Origin: an uncultured Eubacteriales bacterium
Lineage (GTDB): Bacteria > Actinomycetota > Coriobacteriia > Anaerosomatales > JAAXUF01
DNA: 47,776 nt
Direction of reading: 5' to 3'
Assembly: GCA_964644675.1 (NCBI GenBank)
Contig: CAZXWK010000004.1
Location: 36,217-83,992, forward strand
Shown here: positions 1 through 47,776 of the stretch, piece after piece
How the letters are laid out: every line of letters begins with the position of its first letter
Numbering within the stretch: position 1 is the first letter of the stretch
Program-made: the position numbers and the translations under genes
Notes under the pieces: model-generated
The model's database searches: none
What the model was told of the DNA's origin: nothing
The model's input: the letters and a program-made list of their open reading frames with translations, nothing else

Positions 1-578
1 CCGACGATCGCCCACGAGACGAAGTACCGGCCGATGTAGCTGAACATCATCGTGGTGATGACCTCGTTGGCGCCGATCTTCGCCTTCATGAGCGCGGGTA
101 TGAACGCCCACGCCGCGCCTCCAGCGGCCGCGGCGAGCAGGATCGTCGGCACCGCGGCGAACCACGGCATCGCTCCGACGAACATGCCGACGAACGCCGC
201 CGCGAGCCCGCCGAGGAAGAGCTGGCCCTCGGCGCCGATGTTGAAGAGGCCGGCCCGGAAGCCGTAGGCGAGCGCGAGACCGGTCAGGATCAGCGGCGTG
301 GAGCGCAACAGCGTCTCGCCGATCGCGCGCTGGCTGCCGAACGCCCCGCGGAACAGCGCGGCGAACGCGGCCACCGGGCTGTAGCCCGAGGCGGCGATGA
401 ACAGCGATCCCACCAGGATCGCGATTGCGACCGAGACGAACGGCGTGATGATGCGGATGATGCGGTCGGAGCGCTCGCGCTCGAGCGCGAACCGCTTCTC
501 GATCGCATCCGCCGAGAGGGACTCGGCCGCCGTAGGCACGTGGGAGTCCGGGCGAGGGCCCGGCGTGTTGTCAGACAT
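1..578 (-). CDS. ABC transporter permease (BMP/nucleoside-type importer), N-terminal part; C-terminus runs off the window edge
   Basis: I translated the minus strand by hand from an ATG at ~578, 2 nt after the ATPase stop. It reads MSDNTPGPRPDSHVPTAAESLSADAIEKRF...IAILVGSLFIAASGYSPVAAFAALF...NIGAEGQLFLGGLAAAFVGMF, a polytopic hydrophobic protein typical of BMP-family permeases, with no stop before position 1. The annotated 290..508 minus ORF is a different frame. Confidence 0.8.
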   Translation of the reverse strand, partial: MSDNTPGPRPDSHVPTAAESLSADAIEKRFALERERSDRIIRIITPFVSVAIAILVGSLFIAASGYSPVAAFAALFRGAFGSQRAIGETLLRSTPLILTGLALAYGFRAGLFNIGAEGQLFLGGLAAAFVGMFVGAMPWFAAVPTILLAAAAGGAAWAFIPALMKAKIGANEVITTMMFSYIGRYFVSWAIV

Positions 579-2193
579 TCTCCCCCCTCGGAAGGTCCGA
601 GACCGCGCGGCCCTGGTCCACGTTGCGGTCTGCCTTGCCGCCACCGGTCATGAAGTAACCGAGCTCTTCTTCGGTGACGGTCCCGCCCTCGAACTCGGCG
701 ACGATGCGCCCTTCGAACATGACGAGGATCCGGTCCGACAGGGACTGGATCTCCTCGAGCTCCATGCTCACGAGCAGCACGCCCTTGCGCTTGTCGCGCG
801 CCGAGACGATCTGTCGGTGCACGAACTCGATCGCGCCCACGTCGAGGCCGCGCGTCGGCTGCGCCGCGATGAGCAGCTCCGGATCGCGCCCGAGCTCCCG
901 CGCCACGACGACCTTCTGCTGGTTGCCGCCCGAGAGATTGGCCGCAGCCACGGTCTCGCTCGGCGTGCGGATGTCGTAGTCGGCGATGCGCTTCTTCGCC
1001 GTGTCGGCCATCGCCCGCCGGTCGAGGATGCCGTGCTTCGATATCGGCTCCCTGCGCTGGTCGCCCAACGCCATGTTCTCGACCAAGTCGAACTCGAGAA
1101 CCAGGCCGCGGCGCTGGCGGTCCTCGGGAACGACCGAGACCCCCGCGTCGATGGTGCGTGCAGGATTGTCGTGCGTGATGTCCCTGCCGCGCAACGACAC
1201 GGAGCCCTGCGTGGGGCGGCGCAGCCCCGTGATGGCCTCCACCAGCTCGCGCTGGCCGTTGCCGTCGACGCCGGCAATGCCGACGATCTCGCCTTCGCGC
1301 ACTTGGAGGGACAGCCCGCGCACGGCCTCGAGCTTGCGGTCGTCGAGCACGTGCAGGTCGTCGACCGAGAGGACGACGTCGCCCGGCGAGGACGGTGCCT
1401 TCTCGATCCGGAGCACAACCTCGCGCCCGACCATCATCTTCGCGAGGCCCGCCTCGTTGGTCTGCGCGGGGGCCGTCTCCCCCACCATCTTGCCCGCGCG
1501 CATGACAGCGATACGGTCGGCGAACGCCATCACCTCGTCGAGCTTGTGAGTGATGATCACGACGGCGAGGCCCTCGCTCACGAGCTGGCGGACGATCTCG
1601 AACAGCTCGTTGACCTCTTGGGGCGTCAGAACCGCGGTCGGCTCGTCGAGGATGAGGATGCGGGCCTTGCGGAACAAAGCCTTGAGGATCTCGACGCGCT
1701 GCTGCATGCCGACCGACAGATCCATGACCGTCGCGTCCGGGTCGACCTTGAGCCCGTAGCGCTCCGAGATCGCGACGACCTCGTCGCGTGCGGCCTTACG
1801 CTCGATCACGCCGAACTTGGTCGGTTCGAGCCCGAGCACGATGTTCTCGGTGACCGTGAGCGTCTCGACGAGCATGAAGTGCTGGTGCACCATGCCGATG
1901 CCCAGGTCGATGGCCTGCCGAGGGCCCTTGATGTCCACCGGCGCGCCGTCGACGAGGATGCGACCCTCGTCCGAGCCCAGCAGACCGTACACGACGTTCA
2001 TGAGCGTGGTCTTGCCGGCACCGTTCTCGCCGAGCAGCGAGACGACCTCGCCGCAGTGGACGTCGAGCGACACGTCGCTGACGGCGAGCACACCCGGGAA
2101 TCGTTTGGTGATGTGCTCGAGGCGCAGGACCGGCTGCCCCGGTGGCGGGGAGGCGACGCCTGCGGCGGACCGCTGCGTACTCTCATCTGACAT
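571..2193 (-). CDS. ABC transporter ATP-binding protein with two tandem nucleotide-binding domains (BMP/nucleoside or sugar importer ATPase)
   Basis: Two Walker A motifs (GENGAGKTTL, and a second half), Q-loop, signature and Walker B (ILILDEPTAVL) motifs. The start is re-set to the ATG at 2193 (MSDESTQ...), preceded by AAGGAG plus 5 nt, rather than the track start at 2208. Confidence 0.9.
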   Translation of the reverse strand: MSDESTQRSAAGVASPPPGQPVLRLEHITKRFPGVLAVSDVSLDVHCGEVVSLLGENGAGKTTLMNVVYGLLGSDEGRILVDGAPVDIKGPRQAIDLGIGMVHQHFMLVETLTVTENIVLGLEPTKFGVIERKAARDEVVAISERYGLKVDPDATVMDLSVGMQQRVEILKALFRKARILILDEPTAVLTPQEVNELFEIVRQLVSEGLAVVIITHKLDEVMAFADRIAVMRAGKMVGETAPAQTNEAGLAKMMVGREVVLRIEKAPSSPGDVVLSVDDLHVLDDRKLEAVRGLSLQVREGEIVGIAGVDGNGQRELVEAITGLRRPTQGSVSLRGRDITHDNPARTIDAGVSVVPEDRQRRGLVLEFDLVENMALGDQRREPISKHGILDRRAMADTAKKRIADYDIRTPSETVAAANLSGGNQQKVVVARELGRDPELLIAAQPTRGLDVGAIEFVHRQIVSARDKRKGVLLVSMELEEIQSLSDRILVMFEGRIVAEFEGGTVTEEELGYFMTGGGKADRNVDQGRAVSDLPRGENV

Positions 2194-2210
2194 GGGCGCT
2201 CCTTGCATAG

Positions 2211-2241
2211 CAGGGGCGGTCGGCTCGGCCGACCGCCCCTG
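2211..2241. terminator. Intra-operon GC-rich hairpin between the substrate-binding and ATPase genes (13-bp stem CAGGGGCGGTCGG / CCGACCGCCCCTG)
   Basis: Perfect inverted repeat read directly. It lies just downstream of the lipoprotein gene stop and upstream of the ATPase RBS, a typical partial terminator that raises SBP:ATPase expression ratio. Confidence 0.55.
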
Positions 2242-2275
2242 TTGGTCTCAGGCGTGCAAGCGGCACATGTAGATG

Positions 2276-3346
2276 CTACTGCACGGTGTCCGGAACGGTG
2301 TACGCACCGTCGACGACCTCCTGCTTGGCGGCGTCGACCTTGGCCTTCACGTCGGCCGGGATCTTCGAGTCCCAGTCGTGGTACGGGGCGAGACCGACGC
2401 CGTCTTCCTTGATGCCGAAGAGGACGTTCTCTCCGCCCTTGAGCGTACCGTCAACGGCCTGCTTGATCGTCAGGAAGACCGCGTTGTCGACCTTCTTGAC
2501 GGCGGACGTGACGATCGTGTCACCGATGCCCGGGATCGTGTTGAACTGGTCCGCATCGACGCCGATGAACAGCGCCTTGTTCTCCTGGCAGGCCTTCGCC
2601 GTGCCCAGACCGGTCTGTCCGGCAGCCGCGAAGATGATATCGGCGCCCTGCTCGATGAGAGCCTTGCCGGCCTCGTAGCCCTTCTGCTGGTCGGTGAAGG
2701 AGCCGGTGTAGATGCTCTTCACCTCGACCGCGGGGTTGGCCTTCTTGGCGCCCGCGACGTAGCCCGCCTGGAACTTCTGGACCGGCGGGATCTCCATGCC
2801 GCCGACGAAGCCGAGGATCGGCTTGTCGTTGATGCGCGGGTCGACCGTCGGCATGGTCGTGAGCAGACCGGCCAGGTAGCCCGCGAGATAGCCGGCTTCC
2901 TGCTCCTTGAAGTTCAGTCCGACGACGTTGTCGATGGTCGGATCGAAGAACTCGTCGATGCCGCCGTAGATGACGTCCGGCGTGCTCGTCGACACCTTGG
3001 TGACCGTGTCGGTCATCAGGAAGCCGACGGCGAAGATCGGATTGTAGCCCGCGTTCGCGAGCTGCGTCAGGTTGCTCTCATAGTCGGTCGGCGCCTTCGA
3101 CTCGAGCACCTTGGTCTCGATGCCGAACTCCTTCTTGGCCCGCTCGAGACCAGCGTTCGAGAGGTCGTTGAAGGACTTGTCTCCCAAGCCACCGATGTCG
3201 GTGACCATCGCGGCCTTGATGGCCGTCTTCGTGCCACCGGTCGTCGTCTCAGTCGTCGTCGAGCCGCCCGAGCAGCCCGCGACCAAAGCGCCGACCAACG
3301 CGACAGCGAGGACGACAGCCGCATACCTGACCCACTTGGATCTCAC
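2276..3346 (-). CDS. BMP-family (PnrA/basic membrane lipoprotein) ABC transporter substrate-binding lipoprotein
   Basis: Lipoprotein signal with lipobox LVAGC, followed by a BMP/PnrA-like nucleoside-binding fold (DIGGLGDKSFNDL...). The likely start is the GTG at 3346 (MRSKWVRYAAVVLAVAL...), preceded by GGAGGAGGGG plus 7 nt; the track start is 3376. Confidence 0.85.
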   Translation of the reverse strand: MRSKWVRYAAVVLAVALVGALVAGCSGGSTTTETTTGGTKTAIKAAMVTDIGGLGDKSFNDLSNAGLERAKKEFGIETKVLESKAPTDYESNLTQLANAGYNPIFAVGFLMTDTVTKVSTSTPDVIYGGIDEFFDPTIDNVVGLNFKEQEAGYLAGYLAGLLTTMPTVDPRINDKPILGFVGGMEIPPVQKFQAGYVAGAKKANPAVEVKSIYTGSFTDQQKGYEAGKALIEQGADIIFAAAGQTGLGTAKACQENKALFIGVDADQFNTIPGIGDTIVTSAVKKVDNAVFLTIKQAVDGTLKGGENVLFGIKEDGVGLAPYHDWDSKIPADVKAKVDAAKQEVVDGAYTVPDTVQ

Positions 3347-3445
3347 AGAGAATCCCCTCCTCCATACAGTGGACATGGCCTCATATGCATTCTAGTCCAA
3401 AGAACGCCGGCTCTGTCCTCGTGGCCGTGACCCCGCGCCTTCCGC

Positions 3446-4351
3446 TCAGCGCAGACGCGCGCGAGGGTGTGTCGTTAAGTATTCTTCCCGAACGTGGCGT
3501 CTATCCACGTGCGTGTAGACCTGAGTCGTGGAAATATCTGCGTGTCCGAGCATCTCCTGAAGCGCCCTGAGGTCCGCACCGCCTTCGAGCAGGTGCGTCG
3601 CGTACGAGTGCCGCAGCGTGTGCGGGTGCAGCTCGAGTCCCACCCGTGCCCCGTAGCGCCGAACGAGCTCGAATACCGCCTGCCGAGAGAGTCGCCCGCC
3701 TCGGACGTTCACGAAGACCGCGTCGTGATCCACCCCCGAAAGCGAGCCTTTGGGCCGGAGGTACGGGCGTCCGTGCGCAAGGTAGGCGTCGAGAGCGTGC
3801 GCGGCCATGCCGCCGACCGGTACGAGCCGCTCCTTGCTCCCCTTGCCGAAGACCCGCAGGAATCCCTCGGCAAGGTCGATGTCGCTGCGATCGAGCCCCG
3901 TGAGTTCGCTGACACGCATCCCGCACCCGTAGAGCGTCTCGAGTATCGCCCTGTCCCGCAGACCGGCGGGCGTGTCCGGGAACGGTTGCGAGAGCAGCCG
4001 GTCCACATCGTCGATGCTCAGGACGTCGGGAAGGCGTTGGGGCACCTTCGGCAGCGGCAGTCGAGCGGTTGGGTGGTTCTCGGTGATGCCCTCCTTCACC
4101 AGGAACTTGTGGAAGCCCTTCACGGCTGCGACGCGCCGCTCCACGGTGCTTGGGGCCAGACCCCGTGCACGCAGTGACGACAGGTAGCCTGTCACGTCGT
4201 CGCGAGTCACCCGATCGGGCTGTGTGATGCCGCGCGAACCGAGGAATGTCACGTATTCGGTCAGGTCCCTGCGGTACGCCGAGACAGTGTGCGGTGACGC
4301 ACCCCGCTCGACGCTCAGGTAGCCGAGATACTCGGTGAGGTAGGTGTCCAC
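3446..4351 (-). CDS. xerD: Tyrosine site-specific recombinase XerD
   Basis: The N-terminus ...LSVERGASPHTVSAYRRDL... and the C-terminal catalytic R..HxxR..Y residues (HTLRHSYATHLL...TQVYTHV) are typical of XerC/XerD. Synteny with Rv1701 (xerD near pyrG) favours XerD. Confidence 0.85.
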   Translation of the reverse strand: MDTYLTEYLGYLSVERGASPHTVSAYRRDLTEYVTFLGSRGITQPDRVTRDDVTGYLSSLRARGLAPSTVERRVAAVKGFHKFLVKEGITENHPTARLPLPKVPQRLPDVLSIDDVDRLLSQPFPDTPAGLRDRAILETLYGCGMRVSELTGLDRSDIDLAEGFLRVFGKGSKERLVPVGGMAAHALDAYLAHGRPYLRPKGSLSGVDHDAVFVNVRGGRLSRQAVFELVRRYGARVGLELHPHTLRHSYATHLLEGGADLRALQEMLGHADISTTQVYTHVDRRHVREEYLTTHPRARLR

Positions 4352-4392
4352 CTGTCGAGTATAGGCGTGCCGGCGAGCGTCCCGCTACGAGC

Positions 4393-4418
4393 GAGAGGCC
4401 CGCGCTGGCGGGCCTCTC
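4393..4418 (-). terminator. Hairpin downstream of the flotillin gene (11-bp stem GAGAGGCCCGC / GCGGGCCTCTC, loop GCTG)
   Basis: Perfect inverted repeat between the flotillin stop (4444) and the xerD start (4351). Confidence 0.6.
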
Positions 4419-4443
4419 GGCGATGCTAGGTGGTGATCGGCGG

Positions 4444-6645
4444 CTAGGCCTTCGGAGCGTCACCCTTGGAGGACTCGGTCGACGCGCCGCCCTCATCCTG
4501 CTTCTTCGCGCCGGGTCGTGCGGGCGCGGCCTTGCGGGGCGCGGGTGCCGTCGATCCGAGTGGCGGCACCGCCGAGGGCGCGGGCGCGGTCGCGGACATC
4601 TGTTCGCGGATCGCCGACTTGATCGCGCGGACGGCCTCGACCTGCTCGGCGTCGGCCGGACCGGCCTCGCCGGTGGCTTGGAGCTTCTCGGTGGCGAGCA
4701 GCGTCATGAGCAGGCTGAACGCGTTGGCGCCGGAGCCCGACTCGCCCTCGCCCCCGCCTCCCATCTCGACGTAGGTGGAGGGAACGATCGGGATCTTCGC
4801 GGTCTCGACCGCCTGCGACAGGCGGTTCATGACCTCCTGGACGAGCTGGAGCTGCGGTCCGCCATACGCCCGGACCTGCTCCTCGATGGCGATGGCCTTG
4901 CCGATACCGACACGGGCCTCACGGTCGGCGTCGGCCTCGGCGGTGAGCTTGATCCTGGTCGCCTCACCCGCGGCGAGCAGCTTGACCCGCTCGGCGTCGG
5001 CAGCGGCGAGCGTTTTCACGCGCTCGGCGTCCTGCGTCGCGCGCTGCAGCTCGGCGCGACCGGCGTTCTCCTGGATGTTGACGTTGATCTCGGACTCGGT
5101 GAGCAGCGTCTGCTGCTGTGCGATTGCGGTGGCCTGCTTGAGCTCGCGTTCCTTGTCCGCGGCGATGCGCTGCTTCTCGTAGGTCTCGAGCTTCTCGACG
5201 GCGACCTGCCGGTCCCTCAGCTGCATCAGGATCTGCTCGATCTTGTCGTCGCCGGGCTGCGAGTGCGGCGTGCCGATCAGCACCTCTTCGAGCTCGAGGT
5301 TGTAGTGCTCGAACTTGACCTTCATCTCGACGCTCGAGCGCTCCTGGATCTCCGAGCGCTGCTGGAGCAGCTCGATGAGCGTGCGCGTCTGGCCGATGTT
5401 CTTGAAGTACGCCGAGACCATTGGGTCGAGGGTCTGGTTGACGAGCATCTTGATGTCGCCGAACCGCTGGATGACGAGCGGCGCCTTCTTGTAGTCGATG
5501 TGGATGACCACGGAAAGCGGAAGCAGGGGCTCGAACGCGTCCTTGGTGATCAGGCTCACCTCGGCGAGGTTCTCGTCGTAGTTGTGCTCGCCGCTCTGGC
5601 CGAGGATCCACTTGAGGATGATGTTGGTCGTCGGGACCATGCTGATGGAGCCGGCGTACGTGTTGAACGCGTACTTGCCCGGCATGAGCGGCTCGCTCCA
5701 GACGCCGCGGTTACCCATGGCAACCAACTCGCCGTGACGGTACGCCTCACCGGAGGTGTCCACGCCCTTGGGACCGAAGTAGCTGACCACGACGCCCGCG
5801 TAGCCCACCGGCACGACGACCTTGTTGATCAGCTCGACCGTCGCGAAGAGCCGGTTGATGAAGTATGTGCCCTCGGTCAGCACCTGGTACTGGCGGCCGC
5901 GGAAGCCGCCCGCGGCAAGGAACGCCTCAGGGTCCTGGAAGTTGTTGTGGTAGCCGGGGCTATCAGGCTTGTCGCCCACGGCCGGCGCGATGATGTCGCC
6001 CATCGGGAGCGACGGGCCGTCGTTGACGGTCACGATGCCGGTCTTGTCGTCCGCGCCCTTGATGACGATCGGGTTGAAGCCGTCCACCTGGTTGAGGTGG
6101 GTCGCCATCGCCTGGATGGTGCCCTGCTCCTCGGCCGAGCCCATCGGCAGGTAGAAGATCTGCGCCTCGGTGATGATGATGAACTGCGCGAGGTTGAAGG
6201 CGTAGGTTCCTTCTCGGAGGATCTGGCGCTGAGGACCCCTCTGCCCGCCGGCCTCGATGTAGGCGGTGACGTCTTCGAAGGTGTTGCCGGGGACGACCTT
6301 GCCGAGTGTCTGTCCCGGAGGCAGCGGAACGCCGTCACGCGCGAAGACGTAGCCGATCTTGCCCTGCGAGATCGTGACGAGGGGCATCACGTGGACGCGG
6401 TACATGAGCGGCGTGCGGAAGTGGATACCGCCTCGCAGCACGTTGGGCTGGTAGCCCGCCTCGCCCTTGAGCGAGATGATGGCGTCCTTGAGCGAGCCCT
6501 TGGGGCTCCACCACTTCTCGACGATGGCGACCTTGTCGCTTCGGATGACCCGGAACCCCACGAGCCAGAGCACGATCGCCAGCACGACGATCCCGACGAT
6601 CCCCCAGATCGCCGCCGCGAACAGGAACCCGATGAGCGCAGCCAC
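4444..6645 (-). CDS. Flotillin-like SPFH/band-7 membrane protein (YqiK/FloT family) with long coiled-coil region and Ala/Pro/Lys-rich C-terminal tail
   Basis: N-terminal TM helix (AALIGFLFAAAIWGIVGIVVLAIVLWLVGF), then an SPFH domain, an extended EA-repeat/coiled-coil region (KERELKQATAIAQQQ...AERVKLLAAGEATRIKL) and a disordered tail. The start is re-set to the GTG at 6645, preceded by GGGGGAGGA plus 4 nt; the track uses a TTG at 6669. Confidence 0.8.
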   Translation of the reverse strand: MAALIGFLFAAAIWGIVGIVVLAIVLWLVGFRVIRSDKVAIVEKWWSPKGSLKDAIISLKGEAGYQPNVLRGGIHFRTPLMYRVHVMPLVTISQGKIGYVFARDGVPLPPGQTLGKVVPGNTFEDVTAYIEAGGQRGPQRQILREGTYAFNLAQFIIITEAQIFYLPMGSAEEQGTIQAMATHLNQVDGFNPIVIKGADDKTGIVTVNDGPSLPMGDIIAPAVGDKPDSPGYHNNFQDPEAFLAAGGFRGRQYQVLTEGTYFINRLFATVELINKVVVPVGYAGVVVSYFGPKGVDTSGEAYRHGELVAMGNRGVWSEPLMPGKYAFNTYAGSISMVPTTNIILKWILGQSGEHNYDENLAEVSLITKDAFEPLLPLSVVIHIDYKKAPLVIQRFGDIKMLVNQTLDPMVSAYFKNIGQTRTLIELLQQRSEIQERSSVEMKVKFEHYNLELEEVLIGTPHSQPGDDKIEQILMQLRDRQVAVEKLETYEKQRIAADKERELKQATAIAQQQTLLTESEINVNIQENAGRAELQRATQDAERVKTLAAADAERVKLLAAGEATRIKLTAEADADREARVGIGKAIAIEEQVRAYGGPQLQLVQEVMNRLSQAVETAKIPIVPSTYVEMGGGGEGESGSGANAFSLLMTLLATEKLQATGEAGPADAEQVEAVRAIKSAIREQMSATAPAPSAVPPLGSTAPAPRKAAPARPGAKKQDEGGASTESSKGDAPKA

Positions 6646-6729
6646 GGTGTCCTCCCCCAAGTCCGTCAACTGGTGCGTCTTTCCACCCTACGACCGTTGG
6701 AGCCGGTAGGCAATCCTTCCGAGACGCAC

Positions 6730-6758
6730 GGTGGCCGCCCCAGATCGGGACGGCCACC
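6730..6758 (-). terminator. Hairpin downstream of ald (12-bp stem with one mismatch, loop AGATC)
   Basis: GGTGGCCGCCCC agatc GGGACGGCCACC, read directly, lying between the ald stop (6783) and the flotillin start. Confidence 0.5.
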
Positions 6759-6782
6759 GGATGCTCGTGATTGCGCGAGACG

Positions 6783-7904
6783 CTAGCTGACGAGCGAAGA
6801 GAGCTCGACGTACTCCAGGCCGTGGGCCTCGGCGACGGGCTTGTAGGTGACCTTGCCGTCGAGGACGTTCATGCCCTTGGCGAGCGCGGCGTCGTCGAGA
6901 ACGGCCTGCTTCCAACCCTTGTCGGCGATGGCCAGGCCGTAGCGCAGCGTCGCGTTGTTGAGCGCGTGGGTCGAGGTGTTGGGCACCGCGCCCGGCATGT
7001 TGGCGACGCCGTAGTGCAGAACGCCGTCGACGAAGTAGGTCGGGTCGGCGTGCGTGGTGGCCTTGGTGGTCTCGATACAACCGCCCTGGTCGACGGAGAC
7101 GTCCACGACGACCGCACCCGGCTTCATGTTCGGGAGCATGTCGGCCGTGACGAGCCACGGGGTGCGGGCACCCGGCAGCAGGACCGCGCCGATGACGAGG
7201 TCGGCGGCGTAGACGGCCTGCTCGATGTTGTAGCGGTTGCTGTACAGGGTGCGGACGCGGTTGCCCCACAGGTCGTCGATGTAGCGGATGCGGTCCATGT
7301 TCACGTCCATGACCGTGACGTTGGCGCCCATGCCGACCGCCATGTACGTCGCGTTCATGCCGACGACGCCACCGCCGAGAACGACCACGTTGGCCGGGAG
7401 CACACCCGGGACGCCGCCCATGAGAACGCCGCGACCGCCGAGGGTCTTCTGCAGGTACTGCGCGCCGACGATGGACGCCATACGGCCAGCGACCTCGGAC
7501 ATCGGGGCGAGAAGCGGGAGCGAGTGGTTCGGCAGCTCGACCGTCTCGTAGGCGATGCAGACGGCGCCCGAGGCGATCAGGCCCATCGTCTGCTCGTAGT
7601 CGGGGGCGAGGTGCAGGTAGGTGTAGAGGATCTGGCCGGGGCGCAGCATCGCGATCTCGACCGCCTGCGGCTCCTTGACCTTGACGATCATGTCGGCCGT
7701 GGCGAAGACCTCGGCGGCGGTGTCGATGATCTTCGCACCGGCGGCCACGTACTCCGCGTCCGGGAACGACGAGCCGACGCCGGCGCCCTGCTCGACGATG
7801 ACCTCGTGCCCGTGGTGCACGAACTCGCGCACCGAACCGGGGGTCAGTCCGACCCGGAACTCGTTGTTCTTGATCTCCTTGGGTACTCCAACGATCACGT
7901 TCGC
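6783..7904 (-). CDS. ald: L-alanine dehydrogenase
   Basis: Canonical N-terminus (V)IVGVPKEIKNNEFRVGLTP and Rossmann motif VVLGGGVVGMNA. The true start is the GTG at 7904, preceded by AAAGGGAG plus 6 nt; the track start at 7976 adds 24 non-conserved residues. Confidence 0.9.
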   Translation of the reverse strand, partial: ANVIVGVPKEIKNNEFRVGLTPGSVREFVHHGHEVIVEQGAGVGSSFPDAEYVAAGAKIIDTAAEVFATADMIVKVKEPQAVEIAMLRPGQILYTYLHLAPDYEQTMGLIASGAVCIAYETVELPNHSLPLLAPMSEVAGRMASIVGAQYLQKTLGGRGVLMGGVPGVLPANVVVLGGGVVGMNATYMAVGMGANVTVMDVNMDRIRYIDDLWGNRVRTLYSNRYNIEQAVYAADLVIGAVLLPGARTPWLVTADMLPNMKPGAVVVDVSVDQGGCIETTKATTHADPTYFVDGVLHYGVANMPGAVPNTSTHALNNATLRYGLAIADKGWKQAVLDDAALAKGMNVLDGKVTYKPVAEAHGLEYVELSSLVS

Positions 7905-8031
7905 ACTCCCTTTCACCGTAAGTGGCCCTTCGAACGCAAGACCGAGTTGCCGGCACTCTGCATCGCGTCGGGACAAACCTGAATCAGTGTACCGCGCCGA
8001 CCCGCATTCTCAAGGAAGTAGCGGCAGTCGG

Positions 8032-8058
8032 TTGCGAATCGCGCAAGAGTCGTACAAT
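8032..8058 (+). promoter_or_regulatory. Candidate sigma-70-type promoter (TTGCGA, 15 nt, TACAAT) for the 8102 gene, in the ald-divergent region
   Basis: Hexamers read directly. The spacer is 15 nt, which is suboptimal, and the TSS would be about 37 nt upstream of the GTG at 8102. Confidence 0.25.
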
Positions 8059-8101
8059 CGTCGTGTCGCCATGTGTCGGTTGAGCCCGAAGGGGGCAGCT
8101 C

Positions 8102-8728
8102 GTGGAATACGGCCGTACGCACTACCTGCGCATCCCCAAGAACAAGTTCTGGGCTTGGGTCGGAGTCTCCTTCGCGTTCGGTCTCGCGATCGGGCTCGCG
8201 ATCATGTTCGCCCGGCAGGCTGCGCTGAGCAGGGAGTTGGACGCAGCAAAGGCGCAGGCCACGGCCTCAGCGCAGGAAGCCAGCGCGACCATCGAGTCGA
8301 TGCAGCAGCGCCTCACCTCGGTCGAGGCGTCTCTGGCGGCCGCCTCGGAGCAGATCGCCGCGGCCCAGGCGGAGGCGGCCAAGCAGGCGGAGGAGCAGTC
8401 GACCGACCAGGCCTCGAACGAGAACACGGTGACCGTCGTGTCGCGTACCATCTCGCCGAGCACGGTCGAGACGGAGGGCGCGATCACCATGACCGCGAAG
8501 GTCAAGGGCTCGCCCGAGAAGGTCACCATGCGCATAACCGGACCCAACGGCTACGACGAGGTCTTCGCGCTGAAGAAGTCGTCGACCTCGGACTCGACCG
8601 AGACGTGGAAGGCCGGCACGACCGCGCCAAAGAAGGCCGGCACGTACAAGTACTACGCGACCGCCTACAAAGGCGACGCCAAGGCGACGATGCCCGGCGC
8701 TTCCCCCTCGACGCTCAAGGTCGAGTAG
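8102..8728 (+). CDS. Hypothetical bitopic membrane protein: N-terminal TM, Ala/Gln-rich coiled coil, C-terminal beta-rich (Ig-like) domain
   Basis: GTG start preceded by AAGGGGG plus 6 nt. TM helix WAWVGVSFAFGLAIGLAIMF, then an AQ-rich helical segment, then TVTVVSRTISPSTVETEGAITMTAKVKG...TYKYYATAYKGDAK. It is the only plus-strand gene in the first 16 kb. No family recognised. Confidence 0.6.
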   Translation: MEYGRTHYLRIPKNKFWAWVGVSFAFGLAIGLAIMFARQAALSRELDAAKAQATASAQEASATIESMQQRLTSVEASLAAASEQIAAAQAEAAKQAEEQSTDQASNENTVTVVSRTISPSTVETEGAITMTAKVKGSPEKVTMRITGPNGYDEVFALKKSSTSDSTETWKAGTTAPKKAGTYKYYATAYKGDAKATMPGASPSTLKVE

Positions 8729-8786
8729 CCGCCCTCGCCCGACCCCTCAGCAACCGCGAACGGCACCGACGCGTTGAGGCGCGCCG

Positions 8787-9875
8787 TCAGCGCGTCGCGC
8801 TCCGAGCGAGCCGGGCAGCGACCTCCCCTGCCGCGTACGCCGCCGAGAAGAACGCCGGGTCGTCATCCGGCCCTCGGCCCATCGTCTTGACCGTCACGCC
8901 GCGGAGGTCGGGCGCCGGCACCCCTGCCCGGGCGTCCACACGCGCGTGGCGCTCGAAGACGCCCGCGGCCTCGAGCGCCGCGTCCACCTGCTCGGCGAGG
9001 TCCTCCGGCAGCCAGGGCACCGCGACTCGCGCGGGCGCCAGCGCGATCGTGCCCAGCGCGGCGAGCGTGTGGTGGCTCACGACCCGATGGCGTTCTCGGC
9101 TGTCGGCGAACGAGAGTCGCAACACCGCCACGGGTGTCCCGCCCACGGCGGCGACCGCGTTGATCGCCTCGCCCTGCGCGACTCCCCCGTGTCCGAACGG
9201 CGTCGCCGTACCCACCACCCCCGGACCGATCGCGACGATCGCGACGTCCGCATGGGCGACGTGGCACGCGGCGAGCAGGCCCGAGTGCAGGTTGACGGCC
9301 TCCAGCTCGCCGCCGAACGCCTGACCACAGCTCACCGTCGAGTCCAGCAGGCCCGCGTCGACCGCGTCTCGCACGACACCCGAAAGCGGCAGCGCGAGCG
9401 CGGCCTGGTCGGTCATGCAGTACGCGACGCGCAGTGTGGGATCCGCCTGCTTGATCGCGGCGGCCACGAGCGGCACCTGGCTATGCAGCCCGCAGCAGAC
9501 GACGGGCAGGCCGTGCAGGGTCGTGGCCCGCCCCATCGTCGCGTGATGCGGGCTCTCCTGAGACTCGACGGACACCACGTCGAGCTGCAGCGGGGTGTAT
9601 CGCAGCTTGAGGATGTGGCCGCCGGAGGGATGATCGAGCGCGACTCCCCGGCCGTCGCCCTCGCGAGCAACCACGAAGTGCGCTCCACCCGTGCCGAGCG
9701 CGAGGTCCACCGCGGTGGTGTTCAGCAGCACCCGGTCGCCGAACTCGCACGTGCCGACGAGCGCGGGGTAGCAGACCGCCCGACCCGACGCACCGTCATC
9801 GAGGTCCACGCGCAGCTCCTCGAGCGACTCGCTCGATGCCACCACCTCGGTCACGCGGGCCCACACGAGCCTCAT
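8787..9875 (-). CDS. Conserved hypothetical protein (possibly DUF3866 family), translationally coupled to the upstream M20 peptidase
   Basis: The ATG at 9875 overlaps the peptidase TGA (ATGA) and reads MRLVWARVTEVVASS... The track start at 9989 adds an Arg-rich non-coding-like extension. The family assignment is from memory and uncertain. Confidence 0.6.
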   Translation of the reverse strand: MRLVWARVTEVVASSESLEELRVDLDDGASGRAVCYPALVGTCEFGDRVLLNTTAVDLALGTGGAHFVVAREGDGRGVALDHPSGGHILKLRYTPLQLDVVSVESQESPHHATMGRATTLHGLPVVCCGLHSQVPLVAAAIKQADPTLRVAYCMTDQAALALPLSGVVRDAVDAGLLDSTVSCGQAFGGELEAVNLHSGLLAACHVAHADVAIVAIGPGVVGTATPFGHGGVAQGEAINAVAAVGGTPVAVLRLSFADSRERHRVVSHHTLAALGTIALAPARVAVPWLPEDLAEQVDAALEAAGVFERHARVDARAGVPAPDLRGVTVKTMGRGPDDDPAFFSAAYAAGEVAARLARSATR

Positions 9876-10993
9876 CGCACGTCCTGCTCGGCGAATCGGC
9901 GTATCGCGGCGAGGACCAGGTCGGTCAGCGCCTCCATGTCGGCGATCGCGAGCTGCTCGTGAGTTCCGTGAACGCCCGCCATGCCGCACGCGAGTGCGAG
10001 GGTACGCACCCCCATCGAGGCCAGCACGTTCGCGTCGGAGCCGCCGCCCGTTCGGTAGGTCCGCGGCACGAGTCCCACGTCTTCACACGCCCCCGAGACC
10101 AGCTGCACCTCAGGCGCGTCGGTCGGCACCCCGAAGCCCTCGTACTCGCGCTTCCAGACGATCTCGACCGAGCCTCCGCCCGCCGAGGCGGCCTCGCGCA
10201 GCGCGGCGTCCATGCGTTCCCTGAGCTCCTCGACGCGCTCGCGTACGAGCGACCGGCACTCGCCGGTCAGCTCGCAGCGTGCGGGGACGACGTTGGTCGC
10301 GCTGCCACCGCGGATCGAACCGACGTTGGCGGTGCTTTCCGCGTCGAGGCGTCCCAGCTCCATCCGCGAGACGGCGTCGGCGGCCATCTGCACCGCCGAG
10401 ATGCCCAGTTCGGGCTGCACGCCCGCGTGGGCGGCCCGTCCGCGGAACTCCGCGCAGAAGGTGTAGTGGGTGGGTGCCGCCACGACGATCCCTCCGGGCC
10501 GACCGTCGGCGTCGAGCACGAGGCACAGGTCACACGACGCGTCGTCGGCGGACAGGTACTTTGCCCCGACGAGGCCCACCTCCTCCTGGACGGTGAACAG
10601 CGCCTTGACGGTCGGCCTGGGCTCGCCCGACTCGACCAGGCGCCGCAGCGCCTCGATGGTCGCGGCGAGCCCCACCTTGTCGTCGGCCCCGAGCACGGTG
10701 TCGCCCGCCGAGACGATCACGCCGTCGACGATGCGGGGCTCGACACCTCGGCAGGGCTCCACACAGTCGAGGTGGGCGGACAGGCCGATCACGCCGGGAA
10801 GGTCGCCGGGGAGCTCGGCTATCAGGTTCCCCGTGTCCGAACCCGTCTGAGCAGCCGAGTCATCGGTCCACACCGTACAGCCGAGGGCCTCCAGAGCCGC
10901 GTGACAGTACGCGGCGCACGCGGCCTCGGATCCGGAAGGGCTGTCGATGCGCACCAGGTCCAGGAAGGTGTCGAGAAGCCTGGCGTCGCTCAT
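9872..10993 (-). CDS. M20/M25/M40-family metallopeptidase (peptidase T / tripeptidase-like)
   Basis: MSDARLLDTFLDLVRIDSPSGSE..., HLDCV, GADDKVGLAA and QEEVGLVGA motifs are typical of the M20 family. The start is re-set to the ATG at 10993, 3 nt after the pyrG stop. The track ORF extends 172 codons further into pyrG in a low-complexity Arg/Pro frame. Confidence 0.85.
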   Translation of the reverse strand: MSDARLLDTFLDLVRIDSPSGSEAACAAYCHAALEALGCTVWTDDSAAQTGSDTGNLIAELPGDLPGVIGLSAHLDCVEPCRGVEPRIVDGVIVSAGDTVLGADDKVGLAATIEALRRLVESGEPRPTVKALFTVQEEVGLVGAKYLSADDASCDLCLVLDADGRPGGIVVAAPTHYTFCAEFRGRAAHAGVQPELGISAVQMAADAVSRMELGRLDAESTANVGSIRGGSATNVVPARCELTGECRSLVRERVEELRERMDAALREAASAGGGSVEIVWKREYEGFGVPTDAPEVQLVSGACEDVGLVPRTYRTGGGSDANVLASMGVRTLALACGMAGVHGTHEQLAIADMEALTDLVLAAIRRFAEQDVR

Positions 10994-10995
10994 AC

Positions 10996-12612
10996 CTACT
11001 CCACCCGGGCGTTCTTGAACGCAACGGCGGCGCCGATGAAGTCGCGGAAGAGCGGCGCGGGACGGGTGGGCCGGCTCTTGAACTCGGGATGGCCCTGATT
11101 GCCGAGGAACCACGGGTGGTCCGGGAGCTCGACCATCTCGACGAGCTTGCCGTCCGGTGACAGGCCGCTGATGACGAGCCCGGCTTCGGTGAGGCGGTCG
11201 CGGTACGCGTTGTTCACCTCGTAGCGGTGGCGATGGCGCTCGTAGATGAGCTCGTCGCCGTAGGCGGCGTGGCCCTTGGTGTCCGGGACGACCTTGCACG
11301 GGTAGGTGCCCAAGCGCATCGTGCCGCCCATGTCGCTCACGTCCTGCTGCTCGTGCATCAGGTCGATGACCGGGTGCTCGGTGACCGGGTCGAACTCTGC
11401 GGAGTTGGCGCCGTCCAGACCCGCGACGTGGCGGGCGAACTCGGCGACGGCGACCTGCATGCCCAGGCAGATCCCGAAGTACGGGACCAGGTTCTCGCGG
11501 GCGTAGCACGCCGCGCGGATCTTGCCCTCGATGCCGCGGATGCCGAACCCGCCGGGGACCAGGATGCCGTCCATCTTGGCGAGGATCTGGTCAACCTCCT
11601 CGGGCGTGAGCGACTCGGCGTCCACCCAGTGCACGTTCACCTTGTGGTCGTGGTAGATGCCGGCGTGGTCGAGGGCCTCGTTCACCGAGAGATAGGCATC
11701 CGGAAGCTGCACGTACTTGCCCACGAGCCCGATGTTGACCTCGTCGGCGAGCGACTCCGAGTGGTTCACGAACGAGTCCCACTCGGTCATGTCGGGGGCG
11801 CCGCACTCGAGGCCGAGCCGTTCGATGACCATCTCGTCGAGGCCCTGCGCGGCGAGGTTGCGCGGCACCTCGTAGATGCTCTTCGCGTCGAGCGCCGAGA
11901 TGACCGCGCCCGGGTCAACGTCGCAGAAGAGCGCGATCTTGCGGCGGATGCCGACGTCGATGGGCCGGTCCGAGCGGCAGACGATGAAGTCGGGCTGGAT
12001 ACCGATGCTGCGCAGCTCCTTGACCGAGTGCTGGGTCGGCTTGGTCTTGAGCTCGCTCGATGCGCCGATCCAAGGCACCAGGGTCACGTGGATGTAGCAG
12101 ACGTTGTCGCGGCCCTTGTCCTTGCGCATCTGGCGGATGGCCTCGAGGAACGGCAGGGACTCGATGTCGCCGACCGTGCCGCCGACCTCGGTGAGGATCA
12201 CGTCGGGCTGGGTCTGCTCGGCGAGGCGGTTCATGCGGTCTTTGATCTCGTTGGTGACGTGCGGGATGATCTGGACGGTGCCGCCCAGGAAGTCGCCGCG
12301 GCGTTCCTTGCTGATGAGCGTCTGGTAGACGGAGCCCTGCGTGACGTTGCAGTCGCGCGTGAGCGACTCGTCGATGAAGCGCTCGTAGTGGCCCAGGTCG
12401 AGGTCGGTCTCGGCGCCGTCGTCGGTCACGAAGACCTCGCCGTGCTGGAACGGGCTCATGGTGCCCGGATCCACGTTGAGGTAGGGGTCGAGCTTCTGGA
12501 TGGTCACTTTGAGCCCACGGGCCTTGAGCAGGCGGCCGAGGGAGGCGGCGGTGATGCCCTTACCGAGCGAGGAGACGACGCCTCCGGTCACGAAGATGTG
12601 CTTGGTCGCCAT
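10996..12612 (-). CDS. pyrG: CTP synthase
   Basis: [20 protein letters not shown]... synthetase domain plus a C-terminal glutamine amidotransferase domain (GICLGMQ), 538 aa. Confidence 0.95.
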
Positions 12613-12670
12613 AGGTCTTGTGTCAGCCCCTTCTACTGCCGATACGCAATCGGTCTTCCGACTCCCGATT

Positions 12671-13675
12671 CTAGCGGTCGTGCCCCTCGCCGTGCGGACG
12701 AGTTTTGTCCTTCTTCGCGGGACGGGCCGCCTTGCTCCCCGCGTCGTCCCCGGTGGACGGCGCGAGCCGGCCTAGGCCGTCGAGCCAGCGCAACGCGCCG
12801 TTGCCCTCGATGACAGCCGAGAACGACACCCGCTCCGAGACCACGTTGAGCACGAGGACCACCGCGACGTAGGCCGCGAGCGCCCACCACCACTGCTGCA
12901 GCGCCATCACGAGCACCCAACCGGCGAGCGCACCCGCCGCATTCGCGCCGCCGTCACCGAGCATCGCGCGCTCGCCCAGATCGAAGCTCCACACCGCGAG
13001 GACGGGACCGACCAGCGCGATGCCGAAGTACAAAGCCATGGCCCAGTCCCAGCCAAGTCCGATCAGGACGCTGCCGGCGATCACCAGGACCGAGTAGCAC
13101 TTGAGCGCACGTCCCGGGCGCAGGTCCGTCAGGTTCACCAGGTTCGCTGTCAGTGCGATACCCGCACCCTGCAGGAGCCACACCCCGATCCCCTGCACGT
13201 CGCCGACCGAACCCGACGTCACGTCGGGAACGACCGCGAGCAGCGAGAGCAGTCCGATCCCGACCAGCTTGAGGCCACCGGTCGTCAGGCGGCCGTGAGC
13301 CAGCGCGCCGAGATGACCGCGAAAGCCCTTGTCATCACCCGTCCCGAACACGTCGTCAACGAGGCCCAGCGCGAACGCGCCGAGCACCAGGGGGTACGGG
13401 AAGATATCCGAGCCGAACACGAGCGGGGCCTGGTCAGCCGAGACCCGTCCCACGTAGACGTAGTCGAGCAGCGCGACGATCTGGAGGCCGACGACCCACA
13501 CCACCCATACGATTCCCAGCCCCAGCGCCACCGGCCTGCCGCGGTAGTTCGAAACGACGCCCGTCTTCGAGGACTCGAGCGTCGGCACGAGCGCGTGGAT
13601 CGCGAGCCAGGGCACCGCCCACGTCGCGAGCACGAGCACGAGTACGGCCGTCACGGTCGCAAGCACGTCGGTCAC
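12671..13675 (-). CDS. MraY/WecA-family (glycosyltransferase family 4, polyprenyl-phosphate sugar-1-phosphate transferase-like) membrane protein, divergent
   Basis: The GTG at 13675 overlaps the upstream stop (GTGA). The protein is polytopic, with a DDxxD motif ([13 protein letters not shown]) and GDxGxxxxG ([15 protein letters not shown]). The NxxNxxDGxDGL motif is degenerate ([14 protein letters not shown]). The track start at 13876 is an Arg-rich extension. Confidence 0.6.
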
Positions 13676-15987
13676 CGTGCGACCTCCTCGGGCACGAGCC
13701 GCGCGAGCACAAGCCACGCGACCGCCAGCGTCGGGAACACCATGACGAGCGAGGGGATCACGACCCCGGAGTCCTCGCTGAAGAAGCCGATAGTTCCCGC
13801 GACGAGCGCGACGAGCAGCGCCGAACGCACGTCGGGGTTCTCGGCGAGCATGTCCTCGAGGTCGCGCCGCGGCCACAGCTTCAGAAACGCGAGGAAGGCC
13901 AGTGCCGCGAGAAGCGCGCTCGACCAGTTGGTCCGGACGAGCACGCGCGCGTTCGTCTGCGCCTTGCGGACCACGATGTCGGTGAGCTGCGAGCTACCGC
14001 CCCGCTCGGCGCTGGTCAGCGCGCGTCCGAGATGCGTCTGCTCCCCTCCCCCGAACAGGTCCACCGCCGAGAAGATGCCGATCGCGAGCGCGGTGACCAC
14101 GAGCGCAACCGCGACCGCCTGCCATCCGATGCGACGGCCGTTCATCAGGAACCACGCCAGCACGAACCCGCTCGCGCCCCACACCGCGACGCCGACGTTC
14201 GCCCCGAACATCGGAGCAGCCGCGGCTCCCACGACCGCGACCCCCGCGATCACGACGCCCCAGCGGCGCGCGAAGGCGTTCCAGCGCGCCGAGGGCCACT
14301 CGTCGAGCGCCAGCCCGAGTCCGACGATCGCCGAGCCGAACAGCAGCGACGCCCCCTCGTTGCCCAAGCCGTAGAATCGCGCGGCGAGCAGCGGGGAGTA
14401 CGACAGGTACCCGGTGAAGGACAGCCTCGCCGAGAACAGCTGGTCGAGGAGGATGACGGCCGCGGTGGCCAGGGCGAGCGCGATCACCGGGGTGCGACCG
14501 CCACGAAGGCGCCACACGAGCACCGAGATCGCCCAGACGCCCAGCACGGTGAGCCCGAAGACGGCGGTGGCGGTCGCCCCGTTCGGCGGGAGCGGCACGA
14601 CCGCGAACATCAGCCACGAAGAGACCGGGACCGCGAGCAGCAGGAGCACGAAGGCGCGGAGCGCGCCCGACCAGCCGCGCGTCACGCCGAAACGCCAGCG
14701 GTGGTGCCGCGCGACCACGATGGCCACCAGGAGCAGGGCACCGACGAAGAGGCCGATGTAGAGGTTCGCGACGCCCGCCTTGGTCGCGTCGATCGCAACC
14801 GCAGCCTCGGAGAGCGCCGCGAGCTTCGCCTCGCGCGCCGCAGCGCCGGCAGGCGCGTTCACCGGCCGCACGGGGTTGCCCTGCATCTGTACGGGGCGCT
14901 CGATCCCGAGGAGGTCGAGCGCGGTCGCCGAGACGTCCGCAAGGTTCACGACGCCGGCCCGATGCGTGGAATCCGACGTGAGGAACCCGCTCCAGCCCTT
15001 CGCCGAGACGATCACCGGGCCGAGCCCCTGCGGGACTCCCGTGACGGCCGGCGTGGGGGCCAAGCCGACGATGACGACCGCGCCGTGCTCCCCGCGCCGC
15101 TTCTCGGCGAGTGCCACCACGCGGTCGAGCGAGCGCATGGCGTCGACCCGATGCCGCGCACCCGCTTCAGAGGTGGCCTGCGAGGCGAGGCGCTCGGCGC
15201 GGTACGGGTCGCCCGCATCGAGCACCACGAGCGAAGGGCCGTCGTGGCCGTTCACGAACCCCGTGAGCCGCACGAACTCCCGCTCGAATCTCGCGGGATC
15301 GGTGACCACGCCGTACGGCGCTCCAAGCGACGGCGCGAGCAGGTCGGTAGAGACATCGCCTACCATCACGCGCCCCGAGGCGTCCATCGCCACGATGGCC
15401 GCCGGCCGCATGAACCGCGGTGCGCCCTGCGCCGTCCCCGCGTCCGAGTTGCCAATTGCCGCAGTCAGGCCTCCCGCGTCACGCACGGCCTGCCCCAAGG
15501 TTCCCAGCATCGCGCCGGGCGACTTCAGATCGCTCGTACGCTGCGCGAGCGGCAGTCCCAGGTAGCCGAGCCGCGCGCCGGCCATCCGCTCGCCGAAGAT
15601 CCGCTGGTAGGACGCCGCGCCCGTCGTCGTCGAATCGAGCGAATCGGACACGGTGGTCTCGGTGTCGTTGAAGGCGGCGAGCGCGGTGAAGTCCGGCTGG
15701 GTCCACGCGCCCGACGAGAGCGTGAGCGCCCCCTCCAGAGGTGACGGCACCTCAGCGATCTCGCGCACGCGCGCCCGGGCGCTCACGGCGCCGACCGCGG
15801 CCTCGCCGACGAGGCGGTGAAGCGTCGGTGTCGCCGTGGCTGTCACGTCGTCCCAGGTGAGCCCCGGCGCCAGGACCAGCGTGACGTGATCGGCGGTGCT
15901 CGCCGCGTTCACGCGAGTCGCGGGAGTGAGGAAGAACGCCGCTACCAACACGGCGGCGAGGGCCCCTATCACGCTGGCTCGCTTCAT
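13672..15987 (-). CDS. Large hypothetical envelope protein: signal peptide, ~400-aa extracytoplasmic domain, then ~10 TM helices
   Basis: ATG at 15987 (MKRASVIGALAAVLVAAFF...NAAS), preceded by GGAGAGGG. N-terminal soluble domain (VTLVLAPGLTWDDVT...), then a C-terminal polytopic region (...LYIGLFVGALLLVAIVV...FYGLGNEGASLLFGSAIVGLGL...). No family recognised. Confidence 0.65.
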   Translation of the reverse strand: MKRASVIGALAAVLVAAFFLTPATRVNAASTADHVTLVLAPGLTWDDVTATATPTLHRLVGEAAVGAVSARARVREIAEVPSPLEGALTLSSGAWTQPDFTALAAFNDTETTVSDSLDSTTTGAASYQRIFGERMAGARLGYLGLPLAQRTSDLKSPGAMLGTLGQAVRDAGGLTAAIGNSDAGTAQGAPRFMRPAAIVAMDASGRVMVGDVSTDLLAPSLGAPYGVVTDPARFEREFVRLTGFVNGHDGPSLVVLDAGDPYRAERLASQATSEAGARHRVDAMRSLDRVVALAEKRRGEHGAVVIVGLAPTPAVTGVPQGLGPVIVSAKGWSGFLTSDSTHRAGVVNLADVSATALDLLGIERPVQMQGNPVRPVNAPAGAAAREAKLAALSEAAVAIDATKAGVANLYIGLFVGALLLVAIVVARHHRWRFGVTRGWSGALRAFVLLLLAVPVSSWLMFAVVPLPPNGATATAVFGLTVLGVWAISVLVWRLRGGRTPVIALALATAAVILLDQLFSARLSFTGYLSYSPLLAARFYGLGNEGASLLFGSAIVGLGLALDEWPSARWNAFARRWGVVIAGVAVVGAAAAPMFGANVGVAVWGASGFVLAWFLMNGRRIGWQAVAVALVVTALAIGIFSAVDLFGGGEQTHLGRALTSAERGGSSQLTDIVVRKAQTNARVLVRTNWSSALLAALAFLAFLKLWPRRDLEDMLAENPDVRSALLVALVAGTIGFFSEDSGVVIPSLVMVFPTLAVAWLVLARLVPEEVAR

Positions 15988-16284
15988 TCCCTCTCCATGC
16001 GGCCGCCAAGGCACGGCCGGACGCGGTCGCTCGCTTCAGTGGGGGATCGACGGTGCGGGCGTCTGCGTGCGAAGCCCGGGAATCAGTGCCCGAGCCGAGT
16101 ATACCGAATCCCGCAGCGACGACGCGCAGGTGACGAGGTGTCCACGGCGGGTCTGAGCCGCAACCGCCTCAGGTACACTGGTGCCGTCACGAGCGCCCGC
16201 GACGCGCCGAGAAGTCCGCGCCGCCGAACGACTACGAGAGGCCCTCCCATCAGCAAGCCGTCCATCGCCCGCTCGACCGCGACC

Positions 16285-17892
16285 ATGTCGACCGCGACGA
16301 CCCTGTCACGCGTCACGGGCTTCCTGCGCATGTGGGCCACGGCGTTCGCGCTCGGCGCGACCGGCCTCATGTCCGCCTACAGCGTCGCCAACAACATCCC
16401 GAACATGATCTTCGAACTCGTCGCGGGAGGAATCATCTCGTCGCTGTTCATCCCGACGTTCATGGAGCTCCGCGAACACGAGGACGAAGAGACTGCGTGG
16501 CGCTTCACGAGCCACGTCTTCAACCTCGCGGTGCTCAGCCTTGGAGCGATCGCCGTCGTCGGCACACTCTTCCCCGCGCCCTTCGTCTGGACCCAGACGT
16601 TCCGCATGCCGGCCGACCAGGCGTCCGCGGTCGTCTCGGCGGCGACGTTCTTCTTCCGGTTCTTCGCCATCCAGGTCGTCGTCTACGGCGCAGGCTCGGT
16701 CATCTCGGCGGTGTTGAATTCGCGGCGCACGTACTTCTGGCCCGCCGTGGGGCCGATCTTCAACAACCTCGTCGTCATCGTGACGATGTTGACCTTCGCG
16801 TACCTGGTCGCGCCGATACGCGCGAGCGGCTCCTTCACGTTCGATGGCCGCGCCGGAACGGCGATGGTCGTGCTCGCCGTGGGAACGACGCTCGGCGTTC
16901 TGGTGATGTTCGCGGTCCAGGTCCCTGCGCTCCTGAAGAGCGGATGGCGCTACAGCTTCGGCCTGGGGCTGCACGACCCCGCGCTCCGACGGATGCTCGT
17001 GCTCGCGGTGCCGACGCTCGTCTACGTGGTCACGAACCTCGTCGCGGTGTCGTTCCGCAACGCCTCGGCGTTCGCGGTCTCGCCCAACGGGCCGTCGGTG
17101 CTCACGTATGCGTGGATCTTCTACCAGCTCCCCTACGGCATCCTTGCCGTGGCCCTCGCGACCGCGGTCTTCACCGAACTCGCCGACTCCGCCGGACGCA
17201 AGGACATGGCCGAGTTCAAGGCGACGTTCCTGCGCGGGCTGCGCGCGACGGGCGTCCTCATGCTCCCGACGTCGGCGCTGCTCATCGCGCTCGCCGTGCC
17301 GCTCGTGTCGCTCTACCGCGTCGGCGCCTTCCGGCAGTCCGACGTGCCGCTCGTCGCCGGCGCGCTGCGCTGGTGGGCGGCCGGCCTCATCTTCTACGCG
17401 CTGACCATGTTCCTGCTCCGCACGTTCTACTCGCTCAAGGACACCCGCACGCCGATGACGGTGAACCTGCTGCTGACCGGCGTCCAGGTCGGGCTGTACG
17501 TGGTGCTCTCGACCGGCATCGGCACGTGGCCGGGGATCGGCATCAACGGCCTGCCCATCGCCGACGTCGTGTTCTTCCTGCTGAGCACGATCGTGCTCGC
17601 GATGATCCTGCGCCGACGCATCGGCGGCTACGACCTGCGCGGCGTGGCTTCGACCTTCGCCCGGATGCTCCTTGCCTCGGCCATCGGCGCCGGTGTCGCG
17701 TGGGGCGCGTCATACCTCGTCGCCGGCGTGTTCCGCGGCTTCGTCGGCTCGCTGTTCCAGGTCGCGGTGGGCGGGGCCGTCGGGCTGGTCGTGGCGTTCG
17801 GGCTCGGCTGGCTTCTCGGCGTCCGAGAGGTGACGGTCGCGACCGATGCGCTCAAGCGCGTGCTCGGCAGGCGCAAGCGAGGCGGCGCGTGA
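16285..17892 (+). CDS. murJ: MurJ/MviN-family lipid-linked-oligosaccharide flippase
   Basis: MSTATTLSRVTGFLR...NNIPNMIFELVAGG... 14-TM MOP-superfamily pattern, 535 aa. The track ORF (15817..) has a 156-codon Arg-rich non-coding-like N-terminal extension that would overlap the divergent gene. Confidence 0.85.
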   Translation: MSTATTLSRVTGFLRMWATAFALGATGLMSAYSVANNIPNMIFELVAGGIISSLFIPTFMELREHEDEETAWRFTSHVFNLAVLSLGAIAVVGTLFPAPFVWTQTFRMPADQASAVVSAATFFFRFFAIQVVVYGAGSVISAVLNSRRTYFWPAVGPIFNNLVVIVTMLTFAYLVAPIRASGSFTFDGRAGTAMVVLAVGTTLGVLVMFAVQVPALLKSGWRYSFGLGLHDPALRRMLVLAVPTLVYVVTNLVAVSFRNASAFAVSPNGPSVLTYAWIFYQLPYGILAVALATAVFTELADSAGRKDMAEFKATFLRGLRATGVLMLPTSALLIALAVPLVSLYRVGAFRQSDVPLVAGALRWWAAGLIFYALTMFLLRTFYSLKDTRTPMTVNLLLTGVQVGLYVVLSTGIGTWPGIGINGLPIADVVFFLLSTIVLAMILRRRIGGYDLRGVASTFARMLLASAIGAGVAWGASYLVAGVFRGFVGSLFQVAVGGAVGLVVAFGLGWLLGVREVTVATDALKRVLGRRKRGGA

Positions 17893-18596
17893 TGGACATC
17901 GCGGCACTCATCCCCGCCCACAACGAGGCCGACTCGATCGAGGCGACCGTGAAGGCCGTCCTCGCGATCCCGGGAGTCACGCGTGTCGTGGTCGTCGACG
18001 ACGGCTCCGACGACGACACCGACCAGATCGCCGAGAAGGCCGGCGCCAAGGTCGTGCGCATCTGGGGCAACGTCGGCAAGGGCGGCGCGCTCGAGCAGGG
18101 CGCGATGCGCGTTGAGAACGCCGACGTCGTCCTGCTGCTCGACGGCGACTTGGGCGACACCGCTTCGCAGGGCGAGCTGCTGCTCGCGCCCCTGCTCGCG
18201 CACGAGGCCGACATGAGCATCGCGACCTTCCCGCGCCCTGCGGGCAAGGCCGGGTTCGGCCTCGTCATGCGCCTCGCGCGCTGGGGGATCCGCCGCTTCG
18301 GCGGCGACTTCGACGCGACCGCGCCGCTCTCGGGCCAGCGCGCGCTGACGCGCGAGTGCCTCGCGACGGTGCGGCCCTTCTCGGCGGGGTACGGCGTCGA
18401 GGTCGGGCTGACGGTGCGCGCGCTTCGGGCGGGATTCCGTCTGGCCGAGGTCGAGACGACCATGGCGCACGCGGCCACCGGGCGCGACCTCAAGGGATTC
18501 GTGCACCGCGGCAAGCAGTTCGTACACGTAGCCTTCGCGCTCGCGCACCTGTGGCGCGAGCCGACGCCCACGCGCCGAGATGGGCTCTCGCTCTAG
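17892..18596 (+). CDS. Glycosyltransferase family 2, short DPM1/GtrB/ArnC-like (polyprenyl-phosphate sugar synthase-like)
   Basis: MDIAALIPAHNEADSIEATVKAV...VVVVDDGSDDDT...LLLDGDLGD; the DxD/DDGS motifs of a GT-A fold. The start ATG overlaps the murJ TGA (TGATG). The track shows it only as the tail of a 754-codon read-through frame. Confidence 0.8.
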   Translation: MDIAALIPAHNEADSIEATVKAVLAIPGVTRVVVVDDGSDDDTDQIAEKAGAKVVRIWGNVGKGGALEQGAMRVENADVVLLLDGDLGDTASQGELLLAPLLAHEADMSIATFPRPAGKAGFGLVMRLARWGIRRFGGDFDATAPLSGQRALTRECLATVRPFSAGYGVEVGLTVRALRAGFRLAEVETTMAHAATGRDLKGFVHRGKQFVHVAFALAHLWREPTPTRRDGLSL

Positions 18597-19441
18597 GGAA
18601 CCGGGACCGGCGGGAACGCCGCGGTCGCGCCCTCGCTCAGACTGTAGAAGCCCTGCTGTCCGCCCGTGAACAGCGCGACGAGCGTGAACTTGCCCGCACT
18701 GGTGCCCAGGGTCTCGAACGCCGAGAGCTTGCGGGCCGAAGCCGCCGAGGCCACGCCGGTGTCGCCCGTCGGGGTCTGCGCACCGAGCGCGTAGAGGCCC
18801 GCCATCGCGTAGGCCTGCGCGATGTCGAGCGAAAGCTCGTCAGGCTTCCCGTCGAACGCGGCGATGTCGACGACCTGCGTGGCGGCGACCGTCGGCGACA
18901 GCCCGGTCACCTTGATCGCCTCGGCGCCCACCAGGGCGTCGGTGAGCGGGCGTGCGCCCGCGGGCTGGCTCCACTCCGAGGCGAGCGTGCTCACGACCGC
19001 GGTCTGTAACTCGGTCGCGGTGCCGACCACCGAGCGCGCCGCCTCTTCCGAGCCGCCCTTGCCGGCGAGGCCGAATCCGGGCTTCAGGAGCTGGACGACC
19101 GCGGCGCTGCCGCCAGCGGCTTTGATCGCCGAGACCGCGTCGTCGAGGCCCTCGGCCTTGTCCCCGCTCGTGAGCACGAGCACCGTGCGGCCCGCAAGGC
19201 GTCCGGACACCCACGCGTCGGTCATCTGCTTCGAGTACGCGCGCTCGGCCGACAGGCTCTTCTTGGCGCTCGCGTTCTCCTTCTTCAGCGAGTTGAAGTC
19301 GGCGCGCAAGCTGGCAACGAGCGCCTTCTGCTGCGAGTCGAACGTCCCCTGCCTCACGACGAGCCCGCCCAGGATCAGGCCCAGGGCAAGCGCGAGGAAG
19401 ACGGCGGCGAGCGAAGCGATGTGATAGCGGATGTTGTACAT
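18593..19441 (-). CDS. MctB/SteB-family membrane protein (Rv1698-like)
   Basis: N-terminus MYNIRYHIASLAAVFLALALGLILGG is characteristic of the MctB family. It sits directly downstream of the Rv1697-like gene, as in Mycobacterium and Corynebacterium (steA-steB). Confidence 0.7.
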   Translation of the reverse strand: MYNIRYHIASLAAVFLALALGLILGGLVVRQGTFDSQQKALVASLRADFNSLKKENASAKKSLSAERAYSKQMTDAWVSGRLAGRTVLVLTSGDKAEGLDDAVSAIKAAGGSAAVVQLLKPGFGLAGKGGSEEAARSVVGTATELQTAVVSTLASEWSQPAGARPLTDALVGAEAIKVTGLSPTVAATQVVDIAAFDGKPDELSLDIAQAYAMAGLYALGAQTPTGDTGVASAASARKLSAFETLGTSAGKFTLVALFTGGQQGFYSLSEGATAAFPPVPVP

Positions 19442-19464
19442 GTCTCAGCTCTCTCCAGACCCGG

Positions 19465-20586
19465 TCACGCGCTGAACCACGCGATGATGCGGAGCACGAC
19501 GAGCTCGATGAACGACCGTGCCGCCGGCGAGATCAGCACAGCCGCCGAGACCACCGCCAACGCGGCAGCGACCATGAGGATGAGGTACGTCGGTTCGACA
19601 GACGCACGGTAGAGCTTGCTCACGCCCTTCGCGTCCACGAGCTTGGGCCCGACCTTGAGCCGGACCAGGAACGACGATGCCATTCCCTTGCGCCCCTTGT
19701 CGAGGTACTCGACCAGGTTGGCGTGCGTCCCCAGCGCGACGATGAGGTCCGCACCCGATTCCCATCCCAACAGCAGCGCCAGGTCCTCGCTCGTCGCCGC
19801 GAGCGGCCAGGGCGTGCCTTCAAGACCGAGCGCGTTCAGCCGTTCCATCCCCGGCGCGCGACCGTCGGCGTACGCGTGCACGATGAGCTGAGCGCCGCTC
19901 TTGAGGGCCGCGTCGGATACCGAGTCCATGTCGCCCACGATGATGTCGGGCTTGAACCCCGCCTCCATGATCGCGTCGGCACCACCGTCCACGCCGATGA
20001 GCACGGGGCGCATCTCTCGGACGTAGGGAGTCAGCGTCCTCAGGTCTTCCCTGAAGTCGTAGCCGCGCACGACCACCAGCACGTGCCGCCCGTTGATCTC
20101 GACGTCGGTCTCGGGGACGAGGGTCTCGTCGGTCAGGATCGCCCGTTCGCGCTCGAGGTACTCGATCGTGTTCCGAGCGAACTTGTCGAGCTGCTCGCCG
20201 AGACCCGCCTTCGCGGCCTCCATGCGCTCTTCGATGTCGCTCACGGTCAGGCGGGTCCCCGTCGCGCAGACGCTGCCGTCCCGGAGCACGTCGTCACCGA
20301 TGATCTCGACGAGATCTCCTTCGCGCAGGCACTCGAAGACCCCCTGCCCCACGTCGTCGATGAGGGTGACGCCGCCCCTCGCGAGCAGGAGCGGACCGAC
20401 GTTGGGATACGTGCCCGAGATGGAGGCAGACGCGTTGACCACGACCTCCACGCCGGTGGCGAGGAGCCCCTCGGCGCTCACGCGGTCCATGTCGACGTGG
20501 TCGATGACCGCGACGTCGTCGGGGTTGAGCCGCTTGACGAGGTCCTTCGTACGCTTGTCGAGCTTGGCGATACCCTGGCGGCGCAT
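19465..20586 (-). CDS. SteA-like protein (Rv1697 homolog; thiamine-pyrophosphokinase-like fold with C-terminal TM helix)
   Basis: The ATG at 20586 (MRRQGIAKLDKRTKDLVKRL...) is preceded by GGGAG plus 4 nt. Shows GVDGGAD...DIIVGDMDS motifs and a C-terminal hydrophobic helix. Conserved synteny recN-steA-steB. Confidence 0.7.
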   Translation of the reverse strand: MRRQGIAKLDKRTKDLVKRLNPDDVAVIDHVDMDRVSAEGLLATGVEVVVNASASISGTYPNVGPLLLARGGVTLIDDVGQGVFECLREGDLVEIIGDDVLRDGSVCATGTRLTVSDIEERMEAAKAGLGEQLDKFARNTIEYLERERAILTDETLVPETDVEINGRHVLVVVRGYDFREDLRTLTPYVREMRPVLIGVDGGADAIMEAGFKPDIIVGDMDSVSDAALKSGAQLIVHAYADGRAPGMERLNALGLEGTPWPLAATSEDLALLLGWESGADLIVALGTHANLVEYLDKGRKGMASSFLVRLKVGPKLVDAKGVSKLYRASVEPTYLILMVAAALAVVSAAVLISPAARSFIELVVLRIIAWFSA

Positions 20587-20724
20587 GAGACTCCCGGTCG
20601 GTTCGGTGCGTCGTCCGGCATCGGTCGAAGGGGGCCGACGGGACAGCATATGCTAGCACATCGAGGGGGCGCTTCCCGCTGCCGAGACGCCTCCGAAACG
20701 GCCGTCGGGCGGTACCCCGCGGAC

Positions 20725-22359
20725 CTAGAGCGGTTGAGCCCCGACGGCCTGATCCAGCAGCTCACGGGCGTGATCGAGGCTCGCGACCGAGTCGTTGCCC
20801 GAGAGCATGCGCGCAATCTCGCCCACGCGCTCCTCTCCCGTCACCGCGCGCACGACCGTCGAAGCACTGTCCGCCGAGACGGTCTTCTCGACGACGAGCT
20901 GCGTGTCGGCGTACGCGGCGACCTGGGCGAGGTGGGTGACCACGATGACCTGGTGGGTCGCGGCGAGTGCCGAGAGCCGGCGACCCACCGCGTGAGCGGT
21001 CGCGCCGCCGATCCCAGCGTCCACCTCGTCGAACACGAGCGTGCCCACGGAATCCGCCTCGCCCAAGACGCCCTTGAGAGCGAGCATCACGCGCGAGACC
21101 TCGCCTCCCGACGCGATCCGCGCGAGCGGCCGAGCCGGCTGGCCGGGGGCCGGAGCGTACAGGAACTCGACTCGTTCCGGACCGTCGGTCGTCCAGTCAT
21201 CGAACGGGAGTGGCGTCGGAGCAACCTCGAAGCGCGCGCCGGGCATCGCAAGGTCGTCCACGGCGGCGGCCAGGGCCTCCACGAACGCCGGTGCGGCCGC
21301 AGCCCGCGCCGCGGTCAGGCCCGAGGCCGCCCGCTCGAGCTCCGCCGTGGCCGCGTCGAGCGCGGCGTCAGCCCGGGCGATCGCGGCCTCGCCGTCCTCG
21401 TACGCCTCCAGACTGGCGATCGCATCGTCGCGCTGACGGATGACCTCCGCGAGCGTGGGACCGTATTTGCGGGTGAGCGAGTTCAGGCGCGCGAGCCGGT
21501 CGAGTGTCGCGTCGAGCGCATCGGGGTCGTGCTCGACACGCTCGGCGTAGGAGCGCAGCTCGAGCCCGGCGTCGTCGACGAGCGCGGACGCCTCGGACAG
21601 GCGCGCACGCAGCGCGTCGAGCGTGGCGTCGACACCTGCGACCCGGTCCAGCGCGCTCGCCGCCTCGGCGATCGCGTCGAGCGCACCCGACTCGCCGCGC
21701 AAGCGTCCGGCCGCCTCGCCCGCGGCCTCCGCGAGCTTCTCGGCGTTCTGGAGCGCGGGCAGTGTCGCTTCGAGTTCCTCGTCCTCCCCCGCGCGCGGAT
21801 CCACCTGCGCGATCTCGTCGACGACGAACCGCAGGTGCTCGGCGTTGCGCCGCGCGTCGTCGAGTCGAGCGGCCAACTCCGCTCGCTCGCCTCGCGCCGC
21901 GCGGTATTCCGACAGCGCGGCCCGGTACCCCTCGAGCGCCGAGGCGCACGCCTCGCCTCCGTACCCGTCGAGGTAGCGAGCGTGCGTGGATGCCGAGTAG
22001 AGCGCCTGGTGCTCGTGCTGCCCGTGCAGGTCGACGAGCGGCCCGAGAGCGGCCGAGAGAGCGCCGACGGTCGCCATGTCGCCGTCCAGGGTGCACCTGC
22101 TGCGCCCGTCGGCCCCGACCCGGCGCACGGCCATGACGTCGCCGTCCGGCGTCGAGAAGCGGCCCTCGACCCGGGCCTCGGCTGCGCCCGCGCGCACGGC
22201 GCCGGAGTCTGCGCGCTCGCCCACGAGCAGCTGCAGAGCGCCGATCAGCGCGGTCTTGCCGGCGCCGGTCTCCCCGGTGAGGGCGGTCATGCCCGGTCCG
22301 AATTCGAGCCAGACGTCCTCGATGAGGGCGAGGTCGCGGACGTGGAGTTCCTCGAGCAT
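20725..22359 (-). CDS. recN: DNA repair protein RecN
   Basis: MLEELHVRDLALIEDVWLEFGPGMTALTGETGAGKT (SMC-like Walker A), long coiled coil, C-terminal signature/Walker B (VFDEVDAGIGG), 544 aa. Confidence 0.95.
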   Translation of the reverse strand: MLEELHVRDLALIEDVWLEFGPGMTALTGETGAGKTALIGALQLLVGERADSGAVRAGAAEARVEGRFSTPDGDVMAVRRVGADGRSRCTLDGDMATVGALSAALGPLVDLHGQHEHQALYSASTHARYLDGYGGEACASALEGYRAALSEYRAARGERAELAARLDDARRNAEHLRFVVDEIAQVDPRAGEDEELEATLPALQNAEKLAEAAGEAAGRLRGESGALDAIAEAASALDRVAGVDATLDALRARLSEASALVDDAGLELRSYAERVEHDPDALDATLDRLARLNSLTRKYGPTLAEVIRQRDDAIASLEAYEDGEAAIARADAALDAATAELERAASGLTAARAAAAPAFVEALAAAVDDLAMPGARFEVAPTPLPFDDWTTDGPERVEFLYAPAPGQPARPLARIASGGEVSRVMLALKGVLGEADSVGTLVFDEVDAGIGGATAHAVGRRLSALAATHQVIVVTHLAQVAAYADTQLVVEKTVSADSASTVVRAVTGEERVGEIARMLSGNDSVASLDHARELLDQAVGAQPL

Positions 22360-22363
22360 CGCC

Positions 22364-23212
22364 TCAGGCTCCGAAGAACTCGGCGGCGAGGGTCTCGTAG
22401 TAGTTGCGTCCGTCCAGCTTCACCAGCAGCACGTCGTGCGGGTCGCGCGCGACCGTGACGCTGTCGATGGCCCGACGGCAAGGGGTCACGTCGCCGTCGA
22501 CGATCAAGCAGCCGTCGGTGCGGCCCGGCACCGGCAGCGTGATCTCGACGACGTCGGTCGGGTCCGTGACGATCGCCCGAGACTGCAGCGTGTGCGCCGC
22601 CACCGGAACGACGATCATCCCGCCGAAGCCGGGTGCAACGGCCGGTCCCCCAGCGGAAAGCGCGTAGGCGGTCGACCCCGTAGCCGTCGCGACGATCACG
22701 CCGTCCGCGTGGGCCTTCATCATGTGGTGCCCGTCGACCGCGATCTCGACCGTGATGACGCGGCCCGACGCCCCGCGCGACAGCGCGACCTCGTTGAGCG
22801 CGCGATACGTGCCCACCGGACGCCCTTCCATCACGACTTCGGCCCGCAACGTCGCACGACGTTCGATGCGCGCCTCGCCGGCGAGTGCCGTCTCGATCGC
22901 CGAGCGCATCGATCCCGGCTCCGTCCCGCTCAGAAAGCCGAGACGCCCGAACTTGACGCCGAGGACCGGGGTCTCCACTTCGCCGAGCAGGTGCACGGCC
23001 TTCAGGATCGTGCCGTCGCCGCCCAGCGCGATAACGAGTACCGGCGCGCCGACGTCCGTCGGCGCGATACCGAAGTCCGCCAGCCCACTCTCGGCGGCGT
23101 CCGATGCGGCGAGCACGGGCTCGAGGCCCTGCGCGGACAGCCACGACGCAAGCTCGACGGTCGCCGTGACGGCCGCCTGATTCGCGGTGTTCGGTACGAG
23201 CAGTACGCGCAC
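22364..23212 (-). CDS. nadK: NAD(+) kinase
   Basis: GGDGT motif (VIALGGDGTILKA) and a NAD-kinase C-terminal domain. The start is re-set to the GTG at 23212 (GGGAGGG plus 4 nt), 1 nt after the tlyA stop. The track ORF has a 180-codon spurious extension. Confidence 0.9.
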   Translation of the reverse strand: MRVLLVPNTANQAAVTATVELASWLSAQGLEPVLAASDAAESGLADFGIAPTDVGAPVLVIALGGDGTILKAVHLLGEVETPVLGVKFGRLGFLSGTEPGSMRSAIETALAGEARIERRATLRAEVVMEGRPVGTYRALNEVALSRGASGRVITVEIAVDGHHMMKAHADGVIVATATGSTAYALSAGGPAVAPGFGGMIVVPVAAHTLQSRAIVTDPTDVVEITLPVPGRTDGCLIVDGDVTPCRRAIDSVTVARDPHDVLLVKLDGRNYYETLAAEFFGA

Positions 23213-23213
23213 G

Positions 23214-24008
23214 CTACCCTCCCAGTTCCTCGTGTGCCCTCGCCACGATGGCTTCGGGCGTGTCGGTGGTCGCACCGCCCTCGTGCGCACCCCACACCCA
23301 GAACTCGATGTTACCTTCCGGGCCCTTGATGGGCGAGAACGTGAGTCCGCGCACGGTCCAGCCTGCATCCCGCAACGCTGTCGCCGCCGCCGAGAGCACC
23401 TCGGCGTGGATCGCAGGGTCCTTGACCACGCCCCGTTTTCCCACTCGTCCCTTACCCGCTTCGAACTGTGGTTTGACCAGCGCGACGAGCTGGCCGTTCT
23501 CGGCGAGTAACCCGAGCACGTGTGGAAGCACGGTGCGGAGCGAGATGAACGAGACGTCGACGACCGCCAGGTCGAACGGCGCGCCGAGTGCCTCGGGATC
23601 GGCTGCGCGGATGTTGGTGCGCTCGAAGACGGTGACGCGCGGGTCGGTGCGCAGCGACCAGGCGAGCTGTCCGTAGCCCACGTCGATCGCCGAGACCCGC
23701 GTGGCGCCCCGCTGGAGCACGCAGTCGGTGAAGCCGCCGGTGGAGGCGCCAACGTCGGCGACGGACATGCCCGCGACGTCGAGCCCGAAGGTGTCGAGCG
23801 CGCCCGCGAGCTTCTCGCCGCCGCGGGACACGAAGCGGGGCCTCTCGGCGACGGTGATGGTCGCGTCCTCGTCGATGAGGTGGCCGGCCTTGGTCACAAC
23901 CTCGTCGCCGACGCGCACTTCACCCGCGAGCACGGCGGCGCGTGCCCGCTCTCGCGAGGCGAACAGGCCTCGATCAACGAGTACGGCGTCGATGCGACGC
24001 CGGGTCAT
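23214..24008 (-). CDS. tlyA: TlyA-family rRNA 2'-O-methyltransferase (hemolysin A-like)
   Basis: S4 domain at the N-terminus (MTRRRIDAVLVDRGLFASRERA) and a FtsJ-like methyltransferase fold (VGASTGGFTDCVLQRGA). Confidence 0.9.
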   Translation of the reverse strand: MTRRRIDAVLVDRGLFASRERARAAVLAGEVRVGDEVVTKAGHLIDEDATITVAERPRFVSRGGEKLAGALDTFGLDVAGMSVADVGASTGGFTDCVLQRGATRVSAIDVGYGQLAWSLRTDPRVTVFERTNIRAADPEALGAPFDLAVVDVSFISLRTVLPHVLGLLAENGQLVALVKPQFEAGKGRVGKRGVVKDPAIHAEVLSAAATALRDAGWTVRGLTFSPIKGPEGNIEFWVWGAHEGGATTDTPEAIVARAHEELGG

Positions 24009-25935
24009 GGGCGTCCGCCTCCGGAAACGCCGAGGTCGCGTCGGGCTGCCCGACGTCCTCGAGCTTGCCGAGTACCGCCGCCGAGACGCTCTCCGGCGTG
24101 AGCCCGACGTCGGACAGCAGCCGATTCATCGCGCCGTGCGTGACGAAACAGTCCGGGACCGCCAGGCGGAGCACGGGTGCGTCCAGGCCCAGGTCGGCGA
24201 GGGACTCGCAGACGGCACCGCCGAAGCCGCCCACGCCGGTGTTCTCCTCGACCGTCACCACGAGCCGATGGCTCGTCGCCGCCCACGACACCGTCTCGAG
24301 GTCGAGCGGCTTGACCCAGCGCGCGTTCACGACGCTCGCCGAGACCCCCTTCCCTGCGAGCAGGTCGGCCGCCGCTTCGCACACGGCGACCATCCGGCCC
24401 ACGCCGAGCAGCGCCACGTCGCTCCCCCGCCGGATCACGTCGGCCTTGCCCGCTTCCCAGCGGGTCGGCTCGGCCGGCAGTCCGATGCCGCTGCCGGCAC
24501 CGCGCGGGTAGCGGATCGCGACCGGCCCGTCGGTGGCGAGCGCCGTATGGAGCGCGTCCGCGAGTTCGGCCTCGTTCGACGGCGCGAGCACGGTCATGTT
24601 GGGGATCGAGCGAAGGTAGGTAAGGTCGAACACGCCGTGGTGCGTGGGTCCGTCCTCGCCCACGAGGCCGGCGCGGTCGAGGCAGAAGACGACGTGCAGG
24701 TTCTGCAGCGCGACATCCATGATGAGCTGGTCGTAGGCGCGCTGCATGAACGTCGAGTAGATCGCGACGACCGGCAGGGCCCCGCCGACGGCCATGCCCG
24801 CAGCCATGCCGACGGCGTGCTCCTCGGCGATGCCCACGTCGTAGAAGCGGTCGGGGAACTGCTCGGCGAAGCGGTCGAGGCCGGTGCCCGAGGGCATAGC
24901 CGCCGTGATCGCGACGATCTTGGGGTTCTTCTCGGCCTCGGCGACCAGAGAGCGCGAGAACGCCTCGGTGTAGCTCATGTTGCCGCCGCCGCCGTTCGCG
25001 CGGCCGGTCTCGATCGAGAACGGGCCGATGCCGTGGAAGGCGTCGGGCTGGTCCTCGGCGGGAACGTAGCCCTGCCCCTTGCGGGTCACCGCATGGATGA
25101 TGACCGGGCCGTCGACGACCTTCGCGCGCTCGACCGCCTCCTGAACCTGCGCGACGTCGTGACCGTCGATGGGGCCGACGTACTTCAGCCCGAGCTCCTC
25201 GAACAGCATGCCCGGCACGAGCAGTTGCTTGAACGAGCCTTTGACCGCTTCTCCAGCGCCCACCATGACGCGGCCGATCGAGGTCGAAGCAAGCCGAGAC
25301 TCGACGCCATCGCGCAGGCGCGTGTAGCGGCGGTCGAGCCGCACGCGCGCGAGGTAGCTCGCAAGCGCGCCGACATTCTCCGAGATGGACATCTCGTTGT
25401 CGTTGAGAACGATGACGAGGCGCGTTCCCAGGTGGCCGAGGTGGTTCATCGCCTCGAACGCCATGCCTCCGGTCATCGAGCCGTCACCGATGACGGCGAG
25501 GATCGTCTCATCCCCACCTCGCGCGTCACGCGCGAGCGCCATGCCCAGCGCCACCGACAGCGAATCGGATGCGTGCCCGGTGTCGAACGCGTCGTACGGC
25601 GACTCGCTGCGCTTGGGGAAGCCACACACGCCGCCGTACTGCCGCAGCGTCTCGAACCGCTCGCGGCGGCCCGTCAGCAGCTTGTGGACGTAGGACTGGT
25701 GGCCGACGTCGAAGATGACCCGGTCGGTCGGGCAGTCGAGCGCCCGATGGATACCAAGCGTCAGTTCGACCGCTCCCAGGTTCGGCGCGAGGTGCCCGCC
25801 CGTCGCCGAGACGGTCTGGATGAGCTCGGTGCGGATCTCGCCCGCGAGCTGCTCGAGCTGCTCGGGACCGAGCGACTTCACGTCGCACGGTGTATCGATG
25901 CTGTCGAGGATGCGCTCGGGCACGCGGCCCACCAA
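23974..25935 (-). CDS. dxs: 1-deoxy-D-xylulose-5-phosphate synthase
   Basis: ILDSIDTPCDVKSL...LEQLAGEIR, TPP-binding GDG (AVIGDGSMTGGMAFEA), transketolase-like domains, 653 aa. The GTG start is approximate. Confidence 0.95.
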   Translation of the reverse strand: MVGRVPERILDSIDTPCDVKSLGPEQLEQLAGEIRTELIQTVSATGGHLAPNLGAVELTLGIHRALDCPTDRVIFDVGHQSYVHKLLTGRRERFETLRQYGGVCGFPKRSESPYDAFDTGHASDSLSVALGMALARDARGGDETILAVIGDGSMTGGMAFEAMNHLGHLGTRLVIVLNDNEMSISENVGALASYLARVRLDRRYTRLRDGVESRLASTSIGRVMVGAGEAVKGSFKQLLVPGMLFEELGLKYVGPIDGHDVAQVQEAVERAKVVDGPVIIHAVTRKGQGYVPAEDQPDAFHGIGPFSIETGRANGGGGNMSYTEAFSRSLVAEAEKNPKIVAITAAMPSGTGLDRFAEQFPDRFYDVGIAEEHAVGMAAGMAVGGALPVVAIYSTFMQRAYDQLIMDVALQNLHVVFCLDRAGLVGEDGPTHHGVFDLTYLRSIPNMTVLAPSNEAELADALHTALATDGPVAIRYPRGAGSGIGLPAEPTRWEAGKADVIRRGSDVALLGVGRMVAVCEAAADLLAGKGVSASVVNARWVKPLDLETVSWAATSHRLVVTVEENTGVGGFGGAVCESLADLGLDAPVLRLAVPDCFVTHGAMNRLLSDVGLTPESVSAAVLGKLEDVGQPDATSAFPEADAHDPASHRRRTR

Positions 25936-26038
25936 TCCGGTCGTCGGTCAGACGGCGCTCGCCTGTCGCGCCATTTCACGAGGATAGTACGGCTCCCACC
26001 TGCGGGACAACGCAGAGAGCGGCCGCGTTGTCGCGGCG

Positions 26039-26521
26039 TTACCCCTCGTCGGCGGCGGGGTCCGTCTCGATTCCGGGCTCGTCGGACGGCTCGGTGTCGT
26101 CGGCCCACGCCTCGTCGGCCGCGTCGAAGCCGTCGTCGTCGGCGTCTGCGACCGAATCAGAGGCCACGTCATCGGCGTAAGCAGCCGACTCCTCTGCGCC
26201 GTCGGCAGAGGCGAGCGTTCCCGCCGCGCCCTCGTCCGAGGCAGCGTCCGGGACCGGCTCGGCAACACTCGGCGTGCTGCCGGCGTCGATTCCCTCGCCG
26301 GTCTCGACGGGCGCGCCCGACGCGACAGCCTCGGCACCCGGAATCCCGCCGACCGCCCAGTCGGCGTGGTCGATCAGCTCGGTGCACTGGTTCGCGAGGC
26401 GCACGCCCTCCTCGAGCAGGTCGAGGCTCTTCTCGAGCGAGGTGTCCTTCTTGCGCACCTGGGTGACGATCTCCTCGAGGCGCGTCCGCGCTGCGGTGAA
26501 GCTGTACGACTCGTCAGCCAT
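26039..26521 (-). CDS. xseB: Exodeoxyribonuclease VII small subunit homolog (XseB) with ~90-aa acidic C-terminal extension
   Basis: The N-terminal 65 aa match the XseB pattern ([16 protein letters not shown]...[18 protein letters not shown]). This is followed by an Asp/Glu/Ala-rich, low-complexity tail. RBS AAGGAGCAGGAG; the start overlaps the nusB end. Confidence 0.75.
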
Positions 26522-26945
26522 CCTGCGGCTCCTGCTCCTTGTCTACATCGTGGGAGCTCGCGATCTTGCCGAGCACCCCGTTCACGAACTTGGAGGAGTC
26601 CTCTCCCCCATAGACCTTCGCCAACTCGACCGCCTCGTTGATGGAAACGCTCGGCGGCACGTCGTCGACGTAGAGGATCTCGTACGTCGCGATTCGCAAG
26701 ATGTTGCGGTCCACGAGGGGCATCCGCGAGACCGCCCAGTTCTCGGAGACATCGCCGATCACCTCGTCTATCGCGGGAAGGCGCTCCTCGACACCGAGCA
26801 CGAGCTCCCGACAGAACTCGTCGGGGTCGCCGTCCTCGCGGGAGTAGCTTCCCGTGTTCAGGATGACGGCGGCACTCTCGCCGGTGATGTCCCGCTGGTA
26901 GAGGATCTGCAGTGCCTGGCGGCGCGCACGCGTGCGTTCGAGCAT
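26514..26945 (-). CDS. nusB: Transcription antitermination factor NusB
   Basis: [20 protein letters not shown]... NusB fold, 143 aa. Confidence 0.9.
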
Positions 26946-26949
26946 GCGG

Positions 26950-27300
26950 CTACTCGGCGAAGACGATGCCGTCGATGAACACGTCGACCGCAGCGACCTC
27001 GACGCCGACCTGGCTGCTGACCGCGTCCTCGACCGCGGTCTGCACCGCGTTCGCGACTTCCTTGAGCTTGCGCCCGTAGACCACCTGGATGTGGACGGTC
27101 ACGGTCAGATCGCCGTCCTCGGATGCGGTCACGTCAACCGCGCGCGCGGCGCCCTTGCGGGAGCCCTTCTGAACCAAGCCGGCCAGTCCTGGTGCACCGA
27201 TGGCGGCGACGCCGTCGACGCCCTCGACCGCCAGGGTCACGATCGTATCGAGCACGCCCGGCGCGACCCCAAGGCCCTCGAGCCGAATCTCATCAGACAT
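26950..27300 (-). CDS. Asp23/Gls24-family alkaline shock protein
   Basis: [32 protein letters not shown]..., 116 aa. The ATG at 27300 is preceded by GAGGAG. The track ORF 26950..27753 joins it to an out-of-frame read over accC. Confidence 0.85.
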
Positions 27301-27319
27301 TCTACGGATCTCCTCGCAG

Positions 27320-28666
27320 CTAGGCGCCCATCTGGGTCTCGATGAAGTCAGTATAGACGTCGCCCGCCTGGAACGCGGCGTTCTCGACCACGGCCTGGTG
27401 GAACGGGATCGTGGTCGGGATGCCGACGACGATGAACTCGTCGAGCGCACGGCGTGCGCGGGCGACGGCCTCGTCGCGCGTCTCGCCCCAGACGACGAGC
27501 TTCGCGAGCAGCGAGTCGTAGGTCGGCGGCACCTTGTAGCCCGAGTAGACGTGGCTGTCGACGCGGACGCCGAAGCCGCCCGGCGGGTTGAAGACCTCGA
27601 TCGTGCCCGGGTGCGGACGGAAGTTGTGCGCCGGATCCTCGGCGTTGATGCGGAACTCGATCGCGTGACCGCGCTTGACGATCTCGGCCTGCGTCTTGTG
27701 GCGCATCTCCTCGCCCGCGGCGATCCGGATCTGCTCCTTGATGATGTCGACACCGGTGATCTGCTCGGAGATGGGGTGCTCGACCTGTACGCGCGTGTTC
27801 ATCTCCATGAAGTAGAAACGGCCGTCGGTATCGAGCAGGAACTCGATGGTGCCGGCGTTCTCGTAGCCCACGGCACGCACGGCCTTCATCGCCGCCTCGC
27901 CCATCGCGGCGCGGAGCTCCGGCGTGACCGCCGGGCTCGGAGCCTCCTCGACGAGCTTCTGGTGGCGGCGCTGGATCGAGCAGTCGCGCTCGTAGAGGTG
28001 CACGGCGTTGCCGTGACTGTCGGCGAGGACCTGCATCTCGACGTGGCGAGGGCGCAGGAGGTACTTCTCGATGTAGACGGTGTCGTTGCCGAAGGCCGCC
28101 GCCGCCTCGGTCTTGGCCGCGACGAGGTTGCTCCTGAGCTCGTCGGGATCCTTGGCGACCCGCATTCCCTTGCCTCCGCCACCGGCGGACGCCTTGATGA
28201 GGACCGGGAACCCGACCTCGTTCGCGAACTCGAGTGCCTCGTCGTAGCTCTCGACGGGACCCGGGCTTCCGGGGACCGTCGGGACGCCGGCCGCGGCCAT
28301 GGTCTCGCGAGCGACCGACTTGTCGCCCATGCGGTCGATCGCGTCGGCCGAGGGCCCGATGAACACGAGCCCCGAGTCCGCACACGCGCGGGCGAAACCG
28401 GAGTTCTCGGCGAGGAAGCCGTAGCCGGGATGCACGGCCTGCGCGCCGGTCTGAAGCGCCGCCGAGATGATGTTCGGCATGTTGAGGTACGAGAGCGCGG
28501 AGGACGCGGGCCCCACGCACACCGCGTGGTCCGCCATCACGACGGGCAGAGAATCGCGGTCCGCTTCCGAGAAGACCGCAACAGTCTCGACGCCCATCTC
28601 CTTGGCGGCGCGGATCACGCGAAGCGCGACCTCACCGCGGTTCGCAACGAGGATACGGTCGAACAC
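27320..28666 (-). CDS. accC: Biotin carboxylase (AccC/PycA-type)
   Basis: MFDRILVANRGEVALRVIRAAKEMG..., ATP-grasp domain, 448 aa. Confidence 0.95.
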   Translation of the reverse strand: MFDRILVANRGEVALRVIRAAKEMGVETVAVFSEADRDSLPVVMADHAVCVGPASSALSYLNMPNIISAALQTGAQAVHPGYGFLAENSGFARACADSGLVFIGPSADAIDRMGDKSVARETMAAAGVPTVPGSPGPVESYDEALEFANEVGFPVLIKASAGGGGKGMRVAKDPDELRSNLVAAKTEAAAAFGNDTVYIEKYLLRPRHVEMQVLADSHGNAVHLYERDCSIQRRHQKLVEEAPSPAVTPELRAAMGEAAMKAVRAVGYENAGTIEFLLDTDGRFYFMEMNTRVQVEHPISEQITGVDIIKEQIRIAAGEEMRHKTQAEIVKRGHAIEFRINAEDPAHNFRPHPGTIEVFNPPGGFGVRVDSHVYSGYKVPPTYDSLLAKLVVWGETRDEAVARARRALDEFIVVGIPTTIPFHQAVVENAAFQAGDVYTDFIETQMGA

Positions 28667-28681
28667 GAAGGGCTCCTGACG

Positions 28682-30526
28682 CTAGGCGGGCTCGTAGTAG
28701 AACAGGACCGTGCCGTACTCGACGGGGTCACCGTTCTTGACGGCGATCTCGCGAACGACACCCGCCTCCTCGGCGATGATCTCGTTCATGAGCTTCATCG
28801 CTTCGAGGATGCACAGCGGCGCGCCCTCGTCGAACGAATCGCCCACGGCCACGAACGGGGCGGCACCCGGAGCGGCGGCCGCATAGAAGGTGCCGACCAT
28901 CGGCGCCGTGATCGTCTTCCAGCCGGCGGGACGGCCGGCGCTCGGCGTCTCGGCGGCGGGAGCGGCCGGGGCGGCAGACGCTGCGGCGGCCGGGGCGACG
29001 ACGGGCGCGGCGGCCACCACGCCACCACGACGGACGGTCACCTTGGAGTCGCCCTCCTCGATGACGATCTCGGAGATGTCCGATGCCTCGACGACCTTGA
29101 TGAGTTCGCGGATCTGGCTGACGTCCACGGATTCGTCCTCCTTGACTGTGTGGAGCTCTTCACTCATGAGGAAGACCGCCTTCTCGGCGCCTTCCTTGTG
29201 CCTGGTCATGTACTGGTGTGCCTCGTTCGGGAAGAGCGCGTACATGAGCACGTCTTCCTCGCTCCTGGCCAGATCGCCAATCTCCGCCTCGACCTCAGCG
29301 TAGGTCGTCGTCACGAGCGAGCCGGGCCGGATGTCGGCGGCGAGCGGTTCGGCGCCTCCCAGAACCTTCTCGACGATGGTCTTGTCCATCGGGCCGGGGG
29401 CCTTGCCGTAGTAGCCGCGAACGTAGTCCTTCATCTCCTGCGGCACGATGTTCCACCGCTTGCCGGTGAGCACGTTCATGACCGCCTGCGTGCCGACGAT
29501 CTGCGACAGAGGCGTCACGAGCGGCGGATAGCCGACCTCGGCACGAACCCGAGGGACCTCGGCCAGCACGTCCGGCAGGCGGTCCAAGGCGTTCTGCAGC
29601 TCAAGCTGGCTGATGAAGTTGCTCATCATGCCGCCCGGCACCTGGTGGCTGAAGACCTCGATCGACAGCAGCGTCGTGATGCCGCGCTTGAGGTTCTTGC
29701 GCTCGCGCACCGCCTCCCAGTACTCGGCGATCTCGAAGAGCAGGTCGAGGTCGAGACCGGTATCGTACGGCGACTCCTTGAGAGCCGCGACGATGGTCTC
29801 GACTGCGGGCTGGCTGTTGCCGAACGCGAGGGCGACCACAGCGGTGTCGACGATGTCGGCACCCGCCTCGGCGGCCTTGACGTAGTTCATCGGCGCCATG
29901 CCGCCGATGTAGTGGCAGTGCACGTGGATGGGCAGCCCGATCTCTTCCTTGAGGGCGCGCACCATCTTCTCCGTGCGGAACGGCGTGAGCATGCCCGCCA
30001 TGTCCTTGATGCAGATCGTGTCGGCCCCGAGATCCTTGAGCTGCTGAGCGTACTCGAGGTACGAGTCGAGCGTATGGACCGGGCTCACGGTGTACGAGAT
30101 GGCGCCCTCGAAGAGTCCGCCGCACTCCTTGACGGCCTGGGCCGACGTCTCGATGTTTCGGATGTCGTTCAGCGCGTCGAAGATGCGGAACACGTCGATA
30201 CCGTTTCGCTTCGAGGCGTGCACGAAGCGGGTGACGATCTCGTCCGAGTAGTGCCGGTAGCCGACCAGGTTCTGGCCGCGCAGGAGCATCTGCAGCGGCG
30301 TGTTGGGGCAGTGCTGCTTGATCGTGCGCAGGCGCTCCCACGGGTTCTCGTCCATGAAGCGCAGGCACGAATCGAAGGTCGCGCCACCCCACGCCTCGAG
30401 CGACCAGAATCCGACCGAGTCCATCTTGGGCAGGATCGGCAACATGTCGCCGATCTCCATGCGCGTCGCCCACAACGACTGGTGCGCGTCGCGCAGCGTC
30501 GTGTCGGTGATGTGCACTGGTCGCAT
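28682..30526 (-). CDS. pycB: Carboxyltransferase (5S/HMGL-like) fused to a C-terminal biotinyl carrier domain: pyruvate carboxylase subunit B / oxaloacetate decarboxylase alpha-type
   Basis: VHITDTTLRDAHQSL (pyruvate-binding TIM barrel), then an Ala/Pro linker and a biotinylation motif (CILEAMKLMNEI). The ATG at 30526 is preceded by GGGAGG plus 4 nt; the track start at 30598 adds 24 aa. Confidence 0.85.
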   Translation of the reverse strand: MRPVHITDTTLRDAHQSLWATRMEIGDMLPILPKMDSVGFWSLEAWGGATFDSCLRFMDENPWERLRTIKQHCPNTPLQMLLRGQNLVGYRHYSDEIVTRFVHASKRNGIDVFRIFDALNDIRNIETSAQAVKECGGLFEGAISYTVSPVHTLDSYLEYAQQLKDLGADTICIKDMAGMLTPFRTEKMVRALKEEIGLPIHVHCHYIGGMAPMNYVKAAEAGADIVDTAVVALAFGNSQPAVETIVAALKESPYDTGLDLDLLFEIAEYWEAVRERKNLKRGITTLLSIEVFSHQVPGGMMSNFISQLELQNALDRLPDVLAEVPRVRAEVGYPPLVTPLSQIVGTQAVMNVLTGKRWNIVPQEMKDYVRGYYGKAPGPMDKTIVEKVLGGAEPLAADIRPGSLVTTTYAEVEAEIGDLARSEEDVLMYALFPNEAHQYMTRHKEGAEKAVFLMSEELHTVKEDESVDVSQIRELIKVVEASDISEIVIEEGDSKVTVRRGGVVAAAPVVAPAAAASAAPAAPAAETPSAGRPAGWKTITAPMVGTFYAAAAPGAAPFVAVGDSFDEGAPLCILEAMKLMNEIIAEEAGVVREIAVKNGDPVEYGTVLFYYEPA

Positions 30527-30620
30527 CGCGCCTCCCATGCCGTCGGCATGCGTCGGAACCGTTCGCGCCCCGTTCGGAGGCGCACGGCGAGCCTGCATCT
30601 GAGTCCCTCAGTATATACGA

Positions 30621-30653
30621 GGCCGGACGCGTCAGGCACACCCGCGTCCGGCC
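30621..30653 (-). terminator. Hairpin downstream of efp (11-bp stem GGCCGGACGCG / CGCGTCCGGCC) followed on the minus strand by TATATACT
   Basis: Inverted repeat read directly, in the 152-bp efp-pycB intergenic region. Confidence 0.55.
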
Positions 30654-30678
30654 GATACCGTATGAAGCCCTTGTCCTG

Positions 30679-31239
30679 CTACACGCGAGTGATGTAGCGC
30701 CCGTCCCGCGTGTCGATCTTGAGCTTCTCGCCGACGTTGATGAACATCGGGACCTGGACCACCGCTCCGGTCTCCAGGGTCGCCGGCTTGGTGCCACCCT
30801 GGACCGTGTCGCCCTTGAAGCCGGGATCGGTCTCGACGACCTCGAGCTCGACGAACATCGGGGGCTCGACCCCCATGTACTCGCCGTCCGCGGTCATGAT
30901 CTCGACCTCGTCGTTGTCCTTGAGCCACTTCGCGGCGTCACCGACGAAGTCCTTGTCGAGCTCCACCTGCTCGTAGGACGTGTTGTCCATGAAGTAGTAG
31001 GTGTCGCCGTCGTTGTAGAGGTACTGCATCTTCTTGGTCTCGACGCGCACGTCGTCGAACTTCTCGCCCGCACGGAACGTGTAGTCGACCACGCGCCCGC
31101 TCTGGAGCTCCTTGAGCTTGGTGCGCACGAAGGCGCCGCCCTTGCCGGGCTTGACGTGCTGAAACTCGACGATGACCCAGCGCTTGCCCTCGTGCTGGAT
31201 GCACATGCCGTTCTTGAACTGCGCGGTTGTGACAGGCAC
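30679..31239 (-). CDS. efp: Elongation factor P
   Basis: ...TAQFKNGMCIQHEGKRWVIVEFQHVKPGKGGAFVRTKLK (includes the KPGKG loop). GTG start preceded by GAAGGAGA plus 6 nt. Confidence 0.95.
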   Translation of the reverse strand: MPVTTAQFKNGMCIQHEGKRWVIVEFQHVKPGKGGAFVRTKLKELQSGRVVDYTFRAGEKFDDVRVETKKMQYLYNDGDTYYFMDNTSYEQVELDKDFVGDAAKWLKDNDEVEIMTADGEYMGVEPPMFVELEVVETDPGFKGDTVQGGTKPATLETGAVVQVPMFINVGEKLKIDTRDGRYITRV

Positions 31240-31286
31240 TGCCGATCTCCTTCTTCACCACGCGTCTCGCGAGCGCGAGCGCGTCC

Positions 31287-32384
31287 CTATACCTCGATCA
31301 GGTCCTTGGTCGAGCGCGTCAGCACACGTGCGCCGGCCTCCTCCACGACCACCAAGTCCTCGATTCTAACACCGCCCGACCCGGGTATGTAGATGCCCGG
31401 CTCGACGGTCACCACACTCGAGGCGGGCAGCGCCTTTTCGCCCCGTGGGCCGACACTCGGCGCTTCGTGCACCTCGCGCCCGACACCGTGCCCCAGCCCG
31501 TGCCCGAACCGCTCCCCGAACCCCCGCTCCGCGATGACTGCGCGCGCCGCAGCATCGGCCTCCTTGCCGAGCACCCCGGCGGCTATCTTGCGGATCCCGG
31601 CCTCATTCGCAGCGAGAACCGCGTCGTAGATCGCGCGCTGCTCCGCGGAGGCCGACCCGATCACGACGGTCCTCGTCATGTCGGCACAGTACCCGCCAAC
31701 CTTCGCGCCGAAATCGAGCACGACGAAGTCGCCCGCCGTCAGCCGGCGATCGGTGGGCGTGGCGTGCGGAAGTGCAGAATTGGGGCCGCTCGCCACGATA
31801 GGCGCGAAGGCGACGCCCTCGCTTCCCTCTCGGCGCATGAAGAACTCGAGCTCGAGCGCGACCTCGCGCTCGGTCAGACCCTCTCGCAACGTACCGAGCA
31901 GGTACTCGAACGCCCGGTCCGTCAAAGCCTGGGCCGCCGATATGCGCTCGATCTCCTCGTCTGACTTCACCAGGCGCAGGTCCTCGACCCACCCGGTCAT
32001 CGGAACCACCTCGGCGACCGAGGCCGTCCGGGTCGCGTCGAACCGCCAGAAGGGCATGGTGGACTCGAGCCCGATCCGGACGCCCTCGCTTTCGGAGCCC
32101 GCCTCGACACATGCGGCCGACAGCACGTCGCCCTGAGCCGGCATGTGGATCCGCCAGGCCGAACCGGCCGCGGCGGCGGTGAGTGCGTCCACGTAGCGGC
32201 TGTCGGTGAACACGACCGCGTCCGTAGGCGTGACGAGCGCAGCGTGCGCGTCCTCGTCGTCGAAGACACCGTCGAACCCGGTCAGGTAGCCGACGTTGAC
32301 CACGCGGGTCACGATCGCGGCGGCGACGTCGTTCCTCGCGATCGTCGCCCGGAGGTTGTCGAGGGCCGTCTGCTGGTCGTTCAC
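31287..32384 (-). CDS. M24-family Xaa-Pro aminopeptidase/dipeptidase (PepQ/YqhT-like)
   Basis: Creatinase-like N-terminal domain plus a pita-bread metal-binding fold (HGLGHGVG, VEPGIYIPG). It sits next to efp, as yqhT does in Bacillus. Confidence 0.85.
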   Translation of the reverse strand: MNDQQTALDNLRATIARNDVAAAIVTRVVNVGYLTGFDGVFDDEDAHAALVTPTDAVVFTDSRYVDALTAAAAGSAWRIHMPAQGDVLSAACVEAGSESEGVRIGLESTMPFWRFDATRTASVAEVVPMTGWVEDLRLVKSDEEIERISAAQALTDRAFEYLLGTLREGLTEREVALELEFFMRREGSEGVAFAPIVASGPNSALPHATPTDRRLTAGDFVVLDFGAKVGGYCADMTRTVVIGSASAEQRAIYDAVLAANEAGIRKIAAGVLGKEADAAARAVIAERGFGERFGHGLGHGVGREVHEAPSVGPRGEKALPASSVVTVEPGIYIPGSGGVRIEDLVVVEEAGARVLTRSTKDLIEV

Positions 32385-32388
32385 GCAA

Positions 32389-32423
32389 GAATCCTCTCGT
32401 CCGGGTTCCGACGAGAGGATTCT
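32389..32423 (-). terminator. Strong hairpin (13-bp stem GAATCCTCTCGTC / GACGAGAGGATTC, 9-nt loop) after the last minor-pilin gene, overlapping the pepQ RBS
   Basis: Perfect inverted repeat. The proximal arm contains GAGAGGA, 7 nt upstream of the pepQ GTG. Confidence 0.6.
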
Positions 32424-32442
32424 ACGCCAACGCGTGCGAGTA

Positions 32443-33843
32443 CTACTTGCCCTCGTACCAGGTGTCTATCTGGATCGCCGCGTTCTTGTCGCGCGGGTAC
32501 ATGGGCGGCGGGTTGTTGGTGAGACGCGGGTCGTAGTAGAAGTTGCGGTAGTTGAAGCCGGAGCTCAGACCACTGGCCTGCGAATACCCGACGGCGCCCT
32601 TGAACGTCACGGAGTTCTTCTTGGCGGCCGTGAGCGACTTGAGACTCCACTTCGCAGGCGTCGTGCTGGTGTTCCAGTACCACTGCTGCAGGCTGCCCCA
32701 CGTAGAGAGCGGCGCGGCCTGGGGGACCTGCGTCCCCGACTGCGCCAGGATCGCCGCCTGGACGGTGTGATCCTGCGGCATCATGTCGGACCAGTACGGG
32801 TACTGGGTATCGCTCGCGGCGACTAGGCCGCACGTGTAGTTCGTGTCCTCCTCGCCGAGGAGCAGGTCGTCGTACGGGTAGATGTCCTTTCCGGACACGA
32901 TCGTGACCGAGCACGTGTAGGTTCCCGAGACCCAGACATCGTCGTCGAAGTAGAGCGGCTTGTCGCCGGGGATGTTGACCGTACCGACGGGCGACAGAGT
33001 GAACGCGCCGAGCGCGGGGTCGGGATAGGGCGTGAACGGGTGTGCGGCATACTCGGCCGCGGTACGGGGCTTGATGGTGTTGATCGCCGTGATCTTCTGG
33101 ATGGTCGCCTGTGCTCCGTTGAGGGTGACCCGGTACCCAAGCGCGCCGGACGCGGGGTAGTACGTGCCCGCGTTCGTCGCCTCGGTCTTCATCGCGGAGA
33201 TGTCCGCGAGCACGTCGGAGAACTTGACCTCTTTCTGGTTGTTCTTGTAGCCCCCGGGGTAGTTCGTCGAGGCCGACGTTCCCCACGTACAGTTACCCGT
33301 GGCCGTCGCGAGCCCGGTGATGACGCCTGAGTTCGAGAGATTGCCGTTGCAGTGCATCTTGCCGTAGATGGTCGCACCACTCGCGACGCCCTGTGTCGTG
33401 TTGACCAGAAGGACGAAGTCGGCGAACGACGGGAAGCGGACCGTGGACCGAAGCGTCCGCTTGAACCCGTTCTTCAGCGTTCCGACCGAGACGATCTCGA
33501 GTTGCCCCGATGCGTTGATCGACGCCGACGTCTCCCAGGTGCCTTCGTCCATCGTCGTCTTGGGCAGCGACGGGTGTGTCTTGTAGAAGTTGTAGTCCTG
33601 GCTGAGCTGGTAGAGGTACTCGTTGGTGCCCGCGTCGGCCAGCTGCATCGCCTTACTGCGTTGCACGTAGTGTGACGACTGCATCTCACGGTAGGCCACG
33701 AGACCCAACAGCATTGTCGCGAGCATGAACAACACCGACGAGATGACGGCGACCGACGCGAGCGCGACGCCCGCGTCATCCACCGTACCGGCCTGCCATT
33801 TGCGCATGGCTGCAAACAGTCTGAACACGCTACTGCACCTCAT
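32443..33843 (-). CDS. Pilus-associated protein with PilX-N-like hydrophobic N-terminus (putative minor pilin/tip-associated factor)
   Basis: N-terminal hydrophobic segment (GVALASVAVISSVLFMLATMLLGLVAY) without the G-F-T-L-x-E processing motif, then a large Ser/Thr/Gly/Asn/Tyr-rich secreted domain. It is the last gene of the pilus operon. The start may instead be the internal M 12 codons downstream. Confidence 0.55.
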   Translation of the reverse strand: MRCSSVFRLFAAMRKWQAGTVDDAGVALASVAVISSVLFMLATMLLGLVAYREMQSSHYVQRSKAMQLADAGTNEYLYQLSQDYNFYKTHPSLPKTTMDEGTWETSASINASGQLEIVSVGTLKNGFKRTLRSTVRFPSFADFVLLVNTTQGVASGATIYGKMHCNGNLSNSGVITGLATATGNCTWGTSASTNYPGGYKNNQKEVKFSDVLADISAMKTEATNAGTYYPASGALGYRVTLNGAQATIQKITAINTIKPRTAAEYAAHPFTPYPDPALGAFTLSPVGTVNIPGDKPLYFDDDVWVSGTYTCSVTIVSGKDIYPYDDLLLGEEDTNYTCGLVAASDTQYPYWSDMMPQDHTVQAAILAQSGTQVPQAAPLSTWGSLQQWYWNTSTTPAKWSLKSLTAAKKNSVTFKGAVGYSQASGLSSGFNYRNFYYDPRLTNNPPPMYPRDKNAAIQIDTWYEGK

Positions 33844-34510
33844 TCGCGACCGAGCGGATCTTCGCGATAGCCGATGTCGTCACGGTGACCGTCTGATCAC
33901 CGGACGCCGCGCTGTTCGCAACGTTGATACCGACGAGACAGATCTTGGTGGGCGTGTTGAGCGGGTCGGTCGTGTAGGACACTATCGTGAACCCGTGCTT
34001 CTCGCCGTTCGGGCACGTCGCCGCCGAGTCCACCGTGTTCGTGTGGTAGCAGAACACGCCGGTCGTCGTCGCGAGCTTCTTCACGATGCGGCGAGGGGCA
34101 GCCACGGTGCCGTACGTGAACTGGTAGTTGGCGTTCGTCGGCGGTGTGACCGAGCGACGGAGCTCGGACCCGACGACTTCCCACGTCACCAGGTCCGGCT
34201 TTCTGTTGTGGTCGACGTCGGCGTAGAACTGCACCTTCGTTCCCGTTGCGATGGTGAACGCGCCCTTGTCCTGGGTGGCCCCCGGAGTCGGGTCCGGGTT
34301 CTGCTGCGCCTGTCGGATGTCGCGAGTGAACTGCTCGACCGCAAGCTGCGCCTCGGTGGCCGCAGTCGTGCGAGCGGACGAGATGTTCGTGATCGCCTGC
34401 GCTGCGCTGGAAAGCGCGAACATCGCGGCCAGGATCACGCCCAGCAGCGAGCACACCACGAGGAGCTCGGTAAGGGTCAATCCGCTGTCGTCTCGCCAGG
34501 TCTTCATCAC
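33830..34510 (-). CDS. Type IV pilin-like minor pilin (pseudopilin)
   Basis: Class III signal: MMKTWRDDSG/LTLTELLVVCSLLGVILAAMFAL, with a prepilin-peptidase motif (G | L-T-L-x-E-L), 226 aa. Confidence 0.75.
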   Translation of the reverse strand: MMKTWRDDSGLTLTELLVVCSLLGVILAAMFALSSAAQAITNISSARTTAATEAQLAVEQFTRDIRQAQQNPDPTPGATQDKGAFTIATGTKVQFYADVDHNRKPDLVTWEVVGSELRRSVTPPTNANYQFTYGTVAAPRRIVKKLATTTGVFCYHTNTVDSAATCPNGEKHGFTIVSYTTDPLNTPTKICLVGINVANSAASGDQTVTVTTSAIAKIRSVANEVQ

Positions 34511-34520
34511 AGTTCGCGTC

Positions 34521-35972
34521 CTAGTTGCTCTTGGTCATGTTGACGGTCGTCGGGTTGCCCACGGTGATGTTGGCCGTCCTGGGGTTGCTGGGCCATGGCG
34601 ACAGGTTCTTGCACGTCACGTAGTAGGTACCGGGGTCAAGGTCGCGCGAGTTCGTCACCGTACCTCCGCCGGTCGGCTTGTTCACCGTGAAGCTGTCGAT
34701 CATGACCTTGGACGAGTTGCAGATCCTGATCGTGTAGCTGCCGGCGTCGGTGGCGCCGAATGTGAAGTTGATGATCAGCGTGCCCTTCGTCTTCTCCGTC
34801 AGGATGATCGACGGCGTGAGCACGTTGTCGGTCGCCGCGACGACCGTCTTGTTCACGGCAGCCGGTGAGACGTAGAGGTTCTTGCTCGCCGACACGGAGT
34901 ACGATCCGGCGTTGATGCCAGTGAAAAGGGCCTCGCCGTTCGCGTCCGTCGTGGCGGAGTAGGTTCCCGCACCGCTCAGGCTCACGGTGGCCCCGGAGAG
35001 CGGGCTACCCCCGTCGTCCACCACGGTGACCTTGAGTGTGGTCGCCTTGTTCATGGTGAGCGCCGTCGAGTAGGTGCTGTTGCCGGCGATGATGGCCAGC
35101 GGACTCGCGGTACCGACGGTGTAGCCTGTCTTGGAGCCCGTCACCGTATACGTGCCCTTGAGCAGGCCGGTGAAGGTCGCCTTTCCGGACCCGTCGGAGG
35201 TCTTCGTGATCGTGCCTGACGGTCCGCTGATCGTCACGTCAACGCCGGAGAGCGGGGCGCCGCCGAACGTCACGTTGACGATACCCGTGCTCGGCTTGAT
35301 CGCGTCGAGCGGCCACTCGTTCAGGCGTCCTGCGGTGACCGAGACCCCGGCGAGCTTCGGATAGTCGATCGCGTAGCCCAGGCAGCTGCCCGTGATGGTG
35401 ATGTTGCCCTGCGGGATCTTGCCCCAGCGGACCGTTCCGTCGGCCTTGGTGACGAGCGACGAACTCGGGCCCACTGACGGCTGGATGGTCACGGTGCAGC
35501 CCTGCACCGGCTTGCTCGTGTCCACGTCCGTCACGGTGATCTTCACGTCGCCGACGTTGGTGCTGTCGGACTTGCCGGCGACGTTCGTCTCCACCGATAC
35601 CTTGCTGGTGCCGCCCGTCCCCCAAGACACGGTGATGCGCACGGTCTTGCACGACGAGATGTTCTGGAGCGGGTCGATCGCCCACGAGACCTCGGTCGTC
35701 ACGGTGTACACGCCGACGGTGTCATTTGCGGGCAGCGTGCCGGACGGATAGCCGTTGACGGTACCCAGGTCGGCATAGGGCATCGTACGCGCCTGCTCGA
35801 GGCGCTGGTTCGCGATGTCGAGCGCGTTCTCGCGCTTCGCGGTGTTGGCGTTCGCGGACGTGGCGTAGCCGAGCACTCCCATGATCCCCAAGGAGACGAT
35901 CAGGAGCACCGCTGCCGAGATGACCAGCTCCGCGACGGTGAATCCAGACTGATCACGACCGAGCCGCTGCAT
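34521..35972 (-). CDS. Large minor pilin: prepilin N-terminus followed by tandem CarboxypepD_reg/Cna-B-like beta-sandwich repeats
   Basis: MQRLGRDQSG/FTVAELVISAAVLLIVSLGIM prepilin motif. Repeats of the type ADGTVRWGKIPQGNITITGS..GY, SDGSGKATFTGLLKGTYTVTGSKTGY and DANGEALFTGINAGSYSVSASKNLY. 483 aa. Confidence 0.75.
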   Translation of the reverse strand: MQRLGRDQSGFTVAELVISAAVLLIVSLGIMGVLGYATSANANTAKRENALDIANQRLEQARTMPYADLGTVNGYPSGTLPANDTVGVYTVTTEVSWAIDPLQNISSCKTVRITVSWGTGGTSKVSVETNVAGKSDSTNVGDVKITVTDVDTSKPVQGCTVTIQPSVGPSSSLVTKADGTVRWGKIPQGNITITGSCLGYAIDYPKLAGVSVTAGRLNEWPLDAIKPSTGIVNVTFGGAPLSGVDVTISGPSGTITKTSDGSGKATFTGLLKGTYTVTGSKTGYTVGTASPLAIIAGNSTYSTALTMNKATTLKVTVVDDGGSPLSGATVSLSGAGTYSATTDANGEALFTGINAGSYSVSASKNLYVSPAAVNKTVVAATDNVLTPSIILTEKTKGTLIINFTFGATDAGSYTIRICNSSKVMIDSFTVNKPTGGGTVTNSRDLDPGTYYVTCKNLSPWPSNPRTANITVGNPTTVNMTKSN

Positions 35973-36021
35973 ATCCCTGCACCACGATTCTTCTTCCGCC
36001 CCGACTATTCATGTACCCGCT

Positions 36022-36486
36022 TCAGCCTATGGTCTCGAGGACCGCAAGCAGTCCCAGCCGGTAGCTGTCTCGGCCGAATCCGCTGATCTGGCCGACGCAC
36101 GCGGGAGCGATCACGCTGACGTGCCTGAACGACTCCCGCGCCGCTATGTTGGACAGGTGCACCTCGACCACCGGGATGCCGATCGCCGCCACCGCGTCGC
36201 GCAACGCGTACGAGTAGTGCGTGTACGCGCCGGGGTTGAACACCACCCCATCGCACGTCGCGCCGGCGTCGTGCAGCGCGTCGATCAGGGCACCCTCGTG
36301 GTTGCTCTGCACGAACGCGAGCTCGGCGCCCGCCTCGGCCGCGATCTCGGTAAGGAATGCCTCGATCTCGACCAGTCCCTCGGTGCCGTAGACACCGGGT
36401 TCCCGCATGCCGAGCAGGTTGAGGTTCGGACCGTTCAGTACGAGGATCCGCTTCACGGTCAGTCCCCTTCCTTCGAGGTCACCCAC
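36022..36486 (-). CDS. aroQ: Type II 3-dehydroquinate dehydratase
   Basis: [13 protein letters not shown]...HLSNIAARE motifs. The functional start is probably the GTG at 36456 (VKRILVLNG), 2 nt after the aroB stop. Confidence 0.9.
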
Positions 36487-37562
36487 GCGTCGAGGTGTTC
36501 ACGGACGACGAAATCATCGACCGCTTCGCACCGCCAGGAACCCGCGGCTTCAGCGAGGACGAAGCGTATCCGTCCGTCTCGGACCTTCTTGTCCGAGCGC
36601 ATCGCCGCGAGCAGTTCGTCTGCGGGCAATCCGCCCTTCATGGCGAACAGCCCGACCCGGTCGAGCAGAGCATCCTGCCGCCTGACGAACTCCTTGGGTG
36701 CGCCGAGCACCTCGACGGCCAACCGCGAAGCGAATCTGATGCCCTCCGCGACCGCGGCACCGTGCGAGACCGCACCATATCCAGCTACCTTTTCAATGGC
36801 GTGCCCGAGCGTGTGACCGTAGTTCAGACACTCGCGCACTCCTTCCTCTCTTTCATCGGTCGAGACGACGGCGGACTTGAACAGCACGCATCTCTGCACT
36901 GTGTCCGCCGTCACATCCGATTCGCGCACGTTGAGCGCGTCGGCGTGGGCCTCGAGCCACGACATGAAGTCCTCGCCCGAAAGCACCCCGCTCTTGACGA
37001 CCTCCGCCAGCCCGCTGCGCCACTCGCTCTCGGGTAGCGACATCAGCGTCTCGGTGTCCGCGATCACGCGAAGCGGCTGCTTGAAGGCGCCCGCGAGGTT
37101 CTTGCCGGCGCGAAGGTCAACTCCCGTCTTGCCGCCGACCGAAGAGTCGACCTGGGCCAGCAGCGTGGTCGGTACCTGCACGAACTCGATGCCGCGCAGG
37201 TACGTCGCCGCGACGAAACCGCCCAGATCGCCCACCACTCCACCGCCGAGCGCGACCACGAGGTCCTTGCGATCGAGCCCGACGTTGGCGAACGCCTCGA
37301 GCAACTCCCCAGCGACCGCCCACGACTTGGTCTGCTCCCCCGCCTCCACGGTGAAGGGATGCACCTCGAAACCGGCGGCCGCGAGGTTCGCAACGACGCG
37401 CTGGCCGAACATCTCGGCGACGTTGGAGTCCGTGACGACACCGACCCGCTTGCCGTCGAAGACCTCGCCGAGAAGGGAGCCGGCCTCAGACAGCAGGCCC
37501 GGGCCGATCATGACTTCGTAGGGTCGACTACCTGTAGCGACAGAAACGTGGCGCGCCGTCAT
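36459..37562 (-). CDS. aroB: 3-dehydroquinate synthase
   Basis: [30 protein letters not shown] and HTLGHAIE motifs, 367 aa. Confidence 0.9.
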
Positions 37563-38077
37563 GCCTCTTCACGCTCCCGGACGGTATCCGCGACGATGCG
37601 CGCAACGGCCTCCGGCTCGACGTCGACGGTCTCGACGGTCACGTCGGCGACCGCCCGATAGAGCGACTCGCGGGCTTCGAGCAGCGCGGTCGCGGCGAGC
37701 GCGCCGCCAGGGCCGGACAGCAACGGACGGGTGCCGTCCGCTCCAACCCGAGCGAGCGTCTCGGCAGCTGTGACCTTGAGGTATACGACGAGCCCCGTGC
37801 GCTTGAGGAACGCGCGATTGGCGTCTCGAAGCACGACTCCGCCGCCGCAGGCGACGATGCTCGGGGGCTCCTCGGCGAGGCTCTCGAGCGCCGAGGTCTC
37901 TATCGCGCGAAACGCCTGTTCGCCTGCGTCCTCGAAGATCTCGCGCACGCTCCGGCCTGAGGCAGCCTCGATGCGCGCGTCGAGATCGACGAACGGCCGG
38001 TCCAGCTCGGCCGCGACCATCGTGCCGACGGTACTCTTGCCGGCACCCATGAACCCGATGAGGTAGACGTGCGTCAT
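37559..38077 (-). CDS. aroK: Shikimate kinase
   Basis: Walker A GFMGAGKST, 172 aa. Overlaps aroC and aroB ends by 4 nt. Confidence 0.9.
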   Translation of the reverse strand: MTHVYLIGFMGAGKSTVGTMVAAELDRPFVDLDARIEAASGRSVREIFEDAGEQAFRAIETSALESLAEEPPSIVACGGGVVLRDANRAFLKRTGLVVYLKVTAAETLARVGADGTRPLLSGPGGALAATALLEARESLYRAVADVTVETVDVEPEAVARIVADTVREREEA

Positions 38078-39222
38078 CTCGAGATCCTGGACAGGTAGCG
38101 GTCCCGGGACTCGAGCATGTCGCCCATCACGTCGCCGCCGAACTTCTCGATGTAGGCCTGAGCGAGCACGAAGGCGACCTCGGCCTCAGCAACGACCGCG
38201 GCGGCCGGGACGGCGCACACGTCGCTGCGCTCCTTGCTCGCGTCGATCGCCTCAAGCGTATCGAGGTCTACGCTGGCGAGCGGGCTCATCAGCGTGGGGA
38301 TCGGCTTCATGGCCGCGCGCACGATGAGGGTCTCGCCGTTGGTCATCCCACCCTCAAGGCCGCCCGCGCGGTTCGTGGGGCGGGTGAAACCGGTCTGCGG
38401 CGCGTAGTGGATCTCGTCGTGGGCCAGACTGCCGACGCGCGTCGCTGCGCGGAAGCCGTCACCGATCTCGAAGCCCTTGATGGCGGGAATCGAAATGACC
38501 GCCGAGGCAAGCCGCGCGTCGAGCCGCCTGTCGGCCTCGGCGTACGTGCCGAGTCCCGGTACCAGGCCCGTGGCGGTGACGACGAACACGCCGCCCAGCG
38601 ACTCGCCCGCAGCGCGCGCGGCGTCGATCTCGCGCTTCATGCGCTCCGACGCCTCTGGATCGGGACAGCGCACCTCGCTCGCCTCGACCTCAGCCGGGTC
38701 GAAAGGCGGGGGCGTGGTATCGCCCATCGTGACCGAACCGATTCCCGACACGTAGGACGACACCGAGACGCCGAGAGCAGCGAGCATCGCCTTGGCGATG
38801 CCGCCCGCGGCCACCCGCGCGGCCGTCTCTCGGGCGCTCGCGCGCTCGAGGATGTCGCGACAGTCGTCCGAGTCGATCTTCCACACGCCCGCGAGATCGG
38901 CGTGCCCGGGGCGCGGAGCGGTTTCCCTCCCCGACTCGGGTCTGCTCCCGGTGACCGACATCAGGTCCGTCCAGTTGTCCCAGTCGCGGTTCGCGACGGC
39001 CAAGGTCACCGGCGAGCCGATCGTGCGCCCGAAGCGGATTCCGGACAGGACCGTGACCTTGTCCGTTTCGATCCGCTGTCTGCCACCGCGGCCGTAGCCG
39101 CCTTGACGGCGGGCGAGATCCCCGTCGATCGCTTCGAGCGAGACCTCGATACCGGCAGGCACGCCGGTGACGATAGCGGTCAGCGCACGACCGTGTGATT
39201 CACCGGCAGTCGTGTAGCGCAT
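38074..39222 (-). CDS. aroC: Chorismate synthase
   Basis: MRYTTAGESHGRAL...GRSSARETA-like motifs, 382 aa. Confidence 0.9.
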   Translation of the reverse strand: MRYTTAGESHGRALTAIVTGVPAGIEVSLEAIDGDLARRQGGYGRGGRQRIETDKVTVLSGIRFGRTIGSPVTLAVANRDWDNWTDLMSVTGSRPESGRETAPRPGHADLAGVWKIDSDDCRDILERASARETAARVAAGGIAKAMLAALGVSVSSYVSGIGSVTMGDTTPPPFDPAEVEASEVRCPDPEASERMKREIDAARAAGESLGGVFVVTATGLVPGLGTYAEADRRLDARLASAVISIPAIKGFEIGDGFRAATRVGSLAHDEIHYAPQTGFTRPTNRAGGLEGGMTNGETLIVRAAMKPIPTLMSPLASVDLDTLEAIDASKERSDVCAVPAAAVVAEAEVAFVLAQAYIEKFGGDVMGDMLESRDRYLSRISR

Positions 39223-39274
39223 GGCTTGGTCCTTCTGCGGAGGGAATGGGTCCGACGCCGTGGTCGCTGCGAGG

Positions 39275-39895
39275 CTACTTGCTGAGACCTTGGCCGACGG
39301 TCAGGGTGACCTGGCTGTCGCCGTACAACATCACGACGGAGTCGGTGCCGATCGTGAGCACCTTCCACGGCGAGTCCGGGATGGTGTCGCCCTCGGCGAG
39401 GGTATACGACGATCCGTTCCACGCGAAGGTCGCCGTACGCTCACCGTTTGTCGTCTGGATGCTCAACAGGTACAGGGTGTCAGGCTCCGTAGCGCCCGCA
39501 GGCACAGTGCCGGACGCCGTCTCGGAGGCCGTGGACTCAAACGAGGGCTCGATCGTCGGCTCGAACACGTTGCGGAAGGTGAAGGTCGAGTTCAGGGGCT
39601 TCTCGGCAGGGTTGACCGGAACGACCGTCTCGGTCGCGGTGCCCTGCGAGGTCGTCGTCGTGGTGGCGACCGGCGGCGCGGCTCCGAACAACCCGGAGAG
39701 GAGCCCTCCGCCGCTGAGCGCGCTCGAGAAGACGAAGACCATCAGCAACGTTCCGATGACGCCGAGGAGCACGAAGACCGCCACCACGGCGAGCACGATC
39801 TTGGCCGTACGGGAAGCGAGGAAGCCACCACGCTTCTTCTCGAGATCCGCCTCGTCAACGACGACGATGTCGGCGGGGCTGTTGGGATCTGCCAC
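39275..39895 (-). CDS. PilP-like pilus assembly protein (bitopic: short cytoplasmic N-term, TM helix, Thr/Pro linker, C-terminal beta domain)
   Basis: Sits in the pilP slot between pilO and the aro genes. TM helix IVLAVVAVFVLLGVIGTLLMVFVF, and a C-terminal beta-rich domain (LYLLSIQTTNGERTATFAWNGSSYTLAEGD...VMLYGDSQVTLTV). Assignment is by position and architecture only. Confidence 0.5.
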   Translation of the reverse strand: MADPNSPADIVVVDEADLEKKRGGFLASRTAKIVLAVVAVFVLLGVIGTLLMVFVFSSALSGGGLLSGLFGAAPPVATTTTTSQGTATETVVPVNPAEKPLNSTFTFRNVFEPTIEPSFESTASETASGTVPAGATEPDTLYLLSIQTTNGERTATFAWNGSSYTLAEGDTIPDSPWKVLTIGTDSVVMLYGDSQVTLTVGQGLSK

Positions 39896-39910
39896 GGGTG
39901 CTCCTCCCTC

Positions 39911-40525
39911 CTACTGTGCGGGCGCCGGCACCGGCGTCGCCGCCGCCGAAGCGTTCTGACTCGCGGGAATGACGTACGCCTCGATCTGCAGGACCGTCGA
40001 GACGGACCACTCGGGCAACTGGGGATTCGATGGCGACGCGTTGTCGAGGAGGCTGCTTCCCGACTCCATGATGCGGATGCCGCGGTTGAGCTCCATGATC
40101 CGCTTGAGGTAGTCGATGGTATCCGCCCACGTGCCCCAGACCTTCATCTCCATGGGAATGGAGAGGTACGTGGCGTCCGCGCTGCTCTTGGGATCGGCGG
40201 GGGCCACGCTCTGCAGCTGGACGCCCGACGCGAACGCCGCGTCCTGCAGATCGATGATCAGCGACGGCAGGTCCGGGTTCTCCGGCACCATCGTCGCAAG
40301 CTCGATCCACTGCGCGTCCGTGTCCGCAGCCCGGTTCTTGCTGGTCTGGCGCTGAGCGAGCAGCGCCTGCGCCGTCTGAACCTGCTGCTGCGCGGCGGCA
40401 ACGTCGCTGTCCATGCCGCGAAGCCTCCCGATCTGTGGCCACACGAGCAGCGCCCCCAAGACGACGAGGACGAGCACGAGACCGACGACCACGAGTATCA
40501 GTTGTTCGCGAGGTCCCAGTTTCAT
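39911..40525 (-). CDS. pilO: Type IV pilus assembly protein PilO
   Basis: N-terminal TM helix (ILVVVGLVLVLVVLGALLVW), a coiled coil, then a PilO periplasmic domain; 204 aa, directly downstream of pilN. Confidence 0.8.
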   Translation of the reverse strand: MKLGPREQLILVVVGLVLVLVVLGALLVWPQIGRLRGMDSDVAAAQQQVQTAQALLAQRQTSKNRAADTDAQWIELATMVPENPDLPSLIIDLQDAAFASGVQLQSVAPADPKSSADATYLSIPMEMKVWGTWADTIDYLKRIMELNRGIRIMESGSSLLDNASPSNPQLPEWSVSTVLQIEAYVIPASQNASAAATPVPAPAQ

Positions 40526-40539
40526 CTTCGCATCATCTC

Positions 40540-41205
40540 TTACTGGCCGGTGCTAGGCGGGGCAGGAACGGCGGGGTTGCCGCTCGCGGTGGCCGGGGCA
40601 GGAGGAGGAATGATCTTCCCTGTCGATTCGAACTGGACGACGTCCTCCGGAAGCGGCTGGGCAGCTGTGGCGCTCGCTGCCGTGCGCTGATAGGAGTTGT
40701 TGAGCGCGTTCACGAGCCAGACGTCGTAGATGTCCGGCAGCTCTCCGAGTCGAACGAGTGTCTTCGCGACGGACTTGTAGCCGACATCCATGGACTGGCT
40801 CGGCGAGCGTGGGGTCATGCCGCGGATGCGCAGGCCCGCGGTCTCGCCCACGACCATCGTGTCGAGCCAGACCTCGTCCGGCAGCACGAGGGAGACCTCC
40901 TCGGCGATATTGCCCACGTCCAACCGGCTCGCAAGCGCCCGCTGGGCGATCGCGGAGCGAGCAGCGAGCTGCTGCTCCTTCTGCTCGAAGATGCTGAAGG
41001 CGTCCGCTTGGGCCTGAAGCGCAGCGCTCTGCTCCTTCAGCGACTGGAGCTCGGCGTTCTTGGCCCCGCCACTGAGCATGAGGTACGCGTAGATCAGAAC
41101 CAGGATCGCCGCGAGGATGGCGAACGCGATGAAGACGTAGGGATACCACTTCTCCCAGCGCCGCTTCTCGAGTACCTCGGGCGGGAGCAGGTTGATGCGC
41201 ACCAT
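40540..41205 (-). CDS. pilN: Type IV pilus assembly protein PilN
   Basis: Canonical N-terminus MVRINLLPPEV, a single TM helix and a coiled coil; 221 aa. Confidence 0.85.
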   Translation of the reverse strand: MVRINLLPPEVLEKRRWEKWYPYVFIAFAILAAILVLIYAYLMLSGGAKNAELQSLKEQSAALQAQADAFSIFEQKEQQLAARSAIAQRALASRLDVGNIAEEVSLVLPDEVWLDTMVVGETAGLRIRGMTPRSPSQSMDVGYKSVAKTLVRLGELPDIYDVWLVNALNNSYQRTAASATAAQPLPEDVVQFESTGKIIPPPAPATASGNPAVPAPPSTGQ

Positions 41206-42342
41206 TTAGGCGACACCCCCCAGCGCCAGGCCGATCGCAGCAGCGCTCCCCATGCGATCGGCGAGTACGGCCTGCTCTACGGCACCTGATGCCTGGATCT
41301 GAACGAGAGGGTCGCCGAGAACCACCTCGGTCTGGAGGCCCTTCTCGAGGTAGTTCGGGAGGTTGCGCAGCTGGGACCCCGTGCCGGTCAGGTAGATCCT
41401 GCGGATCGTCCGGACCTGGGTGGCCTGCGTGAGGTAGTAGTCGAGCGAACGGCGCACTTCGGCGATGAATTTGTTCGCCTCGCGCTCGAGCGCCTCCTGC
41501 GCGACCTGCATGACCTGAGGCTCCCCGCCGACGGGCGCCGGTTCGGGCGCCTCGATGCTGGGAAGGCCCGCGCGGATCTTGAGTTCTTCGGCCTCGTCGA
41601 ACGTCAGATTGAGCACGTTGGCGATGGCCTGGGTGAACTGGTTGCCGGCGAGCGACGACACGCGGGTGAATCGCGGGATGCCCCGCTCGACGACCGCGAT
41701 GTTCGTCAGCCCCGAGCTGATGTGGACCACGCCGAGCGCCTCGCCCGCGTCAGTCTCGTCCGCGAGCCAGCCGGTCTGGCTGCCGAGAAGCGCTCGCACG
41801 AGCGCAAACGCCGTGACGTCGACCTGAGCCAGCTTCAGTCCTGAACCCGTGACGGCGTCGACGACGCTCTGGATCATGTCTCGCTGTGCCGCGACGAGCA
41901 GCACTTCCATCATGTGCTCGTCGCCCGGAGTCATGTAGTCGCCGATGATCTGGAAGTCGAGGATGGCCTCTTCAACCGGGATCGGGATGTAGTCCTGGGC
42001 CTGATACTGGATGGCGCCCGCAAGCTCGTCGCGCTCCATGAACGGGAGGTCGATGAGTCGGACCACGACCTTCTGGTTCGAGACCCCCACCGCGACGTCT
42101 TTGACCCGGATGCCCGTGCGCTTCCACAGTTCGCGAATGGCCCCGGACACGGCTTCGGGATCGACAATCTCACCCTCGACGACCGCGCCGAACGGCATGG
42201 CCACGGCGCCATAGGCGACAAGGGTGTTCCCCGAACCGGATTGTTTGATCTGGGCGGCGCGTATGTAGTCGGTCCCGATGTCGAGGCCGACCGGTGGTGG
42301 TACCGCGCCGAAGGATGCAGGAGCCAACGCGTCCTCCCTCAA
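41206..42342 (-). CDS. pilM: Type IV pilus assembly protein PilM (actin-like ATPase fold)
   Basis: VGLDIGTDYIRAAQ...GVSNQKVVVRLIDLP; an FtsA/actin-like fold followed by pilN. The likely start is the TTG at ~42327 (GAGGGAGGA plus 4 nt) rather than the TTG at 42342. Confidence 0.85.
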   Translation of the reverse strand: MREDALAPASFGAVPPPVGLDIGTDYIRAAQIKQSGSGNTLVAYGAVAMPFGAVVEGEIVDPEAVSGAIRELWKRTGIRVKDVAVGVSNQKVVVRLIDLPFMERDELAGAIQYQAQDYIPIPVEEAILDFQIIGDYMTPGDEHMMEVLLVAAQRDMIQSVVDAVTGSGLKLAQVDVTAFALVRALLGSQTGWLADETDAGEALGVVHISSGLTNIAVVERGIPRFTRVSSLAGNQFTQAIANVLNLTFDEAEELKIRAGLPSIEAPEPAPVGGEPQVMQVAQEALEREANKFIAEVRRSLDYYLTQATQVRTIRRIYLTGTGSQLRNLPNYLEKGLQTEVVLGDPLVQIQASGAVEQAVLADRMGSAAAIGLALGGVA

Positions 42343-42474
42343 TTATGTGCTGCGTCCAGGCTGCGATAAGTGCTACTGCGATGGTCCCGTGGCAGATGAT
42401 ACCACATCACCTGCCTGCAACAACTAGTTTCGACATCCTGAGGGTCGGGCTTTAGGACAACCGGTCAGCACGCT

Positions 42475-42490
42475 CGTGACTCACGTCACA
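42475..42490. promoter_or_regulatory. CRP/FNR-family-like palindromic site CGTGA-N6-TCACA in the pilD-pilM intergenic region
   Basis: CGTGACTCACGTCACA read directly, 9/10 match to TGTGA-N6-TCACA. It is 5 nt below the pilD stop and about 150 nt upstream of the pilM start. Confidence 0.45.
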
Positions 42491-42495
42491 CTGCG

Positions 42496-43323
42496 TCATC
42501 CGAACAGCGACAGGTACCATCCCCACACCGCCGGCCCGAAGGCCGTGGTCGCGACCGCCCCGAGCGCCAGGAAGGGCCCCAGCGGGAACTTGAGTTTGCT
42601 GGCCGGCACACGCTTCAACCGGGAAGCCGACACACCGTAGAAGGCGCCCAGAACACTCCCCACGAAGAAGGCGAAGACGCCCCACACGCCGAGGAACACG
42701 CCGATCGCGGCCAACAGCTTGACGTCCCCCATGCCGAAGCCCTGCGCGGCGCGGACGCGGTAGTAGACGAGCGCGATGGCGGCCGCGATGCCGGCCGATG
42801 CCACCGCCCCGAGCAACGCCGCGACCAGCGGCTGGCCCCACGTGCCCGGAAACGTCGTCAAGAGCGGAGCGAGCGGGACGCCCGTGAACTGCGCGGCCGT
42901 CGCGCAAAGCGTGCCACCGACGAAGAGCGTGCCGACGATGGGGTTTGGAAGGCGCATCGTGTCGATGTCGATGAACGACAGGATCAGCAGCACGTAGAAG
43001 AAGAAGATCGCGACCGCCGCCTGAGGCGTGGCGCCATACAGCACCCCTGCCAGAACCCACAGCAGGCCCGAGATGAGCTCGACGAGCGGATAGCGGATCG
43101 ATATCGGGGTGCCGCAATGCCGACAGCGGCCGCGCAGCAGCACCGCCCAGGAGAGCAGAGGGATGTTGTCGTACCACGCGATCTCGTTCTCGCACACCGG
43201 GCAGTGCGACGGCGGAGAGACGACCGACTCGCCACGCGGAAGCCGCCAGATCAGAACGTTGCCGAAGGATCCGAACAGCAGTCCGAACAGAGCGAGCAGC
43301 CCAAGATAGAGCGCGTTCGGCAA
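42496..43323 (-). CDS. pilD: Prepilin peptidase (A24 family; leader peptidase/N-methyltransferase PilD)
   Basis: CPVCENEIAWYDNIP (Zn-finger-like cysteines), and catalytic Asp-containing motifs (SFIDIDTMRLPN...GMGDVKLLAAIG). The probable start is the TTG at 43323 (GGGGGAGGA plus 4 nt; MPNALYLGLLALFGLLFGSF...). The track start at 43371 adds 16 aa. Confidence 0.85.
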   Translation of the reverse strand: MPNALYLGLLALFGLLFGSFGNVLIWRLPRGESVVSPPSHCPVCENEIAWYDNIPLLSWAVLLRGRCRHCGTPISIRYPLVELISGLLWVLAGVLYGATPQAAVAIFFFYVLLILSFIDIDTMRLPNPIVGTLFVGGTLCATAAQFTGVPLAPLLTTFPGTWGQPLVAALLGAVASAGIAAAIALVYYRVRAAQGFGMGDVKLLAAIGVFLGVWGVFAFFVGSVLGAFYGVSASRLKRVPASKLKFPLGPFLALGAVATTAFGPAVWGWYLSLFG

Positions 43324-43401
43324 AGCATCCTCCCCCATCGTCATCCGGTACGTGCATGGTAGCCCAAGCAACCTGAACGCCGCACGGCCCGATGACCGTG
43401 C

Positions 43402-43445
43402 GGCGACAGAAAGAAAGGAGGCTGGCGGTTGCCCGCCAGCCTCCT
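43402..43445 (-). terminator. Rho-independent terminator of pilA (13-bp perfect stem AGGAGGCTGGCGG / CCGCCAGCCTCCT, 4-nt loop, then a U-rich tract)
   Basis: Read directly. The minus-strand tail after the stem is CCTTTCTTTCTGTC. A second 9-bp hairpin follows (43379..43404). Confidence 0.8.
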
Positions 43446-43473
43446 GACCACAAACCAGCTCGTGCTTGCAGAC

Positions 43474-43845
43474 CTACGGGTGGGTACCGTGATCCGTGGC
43501 GCTGCAGGTGACCGTGATGGTCGCGGTCGGGTTGGCGCTCACCAGCGAGTAGGTGCCGCCGGCGTTGCAGACCGGAGGAGTCTTGACGTACTTCGGCGAC
43601 AGAGCGGCCAGGACCGACGCGTAGTCCGTGAACGTCGCGACGGCGCCAGACTCGTCCTGATCGGCGCGGTAGGTCTGGAAGGCGCCCTCAACGGTGCGCT
43701 CGTTGGCGTAGCAGCTCTTCTTCTGAGCGGACGCCTTGGCGGAGTTGAAGACCGGGACTGCGATAGCGACAAGAATACCGATAATAAGCACGACGACCAT
43801 GAGTTCCACGAGGGTAAAGCCCTCATCCTTACGGAACATCTTCAT
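43474..43845 (-). CDS. pilA: Type IVa major pilin (PilA-like)
   Basis: MKMFRKDEG/FTLVELMVVVLIIGILVAIAVPVF, the class III prepilin signal with Glu5. C-terminal Cys pair (CNAGGTYS...TVTC). Strong RBS AAAGGAGGTG plus 7 nt. 123 aa. Flanked by terminators. Confidence 0.9.
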   Translation of the reverse strand: MKMFRKDEGFTLVELMVVVLIIGILVAIAVPVFNSAKASAQKKSCYANERTVEGAFQTYRADQDESGAVATFTDYASVLAALSPKYVKTPPVCNAGGTYSLVSANPTATITVTCSATDHGTHP

Positions 43846-44000
43846 GACCTCGCACCTCCTTTCCCCCTGCTGGGGACATGGGAAGGATCTGCCTCCCCGA
43901 TTCCGACATTAGCTGTATCGGCCCCCTTTGGCCGTACTTGAGTCGAAACCTGAGGGAATTTTCATCTTCTGCACGAGCATCCGGTGAACGGTCGGCGAAG

Positions 44001-44016
44001 AGTGACCACGGTCACA
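44001..44016. promoter_or_regulatory. CRP/FNR-family-like palindromic site AGTGA-N6-TCACA upstream of pilA
   Basis: AGTGACCACGGTCACA read directly, 9/10 match to TGTGA-N6-TCACA. It is about 155 nt upstream of the pilA ATG, immediately after the pilC terminator. Confidence 0.45.
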
Positions 44017-44019
44017 CAG

Positions 44020-44054
44020 GACGAGGGGCCGGCAACGACCCCCGGCCCCTCGTC
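44020..44054 (-). terminator. Hairpin downstream of pilC (13-bp perfect stem GACGAGGGGCCGG / CCGGCCCCTCGTC, 9-nt loop)
   Basis: Perfect inverted repeat, 19 nt after the pilC stop. No U-tract, which is common in high-GC genomes. Confidence 0.6.
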
Positions 44055-44072
44055 TATGAAGTGCGTTCTGGG

Positions 44073-45281
44073 CTACTGGACGAGCGTGATGACCTGGAAC
44101 ATCGGCATGTACAGCGCGACGACCATGCCACCGACGATGACGCCGAGCGAGGCCATCATCAGCGGCTCGATGAGCGAGGTGAGGCCGTCGGTGGCCGTCG
44201 AGACCTCCTCGTCGTAGAAGTCCGCGATCTTGTTCAGCATCGCGTCGAGAGCGCCCGTCTCCTCGCCGACCGCGATCATCTGCACGAGCATCGACGGGAA
44301 CACCTTGGACTCCGAGAGCGGCTTCGCGATCGTCTCGCCTTCCTTGATCGCCGACCGCGCGTGCTTGACAGCGTCCGCGACGACCTCGTTTCCCGACGTG
44401 TCCGCGACAATGTCGAGCGCCGAGAGGATCGGCACACCCGCCGAGACGAGCGTACCGAAGGTCCTGGTGAACTTCGCGAGCGCGATCTTGCGCGTCAGCT
44501 GGCCGAAGACCGGCATGTTGAGCTTGGCGCCGTCCCAGATGCGCTTGCCGGGGCCTCCGGACCACCACTTGAACACGAAGATCAGGGCAACGAGCCCGAC
44601 CGCGGATACCGCGCCCCAGATACTCGCGACGAAGTTCGATGCGTTGACGAGCACCTGCGTCATGAACGGGAGCTGTCCGCCCATGTCGGCGAACATCTTC
44701 TCGAAGGTCGGCACGACGAAGATCATCATCGCGACCAGGACCACGAGGACGAGACCACCCATGGCGATCGGGTACGTCATCGCGGACTTGATCTTCGCCT
44801 TGAGGGCCTGCTCGTTCTCGAAGTGGTCCGCGACACGCGCGAGCACCTCGTCCAATACACCACCTGTCTCACCGGCACGCACCATGTTGACGAAGATGGG
44901 TGGGAACACCTTGGGGTGCTTGCCCAGAGAATCCGAGAGCGACTGGCCGGCCTCGACGTCCTTGCCGATCTGCGAGATGACCGTGCGCAGTCCCGCACTC
45001 TCGGTCTGCGCGCCAAGGATCGAGAGGCACTTGGTGAGCGAGAGTCCGGCGTTGATCATCGTCGCGAACTGGCGGGCGAAGATCGTCACGTCCTTGGGCT
45101 TCACGCCCGTGCCGAACGTGATCTCGTTCAGCGAGGCAAGGCCACCCTGCTGGTCGAGCTCGAGGATGATGTAGCCCATCTGCGTGAGCTTCGCCTGCAC
45201 GGCGTCCTTGCTGTCGCCTTCGAGCTTGCCCTTGACGACCTTGCCGGCCTTGTCCCGTACGGCGTAGTTGAACGTAGCCAT
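44073..45281 (-). CDS. pilC: Type IV pilus inner-membrane platform protein PilC (GspF family)
   Basis: Two T2SF domains; MATFNYAVRDKAGKVVKG...; 402 aa. Confidence 0.9.
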   Translation of the reverse strand: MATFNYAVRDKAGKVVKGKLEGDSKDAVQAKLTQMGYIILELDQQGGLASLNEITFGTGVKPKDVTIFARQFATMINAGLSLTKCLSILGAQTESAGLRTVISQIGKDVEAGQSLSDSLGKHPKVFPPIFVNMVRAGETGGVLDEVLARVADHFENEQALKAKIKSAMTYPIAMGGLVLVVLVAMMIFVVPTFEKMFADMGGQLPFMTQVLVNASNFVASIWGAVSAVGLVALIFVFKWWSGGPGKRIWDGAKLNMPVFGQLTRKIALAKFTRTFGTLVSAGVPILSALDIVADTSGNEVVADAVKHARSAIKEGETIAKPLSESKVFPSMLVQMIAVGEETGALDAMLNKIADFYDEEVSTATDGLTSLIEPLMMASLGVIVGGMVVALYMPMFQVITLVQ

Positions 45282-45316
45282 GATGCGCTCCTGCCCCTGT
45301 GCGTAGCGTTCCTGCG

Positions 45317-46990
45317 CTACACGATGACGCGGACGACCTCTTCGATAGACGTCTGACCCATTCGGACCTTCTCAAGCCCGTCCTGCCGCAGCGTGAGCAT
45401 GCCCTGCTCCATCGCGACCTCGCGAATCTCCTCGGAGGTGGCTTCCTCGACGCACAACCGGCTGATCTCCTCGGACATCATCAGCACCTCGTGCACACCG
45501 ATGCGGCCGCGGTAGCCGGTGCCGCCGCATTTCTTGCAGCCGACGGCACGGTAGACGGTCTCAGGCAGATTATCGGCAGTGTAGCCCGCCTCGATGAGTA
45601 CTTCGGGCCGAGGGGTCCATGGCTGGCGGCAATCGCTGCACAGCTTGCGCGCGAGGCGCTGACCCAGAACGCAGTCGACCGCCGACGAAACGAGAAACGG
45701 CTCGACGCCCATCTCGATGAGACGAGTCACGGCACCCGGCGCGTCATTCGTGTGGAGCGTCGAGAGAACCAAGTGCCCGGTCAGTGCCGACTCGATCGCG
45801 ATCTGCGCGGTCTCTTCGTCTCGAATCTCACCGACCAGGATGACGTCGGGCGAGCATCTGAGGAACGAGCGGAGCGCTCGGGCGAACGTCAGCCCGGCGC
45901 GCGTGTTGATCTGGCACTGGTTGACGCCGGGAAGCCGGTACTCGACCGGGTCCTCGGCGGTGATGATGTGTCGGCCGGGGTCGTTGAGCACGTTGATCGC
46001 CGCGTAGAGCGATGTGGACTTGCCAGAGCCGGTCGGACCGGTCACGAGGATCGCGCCGTAGGGTTTGGTGAAGGAGCTCTCGAAGCGCTCCAGGGATGAC
46101 GGCAGGAAGCCCAGGTCCGAGAGCTGGAGCAGGATCGAGTCCTTGCGCAGGATTCGGAGGACGACCCGTTCGCCGTAGACCGTCGGCAGGGTCGACACGC
46201 GGAAGTCCATCTTGTGCCCGCCGACCGACACCGCGCAGTGGCCGTCCTGCGGCTTGCGGGACTCGGCGATGTCCATCTCGGCCATGATCTTGAAGCGGGA
46301 GATGATCGACGTCTGGATCGACTTGGGTGCGGGTGGCATCGCCTCGTGCAGAACGCCGTCGACGCGGAACCGGACGCGAAGGTCGGACTCCTGCGGCTCG
46401 ACGTGGATGTCGGACGCGCGATCGGCGACCGCTTTCTGAATGATGTAGTTGACCAACTTGACGGCCGGGGCCTCGCTCTCGACACCCGTGAGCTGGCCGA
46501 GCTCCTCGTCGCTGATGTCCTCGGTGCCGAGGAACATGTCGTCCTCGGTGTGCTCGGCGACCTTGTAGTACTCCTCGATCGCCGCGATGATGTCGTCTTT
46601 GGTCGAGATCGCGGGCTTGATGTCGTGCGCGGTGATGATGCGCAGGTCGTCGAGCGCGAGGACATTCTGTGGATCGGCCATCGCCACGAGCAGGACGCCG
46701 TCGCTCACCTCCACGGGCATGAGCGTGTAGCGGACCGCGAGCTCTCTGGAGACCAGCGCGACGGCCGCGGGCTCGGGGCGGCGCTCGGCGAAGTCGATGT
46801 ACTCGATGCCGATCTGGCGCGCCATGACCGAAAGGATGGCGCCCTGGCTTGCGTAGCCCAGATCGACCAGGACGCGACCGAGCGGGCTGCCCGTCGCGCG
46901 GTGGACCTCGAGCGCGTCGTTCAGCTGCTTGTCGGTGATGATGCCCGCCCGCATGAGGAGCTGGCCGAGCCGTTGTCCTGCTTCCGCCAC
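45317..46990 (-). CDS. pilB: Type IV pilus assembly ATPase PilB (GspE family)
   Basis: N-terminal GSPII_E_N-like domain (LGQLLMRAGIITDKQLNDALE), Walker A GPTGSGKST, Asp/His boxes and a tetracysteine motif (CSDC...CKKCGGTG). GTG start preceded by AGAAGAGG. 557 aa. Confidence 0.9.
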   Translation of the reverse strand: MAEAGQRLGQLLMRAGIITDKQLNDALEVHRATGSPLGRVLVDLGYASQGAILSVMARQIGIEYIDFAERRPEPAAVALVSRELAVRYTLMPVEVSDGVLLVAMADPQNVLALDDLRIITAHDIKPAISTKDDIIAAIEEYYKVAEHTEDDMFLGTEDISDEELGQLTGVESEAPAVKLVNYIIQKAVADRASDIHVEPQESDLRVRFRVDGVLHEAMPPAPKSIQTSIISRFKIMAEMDIAESRKPQDGHCAVSVGGHKMDFRVSTLPTVYGERVVLRILRKDSILLQLSDLGFLPSSLERFESSFTKPYGAILVTGPTGSGKSTSLYAAINVLNDPGRHIITAEDPVEYRLPGVNQCQINTRAGLTFARALRSFLRCSPDVILVGEIRDEETAQIAIESALTGHLVLSTLHTNDAPGAVTRLIEMGVEPFLVSSAVDCVLGQRLARKLCSDCRQPWTPRPEVLIEAGYTADNLPETVYRAVGCKKCGGTGYRGRIGVHEVLMMSEEISRLCVEEATSEEIREVAMEQGMLTLRQDGLEKVRMGQTSIEEVVRVIV

Positions 46991-47088
46991 CTGCGACCTC
47001 TTCTACGACTGCGGATGCGGCGCGGCGAATCGCACGCGCACGGCTTCACCATGATAGCGCGACGCGCGCCCCGAGGCGTACCTCGAGA

Positions 47089-47727
47089 TTATCGGGTGCT
47101 GCCGCCCGGCGCTTTAAGGTCGCCGAGAAGTACGTCCGCGTACTTGCGGAACTGGTCGTAGGTCTTGGTCCCGGCCTTCACCCCTACCCGGTGCTCGCCG
47201 AACCACATCTCGACGGGCGCGACCATCACCAGGTCCGGCACGCCTCTCGCGCGGTCCGTCCGCGCTGCGGTGACCGGCGCCGAGGCCGAACGGACGGCCT
47301 GGCCGGCGCGCGCGTCCGGGAGCGCCGTGCGAACGCGAGCCCGCGGGCGCGATCGACGAGGCGCGGCCGTGGCGGGTGTGGCGGGCGCCTGCGCAGGCTC
47401 AGGAGTGGGCGCGGGAATGGTGTGCGCCACCGCTGCGGGGCGCGGCGAGCTGGCGCTTGGGGCCGCCGCGGGCACGCTCGGAGCGCGAGCCGGTGTCGGC
47501 ACGGCGACTCGTGGCGCGGGCGCGTCCGGGAGCGCCACCGAAGGCAGATCCTGCTGCTCTCGGAAGACCGATTCCCAGAAGGCGGAATCGGCCTCGGGCG
47601 CCGTGGGGATTCCCGGCTCGGGCACGTCGGGCACGGTCACGGTTGCCGGCGGGGGCGACCATGCCGGCTCGGGAACCGGCGGTGCCGGGGCAGGTTCGGG
47701 CACGGGCGCTGCGACCACGTCGGACAC
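47089..47727 (-). CDS. Hypothetical Pro/Ala-rich protein with a short conserved-looking C-terminal domain; may extend beyond the window
   Basis: About 170 aa of PxP/AP low complexity, then VMVAPVEMWFGEHRVGVKAGTKTYDQFRKYADVLLGDLKA. Only the ORF shape and its position upstream of pilB support it. The true start is uncertain. Confidence 0.4.
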   Translation of the reverse strand: MSDVVAAPVPEPAPAPPVPEPAWSPPPATVTVPDVPEPGIPTAPEADSAFWESVFREQQDLPSVALPDAPAPRVAVPTPARAPSVPAAAPSASSPRPAAVAHTIPAPTPEPAQAPATPATAAPRRSRPRARVRTALPDARAGQAVRSASAPVTAARTDRARGVPDLVMVAPVEMWFGEHRVGVKAGTKTYDQFRKYADVLLGDLKAPGGSTR

Positions 47728-47776
47728 CGGCGTGGATGGCGCTTGGGCGGCGGGGGCGGGGGCAGCAACGGGGGCC

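Follow-up and report, generated by a model that had tools for sequence, protein, structure and literature searches.

A probable type IVa pilus biogenesis locus with a predicted PilP/GspC-type protein and adjoining shikimate genes in an uncultured member of the Coriobacteriia

Results

The minus strand of the window (the whole 47.8-kb stretch of DNA analysed) carries, from position 47727 to 32443, genes for PilB, PilC, PilA, PilD, PilM, PilN, PilO, a PilP homologue, AroC-AroK-AroB-AroQ and three minor pilins (Table 1); every gene that an earlier note on this DNA had named is present, all on that strand. The flanking genes are confirmed as well, with recN, SteA (Rv1697-like), MctB (Rv1698-like) and pyrG, and efp, acc, xseB, dxs and tlyA, and the lineage is Actinomycetota, the relatives being labelled Coriobacteriia or Anaerosomatales. 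Some of its statements need adjustment: the GC content of the locus is 0.64–0.68 rather than roughly 70%; tight spacing holds from pilM through the last minor pilin (−4 to 52 nt) and not elsewhere, with wider gaps of 98, 35, 227, 135 and 168 nt around pilB, pilC, pilA, pilD and pilM (pilA and pilD are flanked by gaps of 98–227 nt); and “complete” is too generous, because the pilus genes are there but a retraction ATPase is not. Neither PilT nor a second T2SSE ATPase was found in the window, nor within 10 kb in window-type loci; seven related loci have an in-locus ATPase upstream of pilC, confirmed as PilT in L019 and L023 (TIGR01420, 486 and 398 bits). The order pilB-pilC-pilA-pilD-...-pilM-N-O-P-aroC-K-B-Q-...-pepQ-efp occurs in 37 species-level loci, whose carriers are all uncultured Coriobacteriia/Actinomycetota except strain EMTCatB1.

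Table 1. Features of the pilus locus and its borders, in the order of the minus strand
Feature	Position	Strand	Evidence or remark
Pro/Ala-rich ORF, 212 aa, conserved ~45-aa C-terminus, 5' of pilB	47089..47727	-	system membership uncertain
Putative σ28/WhiG-type motif TAAAG-N16-CCGATA, ~100 nt upstream of pilB	47090..47116	-	strict match
pilB, extension ATPase, N-terminal MshEN c-di-GMP-binding module	45317..46990	-	T2SSE 1.7e-138, MshEN 4.3e-22
pilC, platform protein	44073..45281	-	T2SSF x2, 3.6e-70
GC-rich hairpin after pilC stop, tail not T-rich	44020..44053	-	MFE -40.3 kcal/mol, z -3.2
Putative σ28/WhiG-type motif TCAAG-N15-(G)CCGATA, 73 nt upstream of pilA ATG	43916..43941	-	PWM 24.4
pilA, major pilin, 123 aa, 9-aa leader	43474..43845	-	N_methyl 9.2e-9
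Intrinsic terminator after pilA, 13-bp stem, 10 GC pairs, loop 4, T-rich tail	43416..43445	-	MFE -38.5 kcal/mol
pilD, prepilin peptidase	42496..43338	-	A24_N_bact 4.1e-35, Peptidase_A24 6.4e-13
Weaker σ28-like candidate site TAAAG-N..-GTCGAAA, pilD-pilM gap	42425..42457	-	PWM 15.8, fourth in window
pilM, actin-like alignment protein	41206..42327	-	PilM_2 6.2e-58
pilN	40540..41205	-	29-species profile match to M. xanthus PilN
pilO	39911..40525	-	PF04350 1.6e-11, 44.9 bits, above cutoff 22
PilP/GspC-type homologue	39275..39895	-	predicted HR-domain fold
aroC, chorismate synthase	38074..39222	-	PF01264 6.5e-114
aroK, shikimate kinase	37559..38077	-	PF01202 1.9e-46
aroB, 3-dehydroquinate synthase	36459..37562	-	DHQ_synthase 2.1e-44, DHQS_C 1.9e-39
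aroQ, type II dehydroquinase	36022..36456	-	PF01220 1.3e-58
Modular minor pilin, 483 aa, G/FTVAE, three prealbumin-like repeats	34521..35972	-	CarboxypepD_reg 1e-27
Minor pilin, 225-226 aa, G/LTLTE	33830..34507	-	N_methyl 2.1e-5, 24.3 bits, above cutoff 21.2
Large pilin-like protein, 466 aa, without Glu5 (..DDAG/VALAS)	32443..33828	-	AF2 model
Very strong hairpin, last minor pilin/pepQ gap	32383..32432	-	MFE -38.8 kcal/mol, z -6.1

In the Pfam scan that had been proposed as a check on these assignments, T2SSE, T2SSF, PilM_2, PF04350, Peptidase_A24 and N_methyl all found matches, and Pfam PilN (E 0.17) and Pfam PilP (no match even at E 10) lent no support. PilN is identified instead by a 29-species profile that matches M. 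xanthus PilN (3jc8_Na, E 6.4e-7), with the INLLP motif invariant in 29 sequences; pilM and pilN abut (0-nt gap), PilM reaches 233.5 bits with TIGR01175 (cutoff 133), and the PilM-PilN-PilO alignment subcomplex, specific to type IVa pili, is present in the locus. PilB scores 628 bits with TIGR02538, below the cutoff of 675.65, and 59.9 bits with the c-di-GMP-motif model NF053729, above the cutoff of 38; its tandem c-di-GMP motif is kept in 7 orthologues. PilC scores 403–433 bits with NCBIfam models, under the equivalog cutoffs. The PilA leader, MKMFRKDEG/FTLVE, is a class III signal peptide with G−1, F+1 and E+5, and the PilA N-terminus is near-invariant across 25 species; the 280-aa pilD product is on record as P0253.

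The system is of the type IVa kind, as had been proposed, and neither Tad nor ComG: PilMNOP is present, and Tad and ComG models fall below cutoff. A Tad (type IVc) assignment was rejected, there being a single PilC with two T2SSF domains, a TadA-family score of 47.5 against 373 bits and a 123-aa pilin that is not Flp; so was the ComG type, with ComGC at 52.6/75, ComGA at 255.7/300 and ComGB at 146.6/240 bits (score/cutoff).

The most unusual item of the locus, underrated in the earlier note as merely “PilP-like”, is encoded directly after pilO (15-nt gap). The protein combines an N-terminal transmembrane helix (predicted at residues 29–61; the tail before it would be cytoplasmic) with a linker that is disordered, the conserved motif FTFRNVFxP and, at the C-terminus, an HR-domain β-sandwich, and its predicted fold is that of the PilP/GspC HR domain. 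It matches TIGR03021 at E 1.8e-7 with 32.2 bits, 2.4 short of the cutoff of 34.65; it finds no sequence match in the PDB; and unlike PilP lipoproteins it has no lipobox, its topology being GspC-like. As modelled, it is truly homologous to HR-domain proteins and stands in a setting without a secretin: neither the window genes scanned with Pfam, in line with the earlier note, nor 46 otherwise unassigned ORFs of related loci, 21 of which carry N_methyl, include a secretin such as pilQ. The absence of a secretin is expected for a monoderm.

The repeats of the 483-aa minor pilin, described before as Cna-B-like, are real; their best model is CarboxypepD_reg (three stretches), with the Cna-B-type models SpaA (6.4e-15) and SdrD_B (1.1e-10) weaker, and the protein matches N_methyl at 1.6e-3. 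The 466-aa pilin-like protein matches no Pfam or NCBIfam family. Its AF2 model (pLDDT 89, pTM 0.77; helix 12–70) has a pilin α1 helix and a sheet followed by a β-solenoid, with DUF3494-type β-helix proteins as the best Foldseek matches (E 6e-3); the sole organism-labelled member of its 33 homologues is from Coriobacteriia. It is a probable tip subunit. Across species, the three minor-pilin genes stand together at one of three places in the locus, and in L007 they lie between pilP and aroC.

Putative σ28/WhiG-type promoters before pilB, pilA and, more weakly, pilM add a new point; the assignment rests on consensus and conservation. The consensus scored (−35 TAAA, 15–16 nt spacer, −10 GCCGATAA) is matched upstream of pilA and pilB; the strict pattern, expected by chance 0.013 times per window, occurs here twice, each time on the pil strand, and across loci 49 matches lie on the pil strand versus 1 on the opposite strand. 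The pilA-upstream motif, the top PWM site in the window, stands 57–81 nt before pilA in 28 of 29 sequences (window and related loci), and its columns are invariant in A5. Second best is the pilB-upstream motif (PWM 21.3), with like placement in L016, L031 and L039; the pilM-upstream site is a candidate only, because its −10 has two mismatches. No sigma factor gene, including WhiG, and no RsiG gene was found in the window. Hairpins stand on both sides of pilA, as would suit a monocistronic unit, and at the end of the minor-pilin block; there are none at the pilP-aroC or aroQ-pilin junctions. The hairpin before pepQ, matched in folding by 0 of 200 shuffles, reaches with its 3' arm over the Shine-Dalgarno sequence and start codon of pepQ; L008 has a similar TAGAATCC...GGATTCT hairpin.

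Discussion

We consider it likely that the region is a chromosomal type IVa pilus biogenesis locus whose host is an uncultured, most probably single-membrane, member of the Coriobacteriia. In the machine that these genes would encode, PilD would cleave the 9-residue leader from PilA and the leaders of the three minor pilins; a PilB hexamer, bearing its MshEN c-di-GMP-binding module, would turn the PilC platform and thereby polymerise PilA; PilM would bind PilN at its INLLP tail; the membrane alignment ring would consist of PilN and PilO, with the PilP/GspC homologue as a fourth alignment protein, anchored in the membrane through a helix of its own and not a lipid; and the three minor pilins would prime assembly and occupy the pilus tip. 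Three prealbumin-like domains on one minor pilin and a β-solenoid on another suggest that this tip is adhesive. By analogy with Rubrobacter, three transcription units (pilBC, pilA and pilMNOP-aroCKBQ-minor pilins) may be expressed from σ28/WhiG-type promoters.

The earlier statement that such systems are rarely described in high-GC Gram-positives is overstated, as type IV pili are already documented in Actinomycetota: Denise et al. had predicted them; those of Actinoplanes missouriensis zoospores have been characterised; WhiG control has been shown or predicted in Rubrobacter and several other families (PMC8325347; PMC12871210); and the three transcription units of the Rubrobacter pilus cluster are driven by WhiG promoters (PMC8325347). 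The clusters of Rubrobacter radiotolerans/xylanophilus and Actinoplanes share with ours the phylum, the Gram-positive context, clustered pil genes, σ28/WhiG-type promoters before pil genes (−35 TAAA, −10 GCCGATAA) and a c-di-GMP link (RsiG-WhiG there, the MshEN module of PilB here). They differ in class, the Coriobacteriia being mentioned in neither study; in the regulator, which is named there as WhiG whereas the window holds no gene for it; and in the PilP homologue and shikimate linkage, which are unreported for those clusters (PMC8325347; PMC12871210).

The type IVa pili of Firmicutes (Streptococcus sanguinis, Clostridium perfringens, C. difficile) are alike in having PilB, PilC, PilD and PilM/N/O without a secretin, and a major pilin with three minor ones, of which some are modular adhesins; according to reviews they lack PilP, whereas an HR-domain homologue is encoded here (PMC6916266). 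Their pilin leaders are also long, and PilT is encoded within or close to the locus, as opposed to the 9-residue leader and the window without PilT described above. That last trait, the small PilA (114 aa mature), its best NCBIfam match to the ComGC major pilin (E 3.9e-14, then GspG) and the fact that Gram-positive bacteria commonly transform via such filaments (PMC6916266) would suit a Com-type competence pseudopilus that serves mainly for DNA uptake and not for adhesion or motility. We regard this as unlikely: the ComGC match lies under its cutoff; PilB is a full-length 557-aa protein of PilB/GspE type with MshEN, of which the ComGA model covers residues 182–447 only; PilM, PilN, PilO and PilP are not parts of the ComG machine (Table 1 of PMC10191384); no comEA or comEC was found in the window; related loci carry PilT; and two of the tip pilins are large and modular, which hints at adhesion.

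The identities of aroC, aroK, aroB and aroQ are unambiguous, aroC and aroK overlap by 4 nt, and aroQ has a 144-aa gene call in L001. We take aroC-aroK-aroB-aroQ-pepQ-efp to be the usual actinobacterial housekeeping order, as in M. tuberculosis Rv2540c-Rv2534c. The four genes would be plain housekeeping genes that have kept their ancestral actinobacterial place beside pepQ and efp. In this lineage the pilus genes enclose them only because the minor-pilin cassette sits downstream of aroQ; that the varying position of the cassette across species here places the aro genes inside the pilus unit is a further new point. As had been noticed, the linkage mirrors the proteobacterial pilMNOPQ-aroK-aroB arrangement (PMC7545093): in Pseudomonas, Neisseria, Vibrio and Acinetobacter, pilM-N-O-P is followed on one strand by genes for shikimate kinase and dehydroquinate synthase (PMC7545093; PMC5542475), whereas here pilQ is missing, aroC precedes aroK, aroQ follows aroB, and pilB, pilC, pilA and pilD, which lie elsewhere there, are in the same locus. 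A functional coupling of the shikimate genes to piliation beyond an old shared neighbourhood, such as co-regulated aromatic amino acid supply or a shikimate-derived pilin modification, could draw on this recurrence, on the inclusion of aroB and aroK within the Acinetobacter pilus operon (PMC5542475), on the pilP-aroC junction conserved in every covering related locus except L007, and on the lack of a terminator at pilP/aroC and aroQ/minor pilins. Such coupling is nevertheless improbable, as we take the aro-pepQ-efp order to be usual even in actinobacteria without pili, the Aro enzymes are standard full-length family members and the minor pilins lie upstream in most related loci, where the aro genes simply come after the pil genes.

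The PilP homologue shares the HR β-sandwich with proteobacterial PilP and differs in being anchored by a transmembrane helix instead of a lipid. Compared with GspC of type II secretion, it has no PDZ or coiled-coil after the HR domain, and its neighbours are of type IVa pilus type (PilM, PilN with INLLP) rather than GspL, GspM and GspD. PilP normally docks onto an outer-membrane pore that Gram-positive-type hosts are not expected to have. Because there is no secretin for docking, the most likely role of the homologue here is to stabilise PilN-PilO or to contact the cell wall; it could be a fourth subunit of the PilMNO ring, or a link to peptidoglycan or the pilus exit site. It is possible, if doubtful, that its role is secretin-independent in a single-membrane cell and that pilMNOP-aro is a vestige of pilMNOPQ-aroKB from which only the secretin gene has gone; if so, the locus would record, at the genome level, that Actinomycetota had an ancestor with an outer membrane.

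The same arrangement, pilMNOPQ-aroKB minus pilQ, together with a well-folded HR domain whose sole known partner is the secretin N0 domain and the “thick bilayered” wall described for A. tenue, might also point to a cryptic diderm, or to a secretin-like conduit encoded elsewhere, in which the PilP homologue couples PilNO to secretin N0 in the canonical way. This we hold to be very unlikely, since the genes and ORFs scanned in the window and related loci yielded no secretin, the anchor is a GspC-like transmembrane helix and not a PilP lipobox, and we know of no diderm Actinomycetota with a secretin. Moreover, cultured Anaerosomatales have walls of Gram-positive type in thin section and bear many appendages that resemble pili (PMC9686372). 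From such relatives we infer a single-membrane envelope for the source organism; the link of the locus to their appendages is indirect, because the cultured Anaerosoma and Parvivirga genomes are absent from the 37 pattern matches. An electron-conducting pilus for reduction of insoluble Fe(III) is extremely unlikely: Parvivirga hydrogeniphila does have pili-like appendages with ferrihydrite only and not with soluble Fe(III) citrate, but Fe(III) reduction is ascribed to multihaem cytochromes with pilin genes unmentioned (PMC9686372), PilA, at 114 aa, has a globular domain and is not a truncated Geobacter-type pilin, and the cultured strains are not shown to carry the locus.

The Pro/Ala-rich ORF matches no Pfam or NCBIfam family. 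Homologues lie upstream of pilB in L003, L007, L008, L011, L016, L024 and L032; that of L011 has 533 aa and an N-terminal transmembrane segment.

A conserved type IVa pilus locus

Our analysis shows that the type IVa pilus locus is real, conserved and well formed; it lies on the minus strand, which carries almost every real gene of the window (64-72% GC). The gene list proposed in the earlier note was confirmed, by Pfam for most products and by other evidence for PilN, the 466-aa minor pilin and the PilP-like protein: PilB, PilC, PilA, PilD, PilM and PilO comfortably passed the Pfam thresholds; AroC, AroK, AroB and AroQ were assigned unambiguously; and the 483-aa and 226-aa minor pilins contain the prepilin N-methylation motif. 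PilN failed its Pfam model (E 0.17); its gene adjoins pilM with a gap of zero, its N-terminal INLLP motif is invariant across 29 species, and its family profile matches Myxococcus PilN at 6.4e-7. The 466-aa protein matched no family; its high-confidence AlphaFold2 model (pLDDT 89) has a long pilin α1 helix and a sheet, followed by a β-solenoid, and it lacks Glu5, as do GspK/PilX-type tip subunits. The repeats of the 483-aa pilin, described as Cna-B-like, are matched best by CarboxypepD_reg in Pfam and more weakly by the Cna-B-type models SpaA and SdrD_B. Short gaps and 4-nt overlaps, claimed for the whole locus, are confined to the stretch between pilM and the last minor pilin; pilB, pilA, pilD and pilM are surrounded by gaps of 98, 227, 135 and 168 nt.

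Tad, ComG and T2SS identities were each rejected on component content. A Pfam scan of the whole 47.8-kb window found no secretin, as the earlier note had stated, and no PilT was present in the window; the housekeeping genes on either side follow the actinobacterial order described there. The owner of the locus is probably a monoderm. Exact look-ups matched the PilP-like and PilD products (protein records P0001 and P0253) and returned nothing for PilB and PilC, probably because of different start calls.

Upstream of pilB, a Pro/Ala-rich protein of no known family has a conserved C-terminus of ~45 residues (..MVAPVEMWFGxHRVGVKxGTKTYDQFRxYA..). Its version in L011, one of the related loci from other species' genomes, has 533 aa with a transmembrane segment at the N-terminus, and is preceded by a gene for a small Ras-like GTPase, reminiscent of the polarity GTPases that steer pili elsewhere. 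Elsewhere in the window, two large polytopic membrane proteins (overlapping ORF calls, no Pfam family) neighbour a MurJ flippase, which is extended at its N-terminus by a long Arg-rich stretch and is the product of the window's sole sizeable plus-strand gene; the three possibly form a cell-wall biosynthesis cluster.

Coordinates of features in the window and in related loci (L handles)
Feature	Position	Strand	Remark
Pilus locus	47727-32443	-	including pilB to last minor pilin
PilP-like protein	39275..39895	-	
Pro/Ala-rich protein upstream of pilB	47089-47727		
Sigma-28/WhiG-type motif before pilB	47090-47116	-	position-weight score 21.3
Sigma-28/WhiG-type motif before pilA	43916-43941	-	position-weight score 24.4
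pilA 5' leader	43846-43915		
Degenerate sigma-28-type motif before pilM	42425-42457	-	pilD-pilM gap; score 15.8
Fairly good sigma-28-type motif inside aroB	~36851-36883	-	~400 nt upstream of aroQ; score 16.7
Hairpin after last minor pilin	32383-32432	-	-38.8 kcal/mol, z -6.1
Two polytopic membrane proteins and MurJ flippase	12671-16014; 15817-17892	-; +	membrane proteins of 401 and 780 aa
Small Ras-like GTPase	L011:352-1056		
Pro/Ala-rich protein	L011:1056-2654		
Similar hairpin	L008 ~17800-17850		
PilT	L019:3-977		TIGR01420, 486 bits
PilT	L023:1-771		TIGR01420, 398 bits

A PilP homologue retained without a secretin in the locus

Members of the PilP-like family begin with a short cytoplasmic tail and one transmembrane helix; a low-complexity linker then leads to an invariant F-x-x-R-x-x-F-x-P motif and to a conserved domain of ~65 residues at the C-terminus. 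Pfam detected nothing in this protein, and PDB sequence searches with the family and with its C-terminal half gave no PilP or GspC match. The NCBIfam PilP model matched the C-terminal domain at E 1.8e-7, yet 2.4 bits below the cutoff; AlphaFold2, run on a 35-sequence alignment, modelled residues 137-206 with pLDDT ~96; and the best 10 Foldseek matches of the model in the PDB are all PilP, GspC HR or GspB. The "PilP-like" assignment of the earlier note is borne out by the modelled fold, and we conclude that the protein is a true HR-domain homologue with a predicted GspC-like membrane topology.

Reviews of type IV pili describe PilP as the outer-membrane-coupling part (PMC6916266) and monoderm type IVa pili as lacking it, which was called "logical", the partner secretin being missing (PMC6916266, PMC9765702); minimal pilus assembly in Neisseria needed eight proteins, PilP among them (PMC6916266, PMC10191384). 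Our literature searches turned up no account of a PilP homologue from any Gram-positive system. Among 46 otherwise unassigned ORFs of the related loci none matched a secretin, and 21 contain N_methyl. The retention of a PilP/GspC-type subunit without a secretin in the window or among these ORFs is noteworthy, as a natural system of this kind would allow direct study of the secretin-independent role of PilP. The family is large, comprising 700 clusters at 50% identity (E <= 1e-3), and its conservation extends to at least 37 species; three members had been auto-named PilP by the JGI pipeline.

Deep synteny and a mobile minor-pilin cassette

When the window proteins were mapped onto the 37 loci, the order pilB-pilC-pilA-pilD ... 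pilM-pilN-pilO-pilP-aroC-aroK-aroB-aroQ ... pepQ-efp was found throughout, and the pilP-to-aroC junction was kept in all loci covering it bar one. The minor-pilin trio (about 500, 200 and 450-550 aa) is never missing and occupies one of three positions. Most species have it between pilD and pilM (in L023, read in detail, the gene after pilD is the first of the trio); L007 has it between pilP and aroC; and in the window, L003, L008, L011, L016, L024 and L039 it lies downstream of aroQ. The shikimate genes, reported as embedded in the pilus locus, are indeed enclosed by pilus genes in the window, because the cassette landed downstream of aroQ in one subclade.

The genes aroC-aroK-aroB-aroQ-pepQ-efp form the standard actinobacterial housekeeping block; if so, it is the aro genes that would be in their native place, with the pil genes as neighbours. 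In other Actinobacteria a lone prepilin peptidase may adjoin aroC; our homologue search with PilD retrieved the same clade only. A pilMNOPQ-aroK-aroB neighbourhood is well known from Proteobacteria (PMC5542475, PMC7545093), and the window shares its order, but without pilQ and with aroC and aroQ in addition. We consider the deep pilMNOP-aro synteny and the mobile cassette noteworthy: a pilMNOP-shikimate neighbourhood common to Actinomycetota and Proteobacteria bears on the age of this gene order, and on how single-membrane lineages lost outer-membrane parts.

Five related loci (L003, L008, L017, L024 and L033) have two tandem pilA-like genes each, an arrangement that points to a pair of major pilins or to pilin variation; a separate sigma-28-like motif goes with each copy in L008 and L033. 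Genes (pilB, pilC, pilM, aroC, aroB) recovered in 2-3 tblastn pieces in L016, L020, L024, L031, L032 and L036 most likely reflect assembly frameshift errors rather than pseudogenes.

Predicted WhiG-type promoters and RNA structures

Alignment of the pilA upstream regions revealed two invariant blocks, T[A/C]AAG-N15/16-CCGATA, which correspond to the flagellar/WhiG sigma-28 consensus (-35 TAAA, -10 GCCGATAA; PMC8325347). In 28 of the 29 sequences examined (window and related loci), pilA is preceded by this motif at a distance of 57-81 nt. The strict pattern occurs twice in the window against 0.013 expected, both times on the pil strand, upstream of pilA and ~100 nt upstream of pilB; across the loci it occurs 49 times on the pil strand vs. 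once on the opposite strand. In related loci with the cassette between pilD and pilM, sites also lie close upstream of minor-pilin ORFs. The top four sites in a position-weight scan of the whole window all fall within the pilus locus, and a sigma-70 consensus scan found no promoter.

A strong intrinsic terminator follows pilA and a GC hairpin follows pilC; the pilP-aroC and aroQ-pilin junctions have no hairpin. The simplest model, as read from the sequence, would be three transcription units: pilBC, pilA, and pilMNOP-aroCKBQ-minor pilins. This predicted arrangement matches that of the Rubrobacter pilus cluster, which has three WhiG-driven units (PMC8325347). The motifs would add one more actinobacterial class to those with WhiG-type control of pili, a noteworthy prediction.

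The exceptionally stable hairpin after the last minor pilin holds the pepQ Shine-Dalgarno sequence and GTG start in its 3' arm, and could act as a terminator and/or a mask on pepQ translation. L008 has a similar TAGAATCC...GGATTCT hairpin whose inner stem differs. In the pilA leader and its equivalents in 28 loci, the putative start site is mostly followed at a short distance by a GC-rich hairpin, the sequence of which varies, and the window's subclade has an extra CCCC/GGGG hairpin beside the pilA ribosome-binding site; these come from single-sequence folds alone, RNAalifold on the MAFFT alignment of the leaders giving two invariant pairs only. The locus gave no Rfam match, whether to a riboswitch or to any other RNA family; pilA thus has no match ahead of it to a c-di-GMP riboswitch of the kind present in Clostridioides.

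PilB scores above the cutoff of the curated MshEN motif model for c-di-GMP binding (59.9 vs. 38 bits); therefore, c-di-GMP control at the PilB ATPase is plausible from its sequence. Seven related loci (L012, L018, L019, L023, L025, L026 and L037) encode an ATPase upstream of pilC with 36-50% identity to PilB, mostly in the core ATPase region. It was confirmed as PilT, with a GIRNLIREGK motif, in L019 and L023, the two scanned; the L012 match looks different. In the window's subclade pilB adjoins pilC, and PilT was not found nearby. The loci that carry this second ATPase directly upstream of pilC are of the Anaerosomatales/EMTCatB1 type.

Carriers and cultured relatives

Type IVa pili have been predicted in Actinomycetota by Denise et al.; they were characterised on Actinoplanes zoospores (PMC8325347, PMC12871210), tied to WhiG in Rubrobacter (PMC8325347), and predicted in Cellulomonadaceae, Jonesiaceae, Sanguibacteraceae and Cryptosporangiaceae (PMC8325347, PMC12871210). 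The rarity of such systems in high-GC Gram-positives, as asserted in the earlier note, is therefore only partly right. PMC8325347 and PMC12871210 make no mention of Coriobacteriia, PilP or the shikimate linkage.

All 111 homologues of the PilP-like protein in the protein collection are from metagenomes or MAGs, the few named ones being Coriobacteriia. When one genome was scanned for each species, 37 species proved to be carriers; except for "Coriobacteriaceae bacterium EMTCatB1", they are uncultured Coriobacteriia, Anaerosomatales or unclassified Actinomycetota. In carriers labelled Eubacteriales, PilB is 78-89% and EF-P 80-90% identical to the window's proteins, and these carriers therefore belong to its clade.

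In the order Anaerosomatales (formerly OPB41), the first strains brought into culture are non-motile, with Gram-positive walls and numerous pili-like appendages, which one strain forms on ferrihydrite only; the strains' description does not mention pilus genes (PMC9686372). The two cultured genomes are not among the 37-species pattern matches. We infer that the locus may correspond to these appendages, and it would offer a genetic explanation for structures that their describers left unlinked to genes.
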